Assembly (NCBI RefSeq): GCF_030684675.1
Contig: NZ_JAUXXZ010000066.1
Coordinates: 18,728-82,727 of the forward strand
Length of the DNA stretch: 64,000 nt
Reading direction: 5' to 3'
Source of the DNA: Daejeonella sp.
Lineage (GTDB): Bacteria > Bacteroidota > Bacteroidia > Sphingobacteriales > Sphingobacteriaceae
The notes below the pieces were generated by a model. The model had not been told where the DNA came from. It worked only from the letters and a program-made list of their open reading frames with translations, and did no database searches. Positions 1-64,000 of this stretch are shown piece by piece. Each line of letters begins with the position of its first letter. Position 1 is the first letter of the stretch. The translations under genes were made by a program, and so were the position numbers.

Positions 1-781
1 CGACATACTTCTTTTTACCCATTAAAATTCCAGCACTCTGAGGACCGCGCATAGCCTTGCCACCTGAAATTACAACCAAATCAAAGCCCATATCATTGAA
101 CTTCCAAAGATTTTCAACAGGTGGTACGTCTGCAGCAATATCAATCATTGTTGGAAGATTATACTTTTTACCCAATTCAAGCCATTCTGCATGCTTGATC
201 TGACCTACATGAACTTCGCGGTTCAAAAACCACAGCATAGCCGTATTCTCATTGATTGCAGCCTCAACTTCTGCCCGGGTTTCGACTTTGATCAGCTTTA
301 CTCCAGCCTGGGTAAGGGCATGATCATAACCCATCGAATGACTCTTTTGAAGAATCACTTCCGATTTCATCCCGGTTCCTGCAAGATTTGGTACCTGACT
401 TACCCGCTTGGAATCCATCCCTGTCAAAACACCTGCCATACCCAGCATCAATGCCGACCAGCAACCTGCAGATACCAATGCTGCTTCTGCATGGCACATC
501 TGCGCAATCCGTTCACCCACCTTCTCCTGCACATCATCAACAAGAGCAAATTTCTTTGATGCTCCATTAATTGCTTCCATAACTTCAGGTGGCATCAGGC
601 AACCCGACATAACTGTGTAATTGCCTGCGGCGTTTATAAAAGTTCGGATACCCAGCTCTTTGAACAGATCGCGGCCCGCTGCTGGTGCAGAAAGCATGTT
701 ATTAAGTGGTGCAGCTGTCGCTGTAATCCCACCAGCCAGCGGAAGCAGGGTGAGGGATTTTAAAATTTCTCTGCGTTTCAT
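1..781 (-). CDS. SelA/DgaE-like PLP-dependent enzyme, short form, Tat signal (partial, runs off the left edge)
   Basis: Not in the ORF track. Manual translation from ATG at 781 gives MKRREILKSLTLLPLAGG...DLFKELGIRTFINAAGNYT...DIAADVPP...SGGKAMRGPQSAG, collinear with 907..2118 and retaining the PLP-lysine motif SGGK. Confidence 0.9.
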   Translation of the reverse strand, partial: MKRREILKSLTLLPLAGGITATAAPLNNMLSAPAAGRDLFKELGIRTFINAAGNYTVMSGCLMPPEVMEAINGASKKFALVDDVQEKVGERIAQMCHAEAALVSAGCWSALMLGMAGVLTGMDSKRVSQVPNLAGTGMKSEVILQKSHSMGYDHALTQAGVKLIKVETRAEVEAAINENTAMLWFLNREVHVGQIKHAEWLELGKKYNLPTMIDIAADVPPVENLWKFNDMGFDLVVISGGKAMRGPQSAGILMGKKKYV

Positions 782-906
782 TATTGAGATTATTTACTAT
801 TAATTACTTATTATTCCTGTAACAGGAGAATCATAAAATTCAATATTTATAAAATTTAAGGCTCTCTATGCGATAAAATTTAGAAAACCAACTTCTGGGG
901 TATTGT

Positions 907-2118
907 CTAAACATGTGCTTTGAAAAGCTCCTCTCTTATTCTTGATGCTACAATTTTAACCTCATCCTTTTTCAGCATATGAGAGGTTACGTTAATGCTT
1001 CCTGCGGGACCGCCCATTACTTCAATGGATGGGTTTCCATTCCGTAGGTTGACCGCCAGATTTTCTAATCTGATTTTTGATTTATCCCATGATATATTCA
1101 GGGTAGGAATACGATTAATCAATGGCAAAGGAATCAATTCGGCCTTTACTCCCGGAACGGAGGCAGCTTCTTTTGCAATGACAGCTATTCTGTCTTCGAG
1201 CATTTTCCATTCCTTTTCCTGATCTGTATTAATAAAGTGCTCTAAAGCGATATATAAACCAAATATTTCTTCCTTATTCACCTTCATTCCACGGCCAATG
1301 TTTGATCCCCTCGGAGGGGCACTCATTCTGGCCGCAGCAATAAGTTCTTTCTTTCCGCTCAGGATTCCTGTGCTTTGAGGCCCTCTCATAAATTTACCTC
1401 CTGAAACACAAACCAAATCAAAACCCATATCATGAAACTTCCATAAATTTTCTTTTGGTGGAAGATCAGCAGCCATATCAATCATGGTTGGTATCCGGTG
1501 TTTCCTGGCAAGCTCAAGCCATTCTTTATGCTGTATTTTACCCAGCGAAGACTGATAATTTATAAAATACATCATGGCAGTCCTATCACTGATTGCCTTC
1601 TCCAACTCTTCGACTGTTTCCACAGTGATTAATTTCACACCACAATTGGTCAGCGCATGAGCATAACCATCATTATGAGCCTTCTGCAGGATCACTTCAG
1701 TTTTCATAGCTGAACCCTCAAGTCTGGGGATTTGAGAAACCTTCTTTTGGTCGGTTCCACTAAGTACTCCTGCCATTCCAAGCATCAGGGCAGAAAATGC
1801 ACCGGCAGTGACCATGGCCGACTCAGCATGTAACAGACTGGCAATCCTTTCTCCCACTTTATCCTGCACCTCTTCAAGCCTGCAAAAAGATGTTGCAGTT
1901 TCACGAATTGCATCAGCTGCATCATGCTGCATTAAAGATCCGCTGAGGCTTGTAAAATACCCCGAAGCGTTGATGAAAGTTCTTAATCCAAACTCCTTAA
2001 ACAAATCACGTTTTGATGAAGGAGCCGCCTGAGCGGATTGTACCAACGAACCGGAATTCCCTATCGCGCCTGCAAGCGGCAACATGGTTAAGGTTTTGAG
2101 AATTTCCCTGCGCTTCAT
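907..2118 (-). CDS. SelA/DgaE-like PLP-dependent enzyme (fold type I), short form, Tat signal
   Basis: INASG..T.LSGS, DMAAD and SGGKFMRGPQSTG motifs; N-terminus MKRREILK followed by a hydrophobic stretch and AQA. Confidence 0.88.
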   Translation of the reverse strand: MKRREILKTLTMLPLAGAIGNSGSLVQSAQAAPSSKRDLFKEFGLRTFINASGYFTSLSGSLMQHDAADAIRETATSFCRLEEVQDKVGERIASLLHAESAMVTAGAFSALMLGMAGVLSGTDQKKVSQIPRLEGSAMKTEVILQKAHNDGYAHALTNCGVKLITVETVEELEKAISDRTAMMYFINYQSSLGKIQHKEWLELARKHRIPTMIDMAADLPPKENLWKFHDMGFDLVCVSGGKFMRGPQSTGILSGKKELIAAARMSAPPRGSNIGRGMKVNKEEIFGLYIALEHFINTDQEKEWKMLEDRIAVIAKEAASVPGVKAELIPLPLINRIPTLNISWDKSKIRLENLAVNLRNGNPSIEVMGGPAGSINVTSHMLKKDEVKIVASRIREELFKAHV

Positions 2119-2141
2119 TGATTCAAAAGTATAGATAGCAA

Positions 2142-3395
2142 TTATTTAGTAAGATCCGGAAGCGGGTTTACAATGCCATTAAGGTCATAAACAATTTTAC
2201 CTCCGAATATGGTCATTTCACATTCAAGCTTTTCATCACTGTCCATTTTAAAGCCCTGCATGTCATAAAAACCAAATTTTCCTTTTCTCATGCCAAGAAT
2301 AGCGACATCCGCGATAGCACCTTCAGTAAGATGGCCAAGTTGTGGACGGTTGATTGCCTTGGCCGGAGCCCAGGTACTCGCATTAATCACCTCAGGAAGA
2401 TCCATTCCCAATTTCAGGAATTTAGACATTACTAAAAGCATATCTTTCATTGAACCCTTCATACTGCTGATGTGCAGATCCGTACTGATTGTATTGGGGT
2501 GGAAACCGGCTTTTGCAGCTGGAATCGCCTGGGAATATCTGAAACTTGATCCTCCATAACCCACATCAAAAATGACTCCTCTCTTCTGAGCTGCCATCAC
2601 GAAAGGCTTTAAAGCTTGTTTTGCTGTATCTACAATAGCCTCTTTTGTATCAAGTAATTCACCAAAAGTATGGGTAAAGATATCTCCGGGGCGCAAGCGC
2701 TCCATTAACAAAGAGTATAGGGAAAGACGAGGCTTGGTTCCTCCAAAATCGATCATAACAGGCATATTTGCCAATTTACCTGCAGCCACACCACGATCCA
2801 CATTCGTAAAATCGGGACTTGTAAAATGGGCGACTTTAATACCTACAACATGCTCCTTATAAGCCAAAGCTGCTTTTGCAGCGACCTGAGCATCCATATC
2901 AGTAGTATTTTGCTCAATAACACCACCCCGCATACCATTACCAACGATATTCAAGAATGCCAGTACGCGCGTTTGAGAATTGTCAATAATATTCGTTTTA
3001 AAAGTCTGGAAATCTCTCCAGCCCGACCCTCCGGCATCCACAACAGTAGTTACTCCGACGCGCTGATAAAAGCCGTCAGGCATTATACTGTTAAATCCAT
3101 TACTGTACATATGGTTAGGCTCAGTTCCTGCAAAAACATGACCGTGAATATCAATCAGCCCCGGAGTTACATACATCCCTGAAGCATTCACCACACTACT
3201 TGCCTCAGAAACATCAATGCTTAAGGCTACTTTTGCGATCTTACCATCTTTAATGGCCACATCCATAACACGGTTTATATTATTTTTTGGATCAATAACA
3301 TGCCCGCCTTTAATAATAATGTTGTAAGGTTTTGTTTGTGCGAAAAGCGCAATTGGTAACAGGATACTTACAAAGAAAATACAGAACTTCCTCAT
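2142..3395 (-). CDS. Amidohydrolase/deacetylase-family metallohydrolase (COG3964/EF_0837-like), Sec signal
   Basis: IKGGHVIDP, PGLIDIHGH, GVTTVVDAG, KVAH, RPGDIFTH and ISTDLH motifs; signal peptide ending ALFA-Q. Confidence 0.88.
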   Translation of the reverse strand: MRKFCIFFVSILLPIALFAQTKPYNIIIKGGHVIDPKNNINRVMDVAIKDGKIAKVALSIDVSEASSVVNASGMYVTPGLIDIHGHVFAGTEPNHMYSNGFNSIMPDGFYQRVGVTTVVDAGGSGWRDFQTFKTNIIDNSQTRVLAFLNIVGNGMRGGVIEQNTTDMDAQVAAKAALAYKEHVVGIKVAHFTSPDFTNVDRGVAAGKLANMPVMIDFGGTKPRLSLYSLLMERLRPGDIFTHTFGELLDTKEAIVDTAKQALKPFVMAAQKRGVIFDVGYGGSSFRYSQAIPAAKAGFHPNTISTDLHISSMKGSMKDMLLVMSKFLKLGMDLPEVINASTWAPAKAINRPQLGHLTEGAIADVAILGMRKGKFGFYDMQGFKMDSDEKLECEMTIFGGKIVYDLNGIVNPLPDLTK

Positions 3396-3480
3396 TTTAA
3401 TTGTTGATTCTAAATGTTTACGAATTTGATAATTGAAATAAATTTAATAATACCAGTTTAACAGAAAGTCTGAACTGTTA

Positions 3481-4779
3481 TCAGTCCAATCTTTTTCCGT
3501 TTTTATCCCATCCTTTGCTAAAAAAATGCGATTCTGGAGAGCTGAGGTAACGTACCCGTGACAATTCAGGTGTCTCCAATATTTTATATCCCAAGATACG
3601 GGATTCAAGTGCAAAATCCAAGATGCCACTGCTTAGCATGGTTCGCTCAACCGGGTAAGGAGCCTTACCTGTCTTGAACATGATCTCCATGTTTTTAACA
3701 AGACATCCGAAATGATAATGCGGTTTTCCGGCCTGTAATTTCATGAGTGTAGAAAATGGCTTTTGCTGACCTTCGATATCTATCGCATAAGTAAAGTCCT
3801 GAAGCAGGCCGGTAAGCAGAAATGCAGCAGCCTTCAACCCATCATTATAATCGATAATAAACACTGCAGGCTTTTTCACTAAGTCTCTCATGCTACCTGC
3901 CACCCGCGTTTCACTGTGTGAAATTGCCAGATCAAAAAGCCGTTTTACCCATTCATTCTGGTCAATGAAGTTCCAGCAATCCTGTCCTTCGAGACATTGG
4001 ACTGCACGAACACCTGTTTCACCCCCCTTCCTTCTTTCAACCACTGCCTGCAGCCCGTCGAGTAGATGAAAGCCATAGATATCAAGTCCGCTGAATGAAA
4101 TTCCAACTGCATATTTTTGCTTTGCCCCATAAGGAGTATCCACCGCAGGAATACGCCAGGAAACAGGAATAGTAGATCCAGCTAACATCGGAAATTTCAA
4201 TTCTTTGGAAATTTCAACCATACGTTTAGCCTGTCTCCAGCTCCATGAAAGGTGCTTATCGTTGAATACCGGGACCGACTTCTTATACTGACGGAATACA
4301 TCAGTAATCTTCAGAAACATTTCAAATCTTGGATACAGTTTTTGCTCCTTATCATTTGTGGGATATACTCCATGTTCGCCGATAAGTATAACTCCATCAA
4401 CAGCAAGCTGATTACCGCCCAAAGTCAGGGCATCTGCCACTGTTCTAAAGATTGGAACATTGTATTTCTTTGCTAATGGGCGACTCATATCATTATCAGG
4501 AACCTGTTCTGTAAAAATCGAAACGATCTTTGAATCAGGGTAAGGAGCCATCTGATCCTGATTAAAACCTTCAAGATATTTTCCGATAATTACATCGGCA
4601 TGTGAACCAGGACGATATTCAGTAATAATTGCTGCAAGCCGTTTTGGTCCTGATTGAAATTCCGGCTTATAATCCGGCATTTCTTCAGCCTGAACCGACT
4701 GGAAAGGCAATACAGCACCTGTTACAGCTCCGGAAACCGGTAAAACTGAGAGGTATTTAATAAGTTCTCTGCGCTTCAT
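3481..4779 (-). CDS. Uncharacterised Tat-exported protein, distant Gfo/Idh/MocA-like oxidoreductase
   Basis: MKRRELIK Tat motif; VDGVILIGEHG and PVFNDKHLS segments resemble Gfo/Idh/MocA Rossmann regions, but there is no clear GxGxxG. Confidence 0.5.
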   Translation of the reverse strand: MKRRELIKYLSVLPVSGAVTGAVLPFQSVQAEEMPDYKPEFQSGPKRLAAIITEYRPGSHADVIIGKYLEGFNQDQMAPYPDSKIVSIFTEQVPDNDMSRPLAKKYNVPIFRTVADALTLGGNQLAVDGVILIGEHGVYPTNDKEQKLYPRFEMFLKITDVFRQYKKSVPVFNDKHLSWSWRQAKRMVEISKELKFPMLAGSTIPVSWRIPAVDTPYGAKQKYAVGISFSGLDIYGFHLLDGLQAVVERRKGGETGVRAVQCLEGQDCWNFIDQNEWVKRLFDLAISHSETRVAGSMRDLVKKPAVFIIDYNDGLKAAAFLLTGLLQDFTYAIDIEGQQKPFSTLMKLQAGKPHYHFGCLVKNMEIMFKTGKAPYPVERTMLSSGILDFALESRILGYKILETPELSRVRYLSSPESHFFSKGWDKNGKRLD

Positions 4780-4826
4780 TTCTTTTAAAAAAGGAATATT
4801 TGACTGTGAATTAAATTAAAAAACAA

Positions 4827-4866
4827 AGAGGAAAAATTTATATCCTAAGATATAAATTTCCCCTCT
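4827..4866 (-). terminator. Intrinsic terminator downstream of susD1
   Basis: 18-bp stem, fully paired with two G-U pairs on the minus-strand RNA, 4-nt loop, followed by UUGUUUUUU. Confidence 0.75.
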
Positions 4867-4880
4867 CTGATCATAAAAAA

Positions 4881-6434
4881 TTACTCTTTATCCCACCAAA
4901 CACGACTTAGAAGTGTATTATCACCACTTTGTCTTGCTTTGGCTGCCAGGAAGTTCTCTCTGTTCAAAGTTTCTTCTGATTCAGGTACAATATAACGACG
5001 CGGAATTCTCCCACCTGTGATATTTCCAGGATAATTAGTTGGAATTAACACAGGATATCCTGTACGTCTCCAGTTAGAGAAGTTTTCTATCTGGTCAAGA
5101 TAACCCAATACCCAGCGCTGAGTAGAGATCTGCTCAAGCTTCTGCTCAAAGGTACCTGCAGCAAGGAACGGATTATATTTCAGATAGGTTGTTACCTTAT
5201 CGGTAGAAATTGCACCTCCCGCTCCATAAAGCGACCATTGTTTCATGGCAGAACTTACACCATTATTATAAGAAGTTGTGGCATTTCCGGCATACCAGCC
5301 TCTGATTGAGGCTTCAGTAAGCAAAAAATGAACCTCTGCAGCACCCATCACTATTACCGGAGCATCATATCTCATCACCGTATTTGGATTTGGCTCAGAA
5401 TAAGTTTCAAAATCCGCAGGATATCCGTTAAACTGCGCATTTTTCATACCTTTTTGCAGGGCAGTTGCTGTATCAGCCACATATCCTCCACCAGATTGTT
5501 TGACCCATAAAACTGAGATCACATTCAAACGCGGATCTTTCGTAGTTGTTGAATTCCCTTTCAGGTGATCAATAAAACGCTGAGAAATTTTTGAACCCTG
5601 AACGTTTAATGGGTTCTGTCCGTCAACATAATCCAACACCCGCATTTGTTCTGAGAATGGATTTCTGTTACTTAACAGTCCACCATCAGCATAAGGTGCT
5701 CTTGTAAGGTCTGCATCATCAATAATCGGACCACCGGCAATTGCCTTTTCTACCCAGGTTTTAGCAAGTGCTGCATCAATTTTTGTCAAACGCATTCCGA
5801 GTCTCAGCATCATTGAATAAGCGAACTTTTTCCATTTTACAGTATTTCCATCATAAAACAAGTCTGAATTTCCATAGGTTGCTTTAGATGCATCAAAAGC
5901 TAAAGCTGCCTCTTCAAGTTCTTTGAACATATCCTTGTAGATATCAGATTGCAGATCATATTTAGGCTGGTATTTAGCTTCCAGACCTTTCAAAGCCTCA
6001 GTATAAGGTATGTCTCCGTAAAGATCTGTTAATTGATGAACGATATAAACACGCCAGATTCTGGCAGCTGAGAGCTTATTGATGTTTGCAGGATCCTTCC
6101 TGGTTTCATTAATCACCAGTTGTATCTGATTCAAACAACCGGAATAAGCAGACCAGTTATTTCTCACATAACCTTCAGCGAAATACTTATCACCCGGTGC
6201 TGTTACCTCACTGTAGGTAGCTTCCTGCTGCAGCATTTGCATATTGTTGAAACGATTACCATTCGGGTTTAATCCGATAGCACTCAATTGAGCCTTTGTA
6301 AACAGAAAATTAGCATTTACACTTTCGTAAGCATTCGGATTCTTATTAAGCTCTGCTAAATCCTTTGTACATGATGACAAAGAAATCGCTAATATAAGAG
6401 CCGTATATATTGGTTTAAAACTTAGATTTTTCAT
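4881..6434 (-). CDS. susD: SusD/RagB-family lipoprotein
   Basis: Lipobox ISLSS-C, DLYGDIPY and W..WRRTGYP motifs, C-terminal RVWWD; adjacent to SusC. Start placed at MKNLSF (the ORF track starts at 6455). Confidence 0.93.
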   Translation of the reverse strand: MKNLSFKPIYTALILAISLSSCTKDLAELNKNPNAYESVNANFLFTKAQLSAIGLNPNGNRFNNMQMLQQEATYSEVTAPGDKYFAEGYVRNNWSAYSGCLNQIQLVINETRKDPANINKLSAARIWRVYIVHQLTDLYGDIPYTEALKGLEAKYQPKYDLQSDIYKDMFKELEEAALAFDASKATYGNSDLFYDGNTVKWKKFAYSMMLRLGMRLTKIDAALAKTWVEKAIAGGPIIDDADLTRAPYADGGLLSNRNPFSEQMRVLDYVDGQNPLNVQGSKISQRFIDHLKGNSTTTKDPRLNVISVLWVKQSGGGYVADTATALQKGMKNAQFNGYPADFETYSEPNPNTVMRYDAPVIVMGAAEVHFLLTEASIRGWYAGNATTSYNNGVSSAMKQWSLYGAGGAISTDKVTTYLKYNPFLAAGTFEQKLEQISTQRWVLGYLDQIENFSNWRRTGYPVLIPTNYPGNITGGRIPRRYIVPESEETLNRENFLAAKARQSGDNTLLSRVWWDKE

Positions 6435-6458
6435 CTTGAAAATTTTAGATAACATTAA

Positions 6459-9400
6459 TTAAAACCTTACAATTAAATTAACCCCAAACTCACGGGTTCT
6501 TGGAATTGTATTTGAGGACTGTCCCTGATTGTTACCGATAGTATAAGCAGATTCCGGATCAAAGTCAGTGATATGCTTGAAAAGAATAAATGGATTTCTG
6601 GCAACAAGTGAGATATCTGCTGACTGAATCTTCAAAGATTGCAGCTTACTAACAGGCAACCTGTAGCTAAGTACTGCGCTACGAAGTTTAATAAAATCAC
6701 CATCAAATACAGAAGTAGTGAGTGGGCTTAAACTAGCCTGGTTATTATAATAGGTATCTAACTGATCAACCGGCCATGTTTTAGTGAAAGGCAAACCTGC
6801 CTGATCAACTCCCGACACAGTTAAACCACTTTCTCTGCCCGGAAGTGTATTTTTCAATAATCCAAAGCGGTACATATAACGGCTTAGTCCTGACTGAACA
6901 ATATTTCCGAATTTAGCATCAAGAAGAACATTCAGGGAGAAGTTTTTGTACCTGAAATTATTGGTCAATCCCATCGTATATGGAGGAACGCCCTGACCAT
7001 ATTCTATCTCTGGACCTTGAACCTCATAACCACTAAGTTTGTTGTAAACACGAACACCGCTTGCATTGGTTAAATAAGTTCTTCCTCTGATAGTATTGTA
7101 GGGTCTTCCAACACCTGCTCCTCCAACGGTACTAAGTCCGGGTGCAAGTTTCAAAATCTCACTCTTGTTGTAGGCAGCATTATAGCTTACATCCCAGGTG
7201 AATTTATCTGACTTGATTGGAGTACCGGTTAATAAGATCTCTACACCTCTGTTACTTAATTCACCAACATTTAGTAATGCTGAAGTATAACCTGAAGATG
7301 CTGCAATTGAAGTACTCAGAATATCATCAGTTGTTTTACGGTTATAGTAAGTGAAGTCTAAACCTAAACGGTTATTCAGGAATTGCATATCGATACCCCC
7401 TTCATAGGTAGTTGAAGTAAGTGGTCTCAGATTCGGATTTGACAAAGCGGAAGAAGTACCCTGAACCGGACGACCTATATGACCTCCCTGCTCAAAAGTA
7501 TACAACTGATTGATCTGATAAGGATTTACAGTTGCACCTCCCACCTGTGCCCAGGAAGCCCTGATCTTTGCAAAACTAATTATTGATGGCAGCTTAATCG
7601 CATCAGAAAGAATGAAACTGGTTCCGAATGATGGATAAAAAATTGAGTTATTACCCGGATTTAGGGTTGAAAACCAATCCTGTCTTCCGGTAAAGGTAAA
7701 ATAAAGCAAACTCTTGTAACCAATATCTGCAGAACCGAATACTGAATTCTGTCCGAAACGGCTTAAACCTACAGTAGCAGATTGGATCGCAAGGTTGGAG
7801 AAACTGATAAAATCAGGAACAATGAATTCTGAACCGTAATTCGAAGTTGATTCAGCAACGTTCCGCTCAATATTTCCTCCTGCCATTGCAGTAAACTGGA
7901 AATCCTCGAAGAAGGTTTTATTGTAATTCAGCAAAGCCTGAGCAGTAGTTTTAGTTACAAATGAGGTTCCTGAATTAAACAATCCTCTAGGTCTTTTTGC
8001 AGTACCAATCGGCATATAATCCATAGACTGGAACCTGTCTATATCCCTCATTCCACTCACCTTTACAGATAAATCATCCAGAATATTGTACTGGATACTT
8101 GCCTGACCCATAAAACGGTTTTTGGCATCTGTATTCCCCATACGATTGATTACGAAATAAGGGTTCTGAGCCTCAGGAACCTGCTGCCATTGAACTTCAT
8201 TGAAATTGGCGTCATAACCAGGAGCCAGACTGCGGATATCCACTGTATTTGCCAACAGGTTTGTAGCCCATGAAGTGGTATTATCAGCATATCCATTTCC
8301 AGGGCGATTTTTTCCCTTCTCTACATTATATTGTAAGGTTGATTCAACAATAATCCTTTTACCTAGCACAGATCTCAAACTTACATTACCAGTCTGTCTG
8401 GCATAACTTGAACCTGGTTCCATTGCCTGAGCTTCGAGATCAGATAATGATACCCTGTAAGTAAGTGATGGTGAAGTACCTCCAGAAAATGCTATCGTAT
8501 TTGTTAAATTCGTGCTTGGCCTGTAGAAATTTTTCCAGTTATCTTTTACGTTAACCGGAGAATAAGGCCTCATAACTCCATCAAACTGGACATAAGGCTG
8601 TCCATCCATTTTAGCTCCAAAAGATAAACGACCGGAACTGATTGCCTGAGCTTTAGTGGTAGGCTTTACACCATCCAGACCCTGACCGTAGGTATATTGT
8701 AAATCAGGATACATTGAAGGACTACCAACTGTGAAATTGCTATTGAATTCTACTCCAATTCCTTTTTGGGCTTTTCCACTCTTGGTTGTAATCAAAATTA
8801 CACCATTCGATGCCTGGCTACCATATAATGCCGCAGCTGGCCCACCCTTCAAGACGTTAATTGTCTCAATATCATCCGGATTGATGGCAGCGATACCATC
8901 TCCACGGTCTAAGATTGTCGCTCCTTCACCTTGTGCCTGTGAACGAGCTGTATTGTTCATTGGCATACCATTAATTACATATAATGGCTGGTTGTTACCA
9001 CTTAATGAACCGTTACCTCTGATGATGACACGACTTGAACCACCAGGACCTGAAGACATACCTGTTACGTTTACACCGGCAATCTTACCGCTGAACGCGT
9101 TTGCCACGTTGTTCTCTCTTGCCTGGGTAAACTCTTCACCTTTCACCTCCGTTACTGAATAGGCCAGCGCCTTTTTCTCTCTGGAAATACCCAATGCCGT
9201 AACTACTACTTCTGTTAACGCTGTGTTGGCAGCCTCAAGTTTTACATTTAGTGTAGTTCTGTTGCCTACTGTAAGCTCCTGAGTTTGATAACCGATATAT
9301 GTAAAAACAAGTACGCTATTATTATCAGGAACATTAATTGTAAATCGTCCATCTAAATCTGTAGTTGCACCAATAGCTGTACCCTTCAGTTTTATACTTA

Positions 9401-9947
9401 CTCCCGGTAAAGTCTCGCCCTGTGCATCAGTAATCTGACCTTTAACTACAATATCTTTCTCTTCCAATAAGTCTGAAATGTTAATCAGATTGCTTTCAGG
9501 AACCATGACCGAAACAGTCCTTTTTAATACCAGTATTGTCTTATTCTTAATACTGAATTCTAAAGGCTGATCCTTAAATAATGAGATCAATACCTCAGAA
9601 AGATCCTCATTAACCGCATTTATGGTTACTGGCTTCGCTAAACTGATCAGTTCTTTCTGAAAGAAAAATCCATAACCCGTTTGTTTCTTAATTGAGGAAA
9701 AAACCTTCTCAATCGAAACATTTTCGCCGCTGTAGGTTACTTTTTGAGAGTATCCTTCTGCCCGAACATTTAAGATTATGGCTAAAAGTAAAATAAATGT
9801 CAGCTTCATGACAAGGAGAATTGGATTAAATGAAATCAACTGGCTTTTACTATACGTAAAGAATCGAATTCCGCCAGTAATTGTCGGCTTTAAGTCGAGA
9901 GTTGTAACACGACTTAGAGAGCCCTCTGTTTTAGTAAATAAATTCAT
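6459..9947 (-). CDS. susC: SusC/RagA TonB-dependent transporter with N-terminal STN signalling domain
   Basis: STN-like segment (VFSSIKKQTGYGFF), CarboxypepD-like domain, plug motif PLYVING..DIETINVLKGGPAAALYGSQASNGVILITTK, terminal F. Start uncertain (9971, 9947 or 9809). Confidence 0.93.
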   Translation of the reverse strand: MNLFTKTEGSLSRVTTLDLKPTITGGIRFFTYSKSQLISFNPILLVMKLTFILLLAIILNVRAEGYSQKVTYSGENVSIEKVFSSIKKQTGYGFFFQKELISLAKPVTINAVNEDLSEVLISLFKDQPLEFSIKNKTILVLKRTVSVMVPESNLINISDLLEEKDIVVKGQITDAQGETLPGVSIKLKGTAIGATTDLDGRFTINVPDNNSVLVFTYIGYQTQELTVGNRTTLNVKLEAANTALTEVVVTALGISREKKALAYSVTEVKGEEFTQARENNVANAFSGKIAGVNVTGMSSGPGGSSRVIIRGNGSLSGNNQPLYVINGMPMNNTARSQAQGEGATILDRGDGIAAINPDDIETINVLKGGPAAALYGSQASNGVILITTKSGKAQKGIGVEFNSNFTVGSPSMYPDLQYTYGQGLDGVKPTTKAQAISSGRLSFGAKMDGQPYVQFDGVMRPYSPVNVKDNWKNFYRPSTNLTNTIAFSGGTSPSLTYRVSLSDLEAQAMEPGSSYARQTGNVSLRSVLGKRIIVESTLQYNVEKGKNRPGNGYADNTTSWATNLLANTVDIRSLAPGYDANFNEVQWQQVPEAQNPYFVINRMGNTDAKNRFMGQASIQYNILDDLSVKVSGMRDIDRFQSMDYMPIGTAKRPRGLFNSGTSFVTKTTAQALLNYNKTFFEDFQFTAMAGGNIERNVAESTSNYGSEFIVPDFISFSNLAIQSATVGLSRFGQNSVFGSADIGYKSLLYFTFTGRQDWFSTLNPGNNSIFYPSFGTSFILSDAIKLPSIISFAKIRASWAQVGGATVNPYQINQLYTFEQGGHIGRPVQGTSSALSNPNLRPLTSTTYEGGIDMQFLNNRLGLDFTYYNRKTTDDILSTSIAASSGYTSALLNVGELSNRGVEILLTGTPIKSDKFTWDVSYNAAYNKSEILKLAPGLSTVGGAGVGRPYNTIRGRTYLTNASGVRVYNKLSGYEVQGPEIEYGQGVPPYTMGLTNNFRYKNFSLNVLLDAKFGNIVQSGLSRYMYRFGLLKNTLPGRESGLTVSGVDQAGLPFTKTWPVDQLDTYYNNQASLSPLTTSVFDGDFIKLRSAVLSYRLPVSKLQSLKIQSADISLVARNPFILFKHITDFDPESAYTIGNNQGQSSNTIPRTREFGVNLIVRF

Positions 9948-9954
9948 AAATTTG
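9947..9954 (+). promoter_or_regulatory. Candidate Bacteroidota sigmaA -7 element antisense to susC1
   Basis: TAAATTTG matches TAnnTTTG and overlaps the susC1 ATG at 9947. No clean -33 TTTG was seen. Confidence 0.5.
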
Positions 9955-9959
9955 CTTTG

Positions 9960-10043
9960 TTTGGTGGTCAATAATCTATCTCAATATTTTTTATTAGAAG
10001 ACCAGACTTTAGCCAGGAGCGCGTCAACGCTTCTGGTTTTTTT
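9960..10043 (+). ncRNA. Candidate cis-antisense sRNA in the susC1 leader
   Basis: Bounded by the + strand -7 element and a + strand hairpin with U-tract; the 5' end is estimated. Confidence 0.45.
10013..10043 (+). terminator. Intrinsic terminator on the antisense strand between fecR1 and susC1
   Basis: CCAGGAGCG-cgtcaa-CGCTTCTGG followed by T7; a G-U pair forms on + that would be a C-A mismatch on -. Confidence 0.65.
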
Positions 10044-10063
10044 CTGCCTTCTACTATTTCAGT

Positions 10064-11242
10064 TTAAGGCATAACGACAACCTCCTTCCCATCTAGTCTA
10101 AAGTGAATATTACTTTTCTGAAGTATTTCCAACACCTCCAAAAGGGTCAGATTTGTTGCTATGGCACCTTCAAAATGTTGTTCCGGTAACACCCCTTCAT
10201 ATCTGGCAGTTATCCCGTACCACCTGCCCAACTGACGCATAACTGTTTCGATACGGGCATTTTCAAAATAGAAATAACCATCTTTCCAGGCCACTTCAGC
10301 CTGAGTGTCCTTTCTTTGTATTCTGATATCCCTGTCAACCTTTGATTGCTCACCTGGTTTAAGTATTTGAGATTTTTTTGTATTTAATTCTATCACCCGA
10401 ACAGCTCCTTCAATCAGCGTAGTAGTAATAGAGGGCTCATCAGAATAGGCATTGATATTAAAATGAGTACCAAGCACTTCAACTGTCTGATTTCCAGACC
10501 GAACTGAAAATTTTTTATCATCATTCTTGGAGACTTCAAAATAAGCTTCTCCTTTTAGCTCAACCTCGCGTGTATCTCCGGCAAAAAACACCGGAAAACG
10601 CAAAGAAGAGGCAGAGTTCAGCCATACCTTACTGCCATCTGCCAGATTTAACTGAAATTTTCCGCCAACTGGTGTTTGAATGGTATTATACACTGTTTGA
10701 ATTTCTCTTTTCTCAGTTAATGACTGTTCATTAGCTGATTTACTGAGTGTATACTCAATGATACCTTTTGAATTCTTATGGATCTTGATTCCACCCTGAT
10801 TAATCAAAACCCCGTTTTGTGAATCATCCAATACAATCTTCTTTCCATCAGAAAGTGTGAGAATTGCTTTAATCCCTCCTGGCTGAATATCTTCTACTTT
10901 TTGCTTTGCAGCTACTTTTACAGGAACCGGAGCAGTTTGAATCTGATCATTCTTAAAATAGAAATACAATCCACTTGCCAGAAAAATGAGGATAGTGGCC
11001 GCTGCGGCCAGGGAAGAATATCTACGGTAAACAGGTACTTGCCTTTCTGCCAACTCAGGCAAATCAATTTTTGAAAAAATAAATGATTTCAGATTTTCCT
11101 CATCCTCCTGTGGGTCAAAATCCCATTCCGAATCCGTGTTCATTTCAGAGCGATACCACTGAAACAATTTTTCAGTTTCTTCAGCTGAAGCAGAGTTATG
11201 AAGATACTTTTCAACTAATTTTTGAATTTCTTCTCGTTGCAT
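10064..11242 (-). CDS. fecR: FecR-family anti-sigma factor
   Basis: One TM segment, LADGSKVWLNSASSL, LKGEAYFEV and VEVLGTHFN motifs; lies between an ECF sigma and susC. Confidence 0.92.
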   Translation of the reverse strand: MQREEIQKLVEKYLHNSASAEETEKLFQWYRSEMNTDSEWDFDPQEDEENLKSFIFSKIDLPELAERQVPVYRRYSSLAAAATILIFLASGLYFYFKNDQIQTAPVPVKVAAKQKVEDIQPGGIKAILTLSDGKKIVLDDSQNGVLINQGGIKIHKNSKGIIEYTLSKSANEQSLTEKREIQTVYNTIQTPVGGKFQLNLADGSKVWLNSASSLRFPVFFAGDTREVELKGEAYFEVSKNDDKKFSVRSGNQTVEVLGTHFNINAYSDEPSITTTLIEGAVRVIELNTKKSQILKPGEQSKVDRDIRIQRKDTQAEVAWKDGYFYFENARIETVMRQLGRWYGITARYEGVLPEQHFEGAIATNLTLLEVLEILQKSNIHFRLDGKEVVVMP

Positions 11243-11339
11243 AGATCACCGTTTTAGGCTTATATACTATATAGTGCCATAAGTCGACAAGCACCCTTGC
11301 AAAAAATGAAAAAAGATTTAACAGAAAATTTACATGAAC

Positions 11340-11897
11340 TTAAAAGAGGAACAAATTCATTGCATTCTTGAGATTCAGACGAATGATCTTCAAGCCTTTT
11401 GTGAGATAGCCTTCTACAGTTTTCTTGGAAATACCAAGCTCCATTGAGATTTCAGTTGTAGATAGGCCATAATTACGACTGTAGTTAAATACCATTCTGC
11501 AGTTCTCAGGCAGGTCTTCAACCACTTTATTAATATACTCCTGAATAAACCGGGTATCAATTTGCTCCTCAGTGAGAGTAGACAATTCATCCGCAACGTT
11601 ATGAGATTCTATCTCCAGTCTTCTTTTCTGTTTATAAATTAGTTTGAATACAGAAAATCTGACGGCGGAACCAAGATAGGTATTAAGGTATTCAATATTC
11701 AGTTCGGCTTGTCTGGCCCATAATTTGGCAAATATTTCCTGAACAATATCCTGTGATACAGATTTATCCTTACTAAAAGTGTAGGCTATTGCCAGCATCT
11801 GTTTCCAGTATCTATTATAGATTTCTGTAAACGCTCCCTGGCTGCCTTCTTTTAAATACTCAAGTAATTCTTTATCAGATGAGGACTTATAGTTCAA
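11340..11897 (-). CDS. ECF sigma-70 factor (Bacteroides expansion type)
   Basis: Region 2 (AFTEIYNRYW..DIVQEIFAKLW) and region 4 (LPENCRMVF..EISMELGISKKTVE). Confidence 0.92.
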   Translation of the reverse strand: MNYKSSSDKELLEYLKEGSQGAFTEIYNRYWKQMLAIAYTFSKDKSVSQDIVQEIFAKLWARQAELNIEYLNTYLGSAVRFSVFKLIYKQKRRLEIESHNVADELSTLTEEQIDTRFIQEYINKVVEDLPENCRMVFNYSRNYGLSTTEISMELGISKKTVEGYLTKGLKIIRLNLKNAMNLFLF

Positions 11898-11951
11898 GAT
11901 ACCTTCAATTATACAAGTCCAATATAGGAATATTCAATTACAAAATACTCC

Positions 11952-11990
11952 AAAAAAAAATCATGATTTTATTTGAAATCATGGTTTTTT
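11952..11990. terminator. Probable bidirectional terminator between the SelA-like gene 12037 and ECF1
   Basis: AAAAAATCATGATTT / AAATCATGGTTTTTT inverted repeat with A/T tracts on both sides. Confidence 0.6.
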
Positions 11991-12036
11991 ATCGATAAAC
12001 CTCAAAAAACCGGGCAATTATGCCTCAAAAAACAAG

Positions 12037-13701
12037 CTAAATCAAAAAATTACCTCCCTGTGGTCTTCCTTTTGGATAAATTACAGGCTTTTTGACAATT
12101 TCAGATTTAGTTCTTTTGGCGCTAAACTTTGCCGAAAGAAATTCATGCATATCTATTTCTCCGAAAACCGATTCAGCACTGACTATACCTTTAAATGTGG
12201 TTTGAATCCTATCACCCGGTATCACCCAGGTACTTTGCATTTTAATCTCATTCCCTTCAATTGTCCCATTTATTTCACGCTCCGAAAAATCAGATATGTG
12301 AACTCCTGAAAAATAATTTCCGTCCTGCCGGTCAATAAACAGATGTTGCTTATCAAGACTATTATAAAACTGCACTTCCAGATTCCAGCGTCCCAGCATA
12401 TTTACGGATGGAGCCTTCATTGCCACAATGGGTTTCGGACTTCTTTTCCTTGCAATAACCTCCCTAATACGGGATGCGGCGATCTTATCATCTCCGGGAA
12501 CCATCATATATCCTACCAAACTGATTCCGGTCAGACCAGGTTCATCTCTATAGATGGCAACCCCAACTCGTGGAAAGGTATTTCCCAATTCTTCAGAAAC
12601 CTCCTGACCAGTTACATGAAGTTCATCCGGATTCCAGGTTATAAATAAATAAGGTGTTACATGATGTATCAATTTCGGGTCGGGCATTCTGATACGATAA
12701 CTAACCCCCTTCACTGTTGCAGCCTGCTTTCCAATATTTTCGAGCCAGTTTACCCAGTTTTGCATCTCCTTTTTATGATCCATCCCTACCCAGGTTTCTA
12801 CTGCTGCAAGCATGCCGATATGTTCTTCGCGGGCCACTTTGTTATCACGACCAGGACCATGATGTGGGGCTGCAGCCTGCCATGTAGACATCAACAGATC
12901 CTTTCTTCCTAATAAAAGTCCGCAACTGCCGGGAGCCTTAAGGCCCTTTCCACCACTAAAAGCAACCACGTCAGCTCCTCTCGATAAATGATCATTCGGA
13001 AATGTAAGAATGTGCGCAGCAGCATCAACAAAAACCGGAACATTTAAAGGTTTAGCGATTTTTGAAATAATCTCAAGTGGCAAAAAAGATTCCTTTTCAG
13101 CATCTATATAAATCATGGCTGTTTTCGGACCAATTTTCTTCCTTAGATCTTCTTCATTCTCAACAGTAATAATTGTAGCTCCTGTACTTCTTATAGCCTG
13201 ATCATAAACTGTGCGTGAAGCTTTTGGAATGATAACCTCTGTTTTTTCGAATCCCCTCAAATCAGGCATTCGGACTAGTTTTTCGGGATTACCGCCTGAT
13301 AAACATGCGAAAGTACAAAGCTTAATTCCGGCCGCTGCACCAGAAGTTACCAGCCCCCACTCTGCTCCCGTCAACTCTGCAAGGCGCTTACCTACTCCCT
13401 CTACCAATTCATCCATCTGCACATTCAGGGTAGAAACAGCCTCCATAGCCAATCTCACTTCTGGTCTTGCCACCGAACCACCCATGATTGTATTTGTACC
13501 TTTGCAATTGATAAAAGGTTCAACCCCAATAGACTTTAAAATTTTGTGTCCTCTTTCGGCAAGTTCAGCATCCGGAGTTTTCGAAACTCCGGATAAAAAA
13601 GCAAATCCATTTTTACTCTGAGATGCTTCACTCTCCAACACTGATGCGTTTGAAGCAAAAGGGAGCAGGGTCAGGCCCTTAATTATATCTCTGCGTTTCA
13701 T
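12037..13701 (-). CDS. SelA/DgaE-like PLP enzyme, long form with extra C-terminal beta-rich domain, Tat signal
   Basis: MKRRDIIK; INCKGTNT.MGGS, VDAAA and SGGKGLKAP motifs; about 130-aa C-terminal extension. Confidence 0.85.
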   Translation of the reverse strand: MKRRDIIKGLTLLPFASNASVLESEASQSKNGFAFLSGVSKTPDAELAERGHKILKSIGVEPFINCKGTNTIMGGSVARPEVRLAMEAVSTLNVQMDELVEGVGKRLAELTGAEWGLVTSGAAAGIKLCTFACLSGGNPEKLVRMPDLRGFEKTEVIIPKASRTVYDQAIRSTGATIITVENEEDLRKKIGPKTAMIYIDAEKESFLPLEIISKIAKPLNVPVFVDAAAHILTFPNDHLSRGADVVAFSGGKGLKAPGSCGLLLGRKDLLMSTWQAAAPHHGPGRDNKVAREEHIGMLAAVETWVGMDHKKEMQNWVNWLENIGKQAATVKGVSYRIRMPDPKLIHHVTPYLFITWNPDELHVTGQEVSEELGNTFPRVGVAIYRDEPGLTGISLVGYMMVPGDDKIAASRIREVIARKRSPKPIVAMKAPSVNMLGRWNLEVQFYNSLDKQHLFIDRQDGNYFSGVHISDFSEREINGTIEGNEIKMQSTWVIPGDRIQTTFKGIVSAESVFGEIDMHEFLSAKFSAKRTKSEIVKKPVIYPKGRPQGGNFLI

Positions 13702-13756
13702 AAATTAAGAATTTTGTCTAAATATTTTTTAGGCTAATGAGCATTTAATTATAAAT

Positions 13757-15031
13757 CTATTTTGATTCTATTTTTGTGGCACCGCGTCCATTTAAATCCC
13801 ATACAATTTTTCCTGCCCGGATGGTAAGCTCTGTTTCCAGTTTTTGACTGCCTTTCAAAACGAAACCATGTGAATCAATAAATCCAAAATCCCCATTTTT
13901 AACATTTAAAACAGCAATATCTGCCTCTGCACCAGGGCTTAAATGCCCAAGTTCAGGCCTTTGAATATATTGTGCAGGATTCCAGGTGGACTTTAAAATA
14001 ACATCGTTTAGAGACATCCCCATATTCAGGAATTTTGACATGATGTTATTCATATCTTTCATTCCTGCATTCATATTTCCAATATGAAGATCGGAACTGA
14101 TTGAATTAGGATACAGTCCCTGTTTAAGTGAGGGCATTGCCTGAGAGAATACGAAACCGTTACCACCGTGACCAACATCAAATATAATTCCTCTGTTTTG
14201 TGCATTGAAAATGTATTGTTTAACCCTTCCATTTTGATCAACCAGAGCTTCCTTATAAAATGGTGCTGTTGGCGACCGCGTACCTGCATGGTACATATGG
14301 GTTAAAATATCCCCCGGCCTCAGGTGTTTCATCAAAAGTCGCTCAAAGGAGTTTGATGGAGGCATTCCTCTCCAATCGATCATTACAGGTCTTTTTGAAA
14401 GCTTGCCGGCCATCACCGCACTATCGACCGGAATTGACTGCAGTCCATTGTAATGAGCTACCTTGAAACCCACAATATCATCCTTATAATATTCGGCAAA
14501 ACGGGCAGCCATTACCGGGCTCATGTCTGTTGAATCCTGTTCATTGGCACCCATCCCATCACCCACTATATTTAAAAAGGCTAGAACCCGGGTTTTAGAC
14601 TGATCTATAATATTCTTTTTGAACAGGGGGAATGACCTCCATCCTGAACTTCCTGCATCTACAACCGTAGTAACACCTGCCCTTAAAGTAAAGCCATCCG
14701 GAGGAAGCGAGTTCGGCCCATCCATATAATGCTGCTCCTTATTGGTTCCGGCAAATACATGAACATGAATATCAATAAGTCCCGGAGTAACGTATAAACC
14801 TTTAACATCTATTACTTTTTTGGCAGACGAGGCAGGAATATCCGCTGCAACACGAACTACTTTGCCCTGATTAATGGCAAGATCCATTTTCTCATTGATC
14901 TTGTTCTTCGGATCAATCAGATGACCACCTTTAAGTAAAATATCATAAGTCTGGGCATGTAATATTGCACTCATGCTCAGTAAAATTCCTGTCAGGAAAG
15001 GAAGGAAAATGCGAAAAATTTTGAGATTCAT
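13757..15031 (-). CDS. Amidohydrolase/deacetylase-family metallohydrolase (COG3964-like), Sec signal
   Basis: PGLIDIHVH, KVAH, RPGDILTH, FDVGHG and ISSDLH motifs; signal peptide ending LHA-Q. Confidence 0.88.
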   Translation of the reverse strand: MNLKIFRIFLPFLTGILLSMSAILHAQTYDILLKGGHLIDPKNKINEKMDLAINQGKVVRVAADIPASSAKKVIDVKGLYVTPGLIDIHVHVFAGTNKEQHYMDGPNSLPPDGFTLRAGVTTVVDAGSSGWRSFPLFKKNIIDQSKTRVLAFLNIVGDGMGANEQDSTDMSPVMAARFAEYYKDDIVGFKVAHYNGLQSIPVDSAVMAGKLSKRPVMIDWRGMPPSNSFERLLMKHLRPGDILTHMYHAGTRSPTAPFYKEALVDQNGRVKQYIFNAQNRGIIFDVGHGGNGFVFSQAMPSLKQGLYPNSISSDLHIGNMNAGMKDMNNIMSKFLNMGMSLNDVILKSTWNPAQYIQRPELGHLSPGAEADIAVLNVKNGDFGFIDSHGFVLKGSQKLETELTIRAGKIVWDLNGRGATKIESK

Positions 15032-15176
15032 AGATTGATTTTGAGATTAATAAGGTAATTATTTTACATTTTAATATTTAGCAAGATTTGTAACGAATCA
15101 GGTACTGTTAAAATTAGCTTCAATTTTTAATTAATAGAGTGGACTCCTGATCGAATCACAAATTCGAAAAATCAAT

Positions 15177-15226
15177 ATATAGATAAAATTGATAACAAAA
15201 TAATATAATATAGATATGATTGATAA
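15177..15226. repeat. Imperfect 19-bp direct repeat with 31-bp periodicity in an intergenic region
   Basis: ATATAGATAAAATTGATAA (15177-15195) versus ATATAGATATGATTGATAA (15208-15226), two mismatches. Confidence 0.55.
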
Positions 15227-15330
15227 TAAGATTCCTATCCGAAAAAGATACTCAATGCCGATTATAAATAACTAAAAGAAGGGCATGATTATCAGGCCCC
15301 GGCTCACAAAACCATACCCTGATACATCTT

Positions 15331-15804
15331 TTAGATATAGGCAATTGCATCTATTTCAACTATCGTATCTCCAGGAATACCGCCTTTTGCAACAGCAACT
15401 GTAGTACGGGCAGGCGGCTTACTTCCGAAACGGCCTTTATATACTTCATTCATACCCTGGTAATCTGCAAAATCATTCAGATAAACATTTACTTTTAAAA
15501 CCTTTTCCATAGAAGAACCTGCTTTAATAAGCTCATCCTCAATTCGTTTTAATACAATCTCCGTATGATTTTTGATCTCAAATGGCGCAGTGTGTGCTCC
15601 CTTTCCGGAAACATAAACCATGTTACCATGTTTGGTATAACTCGAAAATAATGGCACGTCCTGAAACTCTGTAATCTTTCCAACTTCCTTTTCAGGAGAA
15701 GAGATTGGTGCATTCGCATTTGCAGCCATACCAAATCCAGCAACACCTACAATAGAGGCAAATAATTTCTTTAATACTGATCTTCTTTCTGTTTTCATTT
15801 TCAT
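15331..15804 (-). CDS. ridA: RidA/YjgF-family enamine/imine deaminase with Tat-like signal
   Basis: VYVSG, KVLKVNVYL, PARTTV (catalytic Arg) and VEIDAIA motifs; N-terminus TERRSVLKK plus hydrophobic stretch and ANA. Confidence 0.85.
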   Translation of the reverse strand: MKMKTERRSVLKKLFASIVGVAGFGMAANANAPISSPEKEVGKITEFQDVPLFSSYTKHGNMVYVSGKGAHTAPFEIKNHTEIVLKRIEDELIKAGSSMEKVLKVNVYLNDFADYQGMNEVYKGRFGSKPPARTTVAVAKGGIPGDTIVEIDAIAYI

Positions 15805-16031
15805 TTTTATTTTGAATAGTTAATAATTATTTCCAGAATTTTTCCTTTACATAATCAAACTCTCTAGAAATGTTGAATAAACTAATATAAAGTTTTCTTC
15901 AGGTTATCAATCACTGAGAAATCAGAACCAACTGATTATCAAAAATTTACTCAATAAAAATGCCCTGATCTTTTAGCCTAAGCCCTTGTATTATTGGCCA
16001 AATAATTCTCCTTAAAATGCACTGTCAAATA

Positions 16032-17687
16032 TTAACTTGACTGTGGCCGGTGTTTTGGATAATTAATGGGCTTTTTATTCTGAGAGTATTTGTGCTTTTT
16101 AGCTGTGAATTTGGCAGTATTAAACTCATCAAAATCCATCTCGCCTGCTAAAACACCAGAATTAATACTTCCCTGCATTGTGGTCAGAATTCTGTCTCCC
16201 GGCACATTATAATTACACAAGATTTTTACCTCATTTCCATCAATGCTCCCGGAGAAAGGGCGACTTGAAAAATCTGATTTAAAAATACCGGTAATCCAGT
16301 TTCCATCCTGATTATCTATGAATAAATGCTGGGTTACTTTGCTACTGTAGTATTCAACTTCCATATCCCATTGCCCAACCATATTCATCACCGGATTTTT
16401 CATTGCGGGTATAACTTTAGGCTGCCTTTTCCTCGATAAAACTTCATGGATACGATTTGCTGCCACTTTATCATTTCCCTCAATCATCATATACCCCACC
16501 AGGGTAATACCCGTAAGTCCGGCTTCATCTTTGCCAACCTGAACTGCAATTCGAGGAGCAATTGTTCCAAGTTCTTCAGCAACATCCTCACCGGTGACAT
16601 GCAGTTGTTCAGGATTCCACCTGATGTGGAGGTATGGAGTAACATGGTGAATCAATTCCGGATCAGGCCTGGTAATCGTTGTTTTAATCCCATTGATAGT
16701 TGACACCTTTTTGTTGATTGTTTCAAGCCAGGATACCCAGGTGTTCATTTCTTTCAAGTGGTCAAGCTTAACCCATGCTTCAACTGCTGCCAGCATTCCT
16801 ATATGCTCTTCCCGTCCAACCTTATTGTCTCTCCCAAAACCATGGTGCGGTGAATTTACCTGATGGGCAGACATCAGGAGATCTTTCCTGCCTAAAATCA
16901 ATCCCGAACAACTTGGTGCTTTTATTCCTTTTCCACCACTGTAACCTACTACATCAGCTCCCTGAGCTAAATGAACATCCGGAATGGTAAGAATATGAGC
17001 AGCAGCATCAACAAAGACAGGAATATTTAAAGGCTTTGCAATTTTTGAAACACTTGAGATTGTAAATTCATCTTCCGAAGGCGTCATATAAATCATTGCC
17101 GTCCGGGAATTAATACTTCTTTTTAATTCATCAAGACTTTCAACGGTGATTACTTTTACACCGGCATTTCTGACCGCATGATCATAAACATTTCGGCAAG
17201 ATAGCGGAATGATTACCTCAGATTTTGCAAATCCGGTCAGATCCGGAATTCTCAACAATTTCTCCGGATCCCCACCTGTCAGACAGGCCGCAGTAACCAT
17301 CTTGATACCGGCTGCGCAACCTGCTGTAACAATACCCCATTCAGCTCCTGTCAGTTCTGCTAACCTTTTCCCAATCCCAAAAGCCAGTTCATCCATCTGA
17401 ACATTCAGGGTAGAAACAGACTCCATCGCTAATCTGACTTCTTTCCTCTCGATAGAACCACCCATAATTGTATTAGTACCCTTACAATTCACAAAAGGCT
17501 CAACACCGATAGATTTTAGTAAACTTTCACCCTTTTTTACAAGTTCTTCATCAATTACTCTTGAAACTTCCTCTAAATGATCCTGGATTCCATTAATATT
17601 GAAAGAACTCTCGTTCATTGGTGCAGCAACAGCACTCCCGGCAAAAGGCAATAAGGTCAAGCCCTTAATTATTTCTCTTCGTTTCAT
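16032..17687 (-). CDS. SelA/DgaE-like PLP enzyme, long form, Tat signal
   Basis: MKRREIIK; SGGKGIKAP; closely similar to 12037..13701. Confidence 0.85.
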   Translation of the reverse strand: MKRREIIKGLTLLPFAGSAVAAPMNESSFNINGIQDHLEEVSRVIDEELVKKGESLLKSIGVEPFVNCKGTNTIMGGSIERKEVRLAMESVSTLNVQMDELAFGIGKRLAELTGAEWGIVTAGCAAGIKMVTAACLTGGDPEKLLRIPDLTGFAKSEVIIPLSCRNVYDHAVRNAGVKVITVESLDELKRSINSRTAMIYMTPSEDEFTISSVSKIAKPLNIPVFVDAAAHILTIPDVHLAQGADVVGYSGGKGIKAPSCSGLILGRKDLLMSAHQVNSPHHGFGRDNKVGREEHIGMLAAVEAWVKLDHLKEMNTWVSWLETINKKVSTINGIKTTITRPDPELIHHVTPYLHIRWNPEQLHVTGEDVAEELGTIAPRIAVQVGKDEAGLTGITLVGYMMIEGNDKVAANRIHEVLSRKRQPKVIPAMKNPVMNMVGQWDMEVEYYSSKVTQHLFIDNQDGNWITGIFKSDFSSRPFSGSIDGNEVKILCNYNVPGDRILTTMQGSINSGVLAGEMDFDEFNTAKFTAKKHKYSQNKKPINYPKHRPQSS

Positions 17688-17868
17688 CAGTTTATTTTTA
17701 TGGTTTTTATACTGTGCGGGATGGAAATTTTTATGATTAAAATTAACAGTCGCTAAGAATTTTTATGTTTATTTTAATTATACCAGATTAATTTAAGAAT
17801 CAATAATATATGTACTAAAAAAATCCTTCCAATTTTAGGTCATCTTATTTAATGTTTTTTATATTGTA

Positions 17869-19110
17869 TTACCACCTGAATTGATTTCCTTCACGAAAGA
17901 AATTATTCAGTGGCGTTGCAATCCCATTCAAATCATAGACGATCCTGCCTCCCTTGATGGTCATTTCGCATTCAAACTTTTTATTGCCTGTCATTTTAAA
18001 ACCTGCAGTCTCATAAAAACCAAACTTCCCTTCCCGCAGACTGAATACCACCAGATCAGCAATTGCTCCGGGTGAAAGATGCCCAAGTTCTTCCCGTTTA
18101 ATTGCTTTTGCCGGACTCCAGGTGCTTGCTTTTATTATCTCCTTCAAACTCATTCCCATGGCCAGAAATTTAGACATTACATTCATCATATCCTTCATGA
18201 ATGCATTAGTACTTCCGGCAGATAGATCAGTACTGATTGTGTTTGGCAAAAAACCGGCTTTCATTGCAGGGATGGCATTTGAATACCTGAATGCAGAACC
18301 ATGACCAACATCGAAAATTACACCCCGTTTCTGGGCTTCCGGGAAGGCTGGTTTGATTAAAGAGCTTTGCTGGTCAACAATCATATCCCGGGCATTGATA
18401 TCTTCAATGATGGTATAGGTATGCGTGTAGATATCACCTGGCCTCATGTGTTTGGTAAATAAGTCTCTAAGTGATGGATATGGATGATTACGACCACCAT
18501 CCAGCATGATTGGCATATTGGCAATATTGCCAGCCTCAACTCCACGGTCTACCGCTGTCCAGTCGGGTCCAACGAAATCAACTTTAAAACCGACGATGTC
18601 TTTATTAGCTAAAGCAAGTTTAGCCGACTCGGAAGCAATTTTATCCCCTGTACTCTTTTCGTTTGCACCACCTTTATAATCTCCTCCCCTAATATTCAAA
18701 AAAGCCAGAACCCGGGTAGTTGATTTATCAATAATCTGCTTTTTGAAATTAGCAAAGGATTCATAATCAGAATCTCCGGCATCGACAATGGTTGTAACCC
18801 CAACCCTGAAAGTATAACCATCAGGAAGGGTAGAGCCCAGACGTGAATGAATATCAATTAAGCCTGGTGCAACGTACATTCCTGCAGCATCTACCACCTG
18901 AGTGGCCTGATCAGCATTAATATTTTTTGCAATTAATGCTATTCTGCCATCATTGAGGGCAACATCCAGTACTTCATCAATATTATTTTTGGGATCAATT
19001 ACATGCCCGCCCTTGATAATTATCCCATAGACCTTACTGATTTGCTGTGCGGATAATGAAAGACTGCATAGCCAAAGGGCCAGAACAAATAAGTGCTTTA
19101 GTTTAAACAT
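17869..19110 (-). CDS. Amidohydrolase-family protein (COG3964-like) with degenerate HxH motif, Sec signal
   Basis: Same scaffold as its paralogues but PGLIDIHSR replaces HxH and KVDF replaces KVAH. Confidence 0.8.
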   Translation of the reverse strand: MFKLKHLFVLALWLCSLSLSAQQISKVYGIIIKGGHVIDPKNNIDEVLDVALNDGRIALIAKNINADQATQVVDAAGMYVAPGLIDIHSRLGSTLPDGYTFRVGVTTIVDAGDSDYESFANFKKQIIDKSTTRVLAFLNIRGGDYKGGANEKSTGDKIASESAKLALANKDIVGFKVDFVGPDWTAVDRGVEAGNIANMPIMLDGGRNHPYPSLRDLFTKHMRPGDIYTHTYTIIEDINARDMIVDQQSSLIKPAFPEAQKRGVIFDVGHGSAFRYSNAIPAMKAGFLPNTISTDLSAGSTNAFMKDMMNVMSKFLAMGMSLKEIIKASTWSPAKAIKREELGHLSPGAIADLVVFSLREGKFGFYETAGFKMTGNKKFECEMTIKGGRIVYDLNGIATPLNNFFREGNQFRW

Positions 19111-19119
19111 TGCGCAAAA

Positions 19120-20145
19120 TTATCTTTTAAGTGGGACTGCATTTTTTGTGATATAATCATCCTGATTTGAATGGAGCGGGCCAATGTAATGGAATCGTTC
19201 TGCCCATTCCAGACCATATTTTTCACCAATTTTCTTGTCAGAGGGGGCAAATCTCAATCTGGGGGATTCAATATCCAGAACGAAATGCTTGATATAATTA
19301 AAATCAGCAGTCCTGTCATCATCCCCAAGAATAGGAAGGCTTTTACCCTCAGCGGCCAGTTTCTTCCTGAGTATTGATCCGTTATTACCTGCAGGGCCCT
19401 GAGTGACATTAACCATGTTAGATTCGACTTTTTTATCTATGTACTTTGAGATATCTACAATTCTATTGACATATTGCGGACCTCTTCTGGTAAAGAAATA
19501 TCTTTCAGCAACGCTATGTGGCTTAACAAGATCCAAGTGTTCAGGATAATCGAGATGACTGGCTGCCGGAGTAATGGCTGCTTCAACTGCACGACCAGTG
19601 ATATAATGATCAGGATTATTTTCATAAGGCGCCCAGGGGTCATAACATATAACCGTATCAATCTTCAGCATTCGGATTAAAAAGATCATTCTGGCTTTGA
19701 TTTCCTGAATGTTATTCTCATCCATATTATGATTCCTGTAATTCAGGTGATAGGTTTTTTTTAAGCCCAGAACCCTTGCAACCGCCTCAGTATCAGCTTC
19801 ATTATTGGCTACTACTTCACCATAATTTTTTCCGCTTCCGGCGGCATCGTCATTAGTGGTTCTGATCAGGTAACCGGTATAACCTTCATCAATTAATTTG
19901 GCTACAGTTCCCCCTGCAAAAATTGGAATGTCATCGCAGTGCGGCTGAATTACTGCTAAAACTTTCCCCTGATGGGGCTTGCCACTGACCGGCCGCTCAA
20001 TGATCACCTCATCAAAAACCGTTTCATTATCATTTTTATCAATTGGCACTGCTTCTTTGTTGTTAATAGCTGCAACAGTAGCTCCCGGAACCAATAAGGC
20101 ACCGCTGGTAGCCAGTGTTTTCTCTAAGAAATTTCTTCTCTTCAT
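19120..20145 (-). CDS. PIG-L/LmbE-family deacetylase, Tat signal
   Basis: QPHCDD (HxDD) and NPDH motifs; the likely start MKRRNFLEK is a strong Tat motif (the ORF track starts at 20175). Confidence 0.85.
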   Translation of the reverse strand: MKRRNFLEKTLATSGALLVPGATVAAINNKEAVPIDKNDNETVFDEVIIERPVSGKPHQGKVLAVIQPHCDDIPIFAGGTVAKLIDEGYTGYLIRTTNDDAAGSGKNYGEVVANNEADTEAVARVLGLKKTYHLNYRNHNMDENNIQEIKARMIFLIRMLKIDTVICYDPWAPYENNPDHYITGRAVEAAITPAASHLDYPEHLDLVKPHSVAERYFFTRRGPQYVNRIVDISKYIDKKVESNMVNVTQGPAGNNGSILRKKLAAEGKSLPILGDDDRTADFNYIKHFVLDIESPRLRFAPSDKKIGEKYGLEWAERFHYIGPLHSNQDDYITKNAVPLKR

Positions 20146-20776
20146 AATAAAATGTTTTAACCAAGGACAATTCAATGCCTGACATTTATCATTCTAATTA
20201 AATGGTATTTACGTTAAACAATTTCGACAAAAAAATATTGATTTCTAATTTATTTTAGATTTTACCTTAATAAGGTCCCGTCATACTATGAACAGTGGAA
20301 AGGATCACATTCAACCTGAGTATAGAATTATGGATTATGTATTCCCAATCCAATAAAAATGCTTGTATTGCATAATCCCAACTTATCAAAAAGAGATGAT
20401 GGTTGAAAACACCTAATGTAATATTTGATCTAAAATTGCCTAAAGGCCTGTGATCTTTTATCAGTAATCAAAAGTATAATTGAGAATTTTGATTGCCTGA
20501 AGATTATAAATATAAAACTGCATCAAACAGTTGAAAGAAAAAATAGATTACCCAATACTTATAAAAAAAGATTTTAATACTTATACCTATTTGAGCATTA
20601 ATAAATCAATATTGAAACTCAAATAAATTTAATTTACAATCTTTTAGTTAAAATGTTTTGACTTTTAACTTGGAAAAATGATTCTATAGATTCTGTTTCC
20701 GGATATTAATCATCCTTTTAAAGCTTTGGAAATTTATTAAGCAAAAGTTCAAAAAAGCCATAGGAAGGGTTATTGC

Positions 20777-21910
20777 CTAAAATTGTATCAAGCAGGTGAC
20801 TGCTGGTACAGTTATTTGTTCTCCTGTAGGCCTAAGTTTACCAGTTTTATTATTTCTTTCGAAAACTACTACATTATCTGTATTTTGATTTGCGGTTAAA
20901 GCATATTCTCCTTTTTTATCAATCATAAAATTTCGTGGATGTTTACCACCTGTGTTTTCATGACCCACTAAAGTAAGCATGCCATTCTTTGGATTCACCT
21001 CATAGATAACAAGACTTTCGTGCCCACGATTTGAAGCATATAAAAATTTTGCATCGGGGGAAAAATGAATATCTGCTGCAGAATTCCTTTCAACAAAGCC
21101 TTCGGGGCGCATATTTAGACGTTCTAAAGCTTTTAGTTCCCCAGTCCTTTTATTAACAAGGAAAGAAGCGACGGTTGATGATATTTCTTCAGCAGAGTAA
21201 GCAAATTTACCATTGGGATGTATTTTGAAATGTCTTGGCCCTGAGCCGGGAGTATTCTTTACAAATGGAACCACTGCAGAGCTAAGTTTGCCATTTTCAT
21301 TTACCTTGTATATCATAATTTTGTCTATGCCAAGATCCGATACATAAAGGAACCTACCATTATGTGATGGAATTGCTGAATGTATATAGGATCGCTCCTG
21401 CCGTCCTACAACAATACTGCTACCCGTATGCTTGATAAAATCAGAGGCTTTAGCTAAGGACCCATCCTTGTTTATTGGGAAAACAGATAATGAGCCATCT
21501 CCATAGTTTGAAACATAAGCAAATCTGCCTTTGGGATCTACGCTTATGTGTGCTGGGCCCCTCCCACCGCAAGATTGCTCATTAAGCTTGGTTAATAACC
21601 CGCTTTGAGCATCAATATTAAATGACATGACACTCCCATTGCCATCAGACAATGTACCCTTACTGTAAATGGAATACAAGATTTTATTATCAGGGCTTAG
21701 AGCTAAAAAACCTGGGCCGGTACCCTCAGTAACTGTTTGCAACTCCTTAAATTTCCCCTGAAGTCGGTCAAATTCGAACACATATATACCTTTACTGCCT
21801 CTAACCGAGGAAGTACCAGCATATATAATATCTCTTAAAGGTAATTGAGCTGAAATATCTTTAACAATCAAAACTATGAGAAGGGCAAGAAAAATAATTT
21901 TTGTTTTCAT
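20777..21910 (-). CDS. Lactonase, 7-bladed beta-propeller (Pgl/YbhE-like), Sec signal
   Basis: GPAHISVD, VSNYG, DLGID, GSGPRH, SNRGH and GKHPRNF motifs; signal peptide ending ISA-Q. Confidence 0.88.
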   Translation of the reverse strand: MKTKIIFLALLIVLIVKDISAQLPLRDIIYAGTSSVRGSKGIYVFEFDRLQGKFKELQTVTEGTGPGFLALSPDNKILYSIYSKGTLSDGNGSVMSFNIDAQSGLLTKLNEQSCGGRGPAHISVDPKGRFAYVSNYGDGSLSVFPINKDGSLAKASDFIKHTGSSIVVGRQERSYIHSAIPSHNGRFLYVSDLGIDKIMIYKVNENGKLSSAVVPFVKNTPGSGPRHFKIHPNGKFAYSAEEISSTVASFLVNKRTGELKALERLNMRPEGFVERNSAADIHFSPDAKFLYASNRGHESLVIYEVNPKNGMLTLVGHENTGGKHPRNFMIDKKGEYALTANQNTDNVVVFERNNKTGKLRPTGEQITVPAVTCLIQF

Positions 21911-22106
21911 TGTGCATATGATTGAATTCCTTTAATGTATTCCTATTATTAGCTTTTAATGTTATTTAATCGATTTCTCCAACTGCTCAAATACCTCCGG
22001 CTCGGTGAATTTATCTTAAAAAATATTGCTAATTCGACTCATAAAATAGTCCGCTTCAATAATCAAAGCACAAGACCTTAATAGTCAAGACCAAATGAGC
22101 AAAAAA

Positions 22107-23357
22107 TCAATCCGGGATACTAATACCATTAAGATCCCAAACTATATTACCAGCACGAATAGTAAGTTCAGCTTCAAGTTTTTGAGTTCCTTTCACTTTA
22201 GTTCTCCTGACATCAGTAAAACCGAAATCGCCATTCCTTACGCTGAATATCGCTACATCTGCCTCCGCTCCAACAGATAAATTACCCAAATCTTCCCTTT
22301 GTATTTGCTTTGCAGGAGTCATTGTAGTTAGTTTAAAAACAGTTTGCAGATCCATCCCCATAGCCATGAATTTTGACATTACATTCAAAAGATCTTTCAT
22401 GGCAGCATTCTTACTTCCATTATTAAAATCAGTACTAATGGAATTTGGAACAAAACCCTGTTTTAATGCAGGTACAGCCTGAGAAAATGCAAAAGCACCT
22501 GCTCCATGACCCACATCGAAAATTATTCCGTTCTTTTGAGCTTCAATTACAAATGGCTTAAGTTTACCATTTTCGTCAACAATTGTTTCTCTGCTAGAAG
22601 CCCCTCCGGCAAAAGTATGAGTGAATATATCACCAGGACGGAGATGCCTTGTAAATAGCTCTTCAATAGATTGTGGAGGACTATGCTCTCCAAAATCAAC
22701 CATGACCGGCATATTTACAATCTTACCTGCTTCAACAGCCCGGTCAACAGAAATCCAGTCGCCACGTTTATAGTGAGATACCTTTATACCAATTATATAT
22801 TCCTTGTTTTTCTTTACCGACATTGCCGTCAGAGTTGCATCCATATCACCAGTATTCTGCTCCCAGGGTTCCCTGCCAAGGTACCCTTCACCAACAATAT
22901 TCAGCCAGGCAAGTACCCTTGTCCTGGACCTGTCGATTGTGTGAGCTTTAAAAGCATTAAAAGATTTCCATCCAGAGCTTCCGGCATCAATTGATGTAGT
23001 GACACCTGTTCTAAATGTAAAGTCGTCGGGCATTGGATCGCCTTTTCTTTCTTCAGATATGCCGGCAAAATGATGGGCATGCATATCAATTAATCCCGGG
23101 GTTACGTATAAGCCCTTCGCATTAATAATCCTTTTGGCAGAATTTACGGGAATATTGGCGACAACCTGAGAAATCTTCTTACCAGTAATTGCTACATCCA
23201 TTATAGAATTGATATTATTTTTAGCGTCAATGACATGACCACCCTTTATTAAAATATCTATCTGCTGAGCCTTAGTTACTGTTAATCCCACTGCAAAAAA
23301 TATCATAATTGTCATTAAGCAGGAATTACTATATTTCTTTAATCCATTCATTTTCAT
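22107..23357 (-). CDS. Amidohydrolase/deacetylase-family metallohydrolase (COG3964-like), Sec signal
   Basis: PGLIDMHAH, KVSH, RPGDIFTH, FDVGHG and ISTD motifs; signal peptide ending TKA-Q. Confidence 0.88.
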   Translation of the reverse strand: MKMNGLKKYSNSCLMTIMIFFAVGLTVTKAQQIDILIKGGHVIDAKNNINSIMDVAITGKKISQVVANIPVNSAKRIINAKGLYVTPGLIDMHAHHFAGISEERKGDPMPDDFTFRTGVTTSIDAGSSGWKSFNAFKAHTIDRSRTRVLAWLNIVGEGYLGREPWEQNTGDMDATLTAMSVKKNKEYIIGIKVSHYKRGDWISVDRAVEAGKIVNMPVMVDFGEHSPPQSIEELFTRHLRPGDIFTHTFAGGASSRETIVDENGKLKPFVIEAQKNGIIFDVGHGAGAFAFSQAVPALKQGFVPNSISTDFNNGSKNAAMKDLLNVMSKFMAMGMDLQTVFKLTTMTPAKQIQREDLGNLSVGAEADVAIFSVRNGDFGFTDVRRTKVKGTQKLEAELTIRAGNIVWDLNGISIPD

Positions 23358-23386
23358 TTTGATTAATATTGATTTTAATTGAGTAA

Positions 23387-24958
23387 TTATTTCTTTTTTA
23401 ATGGTACAAGCCGAACAATGTGTCCCGTATCTTCGATCATTAGGTAAATAAACCCATCTGATGGAACCTTTACATCCCTTATTCTACCAATATTTTCGAG
23501 GAGTATTTCATCATGTACTGGCTTCCCATTGTTAAAAACTGTCCTATTCAATCTTTTATGTACCATCGCTCCAACAAACAAATTACCTTTCCACTCTGGA
23601 TAAATATTGCTAAACACGAAGTCAAAGTCAGAAGGTGCAATAGAAGGTGTCCAATGATGGGCAGGTGCCTCAATTCCCACTCGAACTGTATCCCCGGAAA
23701 TAAGAGTACCATCATAGTTTCTGCTAAAAGTTACATCTGGCCAGCCATAGTTCCCTCCTGATTTTAGCAGATTTAGTTCTGAGCCACCCATTTCACCGTG
23801 TTCAGTTTCCCAAATTTCTCCCGTTAACGGATGTCTGATCAAACCTTGTGGTTGACGATGACCATAGGTATAAATTTCAGGTAGTACCTTTAAACTATCA
23901 ACAAATGGATTATCATTTGGTATCGTTCCATCATCTTTAAAACGCATTACCTTACCCGATGGATTTGTTTTATCCTGAACTGTTTTCCACCTGTGCCGAT
24001 CATCTATTGTGCGCTGTCCTACGGTGAAATAAAGAAACCCATACTTATCAAAAGCAATTCTGCTTCCGAATGTTTCACCTCCTTCTTTAAAGGGACCAGC
24101 TTTATAGATTATTTTTTCATCGAAAAAATGATTTCCAGTAAGCTTAGCCCTCATTAGTACAGTATAGCCCCCCTCAGGTTTTTTAGGTTCTATGTAATAG
24201 GACAAATAAATCAATCCATTCCTGGAAAATTGAGGATGTAACTTCAGATCGCGTAAACCCTTTGGTACATTACCGGAAACAGAATTAGCCACCAACTTGC
24301 CATCTTTAACTATTCTGAGATTTCCTGAGCGCTCAGTGATCAACACTCTATTATCGTGCAAAAACGCCATACTCCAGGGTCTTTGCAGACCCGAAACAAC
24401 TGTATCAACCATGAAAACTAATTCCTCAGAAGATATAGCATTGATAACTTTTTCGGGAATTGGAAAGTATTTACTCTTAAATCTGCTCTCAATGTTAAAA
24501 TCAGATACTGGAAGTAAATTTTTTGGTTTCGAAACAACTCGTGCATTTTTTTCAGAGACTAACTGCCTGATATAAGACACTAGTTGCCATCTTTTCTCAG
24601 CAGATAATGATTCCTTATAAGATGGCATACTTCCTCTGCCTTCGGATAGCTTCCAAAAGAGCGCTCCATCCTTTTGATCAGAAACAAGTGGAAGATGAAA
24701 ATTTGCTGGTTTAACCGATAATTCGCCACCAAGTACCCCATTTCCATAGCCTGTATCTCCATGGCATGATTGACAATACTGTAAATAAAGTTCCTTTCCT
24801 TGTACCAGGGTATTTGGGTTCTGACGAAATGTCGATTTTAAGCCATCTGTCCATGCAGGAGCTTTCCAGGGTTCTTGCAGCGGTTTCAAACTGAGAAGTA
24901 AAACCAAAACAATAGCAGATGAGAAAAGTACGCTGATGAAAATATTGTTTTTATTCAT
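23387..24958 (-). CDS. Cytochrome c fused to a PQQ-dependent sugar dehydrogenase (GSDH/Asd-like) propeller
   Basis: N-terminal hydrophobic segment, CQSCH haem motif with distal GSMP; LQRPWSMAF, GHRQPQG, GGNYGWP and GRIRDV motifs. Confidence 0.82.
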   Translation of the reverse strand: MNKNNIFISVLFSSAIVLVLLLSLKPLQEPWKAPAWTDGLKSTFRQNPNTLVQGKELYLQYCQSCHGDTGYGNGVLGGELSVKPANFHLPLVSDQKDGALFWKLSEGRGSMPSYKESLSAEKRWQLVSYIRQLVSEKNARVVSKPKNLLPVSDFNIESRFKSKYFPIPEKVINAISSEELVFMVDTVVSGLQRPWSMAFLHDNRVLITERSGNLRIVKDGKLVANSVSGNVPKGLRDLKLHPQFSRNGLIYLSYYIEPKKPEGGYTVLMRAKLTGNHFFDEKIIYKAGPFKEGGETFGSRIAFDKYGFLYFTVGQRTIDDRHRWKTVQDKTNPSGKVMRFKDDGTIPNDNPFVDSLKVLPEIYTYGHRQPQGLIRHPLTGEIWETEHGEMGGSELNLLKSGGNYGWPDVTFSRNYDGTLISGDTVRVGIEAPAHHWTPSIAPSDFDFVFSNIYPEWKGNLFVGAMVHKRLNRTVFNNGKPVHDEILLENIGRIRDVKVPSDGFIYLMIEDTGHIVRLVPLKKK

Positions 24959-25707
24959 TATTGAAATTTAAGCAAACCAAAAAATTGAGGGAGATGGAAT
25001 GTAGGCTTAGGTGCATCTATCACCGACCAGGTTGCATGGTGAGGATTTGAATTTATTTCTGCGATTTTGTAAAAATTAGCTCTCCAAATTACTCCCTTTT
25101 CAGGGCGAGCTACCTTCGAATAATTTTCGAGCATATTAATTGGAATTTTATACTCTACTGTCCAGGTTATGGGTTCTGATATTTCAGGATCTACCTGACT
25201 AGGAAGTGAATGTCCTATGGTGATTTTCTTAATATCTTCAATTACAGGCCGTTTACGTGGTATAGAATTATATCCCAATAAAGGTGTCCCACCACAATTT
25301 ACCTCAAGATTAAAATAACTCTTAGGCATAGCTGGATCCGGTGAAAAAAAGAATTCAACGGCTGAATCTTTCCAAACAGGTCCGTTAATCTCAGTAGTTA
25401 TACTTCTTACATAACGATCCTCCACCCTAAAAATAACATATATATTTTCATTATCATACATCAGCTTTGCATTTACGCGGGGACGAAATTTCGGATTTTC
25501 ACGGATGAAATTATTGACCTCGATAGGCTTTACTTTTCGCCATTGAGGTTTATTCCAATTCCCATCTATCTTTAGCTCATGCTTTAACCTAATAACCTTA
25601 TATGTTTTCGCTTCATTTTTTAAGTTTAAAGAACTTTCCTGAGCGCTGGCCATTTGCGGAATCCACAAACTCAGAATAAGGATCAATGTCAATTTATAAG
25701 TATTCAT
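24958..25707 (-). CDS. Carbohydrate-binding family 9-like (DOMON/CBM9-like) secreted protein
   Basis: KIDGNWN..W, YDNENIYV, VWKDSAVEFF, YFNLEVN and WRANFYK motifs; stop overlaps the next start (TAATG). Confidence 0.75.
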   Translation of the reverse strand: MNTYKLTLILILSLWIPQMASAQESSLNLKNEAKTYKVIRLKHELKIDGNWNKPQWRKVKPIEVNNFIRENPKFRPRVNAKLMYDNENIYVIFRVEDRYVRSITTEINGPVWKDSAVEFFFSPDPAMPKSYFNLEVNCGGTPLLGYNSIPRKRPVIEDIKKITIGHSLPSQVDPEISEPITWTVEYKIPINMLENYSKVARPEKGVIWRANFYKIAEINSNPHHATWSVIDAPKPTFHLPQFFGLLKFQ

Positions 25708-25804
25708 ACAGGTTGAGCTTGTTTGAAATTTATTCCATAGAGAACATTGATCATTCTAAAGCTTTGAAACATTGAATAATAGTAACCGAAGTATGATATC
25801 AGGA

Positions 25805-25844
25805 TGAACAGCATCCTTGACATTATTATCTCGGATGCTGTTCA
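25805..25844. other. Stable hairpin downstream of susD2
   Basis: Perfect 12-bp inverted repeat TGAACAGCATCC / GGATGCTGTTCA with a 16-nt loop; no U-tract on the sense strand, so it may stabilise mRNA rather than terminate it. Confidence 0.55.
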
Positions 25845-25866
25845 GTAATTAAAAAAACCTGTGTAC

Positions 25867-27423
25867 TTAATTTTTATCCCACCAAAGAGGTGTTGAAGCT
25901 AAATCAGGTCCCCCCAAAAGAGCTACTGCATCTTTCACAGCCTGCCCGTTCCTATCCTTGTCATATTCAAGAAATACAATGCGACGTACAAATTTCCCAA
26001 CTGGAACATCGGGATTATCCGAATTAATCACATTATATCTTTTGGGAAAGCCTGATCTCCTGACCTCGGCCCAGGCTTCCTGTCCATCAGGGAATAAAGC
26101 CAGCCATTTTTGTGTTCCAATCTGTTCTCGCTGCTTAGTTGGATCACTAGAAAATTTTACAGGAATATCACTTATAGCAGGAGTATTAAAATATCCTCCG
26201 GGAGCAGAGGGAAGATTAGTACTATTTATATAACTATTAATAACTGTTACATCGGTAATGCCATTCGTTCGCATAGACATTTCAATACCTTTGGCATATA
26301 ATTCAGCCGCAGTCCCGCCCATGTTCCAGCCATTTACGGCACCTTCTGACCGGAGTAAATACGCTTCGCCAGAACGAATAACCGTCATTGGCTCGGTAGT
26401 CATTTTAACTGGTGTAAAACGGTCGTTTAGATTAGAAGCGTTATTATATCCATTTTGAGGTAAAACAATTTGAGCTGGAATCATCCCATTTCTTAACCCA
26501 CGGTATTGCTTATCATTAACAGCTGGTTGAAAATAGCTACTAAGGCGTGGGTCATCATAGCCTTTCAAGAAGCTCTCCATAGTTTGGCTCATCCTGAATT
26601 CATTCCAAGCTGAGATAAATCCAAGGGCATTCGGACGGGCGGGATCAACTTTCAAATAGGCATCATCAGCAACAACTGTCATAACACCGTTAGCAACGGC
26701 TGCCTCAGCCTCAGTCTTTGCTTTAGCAGCATCTACTTTGGAAATTCTCAACGCAAGACGTAGACGTAACGTATTTGCAAACTTAAGCCATTTGGCATTA
26801 TCCCCGTTGTAAATCAAATCCTGAGATCCATAACCAGGTAGTGCAATATTATTTTTAAGATCAGCACTTGCTTCGGTTAATTCCTTGAAAAAATCGTAAT
26901 AGATATCCTTCTGTGAGTCATAAGCAACTGCTTTTTCCGTAGAGCCAATTTTTGAGTAAGGTACAGGTCCATAATAATCTGTAATACGCATTAAACTAAA
27001 TACTTTCCAAATTCGCGCAATTGCATTCAAAGGTTTAGTTTCGGGTGTCTGTGTTTGCTTAATAATTGTTAATAATGACGGCATGGTAAATACATATGAC
27101 CGTATCCAATGATTTTGTAAGCGAGCCTGAGTTAAATCAAAACGATCCGATGCGAAGGATGTTTGAGTTACAGCAAAATACTGAGCATATAAATCAGCAA
27201 ATGCGTTCACTCCTCTTTGATATTGTGTTCCGCCGCCCAGAGCAACTCCCTGCCATTGTGCATTTGGGAACAGACCCTTCAAATCAGTTGGACTTAATGT
27301 CGTAACGGCTGTAGGGTCGGTATTTCTTTCGTCAAACTCCTTTGTACAGCTACTCAGAATAGCTGCAGCAAGCACTAAAAATAGCATATTAAGCTTTAAC
27401 GGAATATTTATATAATTTTTCAT
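25867..27423 (-). CDS. susD: SusD/RagB-family lipoprotein
   Basis: Lipobox AILSS-C, DYYGPVPYS and EAWAEVRRSGFP motifs, C-terminal PLWWD. Confidence 0.93.
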   Translation of the reverse strand: MKNYINIPLKLNMLFLVLAAAILSSCTKEFDERNTDPTAVTTLSPTDLKGLFPNAQWQGVALGGGTQYQRGVNAFADLYAQYFAVTQTSFASDRFDLTQARLQNHWIRSYVFTMPSLLTIIKQTQTPETKPLNAIARIWKVFSLMRITDYYGPVPYSKIGSTEKAVAYDSQKDIYYDFFKELTEASADLKNNIALPGYGSQDLIYNGDNAKWLKFANTLRLRLALRISKVDAAKAKTEAEAAVANGVMTVVADDAYLKVDPARPNALGFISAWNEFRMSQTMESFLKGYDDPRLSSYFQPAVNDKQYRGLRNGMIPAQIVLPQNGYNNASNLNDRFTPVKMTTEPMTVIRSGEAYLLRSEGAVNGWNMGGTAAELYAKGIEMSMRTNGITDVTVINSYINSTNLPSAPGGYFNTPAISDIPVKFSSDPTKQREQIGTQKWLALFPDGQEAWAEVRRSGFPKRYNVINSDNPDVPVGKFVRRIVFLEYDKDRNGQAVKDAVALLGGPDLASTPLWWDKN

Positions 27424-27472
27424 TTCCTAAAATTTAATAATGTAATGACATTAATCTAACTCTTTATTAAGA

Positions 27473-30400
27473 TTAAAATGATGCTTTCAAATTAAGACCA
27501 AATGTTTTTGAAAATGGAAGTGCGATATACTCATTTCCTCCCCTGCCACGTGCAATATCAGGATCGAATGGAGTTGACTTGCTAAAAAAGAATAAATTTC
27601 TTCCAATCAAGGAAATCCTTGCACCCTTAATATATTTCGTCTTGGTCAGCAACTTTGTTGGAATTTTGTAATCCAATGTCATTTCTCTTAATCTCATATT
27701 CGTTGCAGAATAATTGTATTCTTCACCAGTAGGTTTCCTGTCACCTATGGTACTGAAATAGGCTTGAGATGTTATTGAAGTCGTATTCTTAGTACCATCT
27801 GCGCGGTAAGCATCTAATACAATACCTCCTTCACGACCCTCTAAAGAACGTTTCGAGTGTCCATCCGCATCTAACAATGGTTGAGTACCCGCAATTATAT
27901 TCCCCCCATTTCTGTAATCGATTTGAAAACCAAATGACAAATTTTTATAGTTAAAACTATTTGTTAAACCTGCCATGAGATCAGGGTTAAAATTACCGGC
28001 ATACGTGGTTAAACCCGGGGTAAGTAATGGACGCCCCAGATTGTCGACCAATTTGCCTCCTTGTGCATTCCTTTGCCAGCCTTTCACATACAATTCACCA
28101 AAAGGCCTGCCTACTTCCACCCTTGTGGTAACGATATCGTCGCTTTGTATTATTACCGACTTTTGTTCATCAGTAATTCGTACAACATTGTTGTTATTCT
28201 TGGAATAATTAAATGTTGCATCCCATGAAAAACTTCCAAGTTTGATAGGGGTAACATTCATGATAAGTTCGATACCGTTGTTCTCAATCAATCCGGCATT
28301 AATATATCTTTGATCGTAAGTTGAAGCTGACGGCGCCCCTATGAGAAGCAACTGATTGGTCGTTTTGGTTTTATAATATGTTAAATCAAAACCTAAGCGA
28401 TTGTTGAAAAATCTCCAATCCAAGCCTGCTTCAAAGGAAGTGGTTAATTCAGGTTTATAATTATCAAAAGTCTGAATTGTTGGAGTTGAAATAAGACCTC
28501 CAATACCAACCCTGTAATACTCTTTTCCAAAATAGGCATTACCTCCGTTTCCGGCATTAGCTGACGAAATTCTAGCTTTACCGTAAGAAACCCAGGAAGG
28601 CAATTTAACCATATCAGATACAATTGCTGTTAAACCAATTGAAGGATAAAAAACCGATTCTTCTCCTCCTGGAAGCGCTGAAGACCAGTCATTTCTTCCT
28701 GTAACATCCAAATACAAATAATTCTTGTAGGCAAAAGTAAGTGAGGAATAAACAGACTGAATAAGAGGGCTTTGAGAATATGTATTAACAGCCTGAATAG
28801 CCCTTGCATTACCCAAATAGAAAAAATCCTGCTTATTTAAACCATTGGTATTACTGGTAGTCCCGCGATTTGTACTCCCCTGGGTATATCCTCCAATATG
28901 ACCGGATAAATTTATGGTTTTTGTCAGATCCCTTTTAAATGTTAATAATCCATCAATGTTTGAGTTGATATTATTATTAAAACCCATAGAATATGTTGAC
29001 CCTACAGTACTCCAATATGAATCAGAATAGGTCTTATTTTCATTTTCAGAAAAAGTCCTGTTTATATTACCTCTAATTTGAAAAGATAACCAATTATTAA
29101 AATCGTATTTTGCTGAAAGGAGTCCTACTACACGACTCACATTTTCGTTATTTAGATTTCGGTACATGTAGAAATAAGGATTCCCGATAATTGAGGACCC
29201 CGGTTTCCAATAATTCTGCCGGAGATTACCGTTTACATCTGTATACATATAATTCCTCATCTCACTTGTTGGAATTGAAACAGGTGTTCTATAAATAGAA
29301 GTAATAGCATAGCTTACCGGGCTATTATCAACATTTTCTGCATTATAAGTTAACTTGGTATCAATAGAAAGTTTTTTAGATATTGTATTGTTTACTCTTA
29401 ATGTCAGGTTATGTCTTGTAAGATCATTATTCATCATCACTCCCTGAGCCATTATATTCCCGTATGAAAAGAATGTTTGCATTTTTTCAGTTCCGGTGTT
29501 GATACTAAAAGAGTTATTATAAGTTGCCCCTGTTCGAAAGAAATCCTTTAAGTTATCTGGTTGCCCAGCGAGTGATATGGTCTTTCCATTCCATAATGCA
29601 ACGCTTTGACCTGTCATTTTAGGGCCATAGCTATGCTCTGAAGATGGAACATAAATTCCAGCATCGCCCTGCGCATATTCACTTTGAAGCTCAGTATGAA
29701 TATCAGCCTGATCAAAGAGAACCCCTCCATTAAAATCAACAGATGTTGTTCCAGCCTTTCCCCGTTTAGTTGTAATAAGAATTACTCCGTTCTGACCAGC
29801 GCTACCATACAGTGCAGCTGCCGCTGCACCCTTAAGTACAGTAATACTCTCAATATTATCTCCATCTTCAATACCTATACTTCCAGGAACACCATCTGTA
29901 ACATATAAAGGTGCATTATTACCTGTTATTGAGCGGTTTCCACGGAGTAAAACCGTTGATCCTCCTCCAACACCACCTGACCCTCTGGTTATAGTCATAC
30001 CTGCAACTTTTCCCTGCAAAGCATTTACCACATTAGTTCCTGTAGCCTTTGTTAGTTCTTCTCCTTTAACATTCTGTGCAGAGTAAGTTAAAGATTTCGA
30101 TTCCCTTGAAATACCCAAAGCAGTTACAACTACCTCGTTCAACACTGTATTTGCAGTTTCCAATTGAATGTTAATTGTGGTTCTGTCACCTACAACAAGC
30201 TCCTGGGTATTATAACCTATGTATGTAAATACCAAAACACTGCCATTATCAGGAACATTTATAGAGTATTTTCCATCAAGATCAGTTGTGGCACCGGTAT
30301 TAGTACCTTTAATTTTAATACTTACCCCAGGGAGAGTTTCTCCTTTGGAATCAGTAACCTGTCCGCGGATAAGAATATCAGCAACGAAGTTTATATTTTC

Positions 30401-30841
30401 CTGCGTTTTAATTTGTTTTACAGGCTTGTTGTTGTTTGATTGAATCAGTACATTATTATCAACTTGCTTATAAGAAAGATGCGTGTTCTCCAAAAGCATG
30501 TTAAGCACCTGCTCCACTGTATAAGTTGATTGACTAATATTTTTTGAAGGTAAGGTCATCAATTCCCCTTTGCGATACACAAAGCGAAAGGGAGTTTGTT
30601 GTTCGATTTTTTTAAACGCAGACAATAAAGTCTCGTTTCTGAGCTCTAACCTAACTTCTACTGAACCAATCTTCTGGCTATTAGCTGGTAAAGCCAGTAG
30701 CATCTGTAAAGAAACGAGTAGAAAGGCAATGGATATAAAGCCAATTCGCATAATATGTATTATATAGTTTTTGAGGTTAGAGCTACCTGTGATAGTATTC
30801 ACTATGGCAACACCTGAGGTATTGTTTGTAAAATATTTCAT
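27473..30841 (-). CDS. susC: SusC/RagA TonB-dependent transporter with STN domain
   Basis: STN-like segment (AFKKIEQQTPFRFVY), plug motif LYVTDG..IESITVLKGAAAAALYGS..NGVILITTK, terminal F. Confidence 0.93.
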   Translation of the reverse strand: MKYFTNNTSGVAIVNTITGSSNLKNYIIHIMRIGFISIAFLLVSLQMLLALPANSQKIGSVEVRLELRNETLLSAFKKIEQQTPFRFVYRKGELMTLPSKNISQSTYTVEQVLNMLLENTHLSYKQVDNNVLIQSNNNKPVKQIKTQENINFVADILIRGQVTDSKGETLPGVSIKIKGTNTGATTDLDGKYSINVPDNGSVLVFTYIGYNTQELVVGDRTTINIQLETANTVLNEVVVTALGISRESKSLTYSAQNVKGEELTKATGTNVVNALQGKVAGMTITRGSGGVGGGSTVLLRGNRSITGNNAPLYVTDGVPGSIGIEDGDNIESITVLKGAAAAALYGSAGQNGVILITTKRGKAGTTSVDFNGGVLFDQADIHTELQSEYAQGDAGIYVPSSEHSYGPKMTGQSVALWNGKTISLAGQPDNLKDFFRTGATYNNSFSINTGTEKMQTFFSYGNIMAQGVMMNNDLTRHNLTLRVNNTISKKLSIDTKLTYNAENVDNSPVSYAITSIYRTPVSIPTSEMRNYMYTDVNGNLRQNYWKPGSSIIGNPYFYMYRNLNNENVSRVVGLLSAKYDFNNWLSFQIRGNINRTFSENENKTYSDSYWSTVGSTYSMGFNNNINSNIDGLLTFKRDLTKTINLSGHIGGYTQGSTNRGTTSNTNGLNKQDFFYLGNARAIQAVNTYSQSPLIQSVYSSLTFAYKNYLYLDVTGRNDWSSALPGGEESVFYPSIGLTAIVSDMVKLPSWVSYGKARISSANAGNGGNAYFGKEYYRVGIGGLISTPTIQTFDNYKPELTTSFEAGLDWRFFNNRLGFDLTYYKTKTTNQLLLIGAPSASTYDQRYINAGLIENNGIELIMNVTPIKLGSFSWDATFNYSKNNNNVVRITDEQKSVIIQSDDIVTTRVEVGRPFGELYVKGWQRNAQGGKLVDNLGRPLLTPGLTTYAGNFNPDLMAGLTNSFNYKNLSFGFQIDYRNGGNIIAGTQPLLDADGHSKRSLEGREGGIVLDAYRADGTKNTTSITSQAYFSTIGDRKPTGEEYNYSATNMRLREMTLDYKIPTKLLTKTKYIKGARISLIGRNLFFFSKSTPFDPDIARGRGGNEYIALPFSKTFGLNLKASF

Positions 30842-30853
30842 ACTTTTACATGT

Positions 30854-30967
30854 TTTATTTGATTAAAATCCTCTCTATGGATGAATTAGATTAAAACTGC
30901 TATAGGTCTAACCAATAGCGCGAAACCTTCTGAATGCTTCATTGCCGTGAAGTATTCAGGGGGTTTT
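30854..30967 (+). ncRNA. Candidate cis-antisense sRNA in the susC2 leader
   Basis: Near-consensus TACTTTTA at 30841-30848 overlapping the susC2 start codon; ends in a 19-bp hairpin (30923-30966) fully paired only on the + strand. Confidence 0.4.
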
Positions 30968-31035
30968 GATGTTTTAGGGCGGTAATTTCTTATACATGGT
31001 ATATTTTTTTATTTTAAACAACTTCTATTCAATTA

Positions 31036-32052
31036 TTATTCACAACCTGAACCATCCAGAACTACGACTTTATTGTCCCTGAACTGGTACTTAATCTGAT
31101 TAAACTCAGCAATAATATTTAATATCTGTGGAAGGCTTTGAGATTTCAAAAATGTAGCACTGAATTTGCAAGTTTTAATCTGCTCGTTTGAAAATACAAT
31201 AGAAACTCCGAACCTTTCCTGAAGCTGCTTAGCCACATCCTTAATACTTACATCATCAAAATAAATATCTTCGTTTGTCCACTTGATATATGACTCTGCC
31301 TTAACCGGAGTCTTAACTACATTATTATGTTCCTCATTAAAAACAATTTGCTCATTCGGTGTAATCACATTAAAAGTCTGGTTTTCATCCCCGACTTCAA
31401 CCTTTCCCCTGGTAACCGTAACTGTAACTGTCTTTGCACCGGCACTTGACTTAATGTTGAAAGCGGTTCCAAGAACTGTAGTTTTCAACTTCCCTGTATG
31501 CACAATAAAAGGCCTCTCTGAATCATGGTTAATATCAAAATAGGCCTCCCCCATAAGGTAAACTTCACGTTTCGCATCAGAATTGAAATTTTCAGCAATT
31601 TCAATCTGACTGTTTTCATTAAGGATAACTGAGCTACCATCGGGAAGGTTAATAAACCGACGGGTAGGCTTTTCCACTATTTTTGGCTTTTCTAAAATCA
31701 CCTTAACCTGTTGAGATTCTGAAATTCCAGATCTGCTTAAATAAAACATTGCAGAAAGTCCGATTATAAATATGGCAGCTGCCGATCTATACCAAAAACT
31801 TTTACTTTTGAGTTTTAGAAATGACTCTTTTTCTCTTGAAGAAGCCATTATTGAATTAAAGATGCGCTCAGCTTTTTCTTCAGGAATTGGAGCGTCTGAA
31901 GCAACCTGATTCCAGAATTCATCCAAAAGAATCTTTACCTCATCATCAAAGTCTTCCCGCTTCATCATTGCAAGAAATTCCTCAATTTCATCAGAGGAAG
32001 CCGTCTTTTTGATAAACTGTTGAAAAAGGTACCTGAACCTATGAATTGACAT
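31036..32052 (-). CDS. fecR: FecR-family anti-sigma factor
   Basis: TM segment, LPDGSSVILN, GEAYFDI and TTVLGTAFN motifs. Confidence 0.92.
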   Translation of the reverse strand: MSIHRFRYLFQQFIKKTASSDEIEEFLAMMKREDFDDEVKILLDEFWNQVASDAPIPEEKAERIFNSIMASSREKESFLKLKSKSFWYRSAAAIFIIGLSAMFYLSRSGISESQQVKVILEKPKIVEKPTRRFINLPDGSSVILNENSQIEIAENFNSDAKREVYLMGEAYFDINHDSERPFIVHTGKLKTTVLGTAFNIKSSAGAKTVTVTVTRGKVEVGDENQTFNVITPNEQIVFNEEHNNVVKTPVKAESYIKWTNEDIYFDDVSIKDVAKQLQERFGVSIVFSNEQIKTCKFSATFLKSQSLPQILNIIAEFNQIKYQFRDNKVVVLDGSGCE

Positions 32053-32172
32053 AATCTAAAATTTTAAATAAAGGTGATTTCCTCCTCTATCCATATCTAT
32101 ATAATAAAGACAGGCGAGAAACAAAAAAGGGTTAGTCAAAAAAAAATATTCTCAATCAGATAGAAATTCTGA

Positions 32173-32754
32173 TCAAATATTAGAAAATAAGATATAAATA
32201 TTCAGCACCAAATAGTTTGAAACAACTAGCCGAAGGGTACTTAATGCCTTTTTTAAATGAGCTTTAACCGTATTTTTAGAAAGATTAAGGTGGTTCGCTA
32301 TTTCCTCGTACTTCATACCTTCATCCCGACTCATGCTAAATACAATTCGCTGCTGAGGTGGTAACTGATTAACAGCCTGACCTAGAATATGCTGATATTC
32401 CTTATAAATCACTGTTTCTTCTGTGGTATCCTGATATTCGGAATTATTTAAGCTGAGTTTACCAATTATCACAGCTTCCAGAGCTCTGCGTTTGATCGCA
32501 TTAAATGCTCTGTTTCTAACTAATGTATACAGGTACGAACCAAAATGAACTATTTCGCCAAGACCCTGACGATTACACCAAACCTTCAGGAATGCATCCA
32601 TCACGATCTCCTCTGAAAGCTCTTCATCATCAGTTATCCTGAAAGTATAGTTGTAAAGCCTGCTACTATAATGGTTAAAAATTTCACGGAATGCCAGCTC
32701 ATTACCCTCTGAAACAAGGCGTAAAATTTCTGACTCATTCTGTAAAATTTTCAT
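32173..32754 (-). CDS. ECF sigma-70 factor (Bacteroides expansion type)
   Basis: AFREIFNHY..EIVMDAFLKVW and LPPQQRIVF..YEEIA..LSKNTVK motifs. Confidence 0.92.
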   Translation of the reverse strand: MKILQNESEILRLVSEGNELAFREIFNHYSSRLYNYTFRITDDEELSEEIVMDAFLKVWCNRQGLGEIVHFGSYLYTLVRNRAFNAIKRRALEAVIIGKLSLNNSEYQDTTEETVIYKEYQHILGQAVNQLPPQQRIVFSMSRDEGMKYEEIANHLNLSKNTVKAHLKKALSTLRLVVSNYLVLNIYILFSNI

Positions 32755-32889
32755 TTATTAGCCTGATTTTTGAAAAGTTGATTCCAATATAAAATTTTAC
32801 ATTTTAAATACAAAGAATTGATACTTGTTCGTTACAATTCTAAATGCAGCCACCGGACGATAGATATATTTTTTGAGAACATCCTATTT

Positions 32890-33357
32890 TTATACATATC
32901 CAATACAATCAATCTCAATAATCGATCGACCCGGAATTCCTCCTTTAGCAACTGCAACAGTTGAGCGAACTGGTGTTTTTTTACCAAACCTTCCTCTGTA
33001 TACCTCATTCATCCCATCAAAATCAGCCATATCACTTAAAAATACGGTGACTTTCAATACCTTTTCCATCGAGGAGCCTGCAGCAAGCAATCTCTTCTCC
33101 ATCTTTTTTAGTACAAAATCAGTATCAGCCTTGATTTCAAAAACGGATTCCGCATCTGCACCGGTCCCTGAGACAAAAACCAGATTTCCATATCTTATAG
33201 ATCCGGGATACAAGGTAACATCCGGGGATGTACCTGTACTCAAAAACGGGGCATCATTGTTTTGGGGAGTCTGGGACTGAGCCACCAGACTATATCCTGC
33301 AAGTCCGGCAATGGTTGAAAAAAGGCTGGTTATAACTGATCTTCGTGTTGATTTCAT
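32890..33357 (-). CDS. ridA: RidA/YjgF-family protein with Tat-like signal
   Basis: LVFVSG, KVLKVTVFL, PVRSTV (catalytic Arg) and IEID motifs; N-terminus STRRSVITSLF. Confidence 0.85.
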   Translation of the reverse strand: MKSTRRSVITSLFSTIAGLAGYSLVAQSQTPQNNDAPFLSTGTSPDVTLYPGSIRYGNLVFVSGTGADAESVFEIKADTDFVLKKMEKRLLAAGSSMEKVLKVTVFLSDMADFDGMNEVYRGRFGKKTPVRSTVAVAKGGIPGRSIIEIDCIGYV

Positions 33358-33403
33358 AGCCTGTTGTATTATTTATTGAATTCTTTAAAATTTAGCGGCC
33401 TGA

Positions 33404-35065
33404 TCAGGTTGCCAATGGCGGACCTGCAGGAATATTCACTTTTCTTCTTGGCGCTTTCTGCACATTTCGTTTAGCTGTGAATTTAGCTGTGCGGTACTCA
33501 CCGAGATGAATATCACCAGACATGCTGTCTCCATTTACAATCCCTGAAAACTGATAGGACAGATCATCACCCACAATTCGCATAGCACTTTGCATCATGA
33601 CCCGATTTCCCTCAATTGTCCCACTCATACTTCCTGATTGAAATTCAGTCTTATGTGTTCCGCTCAACCAATTGCCATCCTGCACGATATTTAATGAGTG
33701 CTGACTGACACTACTGAAAAACTGAACGCTTAAGTCCCAGCGCCCGCTAAGGTTAGCTACAGGTGCCATCATGCTTTCAGGTTTAGGATTACGCTTTTTC
33801 GAGAAAATTGAAAACACTCTTTCTGCTACAATTTTTTCCTCTCCGGCCTGCATTTGCCCGGTGGTGATATTAAAAAAACTCTCCCCGCTACTATCATCCT
33901 CTGCCCAAACCGCAATTCTGGGTTTATTTCTTCCCAGTTCTTCAGCAAGTTCAAACCCGCTGATATGCAGTTTTTGGGGATCCCAGCTAATTTTTAATAC
34001 TGGCGTTTTATTATCAAGTAAGATGCGTTCAATCACTTCTAATTTCAAACCCGAAATCGGGCTTAATCTTTTTGAAATAGTATCCAGCCATCCCAACCAT
34101 TTCTTCCAATCGGCATCATGGTCACGCTTTACCCAGTCTTCTACTGCTGCCATCATCCCAACCATCTCTTCTCTGCCTACTTTATTGTCGCGGCCCGGAC
34201 CATGATGCGGAGAACTTGCCTGCCATGCAGACATTAAAATAGATTTATCACCCAGCATTAAACCAGCGCATTGGGGTCCGCAAATTGCCTTTCCACCACT
34301 GTACGCAACAATTGTGGCTCCTCTCTTTAGATGGACCGGTGGTAAAGTCAAATTCTCTGCAGCGGCATCAATTAATACCGGTACCTGGTGTGGTTTAGCT
34401 ATCTGCGAAATCACTTCAAGTGATAATGGCTGTCCGGTAAATGTATCTGTATCGGTCGAGCGGATATAGATCATTGCAGTACGTGGATTAATTGCCTTCC
34501 GAAGCTCATCCGGTGTTTTCACACTCACAATTTTAACTCCAATGTTTCGTATGGCATGATCATAGGCATTCCTTGAAAAATCTGGTATAATCACTTCATT
34601 CTTATCAAAACCACTCAAATCAGGAATACGGATTAATTTCTCGGGATTTCCTCCTGTAACGCAGGCAGCTGTGATATGTTTAAGTCCGGCAGCACATCCC
34701 GCCGATACCATACCCCACTCAGCACCCGTAAGATCAGCCAGCCTCTGACCAATTCCATCGGCCAGTTCATCATACTGCACGAAATTATGTGCAGCTGCCT
34801 CCATAGCTGCACGAACGGAAGGACGCTCTAAAGAACCTCCAATAATCGTAAAAGTCCCCATACAATTGATGACAGGTTCGACACCAATGGAACGAAAAAT
34901 ATTTGCTTCATCCATGAAAGCTGAATTTGCTGACTTGGATGTTGATGTTTCAATTATGTTATTACTACCGGCAACTTGAGTATTTGCCTGTACAGATTGA
35001 TTTCTAAGCACAGTTCCTGCGAACGGAAGCAGTGTTAATCCTTTAATTACGTTTCTTCGTTTCAT
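33404..35065 (-). CDS. SelA/DgaE-like PLP enzyme, long form, Tat signal
   Basis: MKRRNVIK; INCMGTFT.IGGS, IDAAAE and SGGKAICGPQCAG motifs; C-terminal beta-rich domain. Confidence 0.85.
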   Translation of the reverse strand: MKRRNVIKGLTLLPFAGTVLRNQSVQANTQVAGSNNIIETSTSKSANSAFMDEANIFRSIGVEPVINCMGTFTIIGGSLERPSVRAAMEAAAHNFVQYDELADGIGQRLADLTGAEWGMVSAGCAAGLKHITAACVTGGNPEKLIRIPDLSGFDKNEVIIPDFSRNAYDHAIRNIGVKIVSVKTPDELRKAINPRTAMIYIRSTDTDTFTGQPLSLEVISQIAKPHQVPVLIDAAAENLTLPPVHLKRGATIVAYSGGKAICGPQCAGLMLGDKSILMSAWQASSPHHGPGRDNKVGREEMVGMMAAVEDWVKRDHDADWKKWLGWLDTISKRLSPISGLKLEVIERILLDNKTPVLKISWDPQKLHISGFELAEELGRNKPRIAVWAEDDSSGESFFNITTGQMQAGEEKIVAERVFSIFSKKRNPKPESMMAPVANLSGRWDLSVQFFSSVSQHSLNIVQDGNWLSGTHKTEFQSGSMSGTIEGNRVMMQSAMRIVGDDLSYQFSGIVNGDSMSGDIHLGEYRTAKFTAKRNVQKAPRRKVNIPAGPPLAT

Positions 35066-35374
35066 TTTATGATTAATAATTATTTTTTATCTTTTTCTAA
35101 GTGATGAGAGTATGTTCAATACAGATAATTTCGTTTAAATTAATTTATTTTCACACAGATTTATTGATTGGCAAAATCAGGACCAAGACCGAAATGCCGG
35201 AATTCAAGAACATTTGAAAATACAAAATAAACATTGATGCAAATGAAATTATGAATTTATTAATTCATAGGGCTAAGAACTGATGATTTCCAAATTCCAA
35301 CACCCGGCATATCCCTAAACTCTAGTCATAAAGCTCCATCTTCAGCTTAATAAGAAAATACCAAATTAAAACCT

Positions 35375-35382
35375 TACCTTTG
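35375..35382 (+). promoter_or_regulatory. Bacteroidota sigmaA -7 element for deaD
   Basis: TACCTTTG about 40 nt upstream of the ATG. Confidence 0.65.
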
Positions 35383-35423
35383 CGGCGCTTTCAGCAATAT
35401 AGCTGAGGGCTATAAAAATTATC

Positions 35424-37301
35424 ATGAACCCATTTATTACCTTGGGTATCCGTCATGATATTGTTAATGCCATTACTGAACTGGGATTCGAAAATCCCAC
35501 ACCAATCCAGGAGCAATCTATCCCGGTATTACTTTCAGGCAGCAACGATTTTGTCGGATTAGCTCAAACAGGAACCGGTAAAACGGCAGCCTTCGGCCTC
35601 CCCCTATTAGAATTACTGGATTTTGAAGAAAATTATCCACAAGCGCTAATTTTATGTCCTACACGTGAACTCTGCCTTCAGATCACTAATGATATAAAAA
35701 ACTACGCCAAAAACATGAAAAACGTTCAAGTCGTTGCTGTTTATGGCGGAGCAAACATTTCAGATCAGTTACGCCAGATCAAACGCGGCGTTCAGATCGT
35801 AGTGGCCACTCCTGGCCGTATGCTTGATATCATCAATCGTAAAGCAATTGATTTTACTCAGGTACAATTCGTTGTACTCGACGAAGCAGATGAGATGCTT
35901 AACATGGGTTTCCAGGAAGATATTGACAGTATTTTGTCAACTACTCCTGAGGACAAAAAAACCTGGTTATTCTCTGCAACCATGCCAAACGAAGTTCGTC
36001 GTATTGCAAAAAAATACATGACTGATCCTTTCGAACTGACTATGGGTACCAAAAATACCGGAAATGTCAATATCGAACACGAGTATTATATTGTAAAAGC
36101 AAGAGATAAATATGCAGCATTTAAGCGTATCGTTGATTTCAATCCTGAGATCTTCGGGATCGTATTCTGCCGTACTAAAATTGAAACTCAGGAAATTGCT
36201 GAGTCATTAATGAAGGATGGTTATAATGCAGATGCCTTACATGGTGACCTGTCACAACAGCAACGCGATAAAGTAATGAAGCGTTATCGCGAACGCAGCC
36301 TTCAGTTACTGATTGCTACAGACGTTGCAGCAAGAGGAATTGATGTGAATGATGTTACTCACGTAATCAATTATTCATTGCCTGATGAAATCGAAAATTA
36401 TACCCACCGTAGTGGCCGTACCGGTCGTGCAGGTAAAACAGGTATTTCTATCGCAATCATCAACTCCAAAGAACTTGGTAAAATCCGTCATATAGAAAGA
36501 ACCATAGGTAAGCAGTTTACAAAAGCTGAGATTCCAACCGGATTTGACGTTTGCGAAAAGCAATTGTTTGCCCTTGTTCATAAAGTACATAATGTAGAGG
36601 TTAACCAGGAGCAGATCGAACAATACATCCCGCGTATTATGGATGAATTTAAAGATCTGGATAAAGAAGAAATCATTAAAAGATTTGCTTCCCTTGAGTT
36701 TAACCGTTTCCTTGAATATTATTCCAAAGCCCCTGATCTCAATATTTCTTCTGATGACAGAGGATTTGAGCGTTCTGAAAGAGGTGACCGTTCTGAGCGT
36801 CCAATGAGATCAGGCACTAGTGCCGGATATACCCGATTGTTTATGAACCTGGGTTCAGTGGATGATTTCACGCGTGGAGATATGCTTGGATTCATTTGCA
36901 ACAATACCAAGATCAGCGGAAAAAGTGTAGGAAAGATTGACCTGAAAGGTGTGTTTACATTCTTTGAAGTTGAAGATTCTGCAGTCAATCAGGTTGTTGA
37001 AGGTTTCAAAACTGTTGATTTCCAGGGAAGAAGTGTCCGTATTGAATTAGCAGGCGACCGGGATGCCGGAGGCGGTGATCGTGGTGGTTCTTCTTACCGT
37101 GGCGCAGGCGGCGGTGCTGGACGCAGAGAAGGTGGAAGTGGTGGCGGATACCGTGGCGGAAACGGCGGTGCCGGCAGACGCGAAGGTGGTAGCGGCGGTG
37201 GTGGTTTCCGTGATTTTTCTGGCAAACGCCGTGAAGATCGTAGCGGAAGCAATGCCGGTGGAGCACGCCGTGAAGGCGGCGACAGACGCAGACGCATCTA
37301 G
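35424..37301 (+). CDS. deaD: DEAD-box RNA helicase with DbpA RNA-binding domain and Gly/Arg-rich tail
   Basis: Q motif, AQTGTGKT, PTREL, DEAD, SAT and HRSGRTGRAG motifs. Confidence 0.93.
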   Translation: MNPFITLGIRHDIVNAITELGFENPTPIQEQSIPVLLSGSNDFVGLAQTGTGKTAAFGLPLLELLDFEENYPQALILCPTRELCLQITNDIKNYAKNMKNVQVVAVYGGANISDQLRQIKRGVQIVVATPGRMLDIINRKAIDFTQVQFVVLDEADEMLNMGFQEDIDSILSTTPEDKKTWLFSATMPNEVRRIAKKYMTDPFELTMGTKNTGNVNIEHEYYIVKARDKYAAFKRIVDFNPEIFGIVFCRTKIETQEIAESLMKDGYNADALHGDLSQQQRDKVMKRYRERSLQLLIATDVAARGIDVNDVTHVINYSLPDEIENYTHRSGRTGRAGKTGISIAIINSKELGKIRHIERTIGKQFTKAEIPTGFDVCEKQLFALVHKVHNVEVNQEQIEQYIPRIMDEFKDLDKEEIIKRFASLEFNRFLEYYSKAPDLNISSDDRGFERSERGDRSERPMRSGTSAGYTRLFMNLGSVDDFTRGDMLGFICNNTKISGKSVGKIDLKGVFTFFEVEDSAVNQVVEGFKTVDFQGRSVRIELAGDRDAGGGDRGGSSYRGAGGGAGRREGGSGGGYRGGNGGAGRREGGSGGGGFRDFSGKRREDRSGSNAGGARREGGDRRRRI

Positions 37302-37321
37302 AAGAATAAAGAGCAAAGTAT

Positions 37322-37367
37322 AAGGAGCAAAGACGAAGGTTAAACCTGAGTTTTTGCTCCTTTTTTT
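37322..37367 (+). terminator. Intrinsic terminator of deaD
   Basis: AAGGAGCAAA...TTTGCTCCTT stem followed by a T-run. Confidence 0.75.
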
Positions 37368-37373
37368 GTTTAG

Positions 37374-37429
37374 AACCAGGAGCCAAGAACCAGGAATCAA
37401 GACAGACTATTTAGTTGTTGGTTGTTAGT
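37374..37429. repeat. Short heptamer arrays (AACCAGG/AGCCAAG/AATCAAG, then TAGTTGT/TGGTTGT)
   Basis: Four 7-mers at 37374-37401; TAGTTGTTGGTTGTTAGT at 37412-37429 is identical to 63930-63947. Confidence 0.7.
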
Positions 37430-37508
37430 AATTATCAAATGAATTACCTTTTTTTAATATCCTTGAGCACAAATTTTAATTGAAGCCAGAATAAGTCTTG
37501 GTTCTTGA

Positions 37509-37585
37509 TACTCACTACTCAATACTCAATACTCACTACTCACTACTCAATACTCACTACTCAATACTCACTACTCAATACTCAA
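37509..37585. repeat. Tandem heptamer array (TACTCAC/TACTCAA) x11
   Basis: Counted directly; the last unit overlaps the gpsA stop codon. Confidence 0.95.
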
Positions 37586-38589
37586 GTCAGTTGCTCCGAC
37601 AATAATTTCATCTCAATCTGTGGAGAATGTCTTTCATAAAGAATTGCATACACCGCACGGCAGATTGGCATATTTACTTTATAGGCTTTATTGATCTGAT
37701 GAAGGCAGTTAACGGCATAATAACCCTCTGCAATCATATTCATCTCCAGTTGGGCAGATGTTACCGTATAACCCTTACCGACCATAAAACCAAAAGTACG
37801 GTTACGGCTAAATTGTGAATAAGCTGTCACCAAAAGATCTCCCAGATAAGCCGATTCTTTAATATCCCTTTGTATTGGATGTATTGCCTCAACAAAACGG
37901 GAAGTCTCGCGAATTGCATTCGAAATAAGCACTGCCTGGAAATTATCTCCGTAACCTATACCACGACAAATACCGCTTGCAATAGCATAAATATTTTTCA
38001 GAACTGCAGAATATTCAGTGCCATAAATATCATCGGAAACATTTGTTTTAATGTAACGGGTATTAAGCATCGATGCAAAATCTGCTGCCAGGCCTGCATC
38101 CTGCGAAGCAATGGTCAGATAGGACAATTTCTCAAGTGCCACCTCTTCCGCATGGCAGGGTCCGCTGATTACAATGATATCACTGAAAGGTATCTGATAA
38201 TGCTTATTCAGAAACTCTCCGATGATCATATTCTCGTCGGGAACTATACCTTTGATTGCAGAAATTATCTTTTTGCCTTTCAGATCCTCCGGACTAATAC
38301 CATTCAATGCGTCTTTTAAAAAGGCTGCGGGCACATTCAGAACAATCAATTCGCAAGGTGCTATTAATTCCTTCAGGTTAGTACTGAGGTTCCTGTCAGG
38401 GATTCTTATTTCCACTGAACTCAGGTAATGCGGATTGTGATTATAATGACGGATATGGTCAATTGCCTCCGGGTTTCGCATCCACCAATAAATCTCCTTA
38501 CCGATCAGATTATCGGACAAGATCTTTACAATCGCGGTTGCCCAGCTACCTCCACCAACTACAGCTATCTTTTTCTGAATTTGTACCAT
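37582..38589 (-). CDS. gpsA: NAD(P)H-dependent glycerol-3-phosphate dehydrogenase
   Basis: GGGSWATA, SGPCHAEEV, LKNIYAI and GDLLVTAYSQFSRNR motifs. Confidence 0.95.
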   Translation of the reverse strand: MVQIQKKIAVVGGGSWATAIVKILSDNLIGKEIYWWMRNPEAIDHIRHYNHNPHYLSSVEIRIPDRNLSTNLKELIAPCELIVLNVPAAFLKDALNGISPEDLKGKKIISAIKGIVPDENMIIGEFLNKHYQIPFSDIIVISGPCHAEEVALEKLSYLTIASQDAGLAADFASMLNTRYIKTNVSDDIYGTEYSAVLKNIYAIASGICRGIGYGDNFQAVLISNAIRETSRFVEAIHPIQRDIKESAYLGDLLVTAYSQFSRNRTFGFMVGKGYTVTSAQLEMNMIAEGYYAVNCLHQINKAYKVNMPICRAVYAILYERHSPQIEMKLLSEQLT

Positions 38590-38659
38590 AAAAATAATCC
38601 CGCTTAATGAGCTATAAATATCAGCACATTAAGCGGGAAATTTAGGTATTTCTGTTAAA

Positions 38660-40030
38660 TTACTCTTTACCTTCAGCTTTGAAAAGCTGTTCTTTATCAA
38701 CCTTCTCAACGATCGAGCCGTCTTTCAGTGTTTTTGAAATTGCAGTAAATGGAAGTGATACAACCTCTTCATTACCCTTCAAACCAGTTTTTACATAAAT
38801 ATAGGTATCATCCTGAATTCCAGTTGTAACCTGTACCTGTTTTACCTTTCCGGCACTATAAACAAATACATATTCTTTGACAGGTTCTGCATTCTTATCT
38901 TTTTCCTTCTTGTCGGTAGTTGGTGCAGATGATGGTTTTGCAGCTTTTTCACCTTCCTTTACATCTTTCTTCTCATCTCGAATAGTTACCGACTGGATCG
39001 GAACAGCAATTCCATTGAACTGTTCGGTCTGGATATCTACGGTAGCCGATAGTCCCGGACGGAATGGAGATGGATTTGCACTATCAGAACGAAGAAGCTT
39101 AGCATAAGAATCAGGTAAAATCCGAACCTTTACGGTAAAATTGGTAACCTGATCGGTTGAAGTTCCAACCACACTCGAGGAACTGGCTATCTCAGTAACT
39201 TCTCCTTTAAATTTCTGATTTTGGAAAGCATCTACCTCAATATCAGCAAGATCACCTACAGTAACACGGTTAATATCACTCTCATTAACATCCACACTAA
39301 CTTCCATCGAGCTCAGATTAGATATCCTCATAATCTCTGTTCCAGCCATTTGTGAAGTACCAAGGATACGATCTCCCAATTCAACAGAAAGCTTTGAAAT
39401 TACGCCATCAACCGGAGCATAAATAGTAGTTTTAGCAAGATTTGCACCTGCTTCTTTTACCACAGCACTCGATTGATCGACACCGAAACGAGATCCTACA
39501 ACATTCTGACGAACTGATTCAAGACTCGCTTTTGCACCCATATACTCGGCTTTTACTGCATCAAACTCTGCGGCAGAGATTACCTTTTTAGAAAAAAGTT
39601 CCTGATTACGTTTGTACTTTGCCTCGGTATTGGCAAAATTCGCCTCAGATTGCTTTAATTGTTGCTGCGTACTTGCAAGTGAAGCCCGCTGACTATTCAG
39701 GGATGCTACTGCGCGGTCATAACCCGACTGAAGTACGTCAGGACGAACCTTACACAATAATTGTCCCTTTTTAACCACATCACCTTCCTTAACATGCAAT
39801 TCTACAACTTCCCCGGATACTTCAGCACTTAACTTTACCTCAACCTCGGGCTGCACCTTACCACTGGCAGAAACTGTTTCGATGATGGTTCGCTTCTCAA
39901 CCTTATCAACTGCCACTTTAATAACGTCGCTTTTGCCAAACCAGCCGAGTTTATTACCCGCAACTGCCACAACTACGAGGACTCCTGCTCCAATGAGCAC
40001 ATATTTTAACGTATTACTTTTCTTTGCCAT
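38660..40030 (-). CDS. Efflux periplasmic adaptor subunit (MacA/HlyD-like)
   Basis: N-terminal TM anchor, lipoyl-like VKEGDVVKKGQLL, coiled coil, IYAPVDGVIS. Confidence 0.88.
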   Translation of the reverse strand: MAKKSNTLKYVLIGAGVLVVVAVAGNKLGWFGKSDVIKVAVDKVEKRTIIETVSASGKVQPEVEVKLSAEVSGEVVELHVKEGDVVKKGQLLCKVRPDVLQSGYDRAVASLNSQRASLASTQQQLKQSEANFANTEAKYKRNQELFSKKVISAAEFDAVKAEYMGAKASLESVRQNVVGSRFGVDQSSAVVKEAGANLAKTTIYAPVDGVISKLSVELGDRILGTSQMAGTEIMRISNLSSMEVSVDVNESDINRVTVGDLADIEVDAFQNQKFKGEVTEIASSSSVVGTSTDQVTNFTVKVRILPDSYAKLLRSDSANPSPFRPGLSATVDIQTEQFNGIAVPIQSVTIRDEKKDVKEGEKAAKPSSAPTTDKKEKDKNAEPVKEYVFVYSAGKVKQVQVTTGIQDDTYIYVKTGLKGNEEVVSLPFTAISKTLKDGSIVEKVDKEQLFKAEGKE

Positions 40031-40059
40031 TTTTTTGATATAAGGGGAAATTTTTCTGA

Positions 40060-41409
40060 TTAAAAGGTGATTGGATTGCCCAGATAATAATCAATTACTT
40101 TACTTCTGAAAATAAGATCATAACGTGCCTGAATCTGATCAAACTGTGCTCTATTTAAATTTGTCTGTGCCTGATTAAAATCAAGAGAGTTAACCAAACC
40201 AACTGCATAACGTTGCTGTATTACATTGAATGCTTCCTTTGATGACTCATAAGCAGTCAGTGCAGAATAATAACGTTTCTCGGCAGCTCTGAGATCGTAA
40301 ACAGCCTGGTTAATAACTTTATTCAGGTTGTTTTTTGCAAGCTGCTCAGACAACATTGCATTTTGAAAATTAATATTTGCCCTACGCACATTAGACTTGG
40401 CTGCAAGTCCGTTGAAAATTGGAATACTCAAGCCAAAACCGATAAACTGGTTGAAGTTATCTTTTACCTGTGCAGCAAAAGAAGTATTGGCAAATGTTCC
40501 GTTAGAATACCTGGTACCAAAACCACTCTGAAGGTTGAGGGATGGGAAATAGCCTCCTCTTGCAATATCTATTTCTTTCTCAAGTACCTGTTTTCTGTAT
40601 TCAGCAAGCTTTATATCCGGGAAATTCAATGAAGCGGTTTTGAAAACATCTACAGCAGAATAGGCCGCATTAACACTACTAACATTATCAATTTGAGGTT
40701 TTTCAACTTCAAATGATACTGATGGATCACGCTCCAATAACTGCGCGAGATTTAAGAATGATAGATCAACCTGATTCTTCGCGTTGGTGACATTTAGTTC
40801 TGCAGTAGCAACCTGCGATTTCGCCTGCGAAAGATCGGCTAGCGTCTTATTACCTACATCAAAGAATTTTTGTTCTATATCCAGTTGCTGATTCGCGATA
40901 TCCAGTTGCTGCTGTGATGCTATTAAAAGGTCCTGAGCATTGAGTACAGATAAATAATTGGTTACGACAGCCAACACCAGATCATTCTTAACCTTTTGGG
41001 TATTGCTTTTATCAGCTTCAAGCTGGAGTTTGTTCTGGGATATTTCGTTCATCCTTCTAAATCCCTGAAACAAATTGGTGTTGGAAGTAACGTTTCCACT
41101 GGTTGATGAGATTGCCTGATTGATAAACTGATTGGTCAATGGGTCAATACTACGCCCAAAGTTAAAATTAAGACCTGTATTCGCATTCAGTGTCGGATAA
41201 AGGGCAAGCTTAGACTGGCTTAGGTTCTCCTCGGATATGGCTTCAGAAAATTGCGCCTGCTTGATCTGAAGGTTATTCTCAATGACCAGTTCAGTAGCCC
41301 TTTTCAAGGTGATACGCTCCTGCGCAAAAATCGGATTCATTATTGAGCCGGCCAGTAATAAGGCAAAAACACTATATCTGTAAAAGACCTTAGGGTTTGG
41401 ATGTTTCAT
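40060..41409 (-). CDS. TolC-family outer-membrane efflux protein
   Basis: Signal peptide, two OEP-like repeats (ALYPTL, GGYFPSL, LSIPIFNG). Confidence 0.88.
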   Translation of the reverse strand: MKHPNPKVFYRYSVFALLLAGSIMNPIFAQERITLKRATELVIENNLQIKQAQFSEAISEENLSQSKLALYPTLNANTGLNFNFGRSIDPLTNQFINQAISSTSGNVTSNTNLFQGFRRMNEISQNKLQLEADKSNTQKVKNDLVLAVVTNYLSVLNAQDLLIASQQQLDIANQQLDIEQKFFDVGNKTLADLSQAKSQVATAELNVTNAKNQVDLSFLNLAQLLERDPSVSFEVEKPQIDNVSSVNAAYSAVDVFKTASLNFPDIKLAEYRKQVLEKEIDIARGGYFPSLNLQSGFGTRYSNGTFANTSFAAQVKDNFNQFIGFGLSIPIFNGLAAKSNVRRANINFQNAMLSEQLAKNNLNKVINQAVYDLRAAEKRYYSALTAYESSKEAFNVIQQRYAVGLVNSLDFNQAQTNLNRAQFDQIQARYDLIFRSKVIDYYLGNPITF

Positions 41410-41509
41410 ATATTATTCAACAAGATTGGTTAGGATGTAAATCCACTCTAAAAATACTATCATTTAATTCATAACATATTTATCTTCGTGGTAAATTATT
41501 AAAAGGCAA

Positions 41510-42127
41510 TTGTATTTAGCTTATTCCCCCTTTTGGCTTAGATGGTTATACCCTACCCTAACCTGGCATAAAAGCCGCGAAGAAAAATATGCATATATCA
41601 CTTTTGACGACGGACCTATAGCAGTTGTTACACCCTTTGTATTAAATACTCTTAAAAAATTTAATTGCAAAGCCACCTTCTTTTGTATTGGCGATAATAT
41701 AGATAAGCATCCATCAATTTTATCTGATATAATCGCCGAAGGACATACGGTGGGAAATCACACTTATAATCACCTCAAGGGCTGGAAATCATCAGCCAGC
41801 GATTATTTGGACAATGTAAGAAAAGGTTCCTTACTTACAGGCACACGTCTGTTCAGACCACCTTATGGAAGGATAAAAAAATCACAGATAACTGAAATCA
41901 GAAAACATTTTCCTGAGACTGAAATCGTGATGTGGGATGTACTTAGTGGTGATTTTGATGAAAGCATCACGAAAGAACAATGCGTCGAAAATGTCTTAAA
42001 GCATTGCAAAAATGGTTCAATTATCGTTTTTCACGACAGTCTGAAAGCATTCGAACGTCTGGAATATGCACTGCCTGCCGTTCTTGAAAGTTTAACTCAA
42101 CAAGGTTTCCTGTTTAAAACGCTTTAA
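41510..42127 (+). CDS. Polysaccharide deacetylase (NodB/CE4)
   Basis: TFDDGP, ATFF, HTVGNHTYNH, FRPPYG and IIVFHD motifs. Confidence 0.92.
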   Translation: MYLAYSPFWLRWLYPTLTWHKSREEKYAYITFDDGPIAVVTPFVLNTLKKFNCKATFFCIGDNIDKHPSILSDIIAEGHTVGNHTYNHLKGWKSSASDYLDNVRKGSLLTGTRLFRPPYGRIKKSQITEIRKHFPETEIVMWDVLSGDFDESITKEQCVENVLKHCKNGSIIVFHDSLKAFERLEYALPAVLESLTQQGFLFKTL

Positions 42128-42207
42128 AAAAACAAAACTCTCCCAATCTATTGCTGATTTATAATGTTGATATTCTCAAATCCTCATTTTCAACCTTACC
42201 TTCGATA

Positions 42208-43377
42208 ATGAAAAACCTAAAAATAGCGATAAGTGGTTACGGAAGTATTTCGGCTTTGGGTATAAACAGTGAATCTGTCTGGAACAAATATTTGGATAAT
42301 CAGCATTGTTTTCAGAGGGAGCAGATAATTAACAAAACGGAATGGGTAGCAAGACTTTCCCTTGAGTCGAAAGAACTAATTACCGGACTGATTAAGGATA
42401 AGAAATATCAGCAGCTTGATTCCAGTGTACTTTATGCCATTGCAGCATCAAGAACCGCTGTAAAGCAAGCGGGGTGGAATACCGGTGAGGGATTTGGTAT
42501 TAATATGGGTTCATCCAGAGGAGCAACTGCAAGCTTTGAAAAATATCACAGTGAATTTATCGAGAGTGGTAGCCAAAAAGTAAATCCACTGACCTCTCCC
42601 GGCACCACATTGGGGAATATTGCCAGTTGGGTTGCCTGCGACCAGAATATAAGCGGGCCAGCCATTTCGCATTCTGCCACCTGCTCAACGGCTTTACAGT
42701 CGATTGCCAATGCCGCTGCATGGCTCCGGGCAGGCTTTTGCAAACGCTTTTTAGCCGGAGGCAGCGAGGCTCCCCTAACGCCCTTTACAATTGCCCAGAT
42801 GAAAGCTCTCAAAATATATTCTACACTTGATCAGGATTATCCCTGCAGGAGTATGGATCTTAAAAAAGAGCAAAATACCCTGATTCTGGGAGAAGGTGCG
42901 GCCTGTTTTTGCCTGGAGCTTAATTCTGAGAACGCGATTGGATTTATTACAGGTATAGGTTTTGGAACAGAGATCATTAGTCATGGAGCCTCCTTATCTG
43001 CAGATGCGGACTGCCTGCAAAAATCAATGCAAATAGCTCTGGAGGGTCATGATCCTGGAACTGTTGACGCGGTGATCATGCATTCGCCGGGCACTATATT
43101 GGGCGACAGCTCTGAAATGATAGCCATTGAAACCATCTTTGGTAAAAACAAGCCCCTTTTAACCGGAAATAAATGGAAAATCGGACATACTTTCGGGGCT
43201 TCCGGTGCGCTAAGTCTGGAAATGGCTCTTTTAATGCTGAAACATAATCAATTTATTCAGGTGCCATATCTTCCTCAGCAAAAGCAGCCTAAATCCCTGC
43301 AAAAAATCCTCATCAATGCAGCAGGTTTTGGCGGAACTGCACTCAGTATTCTGGTTGAAAATAATCCGCAAAACTGA
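42208..43377 (+). CDS. Beta-ketoacyl synthase (FabF/KAS II-like), stand-alone
   Basis: SATCSTAL (Cys), MHSPGT (His), KIGHTFGASG (His) and GFGG motifs. Start at ATG 42208, directly after TACCTTCG (the ORF track uses TTG 42151). Confidence 0.8.
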   Translation: MKNLKIAISGYGSISALGINSESVWNKYLDNQHCFQREQIINKTEWVARLSLESKELITGLIKDKKYQQLDSSVLYAIAASRTAVKQAGWNTGEGFGINMGSSRGATASFEKYHSEFIESGSQKVNPLTSPGTTLGNIASWVACDQNISGPAISHSATCSTALQSIANAAAWLRAGFCKRFLAGGSEAPLTPFTIAQMKALKIYSTLDQDYPCRSMDLKKEQNTLILGEGAACFCLELNSENAIGFITGIGFGTEIISHGASLSADADCLQKSMQIALEGHDPGTVDAVIMHSPGTILGDSSEMIAIETIFGKNKPLLTGNKWKIGHTFGASGALSLEMALLMLKHNQFIQVPYLPQQKQPKSLQKILINAAGFGGTALSILVENNPQN

Positions 43378-43408
43378 TCAGGATCATTTTTATCTTTAAT
43401 TTAGAATC

Positions 43409-43416
43409 TAATTTTG
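43409..43416 (+). promoter_or_regulatory. -7 promoter element 4 nt before the queD ATG (leaderless or near-leaderless)
   Basis: TAATTTTG-CCGC-ATG. Confidence 0.55.
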
Positions 43417-43420
43417 CCGC

Positions 43421-43774
43421 ATGTTAATTTACAAGCAATTTACTTTCGATTCAGCACATTTTCTTCCCAATGTTCCAGAGGGACATAAATGTGCCAATAT
43501 GCATGGTCATACCTATGCCCTCAGTGTTTTTGTGGAAGGGCATCCCGATGAAAAAACTGGATGGATCATTGATTATGGAGATCTTAAAAAGCATATCAAA
43601 CCCGTTATTGATATTCTGGACCACCATTTATTGAACGAAATACCGGGACTCGAAAACCCGACCAGCGAAATCCTGACTATCTGGTTATGGAACAAATTAA
43701 AGCCCATGATTCCTGAATTAAAAAGGATCGAACTAAAAGAAACCCCTAGTTCAGGAGTGATTTACGAGGGTTAA
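43421..43774 (+). CDS. queD: 6-carboxy-5,6,7,8-tetrahydropterin synthase
   Basis: FDSAH, CANMHGHTY, LDHHLLNE, NPTSE and ETP motifs. Confidence 0.92.
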   Translation: MLIYKQFTFDSAHFLPNVPEGHKCANMHGHTYALSVFVEGHPDEKTGWIIDYGDLKKHIKPVIDILDHHLLNEIPGLENPTSEILTIWLWNKLKPMIPELKRIELKETPSSGVIYEG

Positions 43775-43885
43775 TCAGCTGTTCCAAAAATTCTGACATC
43801 AATTTTTCTATGTAACAATAGTAACACTCTCCGGCTAGAAAAAAGGTGAGATTTGAGTATCATTCAAATCCTAAAAGACAAAACC

Positions 43886-44272
43886 ATGAGCTACTATTTC
43901 TCTAAAATCCTAAACACAGATTTTGATTCAGCCATCTCCAGAGTTACTGATGAACTTAAAAAAGAGGGCTTCGGTGTACTTACTGAAATTGATGTTAAAG
44001 AAACCTTTAAAAAGAAACTGGACGTGGATTTCCGCAAATACCGTATCCTGGGGGCCTGCAATCCAAACTTCGCATTTGAGGCAATTAAGTCTGAGGACAA
44101 GGTCGGTACTATGCTGCCCTGCAATGTAATTGTTCAGGAACACGAAGATGGCAGAATTGAAGTTTCTGCAGTTGATCCGATTGCATCAATGATGGCAATA
44201 AAAAATGATTCACTTGGAGAAGTCGCCTCTGCTGTAAGCGGTAAATTACGCAGAGTAATCGAAAATCTCTAG
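43886..44272 (+). CDS. DUF302 domain protein
   Basis: EGFGVLTEID..ILGACNP..GTMLPCNV pattern; start at ATG 43886. Confidence 0.85.
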   Translation: MSYYFSKILNTDFDSAISRVTDELKKEGFGVLTEIDVKETFKKKLDVDFRKYRILGACNPNFAFEAIKSEDKVGTMLPCNVIVQEHEDGRIEVSAVDPIASMMAIKNDSLGEVASAVSGKLRRVIENL

Positions 44273-44284
44273 AAATCAGCGATC

Positions 44285-44746
44285 ATGACACATGAAATTG
44301 AGACCCAGTGGATGGGTAAAATGCAGTTCAATGCCTTAGTGAACGGTCATACCGTAATTATGGATGCACCTGAAAAAGTTGGCGGTGAAGATAATGGCCC
44401 TGTTCCTAAGCCATTTGTACTGACAGCCCTTTCCGGTTGTACAGGTATGGATGTTGTATCACTGCTCAGAAAATTTGGACAGCCGGTTGATGATTTTGAT
44501 ATCAAAGCAATCGGTGAAATAAGCAAACAAGCACCAATTGAATATATTGCTATTCACCTGATCTATAATTTTAAAGGTTCTGAAGCTGCAAAAGATGCAG
44601 CAATAAAAGCCGTTACCGATTCTCAGGAAAAATACTGCGGGGTAAGCAGCATGCTCAAAAAGGCGCTTCCTGTTACATGGGAAGTAAACTATAATGACTT
44701 ACAAATTTTCACAAATAAAAATGAGGAACTAAGCGAAAGCTTATAA
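44285..44746 (+). CDS. OsmC-family protein
   Basis: GPVPK..LSGCTGMDV and EKYCGV (two Cys) motifs. Confidence 0.88.
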   Translation: MTHEIETQWMGKMQFNALVNGHTVIMDAPEKVGGEDNGPVPKPFVLTALSGCTGMDVVSLLRKFGQPVDDFDIKAIGEISKQAPIEYIAIHLIYNFKGSEAAKDAAIKAVTDSQEKYCGVSSMLKKALPVTWEVNYNDLQIFTNKNEELSESL

Positions 44747-44791
44747 TTTCTCATTTTTTCTGGTCTAACCTGAGTTCGAGATAAAATCCCA

Positions 44792-44861
44792 TGCTGGCGC
44801 ACGCGTGTAGCGTGTGCTTGTTAATTTAATTCCTGGAATGCGCGATACGCGCGCACCAGCA
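44792..44861. repeat. Inverted pair of GC-rich REP-like palindromes
   Basis: TGCTGGCGCACGCGTGTAGCGTGTGC (44792-44817) and ATGCGCGATACGCGCGCACCAGCA (44838-44861); 18/24 identical when one is reverse-complemented. Confidence 0.55.
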
Positions 44862-44899
44862 GCGATTCAATACAAAATCTTGCAGGGCTATCCGTCCCA

Positions 44900-45079
44900 A
44901 TGAAAAACAGCACCGGGTAAAATAAACCTTGCCGCAGGAGGTATCTTCCGGCTATTCGTAATTTGACATAGAACGCAATTTCTTGCCGGAAATACTCCGT
45001 AGGAAAGGGCGGAATCAGCCTATAACACACAGGTATTGGTTTCAAAAAACAAATTATTATTGCTCCAGAGCCTTATCTG
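44900..45079. repeat. 180-bp dispersed repeat, copy 1
   Basis: Ungapped match to 48781-48960 with 27 mismatches (85% identity) by manual alignment. Confidence 0.9.
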
Positions 45080-45294
45080 ATGTATTCTAACCGTACTATT
45101 TTACCCTTCCTATTATCGAAATCAGGTTATTCTAAACTTCTCCCCACCTTCATTTTCGGGAAATTGTGTATTATTTTTCAGATAATACATATTTTTTTGC
45201 GTTTTCAATGGCCTTTTCTATTCATTTTTAAGGTCGTTTTATGTAACTTCGCTCGCAATTAGAATTGGGAATAAATTAAAATCAAGCAAATAAG

Positions 45295-47562
45295 ATGGCA
45301 TTTGATTTAGACATGATCAAAAAGGTTTATGACAACTACGGTCCGCGTCTTGCGGCAGCGCGTAAAGTTGTTGGTAAGCCACTTACATTAACAGAGAAAA
45401 TTTTATATGCCCACTTATGGGATGGTAACGCAAGCGAAGCACATGAGCGTGGAGTCACTTATGTTGACTTTGCCCCTGACCGTGTTGCGATGCAGGATGC
45501 AACAGCTCAAATGGCATTATTGCAGTTTATGCAAGCCGGCAGACCAACAGTAGCTGTACCTTCGACTGTACACTGCGATCACCTGATTCAGGCGAAAATT
45601 GGTGCTGACGAGGATCTGGCAACTGCCAATACTCAGAATAAAGAAGTTTATGATTTCCTCGCTTCTGTATCAAACAAATATGGAATTGGTTTCTGGAAAC
45701 CGGGGGCAGGTATTATCCACCAGGTAGTTTTAGAAAACTATGCATTCCCTGGTGGTATGATGATCGGAACCGACTCTCATACACCAAATGCAGGTGGTTT
45801 AGGAATGATAGCCATTGGTGTTGGTGGTGCTGATGCCTGTGATGTAATGGCAGGTTTGGCATGGGAGTTAAAGTTCCCTAAGCTGATTGGTGTAAAACTA
45901 ACAGGAAAACTTTCAGGATGGGCTTCGGCTAAAGACGTAATCCTTAAAGTTGCCGGTATCCTGACTGTAAAAGGCGGTACCGGATATATTGTTGAATATT
46001 TCGGAGAAGGAGCAAGATCACTTTCAGCAACCGGAAAAGGAACAATCTGTAACATGGGTGCTGAAATTGGTGCAACCACTTCAGTGTTTGGATACGATGA
46101 TAAAATTGCTACATACTTAAAAGGTACTGAAAGAGAAGAAATTGCAAAACTTGCTGATCAGGTTAAAGAACACTTAACAGGTGATGATGAAGTTTACGCT
46201 AATCCTCAGAATTATTTTGATCAGGTGATTGAGATCGATCTTTCAACGCTCGAGCCTCATATAAACGGTCCTTTTACACCGGATATGGCATGGCCTATAT
46301 CAAAATTTGCAGAAGCTGTACGTGAAAACGGTTGGCCGCAAACTTTAGAGGTTGGTTTGATTGGTTCATGTACCAATTCTTCTTACGAAGATATTTCGAG
46401 AGCAGCATCTCTTGCTCAGCAGGCTGTTGATAAGAAACTGGTTGCAAAAGCTGAATTCACAATTACTCCTGGTTCAGAGCTTGTACGTTACACCGTCGAG
46501 CGCGATGGCTATCTTAATACTTTTGAGAAAATGGGTGGTGTTGTTCTGGCAAATGCCTGCGGACCATGTATCGGACAATGGGCACGTCACAGTGAGGACC
46601 CTACCCGTAAAAACTCTATCATTACTTCATTCAACAGAAACTTTAAGTCGCGTAACGACGGGAACCCGAATACCCATGCATTCGTAGCATCTCCTGAGAT
46701 TGTTACTGCAATGACCATTGCCGGCGATTTAGCTTTCAATCCATTGACCGACACGCTAACTAACTCAGAAGGCATACAGGTTAAACTTGATGAGCCACAG
46801 GGTTTGGAAATGCCGACCAAAGGATTTGCTGTTGAAGATGCAGGATATCAGGCACCGGCAGAAGACGGAAGCGCAGTAAGCGTACTCGTAGATCCAAATT
46901 CTGCACGTCTCCAATTGCTTGACCCATTCAAAGCATGGGAAGGTGCGGATATTACCGGATTAAAACTTCTAATTAAGGCAAAAGGAAAATGTACCACTGA
47001 CCATATTTCTATGGCAGGTCCATGGTTGAAATTCCGGGGTCACCTTGATAATATCTCTAATAATATGCTCATCGGAGCTACGAATTTCTTTAACGAAAAA
47101 GCGGATAACGTAAAAAACCAACTTAATGGTGCATACGGATCAGTACCTGCTACTGCTCGTGCTTATAAGGCAGTTGGTGTTGGAAGTATTGTTGTCGGAG
47201 ATGAAAATTATGGAGAGGGATCATCACGTGAACATGCTGCAATGGAGCCAAGACACTTAGGTGTACGTGCCATTCTGGTAAAATCATTTGCCCGTATTCA
47301 CGAAACCAACCTGAAGAAACAGGGAATGCTTGCATTGACATTTGAAGATGTAAATGATTATGACCGTATACTTGAAGATGATACCATTGATATCTGTGGA
47401 TTAAATGACTTCACTCCCGGTAAACCGCTGAGTATTGTTCTTCATCATGCAGATGGAAATACTGAATCATTCAGTGTAAACCATACTTATAATGAACAAC
47501 AAATTGAGTGGTTTAAAGCTGGTGGTGCATTAAACATTATCAGAATGAATCAAAAGGGTTAA
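45295..47562 (+). CDS. acnA: Aconitate hydratase (mitochondrial-type)
   Basis: [43 protein letters not shown] and GSSREHA motifs. Confidence 0.95.
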
Positions 47563-47584
47563 TAAATTAACCTGTTAAATATTT

Positions 47585-47616
47585 AAAAGCCAAAAGTTCA
47601 ATACTTTTGGCTTTTT
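47585..47616 (+). terminator. Intrinsic terminator after aconitase
   Basis: AAAAGCCAAAAG / CTTTTGGCTTTT 12-bp stem ending in a T-run. Confidence 0.75.
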
Positions 47617-47652
47617 GCTTTTAATCCAATTCTGTTTTATTAAAATTTCATC

Positions 47653-48519
47653 ATGTCAAAAGTAATTCTCATTACCGGGGCTTCAACCGGCATCGGACTC
47701 GAAACTGCGGTTCAGCTTGCTGAACAGGGCCATCAGGTTTATGCAAGCATGCGCAACCTGAATAAAAGAGCTTTGCTGGATCAGGAAATTGATAGAAGAA
47801 AAGTTAAACTCCGGGTTTTACAATTGGACGTTCAGGATGAAAAAAGCATAGCAGTATGCATTGCTGAGATCATTTCGGCCGAACAAAGGATTGATGTGCT
47901 GATCAATAATGCAGGCGCCGGATTTATCAAACCGATGGAGCAGGCAAGCATGGAAGAAATTCAGCAGGTGATGGATGTCAACTTCTATGGACCTATCCGC
48001 TGCAGCAAAGCCGTAATGCCATATATGCGCAAGCAAAAAAGCGGCCATATCATCAATGTTTCTTCAGTCGGGGGAATTGTAGGTTCTCCGGTAAATGAGA
48101 TTTATTGTGCCGCAAAGTTTGCACTTGAAGGTTTAACAGAAAGCCTTGCAAGCTACCTGGAGCCCTATTTCGGGATCAATGTATCACTAATTGAGCCCGG
48201 AGGCACGATTACAGAGTTCGGCAATAGCCTGACCGAATATTTCGAGTCGACCGGTGGTATTTTGAATGATGACTACAAACCTCTGATGGAAGACTATATG
48301 GCTTACCGCTCTACTTTTACGGAAGAGTTTAAGGAAAAGGCCTTTCAAAAACCTGCAGATATCGCTGAGGTAATCATCAGATGTATGAATGATCCGAATC
48401 CTAAAGTTCGCTACCTCACTTCTGAGGGCACTCTGGCCTTCACGAAATTAAAAACAAGCCTGGATCCGGATGGTGAGATTATGAAAGCTCAGGTGAGAAA
48501 GGGGATATTGAATAAGTAA
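47653..48519 (+). CDS. Short-chain dehydrogenase/reductase (SDR)
   Basis: TGASTGIG, NNAG and YCAAK motifs. Confidence 0.92.
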   Translation: MSKVILITGASTGIGLETAVQLAEQGHQVYASMRNLNKRALLDQEIDRRKVKLRVLQLDVQDEKSIAVCIAEIISAEQRIDVLINNAGAGFIKPMEQASMEEIQQVMDVNFYGPIRCSKAVMPYMRKQKSGHIINVSSVGGIVGSPVNEIYCAAKFALEGLTESLASYLEPYFGINVSLIEPGGTITEFGNSLTEYFESTGGILNDDYKPLMEDYMAYRSTFTEEFKEKAFQKPADIAEVIIRCMNDPNPKVRYLTSEGTLAFTKLKTSLDPDGEIMKAQVRKGILNK

Positions 48520-48780
48520 TTTTGAAAGGTTAATATCACTTTGTCCTTTCGATGTATTAATACTAGCGTAAGTTCGATATAAAATCTTGTTGGATACTGT
48601 TATTTTCTCTTGTTTTGGAAAGCAAGGTCTGTGCTTCTTCGGTCTTGCCAGTCCCGTGTTCTGCCGTAGTTTTTGCCAATAAATTCCTTTGTAATATAAA
48701 AATCTGCCAGGCAAAAATCTACAGCTGCCACGGGTTTATTTCCAATGGCAAATGGTCCTTTGGTCGGGGTGCCCTTTCCG

Positions 48781-48960
48781 ATGAAATACAGTTCCGGGTA
48801 AAATAAACCTTGCCGGAGGAGGTAGCTTCCGGCTATTGATAATTTGAAATAGAACGCGATTTTTTGCCGGAACTACTCCGGAGGAAAGGGCTGAACCAAC
48901 CTATACCACGCAGGAATTGCTTTCCAAAATTAAACTATTTTGGCTTCTGAGCCTTATCTG
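48781..48960. repeat. 180-bp dispersed repeat, copy 2
   Basis: Direct repeat of 44900-45079. Confidence 0.9.
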
Positions 48961-49156
48961 GCCAATTATAAAGTATTTTTTAACCTTCTTTATATTCGAA
49001 CTCAGCCCTTTGTCTGAACCATGATTCCAGCTGATTGATCTGATTATTATGATTATCAAAATCACAACAATCCCACTAATCAAAAAAATCAAAGTTCAGA
49101 CATTGGACGAACCGGGACGGTTTTTTCGTATTTTCGTAACAGCCTACACCAGAAAA

Positions 49157-51697
49157 TTGAAATACATTTCACTTTTTTTCCTTCTTTTCATTTCAGTGTT
49201 TACTGCATTTGCACAACCTGCAAATGATGAGTGCGCTAATGCATTTGAAATTACTGATGCCCGTGAATATTGTTCAGGCAATGGACAATACAGCAATATA
49301 AATGCAAGCCCTTCTTTCATTGGTACTGGGAATGATGTATGGTTTAAGTTTACTGCAAGAAATTTTGAGGTTAAGGTGACTATTAGTGGTTCTCCTGGTA
49401 CTGGTACTTTACAATCACCTGAAATTCGTTTGTACAATGGTTGCGATGGTACACAAAGGACTGTACAAACAGTAAAAGATGGCAATACGACTATTATAAC
49501 CGGTGCAGGATTAGTTCCGGGCATTACCTATTTCATTGGAATCAGCGGGACAAACAACAGTACCGGTACTTTCAAACTTTGTATCGATAATTATCAATCT
49601 GAAATTAAACCAGGGCAGGATTTCTCAGGAGCATCGTTAATCTGCTCAATTGAGAGCATTATAAGAGAAGTTAACATATCTGGGGCGGGTTTAAATCCCA
49701 ATGAAGCAGTAGGGACTTGCCTGGATGTTCAACCCGGTATTGCCTTTTCAGAAACAAATTCTGCATGGTATAAATGGACAGCTGCCAATGATGGAACTCT
49801 TGTCTTTACGATTACACCAAGCAAAAGGGACGATATTGACTGGGTATTATATGAATTAGGACCTGAAGGTAATACACAGAATCCTTTAGCCTCTAATGCA
49901 ATCAGATGTGCCGCTGGGGAAGGCATCAACCAACGTTGCGCGAATGAAGCAACGTATGTACAAACAGGATTAGACTTTAACGCAACTGATTTAAGGGAGG
50001 CAAGCGGCTGTGGGACAGGACAAGATGGGGTTGTTCAGTTCATCACCATGAAAAAGGGTTATGTTTACGCCCTCCTTGTAAATAACGCTTCAGCTAATAA
50101 TAATGGATTTGAAATTGCCTTCACCGACAAAGCCGGCAAAGCCGGAACCGGTTTATTTAAAGGCCCTTCCGCAAAAATCAAGAAAGTAGATAATAATCTG
50201 TGCACTTCCAGCCCTTCCTATACCTTTAGCAGTGATGCATCTGATTTCACCATTTTACAATGGTATTTTGGAGAAGGTGCAAGTATAGCCGGAAGCACTA
50301 AGCAAAATCCTGGAACCGTAACCTACAACACAAGCGGGTTGAAAACAGTTGTTTTACAGGTTAAGAATAACGATGGGTGCTCGATTGTTCAAACTGAAAC
50401 TTTCATGCATGTCATTAAACCCGATGCACCAAAAATTAGTGGACTCCAAACAAGATACTGTGTTGGCGAAACGATAAGTCTGAAGGTTGATTTAGTGGAA
50501 GGAGCGACTTATTCCTGGACAGGTCCTGGAGGATTTACATCCACCACTGCAGAAATCAAAGTCCCGGTTGACGGTGCAGGAAAGGCGGGCACATACTCTG
50601 TCACTGTCACCCTGAATGGCTGTATAAGTGACCCTGCCTCAGTTAACATAGCTTCTATCGGTCAAACACCAACAGCCTCATTTGTTATAACCAATAATAA
50701 TCCCTGCACTGTCGGGCAAAGCTTCACATTTACGAACAGTTCTAAGGACTTCCAGAAAATCAGATGGGATTTTGGAGCTGGTTCAAATATTCCTCCCGGC
50801 GGCAGTAATCCGGCAAATACGATTACTTATTCTAGCGGAGGAACTAAAACCATTCGTCTGGAAGCAGAAGGAAGTTCAGGCTGTATCAGCGTTTTCACGC
50901 AAGAGGTAATCGTAGCATTGAGTCCGGTGAAACCTGTAATCATTGTCAATAAACCTGATTTCTGCCTGACTGACGTAATCAGGCTCAGTACTGCAGCGCA
51001 AAGTGATGTTACTTATAACTGGACTGGCCCTAATAATTTCAGTTCCAATTTGCAATCACCTGAAATAGCTGTCACAAGTGTAGCAGTAGCAGGTACTTAT
51101 ACCCTGACATTGAGCAGGGGGAATTGCAGCACCGAAACGGTAAGCATTGTAGTACCACCGATTTATAAGAACCCCGTGGCGGCATTCCGTTCAGAGCCAA
51201 AGCCACCCGCAAAACTTTCATTCCCTATCCGGGTCGGCTTTTTCAATGAATCTAAAGATGCAGACGCATTTCTATGGGATTTCGGGGATGGGAATACTTC
51301 TACCGATAAGGACCCCGAACATACCTACCTCAGTGCGGGTGACTTTGATGTAACGCTGACTGTCTTTAAAAGCTCGGTTTGCAGTGCATCCACTTCACAA
51401 GGCCAGTTCATGATCAGTGCAAACAATATCCTGTTCATCCCTAATACATTTACTCCGAATAATGATGCTTTGAATGATGAGTTTGTGATCAGTATGACCA
51501 ATATAAAAACCTACAGAATACAGATCTTTAATAGATTCGGGGTTTCTATGTTTGTGTCGGATAATCTTTTCAATCATTGGAAAGGAACTTTCAATAATGA
51601 ACCCTTACCGGTTGGGACCTATTATTATCTGATTGATGCCGTCGATTTTAATGGAAATATGATCAAAAAAACAGGGCCGGTAACTATATTACGTTAA
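49157..51697 (+). CDS. T9SS cargo with PKD domains and gliding-motility-associated (type B) C-terminal domain
   Basis: Signal peptide ending AFA-Q, WYFGEG/WDFGAG/WDFGDG PKD repeats, IPNTFTPNNDALND..IFNRFG..GTYYY. Start placed at TTG 49157 (the ORF track starts at 49049). Confidence 0.88.
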   Translation: MKYISLFFLLFISVFTAFAQPANDECANAFEITDAREYCSGNGQYSNINASPSFIGTGNDVWFKFTARNFEVKVTISGSPGTGTLQSPEIRLYNGCDGTQRTVQTVKDGNTTIITGAGLVPGITYFIGISGTNNSTGTFKLCIDNYQSEIKPGQDFSGASLICSIESIIREVNISGAGLNPNEAVGTCLDVQPGIAFSETNSAWYKWTAANDGTLVFTITPSKRDDIDWVLYELGPEGNTQNPLASNAIRCAAGEGINQRCANEATYVQTGLDFNATDLREASGCGTGQDGVVQFITMKKGYVYALLVNNASANNNGFEIAFTDKAGKAGTGLFKGPSAKIKKVDNNLCTSSPSYTFSSDASDFTILQWYFGEGASIAGSTKQNPGTVTYNTSGLKTVVLQVKNNDGCSIVQTETFMHVIKPDAPKISGLQTRYCVGETISLKVDLVEGATYSWTGPGGFTSTTAEIKVPVDGAGKAGTYSVTVTLNGCISDPASVNIASIGQTPTASFVITNNNPCTVGQSFTFTNSSKDFQKIRWDFGAGSNIPPGGSNPANTITYSSGGTKTIRLEAEGSSGCISVFTQEVIVALSPVKPVIIVNKPDFCLTDVIRLSTAAQSDVTYNWTGPNNFSSNLQSPEIAVTSVAVAGTYTLTLSRGNCSTETVSIVVPPIYKNPVAAFRSEPKPPAKLSFPIRVGFFNESKDADAFLWDFGDGNTSTDKDPEHTYLSAGDFDVTLTVFKSSVCSASTSQGQFMISANNILFIPNTFTPNNDALNDEFVISMTNIKTYRIQIFNRFGVSMFVSDNLFNHWKGTFNNEPLPVGTYYYLIDAVDFNGNMIKKTGPVTILR

Positions 51698-51737
51698 CAA
51701 TTACCGCCTGCACAGATAATAAAACAATTGCTATCAG

Positions 51738-52211
51738 ATGAAAATCACTCTTTTAACCATCGGCAAAACAGAAGATAAATATCTGATTGAAGGGATTGAC
51801 ATCTATTTGAAACGCCTGAAACATTATATCTCATTCCGGATACTCGAAATTCCGGAATTAAAGAATACGAAAAGCCTGTCGCAGGAACAACAAAAAAGCC
51901 GGGAGGCAGAACTGATCTTTAAAAATATTCTGAGTACCGACCATGTTATTCTGCTCGATGAGAATGGCAAAGAGTTCAGTTCAAGAGGCTTTTCAGTATA
52001 TTTAAATAAAAAAATGGTAAGCGGGCTGCAGCACCTTGTGTTTATCATTGGAGGCCCCTATGGATTTAGTAATGAGGTCTATGAACGAAGCAATGAAAAA
52101 ATATCCCTTTCTAAAATGACTCTTTCACATCAGATGATCCGCCTATTTTTTGCTGAGCAGCTTTATCGGGCATGCACCATTTTGAAAGGAGAACCTTATC
52201 ATCATGATTAA
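51738..52211 (+). CDS. rlmH: 23S rRNA pseudouridine-1915 N3-methyltransferase
   Basis: LLDENGK, FIIGGPYG and SHQMIRL..EQLYRA..GEPYHH motifs. Confidence 0.95.
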   Translation: MKITLLTIGKTEDKYLIEGIDIYLKRLKHYISFRILEIPELKNTKSLSQEQQKSREAELIFKNILSTDHVILLDENGKEFSSRGFSVYLNKKMVSGLQHLVFIIGGPYGFSNEVYERSNEKISLSKMTLSHQMIRLFFAEQLYRACTILKGEPYHHD

Positions 52212-52394
52212 GCGCTGAATTATGACAGACTATAAAAGAAATTACAGATTCCGCTCAGGGAACCGATCAAAAGAAAGCAGGCTTTTTTGGATAATGACCC
52301 TGATCGCTATTGCTATTGGATATCTGATTATACGCTACTTGTGATTCAGAATTTATGGAAATAGGAAATGGATTAACTATCGTCCATTCCTACT

Positions 52395-52450
52395 TCAGAC
52401 ATCAGATTTCAGACCTCAGACCTCAGACATCAGATTTCAGACTTCAGATC
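52395..52450. repeat. Tandem heptamer array TCAGA(C/T)N x8
   Basis: Counted directly; abuts the stop of the DUF5606 gene; flanked by the 9-bp direct repeat TCCTACTTC (52388-52396, 52451-52459). Confidence 0.9.
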
Positions 52451-52452
52451 TC

Positions 52453-52980
52453 CTACTTCGATTTCTGAGACAATCTCGTAGCGCTCTTTCCTGCAGCTTT
52501 GGTAGCCTTAGGTTTCTCTTTCACAGGCTCTGGCTTTTTAACGACTGGAGTATCTGCAGGAGCAACCGGAGAGCCATCTGCTATCGGCTCAGGAGCTTCT
52601 TCGTTGAACAAAGGTAAGTCCTTAATGATACTGAACCAGTTTATGATCTTCTTCATGTCAGAAGCATAAACACGTTCCTGATCGTGATCAGGAGCTACTT
52701 CTGTAAAGAAAGCACATAAAGAATTCCCATCTGCGGTTTTTGCATCAGGTAAATTTTTGCTGTCTTTCATTTTGAGGAAGATATCGCTCAGTTTCAAATC
52801 AGCCGTATTACCAAAAACGGTAATATCTTCTAAAGAGGCCATCTTTGCAGTACTGATATTCACTACGATCTTATTCTTCTGCTCATCCAATGTTTCCAGG
52901 ATAAAGCCCGATTTATTCTGGCCAATCAGTTTAAACAATCCCGGTTTACCGGATACGGATACTAATCCTCTTAAATTCAT
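52453..52980 (-). CDS. DUF5606-family conserved Bacteroidota protein
   Basis: VSVSGKPGLFKL..SLEDI..ERVYASDMKK pattern. Confidence 0.75.
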   Translation of the reverse strand: MNLRGLVSVSGKPGLFKLIGQNKSGFILETLDEQKNKIVVNISTAKMASLEDITVFGNTADLKLSDIFLKMKDSKNLPDAKTADGNSLCAFFTEVAPDHDQERVYASDMKKIINWFSIIKDLPLFNEEAPEPIADGSPVAPADTPVVKKPEPVKEKPKATKAAGKSATRLSQKSK

Positions 52981-52983
52981 TTT

Positions 52984-53017
52984 TTAGTAGTTAGTAGTTA
53001 GTATTTAGTATTTAGAC
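52984..53017. repeat. Heptamer array TTAGTA(G/T) x4 plus partial
   Basis: Seen directly just upstream of the DUF5606 start; near-complementary to the 53138 array. Confidence 0.8.
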
Positions 53018-53137
53018 AAAAAGTACTATGGATTTAAAGCATATACCGTCTATTACTATCACTAATCTAAATCATTTCAATTTGATCTCTATTGTTAAAC
53101 GATCCTGTCCCTTAGATATATTCGTCCAGGTTCTAAG

Positions 53138-53161
53138 TACTCAATACTCAATACTCAATAC
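53138..53161. repeat. Heptamer array TACTCAA x3 plus partial
   Basis: Same unit as the 37509 array; abuts the cyclophilin stop codon. Confidence 0.85.
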
Positions 53162-53598
53162 TAGTCTTCAATAACCTCTATTCCTAATATTTTATCGCCC
53201 TGACGGATGTCGTCAACAACATCTACGTTCTCAATAACCTTACCAAAACAGGTATGATTACGGTCAAGATGGGAGGTATTGGTACGGCTATGGCAAATAA
53301 AAAACTGTGAACCACCTGTATTACGGCCAGCATGAGCCATAGAAAGTACGCCTCTATCGTGGAATTGGTTTTCCCCATCAAGTTCACAATCAATGCTATA
53401 TCCCGGACCACCGGCACCCGTACCTGTCGGATCTCCGCCCTGAATCACAAAATCATTGATCACTCTGTGAAAAGTTACCCCATCATAATAACCTGATTTC
53501 GCCAATTTTAAGAAATTTGCAACTGTATTGGGTGCATCTTTATCGTAAAATTGAACAGTCATATCACCTTTCTCGGTTTTAATAATTGCTTTGCTCAT
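53161..53598 (-). CDS. Cyclophilin-type peptidyl-prolyl isomerase
   Basis: [31 protein letters not shown] and HTCFGKV motifs; start at MSKAII. Confidence 0.93.
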
Positions 53599-53713
53599 AT
53601 TTCTTTGACTATCATTGGAAGACAAAGGTAATTATTTCGGTCAATTGATGAAATTCTTAAAATATCTTCTTCCTTTTTATACCTTTAAATACTGTAGAAC
53701 GTTATAAAACCTG

Positions 53714-54976
53714 ATGTTAAAAGCCAGATTAACCCTTCTTTTCCTAATTTTAACTGCAGTTTGCAGAGCTGCTTCCATCCTTGTACCTATGGATGAGGAT
53801 CAGAAAAATCATCTAAAAGCCTATGGTATCACCTACTGGGCTCTAAAAAATGGACTTGAAACCGACTGGCTGCTGAATTACAGAGGTGGTAGTTTTCTGA
53901 TGAAATATACCCAATCCATGGAATCGGAATGTAAGATCAGGGGAGTGTCTTATGAAGTGCTGGCTGACGGAAAGGTAAATGCGATTTTAAATGAAGTGAC
54001 CGACCCATCAGTAAACATGGAGATGGTCAAACTTGAGAAAGCCCCGAAAATTGCCGTTTATTCCCCCAAAAATAAGTTACCATGGGATGATGCAGTAACC
54101 ATGGTACTTAGCTATGCTGAAATTCCCTATGATATTTTGTATGACGATGAGGTTTTAAAAGGTGAATTGCCGAAATACGACTGGCTGCACCTTCACCATG
54201 AAGATTTTACAGGACAATACAATCGTTTCTGGAGTGCTTTCAGAAATGCTTCATGGTATATTGATGATGTAAAATTACAGGAAGCCACTGCAAAGAGAAA
54301 TGGCTTCAGTAAAGTGTCTGAAATGAAACTTGAGGTCGCCAGAAACATTCGAAACTTTTGCTCAGGTGGTGGCTTCATGTTTGCCATGTGCTCAGGGCCC
54401 GAAACCATTGATATTGCACTGGCAGCTAACGGAACAGACATTGTGGAGCGTGTTTTTGATGGTGACACTTCAGACCCAAAAGCACAATCGAAACTGGATT
54501 TTAATCAAACCTTTGCTTTCCAGAACTTCAAGCTGGATATGAATCCGGCGAACAATGAATTTTCAAATATTGATGCTACTCCTATCCGTTCGCAAATATT
54601 AAATCGCACGAACGACTTTTTTACTTTGTTTGATTTCTCTGCCAAATGGGATATCGTTCCGGCGATGCTTACCCAAAACCATGATAAAGTGGTGAAGGGA
54701 TTCATGGGCCAGACAACCGCATTCAGAAAGAGCGTCATTAAGCCAAATGTACTTGTGATGGGTGAAACCAAAACAAGCGATGAAGCCCGTTACATCCATG
54801 GAGAGTTTGGAAAAGGGCAGTGGACCTTTTATGGCGGGCATGACCCGGAAGATTATCAGCATATGGTGGGAGACCCACCTACCGACCTGAATCTTCATCC
54901 TAACTCACCCGGCTACAGATTAATCCTGAATAATGTTTTATTCCCTGCTGCGAAGAGGAAGAAACAGAAAACTTGA
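53714..54976 (+). CDS. Conserved Bacteroidota secreted protein with class I glutamine-amidotransferase-like domain
   Basis: Signal peptide; DWLHLHHEDFTG, GGFMFAMCSG and YGGHDPED motifs; function unknown. Confidence 0.65.
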   Translation: MLKARLTLLFLILTAVCRAASILVPMDEDQKNHLKAYGITYWALKNGLETDWLLNYRGGSFLMKYTQSMESECKIRGVSYEVLADGKVNAILNEVTDPSVNMEMVKLEKAPKIAVYSPKNKLPWDDAVTMVLSYAEIPYDILYDDEVLKGELPKYDWLHLHHEDFTGQYNRFWSAFRNASWYIDDVKLQEATAKRNGFSKVSEMKLEVARNIRNFCSGGGFMFAMCSGPETIDIALAANGTDIVERVFDGDTSDPKAQSKLDFNQTFAFQNFKLDMNPANNEFSNIDATPIRSQILNRTNDFFTLFDFSAKWDIVPAMLTQNHDKVVKGFMGQTTAFRKSVIKPNVLVMGETKTSDEARYIHGEFGKGQWTFYGGHDPEDYQHMVGDPPTDLNLHPNSPGYRLILNNVLFPAAKRKKQKT

Positions 54977-54977
54977 T

Positions 54978-55176
54978 TAATTGATAATTGACAGTTGACA
55001 ATTTGAATGGTAGTAGGTATGAAAATCTGCTACCATTTTTTATTTACCGTTAAATAGATCTTCGCTACCAAAGGGTAGATTTTGATTGGAGGTTCAGTAG
55101 ATAATATTGAAGTTAATCTTTTTAATTATCCATTGTCAACCCGATAGGATAGCTACCGGGTGTCAATTATCAATTA
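54978..55176. repeat. Perfect 16-bp inverted repeat built from heptamers upstream of the four-helix-bundle gene
   Basis: TAATTGATAATTGACA (54978-54993) and TGTCAATTATCAATTA (55161-55176). Confidence 0.85.
55006..55041 (+). terminator. Intrinsic terminator after 53714..54976
   Basis: AATGGTAGTAG / CTGCTACCATT stem with one G-U pair, then a T-run. Confidence 0.65.
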
Positions 55177-55181
55177 GAATA

Positions 55182-55546
55182 ATGAGTATTGTCGCGACAA
55201 AATCTTATGCCTTTGCAATCCAAACAATCAGACTTTACAAAGTGCTGTCTGAGGAGCGGAAAGAATTTGTTCTATCAAAACAACTATTAAGAAGCGGCAC
55301 ATCAATATGTGCCCAAATCAAAGAGGCGAAACATGCCCAATCATCTGCTGACTTTCTCCATAAAATGAATATCGCCCTAAAGGAAGCTAATGAAACTGAA
55401 TATTGGATAAGCCTTTTAAAGATACTGGATTTATAAATCAGGATGAATATAGCACGATCAATCATGATTGTTCAGAAGTACTCAGACTCCTGATCAGTAT
55501 CGTCAAAACCACAAAAAGCAATTTGATTAAACCTAAAAATGCCTGA
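55182..55546 (+). pseudogene. Four-helix-bundle (23S IVS-like) protein gene interrupted by a -1 frameshift
   Basis: KSYAFA..SKQLLRSGTSI.A.I.EA..AQS.ADF.HK..IALKEANET.YW.SLLK; the 0 frame stops at 55436, while the -1 frame continues DTGFINQDEY..LLISIVKT to TGA 55546. Confidence 0.85.
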
Positions 55547-55574
55547 TAATTTATTTAAATTTATCAGGCATTTT
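55536..55574. terminator. Hairpin terminator after the four-helix-bundle gene
   Basis: Perfect 14-bp stem AAAATGCCTGATAA / TTATCAGGCATTTT. Confidence 0.75.
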
Positions 55575-55594
55575 CAACTGTCAACTGTCAACTA
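55574..55594. repeat. Heptamer array TCAACT(G/A) x3
   Basis: Inverted relative to ACAGTTGACA at 54991-55000. Confidence 0.75.
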
Positions 55595-55625
55595 ACATAA
55601 ATTTTTAATTCCCATATCCAATCCT

Positions 55626-55633
55626 TATATTTG
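55626..55633 (+). promoter_or_regulatory. -7 element of the his operon promoter
   Basis: TATATTTG about 30 nt upstream of the His-rich leader ORF. Confidence 0.6.
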
Positions 55634-55664
55634 CTCGCCTCCCAAGCTATTTGGGCCAAATATT

Positions 55665-55721
55665 ATGAATATAGTTTTCACACATCACGTACATTTCCAT
55701 CATCGCTTTGCGGCGATGTAA
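55665..55721 (+). CDS. hisL: His operon leader peptide MNIVFTHHVHFHHRFAAM
   Basis: 18-codon uORF with 5 His codons in a 7-codon window, 65 nt upstream of hisG; below the ORF-track cutoff. Confidence 0.85.
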   Translation: MNIVFTHHVHFHHRFAAM

Positions 55722-55786
55722 TATAATATACGTTTCTACGTGAAACTGTTTCTTAATAATTTTTTGGTCTGATTAAAACTTACAAT

Positions 55787-56638
55787 TTGAAAACTCTTAA
55801 AATAGCTATCCAGAAATCTGGTAGATTAAACGAAAAATCGGTCGAACTGCTCAAAAATTGCGGATTAAGCTTCGAAAATTATAAAAGTTCCCTGATATCC
55901 ACTGTATCGAATTTCCCGCTTGAAATATTGTTCCTCCGGGATGATGATATTCCTGAATATGTTCAGGATGGCATTGCCGACCTCGGAATAGTAGGAGAAA
56001 ACGTGATCAGTGAAACAGGGGTCGATGTCAGCTTCCTGCAAATGCTGGGATTCGGCAAGTGTACACTGAAACTGGCAGTACAAACTCATAGCAGCATCCA
56101 AAATGTTAGTGACCTGAATGGAAAATCGATTGCGACTTCCTATCCTGTAATACTGAAGAACTTCCTGGACAAGAATAATATCAGTGCTGATATCCGCACG
56201 ATATCCGGTTCGGTTGAAATTGCCCCGGGTCTCGGTCTGAGTGATGCGATATTTGATATTGTATCAACAGGTGGTACACTTAAAAGCAACGGACTGAAGC
56301 CATTCGCAGAAGTGATGAAATCGGAAGCGGTATTGATCGGAAGAAATGGAATTGAAGCTGAACCTCTTGTTGTTGAACTGATTCAAAGAATTCAATCGGT
56401 ACTCCGGGCGAAAGAAACCAAATATGTGGTTTTGAATGCAGAGTCTAAAAATCTGGATCGCATACTTGAGCTACTTCCGGGTGTTAAAAGTCCGACGGTA
56501 GTACCTCTGGCAGAAAGCGGATGGGTAGCTGTTCATACGGTAATTCCTGAGCGCGATTTCTGGGAGAAGATTAGCCTGTTGAAAAGTGCAGGTGCCCAGG
56601 GCATTGTTGTGATGCCTATCGAAAAGATCATCTTATAA
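55787..56638 (+). CDS. hisG: ATP phosphoribosyltransferase (long form)
   Basis: IAIQKSGRL, RDDDIP, ATSYP, GSVEIAP and DIVSTGGTL motifs; TTG start. Confidence 0.96.
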   Translation: MKTLKIAIQKSGRLNEKSVELLKNCGLSFENYKSSLISTVSNFPLEILFLRDDDIPEYVQDGIADLGIVGENVISETGVDVSFLQMLGFGKCTLKLAVQTHSSIQNVSDLNGKSIATSYPVILKNFLDKNNISADIRTISGSVEIAPGLGLSDAIFDIVSTGGTLKSNGLKPFAEVMKSEAVLIGRNGIEAEPLVVELIQRIQSVLRAKETKYVVLNAESKNLDRILELLPGVKSPTVVPLAESGWVAVHTVIPERDFWEKISLLKSAGAQGIVVMPIEKIIL

Positions 56639-56648
56639 AAGGACAGCC

Positions 56649-57947
56649 ATGTTGAAAGTCTATAATTTAAAGGATCTGAACGCAAAAGCTGTTGAAGATC
56701 TTTGCAAACGCAATATAGATTCCAATAATCATATCCGGGCAGCAGTAACAGAAATCATTGATGAGGTAAAGCTTAATGGGGACAATGCCCTGAAAGTATT
56801 TGCCGAAAAGTTTGATGGCATTACACTCGATAAACTCTTTTTAGATAAGGAAGAGATCAGAACTATTGCTTCAGGTACTTCTGAAGAGGCAAAACAGGCT
56901 TTGAAACTGGCATACGATAATATTTGGAAGTTTCATGCAAGTCAGCTCAAAACAGAAGAAAAGACTGAAACATCAAAAGGTGTGGTCTGTTGGCGGGAAC
57001 TAAGGGCAATTGAGAAAGTTGGGCTCTATATACCGGGAGGAACCGCGGTTCTGCCCAGTACCTTTCTGATGCTTGGCATACCTGCAAGAATTGCCGGATG
57101 TAAAGAAATTATTGTTTGTTCTCCGCCGCAGAAAGACGGAAAGGTAAATGCTTATCTGGCCTATTGTGCCGAACTGCTTGAAATTGACCGGATTTATCTT
57201 GCGGGAGGTGCACAGGCAATAGCTGCAATGGCTTATGGCACAGAGAGTATCCTGAAAGTTGATAAGATTTTTGGTCCCGGAAATCAGTACGTAACCAAGG
57301 CAAAAACGATCATACAATCTGAAAGTCAGACTGCCATAGATATGCCTGCAGGTCCTTCTGAAGTTTTGGTCATAGCTGATGATACGGCAAATGCAGAATA
57401 TGTTGCCGCTGATCTTTTGGCTCAGGCAGAACACGGAATCGACAGTCAGGCTGTGCTTGTTTCAAGTTCTGCAAAGATCATTGAAGAAACTATACTTGAA
57501 CTGAAAAAACAGCTTATAGTACTCCCAAGAGCTGAGATCGCTGCAAAAGCTATTGCCAATTCTTATGCTGTACTTTGTTCAGATCTCAAGGAAGCAATGC
57601 AATTCAGTAATACCTATGCACCTGAGCACCTGATTCTGGCAACAGACCAGTGGGAAAGTATCTCTGATGATATCATTAATGCAGGTTCAGTATTCCTTGG
57701 ACATCTTACTCCTGAAAGTGCAGGAGATTATGCTTCTGGGACAAACCATACCCTGCCTACCAGTTCCTATGCAAAAGCATATTCAGGAGTTTCAGTAGAT
57801 TCATTTGTAAAAAAGATCACTTTTCAGCACATCAATAAAGAAGGTATAAGAAACCTGGGGCCTGCCGTAGAGATACTGGCATCGCTGGAGGGATTACAAG
57901 CACATAAGAATGCTGTGACTGTACGTTTGAAAGACAGCCTGGAATAA
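56649..57947 (+). CDS. hisD: Histidinol dehydrogenase
   Basis: GLYIPGG, GGAQAIAA, GPGN, DMPAGPSE, QAEH, APEHL and GDYASGTNH motifs. Confidence 0.96.
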   Translation: MLKVYNLKDLNAKAVEDLCKRNIDSNNHIRAAVTEIIDEVKLNGDNALKVFAEKFDGITLDKLFLDKEEIRTIASGTSEEAKQALKLAYDNIWKFHASQLKTEEKTETSKGVVCWRELRAIEKVGLYIPGGTAVLPSTFLMLGIPARIAGCKEIIVCSPPQKDGKVNAYLAYCAELLEIDRIYLAGGAQAIAAMAYGTESILKVDKIFGPGNQYVTKAKTIIQSESQTAIDMPAGPSEVLVIADDTANAEYVAADLLAQAEHGIDSQAVLVSSSAKIIEETILELKKQLIVLPRAEIAAKAIANSYAVLCSDLKEAMQFSNTYAPEHLILATDQWESISDDIINAGSVFLGHLTPESAGDYASGTNHTLPTSSYAKAYSGVSVDSFVKKITFQHINKEGIRNLGPAVEILASLEGLQAHKNAVTVRLKDSLE

Positions 57948-57975
57948 TAATCCCGGCATTAAAAAAAGAAATACG

Positions 57976-59037
57976 ATGTTCAACATAGATAATATACTTC
58001 GTAAAAATATAAAGGAGCTGGTGCCTTATTCATCTGCAAGGGATGAATTTAAGGGTGAAGCATCGGTTTTTCTGGATGCCAATGAGAACAGTTATGGCTC
58101 ACCATTAAACCACAATTACAATCGTTATCCTGACCCGCTGCAATGGAAGGTCAAAAATCGCCTTGCTGAAATAAAAGGAGTGCCTGCTAAGAATATTTTC
58201 TTAGGGAATGGAAGTGACGAAGCCATTGACATACTTTTCAGAGCATTTTGCAATCCAGGTGTGGATAATGTAATAACCCTTCCTCCTACTTATGGAATGT
58301 ATGAGGTTTCTGCAAATATCAATAATGTCAGATTACGAAAAGTACCACTCAGGACTGATTATCAGCTGAATATGGAAGCTATTGCAGAAGCTATTGATGA
58401 GCATACCAGAATCATATTTATCTGCTCTCCTAATAACCCAACCGGAAACTCCATTGACAGAAAGGATATTGAAACCATTCTTGCCAACTTTAACGGTCTG
58501 GTGGTTATTGATGAAGCGTATATTAATTACAGCAGGCAAAAAACTTTTATTCAGGAACTGACTGAATATTCGAATCTGGTTATACTTCAGACCTTATCAA
58601 AAGCCTGGGGACTTGCCGGATTGAGAGTTGGAATGGCATTTGCGAGTGAAGAAATTATTGAAATTTTCAATAAAGTAAAGCCTCCGTATAATATTAATGA
58701 AGCATCACAGGAACTGGCTCTTGAAGCATTGCAAAATGTGGATCAGATAAACAGCTGGATCAAAGAAACTGTTGCAGAACGCGAGAAATTAATAGCTGAA
58801 CTCGCCCAAATCTCATCTGTCCTGAAAATATACCCCTCAGATGCGAATTTCATTCTTGTGAAAACAAGCAATCCAAAAGGTATTTACAGCCGCCTCGTCA
58901 ATTTGGGGATCATTGTACGCGACCGTTCAAAAGTTGAACTTTGTGAAGGCTGTCTAAGGATCACAATCGGCACGCCGCAAGAAAATATAGAATTATTAAA
59001 CGCGTTAAAATCCTTTCAGGAATCTGATAAAATATGA
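57976..59037 (+). CDS. hisC: Histidinol-phosphate aminotransferase
   Basis: LDANEN, NRYPDP, GNGSDE, CSPNNPTG, DEAY and TLSKAWGLAGLRVG motifs. Confidence 0.96.
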   Translation: MFNIDNILRKNIKELVPYSSARDEFKGEASVFLDANENSYGSPLNHNYNRYPDPLQWKVKNRLAEIKGVPAKNIFLGNGSDEAIDILFRAFCNPGVDNVITLPPTYGMYEVSANINNVRLRKVPLRTDYQLNMEAIAEAIDEHTRIIFICSPNNPTGNSIDRKDIETILANFNGLVVIDEAYINYSRQKTFIQELTEYSNLVILQTLSKAWGLAGLRVGMAFASEEIIEIFNKVKPPYNINEASQELALEALQNVDQINSWIKETVAEREKLIAELAQISSVLKIYPSDANFILVKTSNPKGIYSRLVNLGIIVRDRSKVELCEGCLRITIGTPQENIELLNALKSFQESDKI

Positions 59038-60128
59038 AAAAGGTATTGTTTATAGACCGCGATGGAACCATGATCGCAGAACCACCTATCGATTTACAGG
59101 TTGATAGCCTGGAAAAACTGGAGTTCCTGCCCTATGCGATCTCATCTCTGAAAAAGCTACAGGATTATGGCTACGAATTAGTGATGGTCAGCAATCAGGA
59201 CGGAAGAGGCACAAGCAGCTTCCCAGAGGAGGATTTCCAGAAACCACATCAGAAAATGCTGAGAATTCTGGCAAATGAAGGTATAGAGTTTACAGAAATT
59301 TTTATCGATGATTCCTTTCCGGACGATAATAGTCCGAATCGCAAGCCAAATACCGGACTATTAACTAATTACCTGATATCCAACCTAATTGACCTGCATA
59401 ATTCCTATACTATAGGCGACAGGGAAACGGATGTTCAGCTTGCGCAAAATCTTGGATGTAAGGCTATCTTTTTTTCAGACAGGAATTTGGGAAATACAGC
59501 CCTGAACAGCAATAGCTGGCCTGAGATCTGCAAATTTCTAACTGGTAAAAAAGACAGGCTGGTTGAACTTGAACGCAATACGAAGGAAACGAAGATCCGG
59601 CTTAGTCTGAATCTGGATGGGAACGGCGAACATAAGATTGATACCGGATTGAAATTCTATGATCATATGCTCGATCAACTCGCAAAGCACTCAGGTGTTG
59701 ACCTGGTTCTGAAGGTTGAGGGTGATCTGGAAATTGATGAACACCATACGATAGAAGACAGTGCGATTGCATTGGGTAAAGCCTTTAAACAGGCACTGGG
59801 AGATAAGCGCGGAATTGAGCGCTATGGATTCCTTTTGCCTATGGATGAAGCTCTTGTTCAATGCGCCATTGATTTTTCTGACCGGGCTTATTTTATTTAT
59901 GAAGGCAAATTCGACCGGGAATATGTAGGTGATTTCCCAACAGAAATGTTTGAACATTGGATGAAATCATTCTCTGAACATGCCGGAATGAATTTAAACT
60001 TAAAAATTATTGACGGGAGCAATACCCACCATATGATAGAAGCCAGCTTTAAAGCCCTGGCTAAAAGCATTAAACAAGCGATTCAAATAACCGGAACAGA
60101 ATTGCCAAGTACTAAAGGAGTATTATGA
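59034..60128 (+). CDS. hisB: Bifunctional histidinol-phosphatase / imidazoleglycerol-phosphate dehydratase
   Basis: DRDGT HAD motif; DEHHTIED, PMDEAL and NTHHMIEA motifs. Confidence 0.95.
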   Translation: MKKVLFIDRDGTMIAEPPIDLQVDSLEKLEFLPYAISSLKKLQDYGYELVMVSNQDGRGTSSFPEEDFQKPHQKMLRILANEGIEFTEIFIDDSFPDDNSPNRKPNTGLLTNYLISNLIDLHNSYTIGDRETDVQLAQNLGCKAIFFSDRNLGNTALNSNSWPEICKFLTGKKDRLVELERNTKETKIRLSLNLDGNGEHKIDTGLKFYDHMLDQLAKHSGVDLVLKVEGDLEIDEHHTIEDSAIALGKAFKQALGDKRGIERYGFLLPMDEALVQCAIDFSDRAYFIYEGKFDREYVGDFPTEMFEHWMKSFSEHAGMNLNLKIIDGSNTHHMIEASFKALAKSIKQAIQITGTELPSTKGVL

Positions 60129-60718
60129 TCGGTATAGTATATTATGGTGCCGGAAATATTTTTTCGTTAACAGCTGCACTTGATCGCCTTGGCTTAAGTT
60201 ATGGGATGATCAAAACAGCTGAAGACTTTGAAAAATATGACCGCTATATTATTCCTGGTGTAGGTCATGCAGGTTCTGCCATGCAAAAGCTGAAAGATAC
60301 CGGTCTGGTGCCTTCCATTATTGCTCTCAGGAAACCTGTGCTTGGAATATGTGTGGGAATGCAATTGTTAACCACTCATTCTGAGGAAGGTGATTCTGCA
60401 CTTACAGGTATTATTCCATTGGAAACAAGGCTTTTCAGCAACAAACTGAACGTTAAGGTACCACATACAGGATGGAATAAAGTCTTTCAGTCATCTGTTA
60501 ATCCTTTATTCAGTGATATCACACCGGGAACTCATTTTTATTTTGTTCATTCCTATTATATAGAATTTAATTCTATTTTTACGATTGCTTTAGCAGAATA
60601 CGGAATAAAATTCTCTGCTGTTATACAGAAAGATAACTTTTATGGCGTTCAGTTTCATCCGGAAAAATCCGGTATTGCCGGCGAACAATTATTGAAAAAT
60701 TTTGCACACTTAGCATAA
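60125..60718 (+). CDS. hisH: Imidazole glycerol phosphate synthase glutaminase subunit
   Basis: PGVG, LGICVGMQ, FYFVHSY and QFHPEKS motifs. Confidence 0.96.
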   Translation: MIGIVYYGAGNIFSLTAALDRLGLSYGMIKTAEDFEKYDRYIIPGVGHAGSAMQKLKDTGLVPSIIALRKPVLGICVGMQLLTTHSEEGDSALTGIIPLETRLFSNKLNVKVPHTGWNKVFQSSVNPLFSDITPGTHFYFVHSYYIEFNSIFTIALAEYGIKFSAVIQKDNFYGVQFHPEKSGIAGEQLLKNFAHLA

Positions 60719-60722
60719 ACTC

Positions 60723-61472
60723 ATGTATATAATTCCAGCTATTGATATTTTAAACGGAAAAGTTGTCCGTTTACGCGAAGGTGATTACGAGCAGGCAACA
60801 TTTTATGATGTTACCCTCGAGGAGATGATTGAAAAATACAAATCTAATGGCACAGAGTTCATTCATATCATTGATCTTAATGGTGCCAAGGGTGATTTTA
60901 GCAATCAGAAATATCTGTTTGATATTATCAATAAGACAAGTATTAAGATCCAGTACGGTGGTGGTATCAGAAGCATAGATAAAGTGAAAGAACTAATTGA
61001 TGCCGGAGTCCACCGGGTTATAGTTGGAACTCAGGCAATCACAAATGTAAATTTCCTTAAGGAATTAAGTGAGGAAGTTTGCGGTAAAGAGAAATGTCAG
61101 GATCAGGTTGTTGTAGCTATCGATGTACTTGATGAAGTAATCAAATATTCGGGATGGATGGAAAGTTCTCCGATTAAACTGATGGATTATGTTGATAAAT
61201 GCTTAAATCTTGGGTTTTTCAGATTTCTCTGTACTGATATTGATAAAGATGGTAAACTGGGTGGTGCAGGAGTAAGTCTTTACAAAAAACTGCTTGAACA
61301 CTCCCCTTTTATAAAACTAATTGCTTCAGGTGGAATAAGTTCAATGAAGGATATTGAAGATCTGCAGAAGATCAAAGTAGAATCATGCGTTGTTGGAAAA
61401 GCAATTTATGAAGGAAGAATTTCGATAGAAGAAATTAAGGACTGGAATCTGAAAGCGTTGATTAGTTTCTAA
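60723..61472 (+). CDS. hisA: ProFAR isomerase
   Basis: IIPAIDI..GKVVRL, HIIDLNGA, GGGIR, TDIDKDG and ASGG motifs. Confidence 0.95.
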   Translation: MYIIPAIDILNGKVVRLREGDYEQATFYDVTLEEMIEKYKSNGTEFIHIIDLNGAKGDFSNQKYLFDIINKTSIKIQYGGGIRSIDKVKELIDAGVHRVIVGTQAITNVNFLKELSEEVCGKEKCQDQVVVAIDVLDEVIKYSGWMESSPIKLMDYVDKCLNLGFFRFLCTDIDKDGKLGGAGVSLYKKLLEHSPFIKLIASGGISSMKDIEDLQKIKVESCVVGKAIYEGRISIEEIKDWNLKALISF

Positions 61473-61587
61473 GATTCTGCATTTTTCTAAGAGCCAGGAA
61501 ATTTGGTTTGTCCTTAGTCAGGCAATTAATTAAATCGTTTTACGATCAAAGACCCGTATGAATATGGGTATTATATTTATCTAAGTT

Positions 61588-62388
61588 TTGGAATCCTCAA
61601 GCCTACAAACTGAAGTTATTAAGTCAGGCAATGATCTGGCAAAACGAATCATTCCTTGTCTGGATGTAAAAGATGGCCGCACAGTTAAGGGCGTCAATTT
61701 TGTTGCATTACGTGATGCCGGTGATCCTGTTGAACTTGCCTATCAGTATTCACGACAGGGTGCAGATGAACTTGTATTTCTGGATATTACTGCTACTCAT
61801 GAGAGACGAAAAACCATAGTTGAACTGGTTAAAGCTGTTGCCCGGCAGGTAAATATTCCATTTACCATTGGCGGTGGAATAAATGAGATCTCTGATGCCG
61901 ACATTCTTCTTAACTCAGGAGCTGATAAAATATCCGTAAATTCTGCGGTTGTAAGAAACCCGGCCTTCATAGATGAACTCGCACTGGCCTTTGGTAAGCA
62001 GTTCGTTGTAGTAGCTATCGACACCAAGCATATAAATGGCAAAAACTATGTTCATTTAAATGGCGGACGTATAGCTACTGAAATTGAAACAGAGGACTGG
62101 ATAAGAGAAGCAGAAAGCAGAGGCGCAGGAGAAATCCTTCTGACTTCTATGGACCATGATGGCACGAAAGCGGGTTTTGACAATGGCCTGTTAAAGAAAA
62201 TAAATGATACACTGAGCATTCCTTTGATTGCCTCCGGCGGTGCCGGAAATATTCAGGACTTTGTGGATGTGTTTAAAATAAGTAATGCTGATGCAGCACT
62301 TGCGGCTTCGGTTTTTCATTACGGTGAAATACTGATCCCTGATCTTAAAAAAGTGCTGCAGCAAAATAATATCGAGGTTAGAATATAA
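61588..62388 (+). CDS. hisF: Imidazole glycerol phosphate synthase cyclase subunit (start uncertain)
   Basis: [28 protein letters not shown] and ALAASVFH motifs; no in-frame ATG near the expected start. Confidence 0.93.
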
Positions 62389-62399
62389 GTCCGGAGAAA

Positions 62400-62993
62400 A
62401 TGACGATTGATTTCAATAAAGGAGAAGGTCTGGTACCTGCAATTATTCAGGATGAGCAAACACTGGAAGTGCTTATGCTTGGTTACATGAATGCAGAAGC
62501 ATATCAGAAAACGGTGTCTGAAAATAAGGTTACTTTCTTTTCAAGGACGAAAAACCGTTTGTGGACAAAAGGTGAAGAAAGCGGAAACTTTCTTCATGTG
62601 GTATCCATCGCTGAGGACTGCGATAATGATACCCTGCTGATCAAGGTAAATCCGGTCGGGCCAACCTGTCACAAAGGCAACAGAAGCTGTTTTGATACGG
62701 CTTTTAACCAGAATTTCATCTTTGAACTGGAGAAAATCATTGGAGATCGTTATGCAAATCCAGTCGAAGGATCTTATGTCAACAAGCTTCGTAATAAAGG
62801 ACTGAACAAGATTGCGCAAAAGGTTGGTGAAGAGGGTGTTGAAACTGTGATCGCTGCGCTGAATGAAACAGAGCATGACTTAATCAATGAGGCGTCCGAT
62901 CTGGTGTTTCACCTGCTGGTATTATTGAAAGAAAAGAATGTCAGTCTCGAAAAAATTGCCCAAAACCTGGAAGGCAGACATTCGGGAAAATAA
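62400..62993 (+). CDS. hisIE: Bifunctional phosphoribosyl-AMP cyclohydrolase / phosphoribosyl-ATP pyrophosphatase
   Basis: LWTKGEESG, DCDNDTL, PTCH..SCF, KVGEE and DLVFH motifs. Confidence 0.96.
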   Translation: MTIDFNKGEGLVPAIIQDEQTLEVLMLGYMNAEAYQKTVSENKVTFFSRTKNRLWTKGEESGNFLHVVSIAEDCDNDTLLIKVNPVGPTCHKGNRSCFDTAFNQNFIFELEKIIGDRYANPVEGSYVNKLRNKGLNKIAQKVGEEGVETVIAALNETEHDLINEASDLVFHLLVLLKEKNVSLEKIAQNLEGRHSGK

Positions 62994-63014
62994 TTTTTTG
63001 AACACCTTCCGAAT

Positions 63015-63932
63015 ATGATCGAGATTCAAAACACAGCCACTTTATCGGGGCATCAGAACCCTATTTTCACTGTCGAGAATTCTCAGAAAGCAGGGATAAT
63101 CTTTACAGGAGGAAATGATAAAGGAGTTGTGGAGTGGAATGTAAAAACTCCGGGCTTTATCAAGGTGCTTTTCCCGGTAAAATCATCTGTATATAGTCTT
63201 CATTGCCCGGTTTCAGCACCACTCCTTCTTGCTGCTGAGCGTAGCGGGCAGGTGGATGTCTTTAATTTTGAGGAACAAAAGATTGTAGCTGTATTAGATC
63301 ACCATAAACTTCCGGTTTTTGATATCAAATCTGTATCCTCTAAAAATGAACTGATTATTTCATCTGAAGATGGTACCGTAAGTATCTGGGATATTAAAAG
63401 CCTGAATCTGTTATTTTCATTCAAGGTCTCCTCAGAAACAGTCAGGGTGATAAGTATCAGTCCGGATGAAAAAACAGTTGCTTTCGGTTGTAAGGATAAT
63501 ACGATCAGGATATACAATCTTGAAGATTATAGCCTGATTCATATTATTGATGAGCATACGATGCCCATCAGTTCAATCCAGTTTTCTCCGGATGGGAAAC
63601 ACCTTTTATCAGGAAGCAGGGATGCTCAGTTGAAGATCTGGAGCAGTTCCGATTATTCCCTGGTTCAAAGTATTCCGGCACATTTATTTTCGATTTATAG
63701 TATCGCCTTTCACCCCGATCTGCCTTTTATGGCCACTGCAAGCAGAGATAAAAGTATCAAGATTTGGGATACAGAAACTTATAGCTTAAAGAAAACCATC
63801 AGTCTTGAAAAAGGATACAATGCCCATCGCCTGTCCATCAATAAAATCATTTGGGAATCAGTTGATAATCAACTCATTTCAGTTAGCGATGATAAATTGT
63901 TGAAGATTTGGAAAGTAGAGTTTGGTGGGTAG
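63015..63932 (+). CDS. WD40-repeat beta-propeller protein
   Basis: Repeated GH/H..SS.DG.V.IWD, GSRDAQLKIW and ASRDKSIKIWD units. Confidence 0.9.
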   Translation: MIEIQNTATLSGHQNPIFTVENSQKAGIIFTGGNDKGVVEWNVKTPGFIKVLFPVKSSVYSLHCPVSAPLLLAAERSGQVDVFNFEEQKIVAVLDHHKLPVFDIKSVSSKNELIISSEDGTVSIWDIKSLNLLFSFKVSSETVRVISISPDEKTVAFGCKDNTIRIYNLEDYSLIHIIDEHTMPISSIQFSPDGKHLLSGSRDAQLKIWSSSDYSLVQSIPAHLFSIYSIAFHPDLPFMATASRDKSIKIWDTETYSLKKTISLEKGYNAHRLSINKIIWESVDNQLISVSDDKLLKIWKVEFGG

Positions 63933-63960
63933 TTGTTGGTTGTTAGTTGTTGGTTGCTGG
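63930..63960. repeat. Heptamer array T(A/G)GTTG(T/C) x4 plus partial
   Basis: Begins at the WD40 stop codon; 18 nt identical to 37412-37429. Confidence 0.8.
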
Positions 63961-64000
63961 TAAATTTTCGGTTCATTGCAAACTTAATTTTCAATGCCAT

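Follow-up and report, generated by a model that had tools for sequence, protein, structure and literature searches.

Exported PLP enzymes and amidohydrolases in a SusCD-fed locus of a Daejeonella-like Bacteroidota: a candidate periplasmic route for N-acylated amino sugars

The Ong pathway for GlcNAc1A combines a deacetylase, a PLP deaminase, RidA and KdgK, and OngC-type deaminases also act on D-Ser and D-Thr (PMC9537276). The PLP enzyme DgaE, also described before, carries Arg301 and Arg346 for the 6-phosphate and a proton-donor loop, His162-His163; in DGL, His163 blocks enamine release (PMC9529869). The PLP enzymes of the locus presented here differ from DgaE in having neither the arginines nor the loop, while the catalytic Lys and Asp are retained.

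The window, i.e. the whole stretch of DNA that was analysed (64,000 nucleotides), comes from a Daejeonella-like Bacteroidota of soil or freshwater. Gene content was established by open reading frame listing together with Pfam and NCBIfam profile scans, and export leaders were judged by eye from the translations. The initial annotation had reported 24 co-oriented genes (2..35065), and exactly 24 minus-strand genes were recovered:

2..781, minus: DgaE/SelA-like PLP enzyme, short form, truncated at the window edge (TIGR01437 115.7 bits)
907..2118, minus: DgaE/SelA-like PLP enzyme, short form, 403 aa, Tat leader (TIGR01437 166.6 bits)
2142..3395, minus: COG3964 amidohydrolase/deacylase, Sec leader (NF006689 432.8 bits)
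3481..4779, minus: Tat-exported protein without family match, GFO/IDH/MocA-like predicted fold (AlphaFold and Foldseek)
4881..6455, minus: SusD-like lipoprotein 1 (PF12771 263.9 bits, PF12741 203 bits)
6459..9971, minus: SusC-like TonB-dependent transporter 1 with STN signalling domain (Plug, CarbopepD_reg_2, STN)
10064..11242, minus: FecR-type anti-sigma factor 1 (PF04773, PF16344)
11340..11897, minus: ECF sigma factor 1 (Sigma70_r4_2, Sigma70_ECF)
12037..13701, minus: DgaE/SelA-like PLP enzyme, long form, 554 aa, C-terminal beta domain, Tat leader (TIGR01437 125 bits)
13757..15031, minus: COG3964 amidohydrolase, Sec leader (NF006689 418 bits)
15331..15804, minus: RidA, Tat leader TERRSVLKK, catalytic Arg motif PARTT (PF01042 75 bits)
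16032..17687, minus: DgaE/SelA-like PLP enzyme, long form, 551 aa, Tat leader (TIGR01437 124.6 bits)
17869..19110, minus: COG3964 amidohydrolase variant, Sec leader (NF006689 352 bits, short of the cut-off of 371)
19120..20175, minus: PIG-L/LmbE-type de-N-acetylase, Tat leader MKRRNFLEK from an internal ATG (PF02585 70.9 bits)
20777..21910, minus: 7-bladed beta-propeller lactonase, Sec leader (PF10282 370 bits)
22107..23357, minus: COG3964 amidohydrolase, Sec leader (NF006689 426 bits)
23387..24958, minus: fusion of cytochrome c (CQSCH) and sGDH/Asd-type propeller (PF07995 341.6 bits, PF13442)
24958..25707, minus: CBM9_2 (DOMON-like) secreted protein (PF16011 124.7 bits)
25867..27423, minus: SusD-like lipoprotein 2 (PF12741 407.7 bits)
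27473..30841, minus: SusC-like TonB-dependent transporter 2 (TIGR04056 632.6 bits)
31036..32052, minus: FecR-type anti-sigma factor 2 (PF16344, PF04773)
32173..32754, minus: ECF sigma factor 2 (TIGR02985 155.9 bits)
32890..33357, minus: RidA, Tat leader STRRSVITS (PF01042 67.9 bits, TIGR00004 70 bits)
33404..35065, minus: DgaE/SelA-like PLP enzyme, long form, 553 aa, Tat leader (TIGR01437 148.5 bits)

The components claimed beforehand were all found, namely five PLP enzymes, four COG3964 amidohydrolases, two RidA, the PIG-L, lactonase, cytochrome c-GSDH and CBM9 proteins and two ECF/FecR/SusC/SusD sets, and, as had been stated, none of the 24 proteins gave a GH, PL, kinase or PTS domain in the Pfam and NCBIfam scans. 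Export of all enzymes in this set is likewise supported by a predicted Tat or Sec leader on each. Twin-arginine leaders (MKRRxxxK...) are borne by all PLP enzymes (MKRREILK at 2..781), both RidA, PIG-L and the unannotated protein at 3481..4779, and Sec-type leaders by the amidohydrolases, the lactonase and the CBM9-like protein; the cytochrome c-GSDH dehydrogenase starts with a hydrophobic stretch, either an anchor or a signal. The same genome has a gene for TatC.

The left boundary at base 1, on the contrary, proved to be a window artefact, as co-oriented and closely packed genes run on further left. The complete PLP gene at this edge is C62:18288-19508 (406 aa, with the 260 N-terminal aa inside the window), and the extension comprises 14 more genes over about 18 kb (C62:427-18727). 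The whole cluster amounts to 38 minus-strand genes over 53 kb, beginning with the PLP gene at 33404..35065, and no GH or PL was found among the 38. The extension adds a BASS/SBF inner-membrane transporter, PLP, amidohydrolase and RidA genes, a GGT and an M81 (MlrC-like) peptidase that has no signal peptide. A class-III aminotransferase, a 3-hydroxybutyrate dehydrogenase and an FAD/FeS 2-hydroxyacid dehydrogenase are also part of the gene string.

The five PLP enzymes of the window reached 115-167 bits with TIGR01437 (E 1e-33 to 1e-49). These scores are far under the curated cut-off of 385 bits, so that they suggest a reaction type without assigning one. The DgaE structure 7LC0 was matched by the enzymes at 907..2118 (E 4e-25) and 33404..35065 (E 5e-30). 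The genome encodes 18 such Tat-exported enzymes, which were aligned and compared with DgaE residues as named in PMC9529869. The PLP Lys213 and Asp189 (DgaE numbering) are invariant in 18/18 paralogues; Arg301/Arg346 and the His162-His163 loop are each kept in 0/18. Loss of the phosphate-binding arginines fits non-phosphorylated substrates, and loss of the loop fits the need for a dedicated RidA. The model of the 33404..35065 enzyme (pLDDT 85) was aligned by Foldseek to DgaE 7LC0 with a TMt of 0.87 and to Cap15 8T7J with about 0.86-0.87 (E 5e-27; sequence-level E 8e-21 to 6e-24). Both DgaE and Cap15 use sugar-derived beta-hydroxy-alpha-amino acids as substrates. Residues 441-533 form a predicted 8-stranded C-terminal beta domain that is conserved across the long PLP form.

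The four COG3964 amidohydrolases of the window scored 433, 418, 352 and 426 bits with NF006689 (cut-off 371). That at 2142..3395 matched PDB 8JE0, an 'Amidase' (E 2e-45), as well as 2ICS and 2OGJ, and the variant at 17869..19110 shows DIHSR in place of the HxH metal motif of its paralogues. In total the genome contains 24 of these amidohydrolases which, with the 18 PLP enzymes, are spread over at least 10 loci. As for PIG-L, its nearest solved structures are the archaeal diacetylchitobiose deacetylases 3WL4 and 8BGO (E 4e-22).

The oxidation step is less secure, because the cytochrome c-GSDH protein is devoid of the catalytic His of its family: alignments to 7CDY and 2G8S gave GETFGS versus GNHFGG, with Thr at the general-base His site of E. 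coli Asd (2G8S) and 7CDY, and Trp in orthologues. The search for pqqC, whose control was uninformative, did not find it. In many genomes, dehydrogenase-like cytochrome c proteins and two unrelated lactonase families recur beside the PLP/amidohydrolase pair; the lactonase at 20777..21910 gave 204 and 190 bits with 6-phosphogluconolactonase models, both below their cut-offs. The CBM9_2 protein (24958..25707) matched the uncharacterised PDB 4JPQ (E 6e-24) and recurs next to dehydrogenases. For the 3481..4779 protein, no Pfam, NCBIfam or PDB sequence match was obtained and no GxGxxG motif is visible in it. Its AlphaFold model (pLDDT 74) has a GFO/IDH/MocA-like fold, with NAD-dependent glycoside hydrolases, KanD2, inositol dehydrogenases and Zymomonas GFOR as Foldseek matches (E 4e-13, TM about 0.5). 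The description of the locus as glycosidase-free thus holds for classical GH/PL families but may not extend to this predicted fold, since NAD-dependent glycoside hydrolases are among its best structural matches.

Eighty related loci that share the long PLP enzyme, from Bacteroidota, Acidobacteriota and Chloroflexota, were compared for co-occurring genes. They contain amidohydrolase (52), dehydrogenase-like cytochrome c (27 + 9), CBM9_2 (21), RidA (20 + 9), lactonases (7 + 9), RraA-like (14), BASS (11) and Eda (7). A contiguous operon, L044, encodes a dehydrogenase-like cytochrome c, an SGL lactonase, an amidohydrolase, a PLP lyase, a Tat-RidA, an RraA-like protein, BASS, KDG kinase (495 bits, kinase half of NF041633) and Eda (368 bits, cut-off 275). 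In L038 and the C40 locus of the same genome as the window, the genes after SusC-SusD-PLP-amidohydrolase encode DgoK (PF05035), Eda and an MFS transporter resembling DgoT. A permease with kdgK and eda left of the window would, according to the initial annotation, have supported the model: the BASS/SBF permease is present but kdgK and eda are absent from the flank and from the locus itself, and kdgK-eda is encoded at C51. The support expected from such genes comes instead from L044, L038 and C40, where they share a string with the PLP/amidohydrolase pair. A Tat-exported M19 dipeptidase heads a C4-type sister locus and occurs in 8 related loci, and DctA, a dicarboxylate transporter, follows one sister locus.

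At a probability of roughly 0.55, we favour periplasmic catabolism of N-acylated amino sugars by ECF/anti-sigma-controlled, SusCD-fed modules. Gene content, export signals, the kept catalytic PLP residues, the lost phosphate site and the cross-phylum co-occurrence were computed; substrate identity, step order and all enzymatic activities are what we infer. GlcNAc-type N-acyl amino sugars, probably of several epimers and acyl groups, would be imported by SusC/SusD and oxidised at the anomeric carbon by cytochrome c-linked sGDH-type dehydrogenases with CBM9/DOMON-like partners. Ring opening by lactonases would yield a 2-acylamino-aldonate, in chemical terms an N-acyl-D-amino acid. The acyl group would be removed by the COG3964 amidohydrolases, PIG-L acting on the sugar itself. 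The DgaE-like lyases would then eliminate the 3-hydroxyl to give an enamine/imine, hydrolysed by the exported RidA to ammonium and a 2-keto-3-deoxy-aldonate. This keto acid could enter by the BASS/SBF transporter encoded immediately left of the window and meet cytoplasmic KDG kinase and KDPG aldolase encoded elsewhere (C51, C40, C4). SusCD systems normally take up oligomers. Their presence, though the locus has no classical glycosidase, counts against the scheme.

The peptidase-type genes of the locus and its sister loci (GGT, M81, M19) misfit a pure hexosamine scheme, which leaves GGT, M81 and the aminotransferase, 3-hydroxybutyrate and 2-hydroxyacid dehydrogenase genes unexplained. The locus might rather degrade material of peptide or N-acyl-D-amino-acid type, for example the stem peptides of peptidoglycan, non-ribosomal peptides or N-acyl-D-Ser/D-Thr, with amidohydrolases as D-aminoacylases/dipeptidases, PLP enzymes as D-Ser/D-Thr-type dehydratases working with RidA, and dehydrogenases and lactonases as unrelated neighbours. 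Deacylation of D-amino-acid derivatives is an activity of COG3964 amidohydrolases and their relatives. GGT and M81 in the string, the M19 dipeptidase at the C4-type and 8 other loci, DctA behind a sister locus and the acceptance of D-Ser and D-Thr by OngC-type deaminases (PMC9537276) point the same way. We consider this unlikely, as the commonest cross-phylum partners are sugar-dehydrogenase-like cytochrome c, two lactonase families and CBM9-like proteins and not peptidases, several loci are completed by KDG kinase, DgoK, Eda or DgoT-like genes, PIG-L is nearest to chitobiose deacetylases and both characterised PLP relatives use sugar-derived amino acids.

Two SusCD importers in a string with 0/38 GH or PL genes, and many paralogues in each locus, would also suit the same chemistry used for a glycosidase-free depolymerisation from the reducing end, an 'oxidative peeling'. 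Oligosaccharides would be oxidised at this end and de-N-acylated, and PLP beta-elimination, or the 2-keto-3-deoxy product that bears a beta-alkoxy group, would expel the remaining chain or a 3-O substituent such as the MurNAc lactyl-peptide. Alkaline peeling and PLP beta-elimination are established chemistry and make the leaving group plausible; the extra beta domain could bind glycan, the GFO-fold model resembles NAD-dependent eliminative glycosidases, and the D-2-hydroxyacid dehydrogenase and peptidase-type genes could process a freed lactyl-peptide. However, monomers could come from glycosidases encoded elsewhere in the genome, DgaE itself eliminates hydroxide only and L044-type operons, which have no SusCD, resemble monomer pathways, making this proposal rather improbable. 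Finally, since 8T7J is structurally as near as DgaE, the PLP enzymes might be Cap15-like oxygen-dependent oxidases/decarboxylases and not ammonia-lyases, with beta-hydroxy-alpha-amino acids as substrates and amides or aldehydes as products in an oxic periplasm. This is very improbable, for the tight and repeated RidA pairing points to an enamine/imine product and the downstream KDG/KDGal kinase and aldolase genes fit a 2-keto-3-deoxy acid rather than a decarboxylated amide.

For the N-acyl amino sugar route, the core of the initial annotation, i.e. non-phosphorylative periplasmic N-deacylation and PLP deamination to 2-keto-3-deoxy-aldonates, was supported by the Arg and His-loop loss, the BASS permease in the flank, the KDG-gene loci, the recurring dehydrogenase-like and lactonase neighbours and the PIG-L match, whereas its boundary was revised and oxidation became less secure. 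The locus probably represents a real variant of amino-sugar-acid catabolism, as yet uncharacterised. Its deacetylase, PLP deaminase, RidA and KdgK logic is like that of the Ong pathway (PMC9537276), in a design so far uncharacterised in which exported vitamin-B6 enzymes would work outside the cytoplasm instead of glycosidases.

The locus is rated here as a probable case of amino-sugar-acid catabolism with an unusual location, exported PLP enzymes accompanied by RidA, and an unusual PUL architecture. In the proposed route, for which we infer all the enzymatic activities, the substrate would be imported by SusCD and oxidised at C1 by a reaction coupled to cytochrome c, after which the lactone would be opened and the product N-deacylated. 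PLP-dependent elimination and imine hydrolysis with RidA would then give a 2-keto-3-deoxy-aldonate and ammonium. Uptake would be ensured by a BASS transporter, or by a DgoT-like MFS protein or DctA in sister loci, and a cytoplasmic kinase and aldolase would perform the last steps. The initial annotation knew of no characterised Bacteroidota system of this design and, in agreement, full-text literature searches returned no description of one in this phylum.

The 24 co-oriented minus-strand genes that had been placed between positions 2 and 35065 are all present in the ORF listing and in the Pfam and NCBIfam scans. They encode five DgaE/SelA-like PLP proteins, matched by TIGR01437 (115-167 bits) though far under its cut-off of 385 and equally under that of the second curated DgaE family, NF047797 (100-140 versus 600 bits). 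Four COG3964 amidohydrolases were also found, three of them over the NF006689 cut-off of 371 (433, 418 and 426 bits) and one, 17869..19110, just under it (352 bits). Two RidA proteins, a PIG-L deacetylase, a PF10282 lactonase, a cytochrome c-GSDH fusion (23387..24958), a CBM9_2 protein and two ECF/FecR/SusC/SusD sets were matched as announced, the two SusC/SusD pairs being adjacent (TIGR04056 632 bits, PF12741, PF12771), while one of the 24 proteins has no family match. As had been stated, these 24 genes gave no match to a GH, PL, kinase or PTS domain. The left boundary at base 1 did not hold, since the minus-strand string runs on for 14 genes, to C62:427 on the contig of the window (the window itself being C62:18728-82727). 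The full string thus comprises 38 minus-strand genes over 53 kb, with gaps of mostly 10-150 nt, and ends on the right at a divergent DEAD-box helicase gene. Pfam and NCBIfam found no CAZyme domain (GH, PL or CE) in the 38 genes, of the kind that would mark an ordinary PUL.

Genes of the left extension on contig C62
First genes leftward from the window edge, minus strand: amidohydrolase, YjgF-type RidA, short PLP enzyme
Left extension, minus strand: BASS/SBF transporter (TIGR00841 194 bits; PanS-like 181 bits)
Beyond the BASS gene, minus strand: M81/MlrC-like peptidase without signal peptide
Beyond the M81 gene, minus strand: gamma-glutamyltransferase (GGT)
C62:9204-10574, minus strand: paralogue of the unannotated protein 3481..4779, with Tat leader
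Left extension, minus strand: 590-aa dehydrogenase-like cytochrome c and second CBM9_2 protein
Within C62:427-6468, minus strand, leftmost four genes, cytoplasmic-looking: 3-hydroxyacyl-CoA-dehydrogenase-like protein, class-III aminotransferase (GntE/HemL-like), FAD/FeS D-2-hydroxyacid dehydrogenase, 3-hydroxybutyrate dehydrogenase

The closest relative, locus L003, is missing the block from the second ECF gene to the lactonase gene, and the locus therefore appears to be an assembly of separable modules. A 600-nt AT-rich gap (20176-20776, GC about 0.34) with no notable ORF lies between the lactonase and PIG-L genes. An Rfam scan of the whole window gave no match.

Export signals had been predicted for all enzymes and leaders were seen by inspection. 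Twin-arginine leaders (MKRRxxxK) are carried by all PLP proteins, both RidA, the PIG-L protein and the unannotated protein, and Sec-type leaders by the amidohydrolases, the lactonase and the CBM9-like protein. TatC is encoded in the genome.

Among solved structures, the PLP enzymes come nearest to Salmonella DgaE (7LC0, E 4e-25 to 5e-30) and Cap15 (8T7J), and the AlphaFold model of the long form 33404..35065 (pLDDT 85) matches both in Foldseek with a TMt of 0.86-0.87. The functional residues of DgaE (PMC9529869) were aligned against all 18 paralogues of the genome. These are fold-type I SelA-like proteins in which the PLP lysine (SGxK, equivalent to Lys213) and the PLP aspartate (equivalent to Asp189) are invariant (18/18), so that, judging from the alignment, they should be catalytically competent. 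In DgaE, a cluster of Arg301, Arg332 and Arg346 was proposed to bind the 6-phosphate (PMC9529869). Arg301 and Arg346 are kept in none of the 18 paralogues, and Arg332 is retained only in six long forms; confidence in the alignment is moderate for this C-terminal region. This loss argues against phosphorylated substrates, and non-phosphorylated ones would fit a compartment without ATP. It favours the deamination without phosphorylation that had been put forward. The strictly conserved His162-His163 loop of DgaE acts as stereospecific proton donor, and the enamine is protonated by His163 and hence not released (PMC9529869). The loop is missing in all 18 aligned paralogues, and the loss of His163 would be a simple reason for the pairing with a dedicated exported RidA.

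An additional 8-stranded antiparallel beta domain is confidently predicted at residues 441-533 of the long form and has no counterpart in DgaE and Cap15. This domain and the C-terminal tail (P.GPPLAT), which together span residues 441-553, are also found in 12037-13701 and 16032-17687 and are conserved from Bacteroidota to Acidobacteriota. Short (such as 907..2118) and long forms split with full support in the paralogue tree, which does not separate substrate classes. Reading epimer specificity from this tree was dropped, the short-form clade being a polytomy.

The COG3964 amidohydrolases belong to a family (NF006689 / PRK09237) that we take to be the EF_0837 and Atu3266 group, with 8JE0, 2ICS and 2OGJ as PDB relatives. 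By inspection, three copies show the HxH metal motif after strand 1 (DIHGHV, DIHVHV and DMHAHH). Amidohydrolase 17869..19110 has DIHSRLGS in its place (DIHGHVFAG in others) and is perhaps mononuclear, or else non-catalytic. Both RidA proteins (PF01042, 75 and 68 bits) display, again by inspection, in their PARTT and PVRST motifs, the arginine needed for imine hydrolysis. For the PIG-L protein (351 aa), the nearest relatives are diacetylchitobiose deacetylases of archaea (E 4e-22), an indication of substrates such as GlcNAc or chitobiose-like compounds.

Oxidation is the weakest link of the model. The cytochrome c-PQQ dehydrogenase of the initial annotation stands as regards its family and propeller (PF07995 341.6 bits; sGDH/Asd relatives 7CDY, E 3e-58, and E. 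coli Asd 2G8S, E 2e-54), but its general-base histidine is replaced, with GETFGS instead of the GNHFGG of E. coli Asd and 7CDY. GDWFGS is found in the cytochrome c-fused orthologues and in the paralogue showing the motif. No match to pqqC (TIGR02111) was found in the genome, but as this family also matched 0 control genomes, the negative does not show that the gene is absent.

The unannotated protein 3481..4779 has 7,535 homologues; the named ones among the matches listed are all 'hypothetical', and those at 97% identity are labelled Daejeonella, so that the window comes from a Daejeonella-like organism. Its predicted fold is GFO/IDH/MocA-like (pLDDT 74), the best Foldseek matches being NAD-dependent glycoside hydrolases (8QC8, 8QC5), KanD2, inositol dehydrogenases and Zymomonas GFOR (E about 1e-13, TM about 0.5). 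Its earlier label, 'oxidoreductase-like', appears fair on the basis of this model. A classical GFO/IDH/MocA oxidoreductase would fit the fold but was discarded, as a glycine-rich NAD motif could not be seen and the TM is only about 0.5. From the predicted structure, it is possibly the only candidate in the locus for a non-classical glycoside-cleaving enzyme. Four further paralogues with Tat leaders are encoded at C7:55642-60184, where three are in tandem, and C62:9204-10574.

The initial annotation had named a GntP-type permease, kdgK and eda to the left of the window as genes that would support its model. The flank provides the BASS permease, whereas kdgK and eda are absent from the immediate left flank, a kdgK-eda pair lying on another contig (C51). 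Permease, kinase and aldolase are nevertheless found as a set in orthologous and paralogous loci.

Gene order in related loci
L044 (Bacteroidia MAG, one contiguous operon): dehydrogenase-like cytochrome c, SGL lactonase, amidohydrolase, long PLP enzyme, Tat-RidA, secreted RraA-like protein, small protein, BASS transporter, PfkB KDG kinase, KDPG aldolase
L038 (related locus): SusC, SusD, short PLP enzyme, amidohydrolase, DgoK, Eda, DgoT-like MFS
C40 (window genome): the L038 set plus sulfatase, Tat-exported galactonate-dehydratase-family enolase and BNR protein

Against the kinase half of NF041633, the PfkB kinase of L044 reaches 495 bits, and against a model for KDG/KDGal kinases 209 bits; the KDPG aldolase of the operon scores 368 bits to NF005499, over the cut-off of 275. 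Elsewhere in the window genome, RraA-like genes with Sec signals (HMG/CHA aldolase or oxaloacetate decarboxylase family) adjoin BASS genes at C4:31987-38836 and C47:38543-40817, followed on C4 by an Eda-like aldolase, a xylose-isomerase-like TIM barrel and a D-2-hydroxyacid dehydrogenase. Judging from this arrangement, the end products of some modules may be keto-dicarboxylates, or pyruvate made in the periplasm. A secreted protein of about 143 aa, which by its sequence looks like a SnoaL/DUF4440-type protein, follows the BASS gene in 11 related loci (such as L005, L015 and L044) and also occurs at C4:35332-35763. Five or six tandem enolase-superfamily genes (galactonate/mannonate-dehydratase-like) at C74:38872-49994, all with twin-arginine leaders and adjoining a Sec-signal RraA-like gene, have the appearance of a set of periplasmic dehydratases for sugar acids.

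In the 4.25-Mb genome, searching the ORFs of all six frames yielded 18 DgaE-like proteins, all with an MKRR leader, and 24 COG3964 amidohydrolases with Sec leaders, the PLP and amidohydrolase genes being spread over at least 10 loci, most of them with ECF/FecR/SusC/SusD. This expansion extends to the genus, with 4-18 copies in 14 of 18 other species genomes, and no copies were found in 12 genomes of the class that belong to other families. A scan with one genome per species returned more than 500 relatives. Among these, the best 80 are 52-89% identical to the long form (most 55-73%) and come from Sphingobacteriaceae (Daejeonella, Pedobacter), Chitinophagaceae, Cytophagales, Saprospiraceae, Flavobacteriaceae and Bacteroidales as well as from Acidobacteriota and Chloroflexota. 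The twin-arginine leader is retained in nearly all relatives, those of Acidobacteriota included. Neighbours in the 80 loci were labelled against the annotated proteins of the window genome.

Genes in the loci around the best 80 of more than 500 relatives
COG3964 amidohydrolase: 52/80 loci
Dehydrogenase-like cytochrome c: 27/80
CBM9_2: 21/80
RidA: 20/80
RraA-like aldolase: 14/80
BASS transporter: 11/80
Amidohydro_2: 11/80
Cytochrome c-GSDH: 9/80
YjgF-type RidA: 9/80
SGL lactonase: 9/80
M19 dipeptidase: 8/80
PF10282 lactonase: 7/80
Eda: 7/80

Some of the genes do not find a place in the scheme, namely GGT, M81, the M19 gene of sister loci and the four leftmost redox and aminotransferase genes. 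They may indicate peptide-linked or D-amino-acid substrates, and the main rival explanation is that some modules may act on such material. If the locus serves amino-sugar acids, the same peptidase-type and leftmost genes may instead handle released acyl or peptide substituents; as a speculation, the four cytoplasmic-type genes might process acyl groups such as 3-hydroxybutyryl or lactyl. Also unexplained is that a SusCD-fed locus lacks any classical glycosidase. It could be, although we consider this improbable, that oligomers of amino sugars, imported as fragments of chitin, chitosan or peptidoglycan, are depolymerised without glycosidases from the reducing end by 'oxidative peeling'. Aldonate oxidation and N-deacylation would be followed by a PLP-dependent beta-elimination expelling the remaining chain or the MurNAc lactyl-peptide, and Tat-exported PLP lyases would then replace glycoside hydrolases in the role that these have in every known PUL.

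Amino sugars are a major organic nitrogen pool, as chitin, peptidoglycan and microbial necromass. If amino-sugar-acid catabolism is the right reading, many bacteria that are widespread in soil, freshwater and the sea (a large group from Bacteroidota, Acidobacteriota and Chloroflexota) would degrade them outside the cytoplasm, by a route that needs no ATP, passes electrons directly to the respiratory chain and frees ammonium and acyl groups in the periplasm. It would be a clear case of Tat-exported PLP enzymes with a periplasmic RidA, and would define a class of CAZyme-less SusCD-fed loci overlooked by CAZyme-based PUL prediction. Moreover, functions would be given to large families annotated as 'selenocysteine synthase-like', 'dihydroorotase-like' or hypothetical. 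As the two core families take at least 42 genes of this genome, a relative in culture would lend itself well to experiments; Daejeonella rubra DSM 24536 (locus L062) is one that carries such loci.

The locus shares with canonical Bacteroidota PULs the SusC/SusD pairs and the ECF sigma/anti-sigma control via an STN domain on SusC; these carry CAZymes, whereas the enzyme load is here made of PLP lyases, amidohydrolases, RidA and redox enzymes. For LPMO-oxidised chitin and GlcNAc1A, the Ong pathway of Pseudoalteromonas prydzensis ACAM 620 relies on a deacetylase, a PLP deaminase and KdgK, with RidA being essential (PMC9537276). It resembles the present scheme by its TonB-dependent import across the outer membrane and by its logic, from N-acetyl-aldonate deacetylase to PLP deaminase giving KDG, RidA and KDG kinase (PMC9537276). 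However, the Ong enzymes are cytoplasmic (PMC9537276) while those of the locus have export signals, and OngC, a PLP enzyme of fold-type III, has no homology to the proteins found here, which are of fold-type I (SelA, Aminotran_5). Ong needs the GH20 OngA, and an external LPMO for the oxidation. The locus has no GH, and its oxidation is apparently done by dehydrogenases linked to cytochrome c and by lactonases that it encodes itself. Neither GH20 nor kinase is present in the window locus; only RidA and the overall logic are shared with Ong.

Dac, the diacetylchitobiose deacetylase of the archaeal chitin pathway and a PIG-L family member, is the closest solved relative of the PIG-L protein, but it is cytoplasmic with an exo-glucosaminidase as partner, whereas the latter is longer (351 aa), Tat-exported and in another gene context. 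The periplasmic routes of E. coli Asd/YliI PQQ dehydrogenases and Zymomonas glucose-fructose oxidoreductase oxidise, as is proposed for this locus, an aldose at C1 to a lactone that a lactonase then opens, and the Zymomonas enzyme is also exported by Tat with its cofactor loaded. Unlike in these routes, the dehydrogenase is here fused to cytochrome c and devoid of the catalytic histidine of the family, and deacylation and PLP-dependent deamination would follow downstream in this locus only.

Finally, the scheme resembles a Salmonella Dga route moved to the periplasm, with a DgaE-type rather than OngC-type lyase. DgaE is cytoplasmic and encoded in an operon with a PTS and a KDPG aldolase, while all copies here have twin-arginine leaders and the locus has no PTS; no phosphorylation would precede deamination, the 6-phosphate arginine cluster and the His162/163 loop are missing, half of the paralogues have the extra C-terminal beta domain, and the PLP genes come together with those for RidA, amidohydrolases, dehydrogenase and lactonase. 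Both systems nevertheless have in common homologous PLP enzymes of the same fold (TMt 0.87) with the PLP lysine and aspartate kept, a proposed alpha,beta-elimination that would turn a 2-amino-3-hydroxy aldonate into a 2-keto-3-deoxy acid and, in loci related to that of the window, a KDPG-type aldolase at the end.

Follow-up and report, generated by a model that had tools for sequence, protein, structure and literature searches.

DgaE and Cap15 are the closest structurally characterised relatives of the enzymes described here. Among PDB sequences, DgaE matches best (E 4e-25 with one protein as query, 4e-73 with a clade profile), and Cap15 of capuramycin biosynthesis, an O2- and PLP-dependent enzyme (PDB 8t7j), is equally close (Foldseek E 2e-24, TM to target 0.85, profile E 5e-71). 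The fold-type I, SelA-like architecture and the PLP-contacting Asp, Ser and Lys residues are common to DgaE and the enzymes studied here. However, DgaE is cytoplasmic and has no leader, whereas the latter carry a twin-arginine (RR) leader, belong to a separate clade and, in 10 of 18 genomic copies, have an extra C-terminal β-barrel. Cap15 is a cytoplasmic biosynthetic enzyme of an actinomycete, also without a leader, and its chemistry does not involve elimination.

Related pathways have been described in other bacteria and in an alga. Pseudoalteromonas prydzensis uses the Ong pathway for oxidised chitin, in which GlcNAc1A is handled by the deacetylase OngB, the PLP deaminase OngC, the RidA protein OngD and KdgK; RidA is genetically required, and a cytoplasmic location is predicted for OngB, OngC and OngD (PMC9537276). 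The logic is shared with the pathway proposed for the loci presented below: TonB-dependent import, N-deacetylation of a 2-acetamido-aldonate by an amidohydrolase, deamination by a PLP enzyme, and a RidA protein. OngB is of the D-aminoacylase type and OngC of the D-amino-acid deaminase type, whereas PRK09237 and DgaE-like families are found here, with export signals on the enzymes of all three classes. A periplasmic L-amino-acid oxidase-RidA complex, M-α/M-β, is known from Chlamydomonas and a Tat-LAAO/RidA cluster from Gluconacetobacter (PMC5053998). In these systems, too, a RidA-family protein joins a deaminating enzyme in freeing ammonium extracytoplasmically from external amino compounds, but the deaminating enzyme is a flavin oxidase and not a PLP enzyme.

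PvdN and PtaA, which act in pyoverdine maturation in Pseudomonas, are periplasmic PLP enzymes with Tat signal peptides. A 2026 Tat review that names PLP among the cofactors inserted before transport cites Ringel et al. (2016, 2017) for experimental proof that these two receive PLP ahead of their passage through Tat (PMC13673990). As presented in that review, the two enzymes are a mechanistic precedent for the export of a PLP holo-enzyme by the route proposed here, and the original prediction has to be qualified to the extent that Tat export of PLP-loaded enzymes is not unprecedented. By their description, they differ from the present enzymes in belonging to other PLP enzyme families and in being single-copy tailoring enzymes of biosynthesis rather than an expanded catabolic family. 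We know of no RidA or amidohydrolase partners of PvdN or PtaA. Since these enzymes already show that PLP-loaded proteins can be exported by Tat, the novelty of the present system lies in the family and its pathway and not in the export principle; an 18-copy family of DgaE-like enzymes with Tat leaders and a periplasmic pathway was not described in the literature searched.

The window, a stretch of 64,000 nucleotides from a soil-type Bacteroidota genome (Daejeonella sp.), contains five SelA/DgaE-like open reading frames, all on the minus strand and starting at the positions originally predicted (Table 1). The claim that all five carry RR leaders and keep the SGGK lysine was borne out: each starts with M-K-R-R-x-Φ-Φ-K followed by xLxxΦPΦAG, and the SGGK sequence of each aligns with the Schiff-base motif SGAK of Salmonella DgaE (PDB 7lc0). 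The best family match of all five is TIGR01437 (selA_rel/DgaE family; E 2e-33 to 7e-49), with scores far under its curated cut-off; the DgaE equivalog gives 100-140 bits against a cut-off of 600. The family proved to be more expanded than had been claimed, as the whole genome holds 18 paralogues (8 short and 10 long forms), every one with an RR leader. Sequence comparison supports the assignment of the five window genes and the 13 others to the fold-type I PLP enzymes with a DgaE/SelA fold.

Table 1 Features of the PLP-enzyme loci in the window
Feature	Coordinates	Strand	Remarks
Short-form DgaE/SelA-like PLP enzyme	2..781	-	N-terminal 260 aa inside window, cut by window edge (full genome copy 406 aa); N-terminus MKRREILKSLTLLPLAGG; leader MKRREILKSLTLLPLAGGITATAAP
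Short-form DgaE/SelA-like PLP enzyme	907..2118	-	403 aa; N-terminus MKRREILKTLTMLPLAGA; leader MKRREILKTLTMLPLAGAIGNSGSLVQSAQA|AP
Amidohydrolase/deacetylase, PRK09237 family	2142..3395	-	433 bits vs cut-off 371; Sec-type leader; paired with short form 907..2118
432-aa protein, no family assigned	3481..4779	-	Same leader subtype as PLP enzymes (MKRRELIKYLSVLPVSGAV)
Locus 1 SusD-like (4881..6455) and SusC-like TonB-dependent transporter (6459..9971)	4881..9971	-	
Locus 1 probable FecR-like anti-sigma and ECF sigma factor	10064..11242; 11340..11897	-	Read from translations and paralogue counts only
Long-form DgaE/SelA-like PLP enzyme	12037..13701	-	554 aa; N-terminus MKRRDIIKGLTLLPFASN; RR leader; 8-stranded β domain at C-terminus
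Amidohydrolase paralogue	13757..15031	-	Sec-type leader
RidA (PF01042)	15331..15804	-	RR leader MKMKTERRSVLKKLFASIVGVAGFGMAANA; directly downstream of long form 16032..17687
Long-form DgaE/SelA-like PLP enzyme	16032..17687	-	551 aa; MKRREIIKGLTLLPFAGS; RR leader; C-terminal β domain
Amidohydrolase paralogue	17869..19110	-	Sec-type leader
PIG-L/LmbE-type de-N-acetylase	19120..20175	-	RR leader; true start probably internal MKRRNFLEK
Exported 7-bladed β-propeller lactonase	20777..21910	-	PF10282
Amidohydrolase paralogue	22107..23357	-	Sec-type leader
Cytochrome c fused to PQQ-type glucose/sorbosone dehydrogenase	23387..24958	-	PF13442 and PF07995
Exported CBM9-like protein	24958..25707	-	PF16011
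Locus 2 SusD-like (25867..27423) and SusC-like transporter (27473..30841)	25867..30841	-	
Locus 2 probable FecR-like anti-sigma and ECF sigma factor	31036..32052; 32173..32754	-	Read from translations and BLAST to locus-1 pair only
RidA	32890..33357	-	RR leader MKSTRRSVITSLFSTIAGLAGYSLVAQS; directly downstream of long form 33404..35065
Long-form DgaE/SelA-like PLP enzyme	33404..35065	-	553 aa; N-terminus MKRRNVIKGLTLLPFAGT; AF2 model: residues 1-44 disordered (leader and linker), fold-type I core, β-barrel at residues 441-533

The system is probably to be explained as a Tat-exported family of DgaE-like PLP enzymes working in a periplasmic amino-aldonate pathway. All neighbours have export signals and SusC/SusD genes adjoin, and the gene content suggests that oxidation, deacylation, deamination and imine hydrolysis follow one another in the periplasm. 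Reading the steps from the gene neighbourhood, a substrate would enter through the adjacent SusC/SusD transporters and, at the long-form loci, be oxidised at C1 by the cytochrome c-PQQ sugar dehydrogenase. The lactone would be opened by the lactonase, and the N-acyl group would be removed by the Sec-exported amidohydrolases or the Tat-exported PIG-L enzyme. The PLP enzyme could then take off the α-amino group by β-elimination, the likely substrate being a 2-amino-2-deoxy-aldonate without phosphate, for instance D-glucosaminate, or else a different D-α-amino acid with a β-hydroxyl group. Finally, the co-exported RidA would hydrolyse the freed enamine or imine to give a 2-keto-3-deoxy acid and ammonium; proteins of this family act on the enamines and imines that are set free by eliminating or oxidising enzymes. 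As every copy has a twin-arginine export signal, amino groups are probably removed from imported amino-sugar-like nutrients in the periplasm.

The PLP-binding residues D189, S210 and K213 are invariant or nearly so, in 50-51 of 51 sequences of the RR set and 49-50 of 50 of the leaderless set. A residue comparison with DgaE revealed that the His162/His163 loop and the Arg301/332/346 phosphate site are absent from all 18 copies. The exported enzymes are therefore not D-glucosaminate-6-phosphate lyases, and this identity was rejected. The absence of the phosphate-binding Arg triad is as expected if the substrate is an unphosphorylated periplasmic compound. DgaE without His163 releases the enamine form (PMC9529869), so that a His-less relative may need RidA. 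The original prediction of PLP ammonia-lyases thus stands for the DgaE/SelA-fold PLP enzyme; its ammonia-lyase part, as chemistry on amino-aldonates, is given a slight preference only, with the His-His loop absent throughout, Cap15 as close as DgaE and RidA near no more than 4 of the 18 copies (the short forms have none in their genome neighbourhoods). An exported PLP enzyme with another activity, such as the O2-dependent oxidative decarboxylation of Cap15, a transamination of the PtaA/PvdN type, or racemisation or epimerisation of amino sugars or D-amino acids, would agree with the tie of Cap15 and DgaE as best structural and sequence-profile match, the missing histidines and arginines, the low equivalog scores and the 14 copies without a RidA gene close by. 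It would also agree with the division of the 18 paralogues into two deep subgroups that differ in active-site residues (e.g., His or Ser at DgaE position 112). We nevertheless consider it rather unlikely, because Tat-RidA genes directly adjoin some long forms in this genome, and likewise in a distant high-GC Bacteroidota genome and in Eremiobacterota, and because the pairing with amidohydrolase, dehydrogenase and lactonase fits a scheme of deacetylation followed by deamination, as in the Ong and Dga pathways.

With regard to export by Tat, the N-terminal extension of some 37-55 residues is absent from cytoplasmic DgaE, and the mature part of the 907..2118 product aligns to DgaE only from residue 38 onward, which marks the leader as an addition. 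In-frame stops lie 1-26 codons upstream of MKRR with no earlier start codon between, so MKRR is the true N-terminus. Residues R3-R4, K8, L10 and P14 are kept in all 18 paralogues. Short and long forms share 66 % identity in the leader (residues 1-17) but 34 % in the mature enzyme, and the Arg codons vary (CGC/CGT/CGA/AGA/AGG for one and AGA/AGG/CGC for the other); together with the RR pair in 18 of 18 copies, this points to conservation and not chance. In an alignment of 30 sequences (mean identity 35 %), only M1, R3, R4 and a few core residues, among them the SGGK lysine, are invariant. The charged start is followed by a hydrophobic stretch, an AxA-type site and a low-complexity linker, an anatomy that supports a Tat signal, and a Tat translocase, which the original prediction called for, is encoded in the genome by intact genes for TatC and three TatA/B proteins. 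Export of the DgaE-like enzymes into the periplasm by Tat is thus very likely on the sequence evidence. The precursor, with M-K-R-R-x-Φ-Φ-K, a short weakly hydrophobic stretch and the AxA-type site as its signal peptide, would fold and take up PLP in the cytoplasm. It would probably do so as an oligomer, since two subunits jointly form the active sites of fold-type I enzymes. TatABC would then carry the folded enzyme over the inner membrane, presumably with cleavage of the signal, and the enzyme would act in the periplasm.

The comparison with DgaE that had been proposed was made in a tree of diverse representatives, computed without the leader region, as the sequences were trimmed up to the first conserved mature motif. 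The tree splits into a leader clade of 58 rows and a leaderless clade of 60 rows that holds DgaE, and only 3 changes between RR and none are needed. The leader clade comprises 52 RR sequences, 2 with lipoprotein/Sec-type leaders and 4 without a leader or with a truncated N-terminus; the two lipoprotein/Sec-type members indicate that the fold does not strictly require Tat. It spans Bacteroidota, Acidobacteriota, Actinomycetota and Eremiobacterota, and its members in Amycolatopsis, Acidobacteriaceae and Ca. Aquilonibacter have canonical SRRxFLK-type motifs. The family is best explained as an ancient clade of exported enzymes that is sister to the cytoplasmic DgaE-like ones.

Periplasmic broad-spectrum racemases probably cross the membrane unfolded and acquire PLP in the periplasm. 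The leaders could be ordinary Sec signals, or uncleaved signal anchors, in which the RR pair occurs by chance, and the present enzymes would then follow the same course. In line with this, the lipoprotein-type leaders of two clade members may be cited, TIGR01409 reaches at most 15.1 bits on the leaders in the window, just short of its cut-off of 16.7, and a scan of these leaders with the Pfam library gave no Tat-signal match. Moreover, an RR motif alone does not render a Sec signal Tat-dependent, and the hydrophobicity ranges of the two signal types overlap (PMC13673990). However, Sec signals tolerate Lys, and RR is never replaced by KR, RK or KK among the 52 leaders from several phyla. The full RRxΦΦK motif also occurs. 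In 10-residue windows, Kyte-Doolittle hydrophobicity peaks at 1.8±0.15 in the RR leaders against about 2.8-3.1 in the Sec leaders of 26 amidohydrolase paralogues from the same operons. Tat-signal models are the only ones that the leaders match recurrently: at E<=0.1, 24 of the 52 match formate_TAT and 19 match TIGR01409, against none of the 26 amidohydrolase leaders. We thus regard Sec transport as improbable. Retention in the cytoplasm, with the conserved peptide serving regulation, assembly or tethering to the cytoplasmic face of the membrane, would accord with the cytoplasmic location of all characterised relatives (SelA, DgaE and Cap15), but is highly improbable given the full signal-peptide layout, the leaderless sister clade, the export signals on every operon partner, the SusC/D pairs that feed the operons and the lack of a phosphate-binding site, which should be present if the substrate were a cytoplasmic one derived from a PTS or kinase. 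Tat export, the preferred reading, is further supported by the some 110-120 open reading frames with RR leaders that were counted genome-wide.

As the original prediction had it, five SelA-like open reading frames (ORFs) with MKRR N-termini are present on the minus strand, all with the starts that it had assigned; they are listed with neighbouring features in the table below. [quoted passage not shown] The window has a base composition of ~39 % G+C and a Bacteroidota-like gene content, with SusC/SusD pairs and ECF sigma/anti-sigma pairs, and the nearest database proteins to those of the window are the ones named Daejeonella.

Coordinates of the PLP enzyme genes and of the neighbouring features in the window
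Feature	Coordinates	Strand	Remarks
PLP enzyme, short form	2..781	-	Cut by window edge; 406 aa in genome; N-terminus MKRREILK
PLP enzyme, short form	907..2118	-	403 aa; N-terminus MKRREILK
432-aa protein, leader subtype MKRRELIKYLSVLPVSG	3481..4779	-	Between SusD and amidohydrolase; five genome paralogues
PLP enzyme, long form	12037..13701	-	554 aa; N-terminus MKRRDIIK
RidA with RR leader	15331..15804	-	Directly downstream of long form
PLP enzyme, long form	16032..17687	-	551 aa; N-terminus MKRREIIK
PIG-L/LmbE deacetylase, RR leader	19120..20175	-	ORF opens at TTG; MKRRNFLEK 10 codons in
Lactonase (PF10282), amidohydrolase, cytochrome c-GSDH fusion (PF13442 + PF07995), CBM9-like	20777..25707	-	One run downstream of SusC/D
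RidA with RR leader	32890..33357	-	Directly downstream of long form
PLP enzyme, long form	33404..35065	-	553 aa; N-terminus MKRRNVIK

The source genome (4.25 Mb in 84 contigs) encodes 18 paralogues of the PLP enzyme, 8 of which are short (403-417 aa) and 10 long (533-560 aa). The expanded family that had been claimed thus extends from 5 to 18 genes and, beyond this genome, to a clade spanning several phyla. The sequence M-[KN]-R-R-x-Φ-Φ-K-x-L-x-Φ-Φ-P-Φ-A-G is found at the N-terminus of all 18 proteins; 17 of them carry KRR[DENQS]ΦΦK, while the remaining one begins with MNRR. Short and long forms are 66 % identical over residues 1-17 and only 34 % identical over the mature enzyme. The two leader arginines are specified by five different codons in one case and three in the other. 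In-frame stop codons are located 1-26 codons upstream of MKRR without an earlier start codon, and MKRR is therefore the translated N-terminus, under selection at the protein level.

The twin arginines (RR) are invariant in 52 leader sequences drawn from several phyla, and the complete RRxΦΦK motif is present, ahead of a short, weakly hydrophobic stretch. The peak 10-residue Kyte-Doolittle hydrophobicity, a heuristic of our own rather than a SignalP or TatP prediction, is 1.8±0.15 in the PLP-enzyme leaders versus ~2.8-3.1 in a control set made up of the Sec leaders (MKK..FLLLL..AQAQ) of the 26 neighbouring amidohydrolase paralogues. A difference between Tat and Sec signals in the same direction is described in a 2026 review of the Tat pathway (PMC13673990). 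AxA-type sites (AQA|A, AVA|A, VQA|N, SNA|S) can be read 20-31 residues from the N-terminus, and in the AlphaFold2 (AF2) model of the 553-aa form residues 1-44 are disordered and are followed by a confident fold-type-I core. When the window leaders were scanned singly, the best one obtained 15.1 bits with the curated Tat-signal model TIGR01409 (cut-off, 16.7 bits), the others did not match it, and scanning them against the Pfam library revealed no Tat-signal family. Because of these sub-threshold scores, the leaders were examined as a set with Sec leaders as a control. At E<=0.1, 24 of 52 clade leaders matched formate_TAT and 19 of 52 matched TIGR01409, the only recurrent matches for the set, while neither model matched any of the 26 Sec leaders from the same genome.

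As to the translocase, the genome contains a TatC gene (214 bits, intact frame) and three intact TatA/B genes (60-70 bits), and some 110-120 ORFs genome-wide carry RR leaders according to a simple rule of our own. The original prediction had described a family of periplasmic PLP ammonia-lyases. This reading is partly supported: export of the PLP enzymes to the periplasm via Tat is likely, and the lyase chemistry is plausible, with the balance tipping slightly in its favour. PLP would, on the precedent of other enzymes, be loaded before export.

A HMMER search of 1.84 billion representative proteins returned 3687 relatives. Among the best 150 of these, one type is ~375-390 aa long and opens directly at the conserved M.IYE.LGV..INA, and the other is longer and has an N-terminal extension with canonical Tat motifs such as LTRRSFLK, SRRDFFR or DRRDFIK. 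A phylogenetic check of the family, using a tree of 118 full-length rows whose leader regions had been trimmed back to the first conserved motif of the mature part, separated a leader clade from a mainly leaderless one. Of the 58 rows in the former, 52 carry RR, 2 carry leaders of the lipoprotein type, and 4 are leaderless or have a truncated N-terminus. The latter has 60 rows, of which 50 are leaderless, 2 carry RR, and 8 are unclassified. The tree requires only three changes between RR and no leader. Both the short and the long forms of the source genome fall within the leader clade. Of the positions in an alignment of 30 leader-clade sequences (mean identity, 35 %), only M1, R3, R4, and a handful in the core, the SGGK lysine among them, do not vary. 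Judged from the tree, the leader defines an old clade. Its named members, with taxonomy read from the names of cluster members, include Amycolatopsis (Actinomycetota), Acidobacteriaceae, and Ca. Aquilonibacter (Eremiobacterota).

The distribution across Bacteroidota, as obtained from genome searches, is patchy. Within the same genus, 4-21 copies are carried by 28 of 36 genomes. The family is absent from the 24 other genera of the class that were searched, and among 120 genomes sampled from the phylum one more has it. With copy numbers ranging from 0 to 21 among 36 species of one genus, and none in eight of them, the loci behave as an accessory module that is gained and lost. The additional genome from the phylum sample, which is distant and high in GC, shows the same RR leaders and the same neighbours.

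The PLP enzymes match the Pfam families Aminotran_5, SelA, and Cys_Met_Meta_PP and are predicted to share the fold of fold-type-I enzymes (aspartate aminotransferase superfamily), in which the PLP lysine follows the central sheet. Foldseek aligned the AF2 model with Cap15 (8t7j), an enzyme dependent on O2 and PLP, and DgaE (7lc0) at a TM-score to the target of 0.83-0.85, followed by SelA, and a leader-clade profile retrieved DgaE at 4e-73 and Cap15 at 5e-71. Cap15-like or other PLP chemistry instead of an ammonia-lyase reaction is a less likely but real alternative. By sequence, the closest solved relative is DgaE. The alignment opens at residue 38 of the query and residue 4 of DgaE, so the first ~37 residues extend beyond the DgaE body. 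The Schiff-base lysine of the S-G-x-K motif (K213 in DgaE numbering) and S210 are invariant in the RR set (51/51), in which 50 of 51 sequences also have D189, the Asp that pairs with the pyridine nitrogen; in the leaderless set the three residues are found in 49-50 of 50. All three are kept in each of the 17 genome paralogues, out of 18, that were aligned.

Orthology to DgaE in the strict sense, with action on a phosphorylated substrate, was rejected on both residues and scores. The best NCBIfam match of the five window proteins is TIGR01437 (selA_rel, the DgaE family) with E-values of 2e-33 to 7e-49, but the scores of 116-167 bits are well below the cut-off of 385, as are those of 100-140 bits with NF047797 (cut-off, 600). 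According to PMC9529869, the His162-His163 loop of DgaE is strictly conserved and His163 is the proton donor to C3. Among the 17 aligned paralogues, the only His at these columns is that of a single short form at column 162, so both His163 and the pair are missing throughout; the leader-clade profile reads the HH of DgaE as an insertion. The Arg residues of the phosphate-binding cluster of DgaE (columns 301, 332, and 346) are likewise absent from all 17, the leader-clade consensus at these columns being Thr, Gly, and an aromatic residue. With both the His-His loop and the phosphate-binding Arg missing, the proteins are not D-glucosaminate-6-phosphate ammonia-lyases. The loss of the phosphate site is consistent with a non-phosphorylated substrate, as would be expected in the periplasm. 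SelA (L-seryl-tRNA(Sec) selenium transferase) function was rejected on scores, the five window proteins reaching 16-42 bits with TIGR00474 against a cut-off of 267.9. The N-terminal tRNA-binding domain of SelA is absent from the PLP enzymes, in which the predicted signal peptide forms the N-terminus, and the name "seleniumtransferase" on database entries is, by these comparisons, a mis-annotation.

The C-terminal ~130 residues of the three long forms in the window make up an extra domain, modeled by AF2 as an eight-stranded up-and-down β-barrel with a pLDDT of ~85-93. Foldseek returned only generic small β-barrel, calycin/FABP-like matches for it (TM-score, ~0.45-0.64), which do not assign it to a family; one of them involved a quinohemoprotein amine dehydrogenase domain. 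Long forms from Acidobacteria and Actinomycetota have this C-terminal domain as well.

All neighbours of the window PLP genes are, by their predicted leaders, exported. Amidohydrolases with Sec leaders number four in the window and 26 in the genome, and one of those in the window is a bona fide PRK09237 member (433 bits; cut-off, 371). RR leaders are carried by four of the six RidA-like ORFs in the genome, each within a few kb of a long-form gene. The adjacency of RidA and long-form PLP genes is also seen in a distant Bacteroidota genome (locus L005) and in Ca. Aquilonibacter, where a Tat-RidA gene is located immediately upstream of a Tat-PLP gene. An apparent fusion of RidA with the PLP enzyme (representative protein P0398, 632 aa) was rejected as a read-through call over two adjoining genes because a complete RR leader still precedes the PLP part, in mid-protein. 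The true start of the PIG-L deacetylase is probably the internal ATG of MKRRNFLEK, which would make this enzyme another Tat candidate. Searches with the 432-aa RR-leader protein gave no match in Pfam, in NCBIfam or, at E<=1, among PDB sequences.

Two SusC/SusD pairs are present in the window, each with an apparent ECF sigma factor and a FecR-like anti-sigma factor, roles that were read from the translations only. No glycoside hydrolase was found among the ORFs listed and scanned in the 35-kb region. The set of lactonase, amidohydrolase, cytochrome c-PQQ glucose/sorbosone dehydrogenase (GSDH), and CBM9-like protein recurs on contigs C47 and C83 of the source genome and in another genome, G116 (locus L006). 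Genome-wide, the short forms adjoin SusC/D and one to three amidohydrolases; the long forms occur with amidohydrolases, GSDH/cytochrome c, and lactonase, and in 4 of 10 cases with Tat-RidA.

PLP-dependent deamination and "damage control" by RidA are regarded as cytoplasmic processes. For the present enzymes, gene content, signals, and conservation are what the data show directly; how the enzymes are exported, which reaction they catalyse, and on which substrate, we infer. The substrate would be imported by SusC/D; at loci with a long form, the amino sugar would next be oxidised at C1 by a PQQ dehydrogenase together with cytochrome c, after which the lactone would be opened by the lactonase and the N-acyl group removed by an amidohydrolase or the PIG-L enzyme. 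The resulting 2-amino-aldonate, a D-α-amino acid, would undergo β-elimination/deamination by the Tat-exported PLP holo-enzyme, and Tat-exported RidA would hydrolyse the enamine/imine to a 2-keto-3-deoxy acid and ammonium. Two cytoplasmic pathways are mirrored by this proposed periplasmic route: the Ong pathway, with the deacetylase OngB, the PLP deaminase OngC, and the essential RidA OngD (PMC9537276), and likewise the Dga pathway. The DgaE mutant H163A is reported in PMC9529869 to yield an enamine rather than an imine, and such enamine release might rationalise a dedicated RidA beside a His-less DgaE relative.

More tentative is the view that the whole catabolic route, from import by SusC/D through PQQ/cytochrome c oxidation to the aldonate, lactone opening, and deacylation to deamination by Tat-exported PLP holo-enzymes and imine hydrolysis aided by RidA, operates outside the cytoplasm on amino sugars or other N-acylated amino compounds, so that both ammonium and a 2-keto-3-deoxy acid would be set free in the periplasm. 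Specialisation on many different amino-aldonates or D-amino acids could then account for the 18-fold expansion, and the route might represent a general, so far unrecognised form of nutrient or nitrogen scavenging in soil Bacteroidota, Acidobacteriota, and Actinomycetota.

The statement that periplasmic PLP enzymes are uncommon holds, but Tat transport of PLP-loaded enzymes had already been established with PvdN and PtaA (Ringel et al. 2016, 2017, cited in PMC13673990). Extracytoplasmic deaminase-RidA pairs are likewise on record, such as the L-amino-acid oxidase complex M-alpha/M-beta of Chlamydomonas (cited in PMC5053998). The present family is a variant of two known things, a PLP fold of the DgaE type and the export of PLP enzymes via Tat. 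Neither these loci nor an exported clade of DgaE/SelA-like proteins was the subject of any paper in a limited full-text collection, in which absence is not proof. If the proposal is correct, a large and ancient DgaE-like clade of several phyla that is exported together with RidA would shift deamination chemistry to the periplasm or, in Actinomycetota, to the outside of the cell; it would also define a class of SusC/D loci without glycoside hydrolases and provide a third, much larger example of PLP holo-enzymes using the Tat pathway. On the practical side, the loci provide candidate enzymes for degrading oxidised amino sugars that can be put to the test.

The leader subtype MKRRxΦΦKxLxxΦPΦAG is common to unrelated proteins, namely the 432-aa window protein and others encoded on contigs C2, C3, C4, and C7, among them a RidA (C3:45126-45617), small proteins of 165 and 184 aa (C4), and proteins of 317, 326, and 415 aa. 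It may be a lineage-specific Tat leader "cassette". In the clade, some RR leaders, those of the representative proteins P0253, P0256, P0262, and P0379, end in a lipobox-like Cys (for example ...SLGGC, ...GLAGC, ...SLSGC); such forms of the PLP enzyme may be lipoproteins exported via Tat.

Follow-up and report, generated by a model that had tools for sequence, protein, structure and literature searches.

The biology of RidA has been built around damage control in the cytoplasm, at PLP dehydratases. Salmonella RidA, E. coli TdcF, P. horikoshii PH0854, and B. subtilis YabJ are all members of the family, whose main survey describes fusions of three RidA domains (3x-RidA) and makes no mention of signal peptides, secretion, or the periplasm (PMC4433059). 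Participation of a RidA protein in a catabolic pathway has been reported for ong, the oxidative chitin pathway of Pseudoalteromonas prydzensis. Here, ongB, ongC, and ongD, encoding a deacetylase, a PLP deaminase, and a RidA, respectively, are each essential for growth on GlcNAc1A, although the study did not settle what OngD does (PMC9537276). Among PLP enzymes, a detailed mechanism is available for Salmonella DgaE, in which Arg226 was placed at the α-carboxylate of the substrate and a His162/His163 dyad is strictly conserved among DgaE sequences (PMC9529869). His163 protonates C3, after which an imine is released. With the H163A variant, it is instead the free enamine that leaves the enzyme, reaching a high concentration and giving a signal at 290 nm; according to the authors, the His is retained to avoid this cytotoxic enamine (PMC9529869).

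Pairing of a Rid protein with an extracytoplasmic, imine-producing enzyme, as we describe below for Daejeonella, has precedents of a different kind. In Chlamydomonas, LAO2/RIDA is the partner of the periplasmic L-amino-acid oxidase LAO1 (PMC10805672), and clusters encoding an LAAO, a cytochrome c, and RidA occur in bacteria such as Gluconacetobacter diazotrophicus, where a Tat signal was reported for the oxidase and not for RidA (PMC5053998). The partner in these systems is a flavin amino-acid oxidase rather than a PLP lyase, and Chlamydomonas is a eukaryote. Still, the periplasmic LAO1/LAO2(RIDA) pair is a known exception to the premise of the original prediction for this locus, that RidA is regarded as cytoplasmic. 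Full-text literature searches retrieved no description of an exported, periplasmic, or Tat-linked bacterial RidA. The matches concerned instead cytoplasmic Rid proteins beside Tat-exported partners (nicotine NdhAB and the Gluconacetobacter LAAO), along with the Chlamydomonas case.

The window analyzed here is a stretch of 64,000 nucleotides from Daejeonella sp., taken from a genome of groundwater metagenome origin, and contains a Rid-family gene on the minus strand (15331..15804). The open reading frame spans 157 aa from its first ATG, and its N-terminus (MKMKTERRSVLKKLFASIVGVAGFGMAANANA) forms a leader that is followed by the Rid domain. As the database homologs are nearly all 153 to 155 aa long and begin with MKTERR, translation probably begins at the second ATG (15798), which would yield a protein of 155 aa. 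A RidA core behind an extension of about 30 aa had been predicted, and PF01042 indeed matches residues 53 to 156 (75.3 bits versus a gathering cutoff of 27.3; E 5e-21). The gene was also correctly described as lying immediately downstream of a PLP enzyme, since a gene encoding 551 aa (16032..17687, minus strand) lies upstream in the same orientation, with 227 nt between the two. Within this gap of 227 nt, no terminator-like site was found, sigma-70-like matches occurred at chance level only, and the exact Bacteroidetes TAnnTTTG motif was absent; across the whole window, this motif is not enriched (52 found versus 72 expected). Cotranscription of the Rid gene with the upstream PLP gene appears likely from this arrangement.

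Alignments to PH0854, other solved Rid proteins, and the canonical RidA encoded elsewhere in the genome place the Rid catalytic domain at residues 45 to 155 (15334..15666, minus strand). In the PDB, 37 RidA-family matches were found, the best of which was PH0854 (E 1.5e-15); its KPAR and IEIEAIAY segments are the counterparts of PPAR and VEIDAIAY, respectively. The same alignments confirmed the catalytic Arg and conserved Glu that had been pointed out in the PARTT and VEI motifs. Arg131 (15406..15408, minus strand), located in a PPARTT motif that aligns with FPARET of the canonical RidA of this genome, is the equivalent of Arg105 of RidA, and Glu148 (15355..15357, minus strand) is the equivalent of Glu120. 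These residues, of which the Arg contacts the substrate carboxylate, are shared with the RidA family members named above, as is the fold. An AF2 model, for which the alignment included the divergent Rid paralogs of the genome, gave a core (residues 51 to 155) with a pLDDT of 88 to 96 and the chorismate-mutase-like β-α-β-α-β-β fold of the Rid family; a model from 15 close homologs alone reached a mean pLDDT of 40.8 and was not used. The best Foldseek matches of the core in the PDB were RidA/YjgF proteins (TM 0.75 to 0.85, rmsd 1.5 to 2 Å over approximately 111 residues), and the top 50 PDB matches of the monomer model were all Rid/YjgF proteins (TMt 0.64 to 0.85). Rid proteins assemble into homotrimers whose active sites lie between the subunits; the model covers a single subunit.

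The protein did not reach the cutoff of the RidA subfamily TIGR00004, however (67.8 versus 106.25 bits). Compared to canonical RidA, a deletion shortens the loop that follows the SG motif by 6 residues, and Phe takes the place of Tyr17. Because of the low score, the deletion, and the substitution, its substrate or even its reaction could differ. The designation as RidA thus holds for the Rid family and for the deaminase-type Arg, but not for canonical RidA; by its sequence, the protein belongs to a diverged Rid subfamily, predicted to be exported, that probably works like RidA. The same three deviations would also fit a Rid-fold subunit that is noncatalytic or catalyzes something different, such as a stabilizing partner for the PLP enzyme or a protein that binds a ligand, and it may be added that OngD likewise has no biochemically established role in its pathway (PMC9537276). 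We consider such a subunit quite improbable, since both the Arg that defines the deaminase-competent Rid subfamilies and the conserved Glu are invariant in the alignment of the subfamily, and since the best matches in sequence and structure are RidA-subfamily proteins.

In addition to the altered loop and Tyr17 position, the protein is distinguished from the described RidA family by a predicted periplasmic location, with a conserved 28-residue Tat signal and a variable linker of about 15 residues. The predicted signal peptide (MKTERRSVLKKLFASIVGVAGFGMAANA; residues 1 to 28, 15715..15798, minus strand) was delimited from ortholog conservation, hydropathy, and low pLDDT, and residues 1 to 46 are unstructured in the AF2 model. 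From 15798 onwards, the protein reads MKTE-RR-SVLKK-LFASIVGVAGFGMAA-NA, followed by N29. Its n-region thus contains a Tat motif of the S/T-R-R-x-F-L-K type (T-E-R-R-S-V-L-K-K, with the RR codons at 15781..15786, minus strand), followed by a moderately hydrophobic, Gly/Ala-rich h-region and an A-x-A signal-peptidase site, predicted between A26-N27-A28 and N29. Proline at +1 is disfavored by signal peptidase I, and as the alternative site A28-N29-A30 would place a Pro there, cleavage after A28 is likelier.

These features are strongly conserved. The RR pair was kept in 119 of the 120 best database homologs and in all 86 orthologs from genomes of other species. Among these 86 orthologs, the residue at +1 of the RR is a Ser or Thr in 85, positions +2 and +3 are hydrophobic, and a Lys-Lys pair follows the RR-x-hydrophobic stretch in 81; Ala is found at −3 (A26) in 78 and at −1 (A28) in 84, and Lys is frequent in the c-region. 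Pairwise differences by codon position amounted to 0.21/0.09/0.30 in the n-region and 0.33/0.19/0.67 in the h-region of the leader, a pattern like that of the core (0.16/0.10/0.57), which argues that the leader is translated and under purifying selection. In 41 of the 86 orthologs, moreover, no ATG follows the RR motif ahead of the fold, and 6 lack any type of start codon in this stretch, which further supports translation of the leader. A true start downstream of the RR motif, which the original prediction had named as an outcome that would speak against it, is therefore at odds with the sequences. One such start, Met24 (numbered from 15798), was rejected on account of the coding selection on the leader that it would skip, and also because this position is poorly conserved (Leu in 39 and Met in only 12 of the 86 orthologs).

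The peak hydropathy of the Rid leader over 10 residues is 2.15. Across the locus, this value ranges from 1.66 to 2.15 for leaders with an RR motif, versus 2.2 to 3.75 for leaders without one (Sec type), and lower hydropathy of RR leaders is the usual distinction between Tat and Sec signals. The genome also encodes TatC (PF00902, 214 bits, contig C27). Based on these features, the Rid protein is very probably exported by Tat. It should be noted that the Rid fold does not require the use of Tat, as Rid proteins work without a cofactor, and Sec or lipoprotein signals are found on other Rid paralogs of this genome. The extension could then be a Sec signal or an uncleaved membrane anchor, or the Rid protein could be cytoplasmic. 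Any of these seems very improbable to us, given the conserved RR motif with its flanking residues, Lys pair, and A-x-A site, the moderate hydrophobicity shared with the other RR leaders of the locus, the presence of TatC, the evidence that the leader is translated, and the predicted export of all pathway partners.

The region surrounding the gene (907..35065) lies entirely on the minus strand and contains two ECF-sigma/FecR/SusC/SusD units. In addition to two Rid genes with Tat leaders, it encodes four DgaE/SelA-like PLP enzymes, of which three are long (~550 aa) and one is short (403 aa). Further genes encode four amidohydrolase/deacetylases of the PRK09237 type and one PIG-L de-N-acetylase, a cytochrome c-fused PQQ dehydrogenase and a lactonase, a CBM9-like protein, and a protein of 432 aa without a Pfam match. 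No glycoside hydrolase was found in the SusC/SusD loci among the genes annotated in the window. The long PLP enzyme directly upstream of the Rid gene (16032..17687, minus strand) carries the RR leader MKRREIIKGLTLLPFAG and was recognized by TIGR01437 and PDB 7LC0. The other two, likewise with RR leaders, were recognized by profile match and alignment and are encoded at 12037..13701 and 33404..35065, both on the minus strand. The latter lies directly upstream of the second Rid gene (32890..33357, minus strand; PF01042, 67.9 bits), whose product starts with the Tat leader MKSTRRSVITSLF and is 52% identical to the first. The order of a long PLP gene followed by a Rid gene thus occurs twice in the window (16032/15331 and 33404/32890).

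The gene directly downstream of the first Rid gene encodes a PRK09237-type amidohydrolase/deacetylase with a Sec-type signal (13757..15031, minus strand; NF006689, 418 bits versus a cutoff of 371), and two further amidohydrolases with Sec-type signals, assigned by profile match and leader, are found at 17869..19110 (an amidohydrolase/deacetylase) and 22107..23357, again on the minus strand. The minus strand also carries the genes for the PIG-L (LmbE) de-N-acetylase (19120..20145; PF02585, 70.9 bits), for which an internal ATG is the probable start, giving the RR leader MKRRNFLEK, for the seven-bladed lactonase with a Sec signal (20777..21910; PF10282, 370 bits), and for the cytochrome c-fused PQQ dehydrogenase of the glucose/sorbosone type with a signal peptide (23387..24958; PF07995, 341.6 bits, plus cytochrome c domains). 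An export signal was predicted on every soluble enzyme of the locus. RR leaders were found for the four PLP enzymes, both Rid proteins, the PIG-L deacetylase, and the 432-aa protein, and Sec-type leaders for the amidohydrolases, the lactonase, the cytochrome c-PQQ dehydrogenase, and the CBM9-like protein. Hitch-hiking of Rid with the PLP enzyme during export was set aside, as each protein has an RR leader of its own.

The closest solved relative of the PLP enzymes is Salmonella DgaE (PDB 7LC0), which the product of 16032..17687 matches with an E of 2e-26. The S-G-G-K motif with the PLP lysine is common to both and is kept in all 20 exported PLP paralogs that were aligned with DgaE, while Arg226 is kept in two of the three long forms (16032 and 12037). 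DgaE is cytoplasmic, however, and receives a phosphorylated substrate from a PTS, whereas the Daejeonella enzymes carry Tat leaders and are extended at the C-terminus by a region of about 180 aa. In the alignment, Arg301 of the phosphate-binding cluster of DgaE has no counterpart in the exported PLP enzymes. Likewise, none of the long forms has a His in the loop that corresponds to the His162/His163 dyad, a flexible loop that was compared by sequence alignment only; in the short forms, this loop differs as well. We infer from these differences that the exported PLP enzymes may act on nonphosphorylated 2-amino-3-hydroxy acids, which would be consistent with a compartment without ATP. The product of 16032..17687 scored far below the DgaE family cutoffs (124.6 versus 385.3 bits for TIGR01437, and 116.9 versus 600 for NF047797), so that even the reaction type of these enzymes is to be read as presumptive.

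On balance, we favor a role for Rid as a periplasmic enamine/imine deaminase that finishes the deamination carried out by exported β-eliminating PLP lyases, and consider this role reasonably likely. A cleavable twin-arginine signal peptide would direct the Rid protein, probably already folded, to the periplasm. The substrate of the pathway would enter through the SusC/SusD system under ECF-sigma/anti-sigma control and be oxidized by the cytochrome c-PQQ dehydrogenase, after which the lactonase would open the lactone, and the PIG-L and PRK09237-type amidohydrolases would strip N-acyl groups. The resulting 2-amino-3-hydroxy acid, which could be glucosaminate or a similar amino-aldonic acid, or else a different β-hydroxy D-amino acid, would undergo PLP-dependent α,β-elimination. 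As the PLP lyases do not have the His that protonates C3 in Salmonella DgaE, they would release an enamine or imine, which Rid would hydrolyze to a 2-keto-3-deoxy acid and ammonia. This hydrolysis would speed up the pathway and shield the periplasmic PLP enzymes from attack by the enamine. An amino-sugar acid is our tentative candidate for the substrate, though it may well be a different compound; by their annotation, the dehydrogenase, lactonase, and de-N-acetylases would be suited to converting an amino sugar into an amino-aldonic acid.

The exported Rid and PLP enzymes would in that case be analogous to the OngB/C/D module of the cytoplasm. Both systems combine a deacetylase, a PLP deaminase, and a Rid protein. 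In the Ong module, the deaminase converts an amino-aldonic acid into 2-keto-3-deoxygluconate, and a TonB-dependent transporter of the outer membrane is linked to the module as well (PMC9537276). The Ong enzymes are predicted to be cytoplasmic, however, and OngD, with 127 aa, has no room for a leader, whereas the Daejeonella enzymes all carry an export signal. The Daejeonella locus, unlike ong, encodes a PQQ dehydrogenase and a lactonase. Moreover, OngC is of fold type III (PMC9537276) and the SelA/DgaE-like enzymes are of fold type I, so the relation between the two systems is one of analogy.

A pattern scan of species-representative genomes detected the Rid subfamily in at least 549 genomes, belonging to Sphingobacteriaceae (with the nearest sequences in Daejeonella), Chitinophagaceae, environmental Bacteroidales, and Prolixibacteraceae. 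Cultured strains among the carriers include Daejeonella rubra DSM 24536, Pedobacter westerhofensis DSM 19036, Mucilaginibacter straminoryzae RS28, and Ginsengibacter hankyongi BR5-29. Its distribution is patchy, with matches at E ≤ 1e-40 in 5 of 301 evenly sampled Bacteroidota genomes. Gene linkage was counted in 50 Rid loci from other species, each with at least 12 kb of sequence. A DgaE/SelA-like PLP gene was present within 10 kb of the Rid gene in 38 loci and directly adjacent to it in 23, versus an estimated chance of about 9% of encountering such a gene in a random 20-kb window (at ~20 genes per 4.25-Mb genome). Like the RidA family, the exported Rid is thus genetically linked to a β-eliminating type of PLP enzyme, and the co-occurrence of Tat-RidA and SelA-like genes, for which a survey had been proposed, is borne out. 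Other genes found in these loci encode an amidohydrolase (35 of 50), an SGL lactonase (28), an RraA-like aldolase (24), an SBF-family symporter (19), and a small cytochrome c (14). Taken with the conserved RR motif and the presence of TatC, the linkage supports the proposal that a periplasmic RidA finishes the deamination or protects the PLP enzymes, with the refinement that, given the separate signals, co-export does not mean hitch-hiking.

In 12 of the 50 loci, no PLP gene was present within 10 kb. These loci are ordered as PQQ dehydrogenase-cytochrome c, SGL lactonase, Rid, and small cytochrome c, and in the C47 locus of the Daejeonella genome, a Rid gene is similarly located between a lactonase and a cytochrome c gene. 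Only a single locus had neither a PLP gene nor the lactonase/cytochrome pair. Together with the frequency of the lactonase, this suggests an alternative in which Rid acts chiefly for the module of PQQ/cytochrome c dehydrogenase and lactonase, by hydrolyzing an imine from amine dehydrogenation or through another Rid-type reaction on an oxidized sugar, and in which the link to the PLP enzymes is secondary. Acceleration of a D-arginine dehydrogenase reaction by Rid proteins in vitro, which has been reported (PMC5619798), would be in line with such a role. We consider this alternative rather unlikely, as PLP genes are the more common partner, and as the two modules occur together in 17 of the 50 loci and also in the window, for which a single pathway is a better fit than two. 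In addition, GSDH-type PQQ enzymes are known to oxidize sugars at C1 and are not known as amine dehydrogenases.

The complete genome (4.25 Mb) contains 15 Rid-domain genes, 6 of which encode proteins with RR leaders and 5 with Sec or lipoprotein leaders, including a triple-Rid fusion. The remaining 4 have no signal, among them the canonical RidA (contig C35), which has the top PF01042 score (137 bits). Approximately 11 long and 9 short DgaE/SelA-like genes and 25 related amidohydrolase genes are present, most of them clustered with Rid paralogs. The C47 locus additionally carries an aldolase and a symporter gene, and the copy of the RraA-like aldolase in this genome has a Sec signal. As far as their annotation goes, the aldolase and symporter in C47 and in related loci of other species fit the cleavage of a keto-deoxy acid and the uptake of pyruvate.

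With these genes included, Tat-exported Rid could be one step in a complete, phosphorylation-free, periplasmic route for amino-sugar catabolism, a reading that goes further than the role as deaminase and that we regard as unlikely. The PQQ/cytochrome c dehydrogenase and lactonase would make the amino-aldonic acid, and the exported deacylases would free the amine. The DgaE-like lyase without its His would then release the free enamine, making a Rid partner obligatory, after which the exported RraA-like aldolase would split the 2-keto-3-deoxy acid, and pyruvate would be imported by the SBF-family symporter. If true, this would be the first bacterial case of RidA "metabolite damage control" outside the cytoplasm, as well as the first bacterial PLP-dependent deamination pathway located in the periplasm.

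Irrespective of the complete route, the exported Rid proteins form a widespread but patchy, uncharacterized subfamily, encoded within loci for deacylases, PLP lyases, and sugar oxidation that are predicted to be exported in full. A conserved exported Rid alongside Tat-exported PLP lyases implies periplasmic PLP elimination chemistry in many environmental Bacteroidota, and the existence of the subfamily implies that reactive enamines pose a problem in the periplasm as well. This suggests that in some Bacteroidota of soil and groundwater, the periplasm also hosts a deamination pathway known only as an intracellular one. The exported Rid further provides a functional handle on a large unannotated block of the Daejeonella genome, comprising the ~20 PLP, ~25 amidohydrolase, and 15 Rid genes. 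The SusC/SusD loci without an annotated glycoside hydrolase point to the uptake and periplasmic mineralization of N-acylated amino (sugar) acids, which bears on carbon and nitrogen turnover in soil and groundwater.

Export of Rid proteins extends beyond this subfamily. When a simple classifier was applied to the 150 best cluster representatives, 32 had Tat-like and 36 had Sec- or lipoprotein-like leaders. Many proteins in this exported set are triple-Rid proteins of about 400 aa, and the GC-rich sequences among them probably come from other phyla. As for the sequence of the Daejeonella Rid gene itself, the only sequencing runs that contained it were DNA metagenomes from groundwater and sediment.

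The 4.25-Mb source genome of this Daejeonella sp. carries a large paralog expansion of Rid, PLP enzyme, and amidohydrolase gene sets. It contains 15 Rid genes, 11 of which encode proteins with export signals, along with about 20 genes for DgaE/SelA-like PLP enzymes and about 25 for PRK09237-type amidohydrolases, and these paralogous genes mostly share clusters. A fuller version of the module is encoded in a locus on contig C47 (35000-52000), in which all genes lie on one strand. These encode, in order, an FG-GAP protein, a cytochrome c-PQQ dehydrogenase, a long DgaE-like enzyme, a PAP2-like protein, a cytochrome c, an SGL lactonase, a Tat-leader Rid protein, a further cytochrome c, a second GSDH-like protein, an RraA-like aldolase with a Sec signal, and an SBF symporter.

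Within the window, exported DgaE/SelA-like enzymes are encoded at 907-2118, 12037-13701, 16032-17687, and 33404-35065. In a sequence alignment with Salmonella DgaE, none of them has a counterpart of its His162/His163 dyad or of its Arg301, but all retain the PLP lysine. The region of about 180 residues that follows the DgaE-aligned part of the long forms had no Pfam match.

Two ECF-sigma/FecR/SusC/SusD loci are present in the window (907-11897 and 12037-35065). No glycoside hydrolase was found among the annotated enzyme genes of either locus; rather, these encode amidohydrolases, PLP enzymes, Rid proteins, a deacetylase, a lactonase, and a PQQ dehydrogenase. This gene content suggests transport of something other than an ordinary polysaccharide. 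The PIG-L gene, called mechanically as an ORF with a TTG start (19120-20175, minus strand), contains an internal ATG 10 codons further on that opens an RR leader (MKRRNFLEK), and this ATG is the likelier start.

Proteins with an export signal and more than one Rid domain were also observed. On contig C80 of the same genome (82195-83232), outside the window, lies a gene whose product of about 400 residues bears a Sec-type signal and has three Rid domains in tandem, making it effectively a single-chain trimer. The library representatives include many triple-Rid proteins like it, also about 400 residues long, with Sec or lipoprotein signals; 3x-RidA has been reported, with export unmentioned (Niehaus 2015). 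Separately, four database proteins of about 270 residues (P0024, P0026, P0028, and P0031) carry two tandem Rid domains of the subfamily studied here behind an identical MKTERRS Tat leader.

A second Tat-leader Rid subfamily, with the leader MKRREILKSLTILPLAG..., is encoded elsewhere in this genome, on contig C3 (45135), near genes for a BNR/sialidase-like protein and an FAD-dependent oxidoreductase, and on contig C4 (135144 and 135700), as a tandem pair adjoining a GntR regulator gene.

Immediately after SusD, the window encodes a 432-residue protein (3481-4779, minus strand) that carries the RR leader MKRRELIKYLSVLPVSG and for which Pfam gave no match. Four paralogs with 36-40% identity are encoded elsewhere in the genome, three in tandem on contig C7 and one on contig C62.
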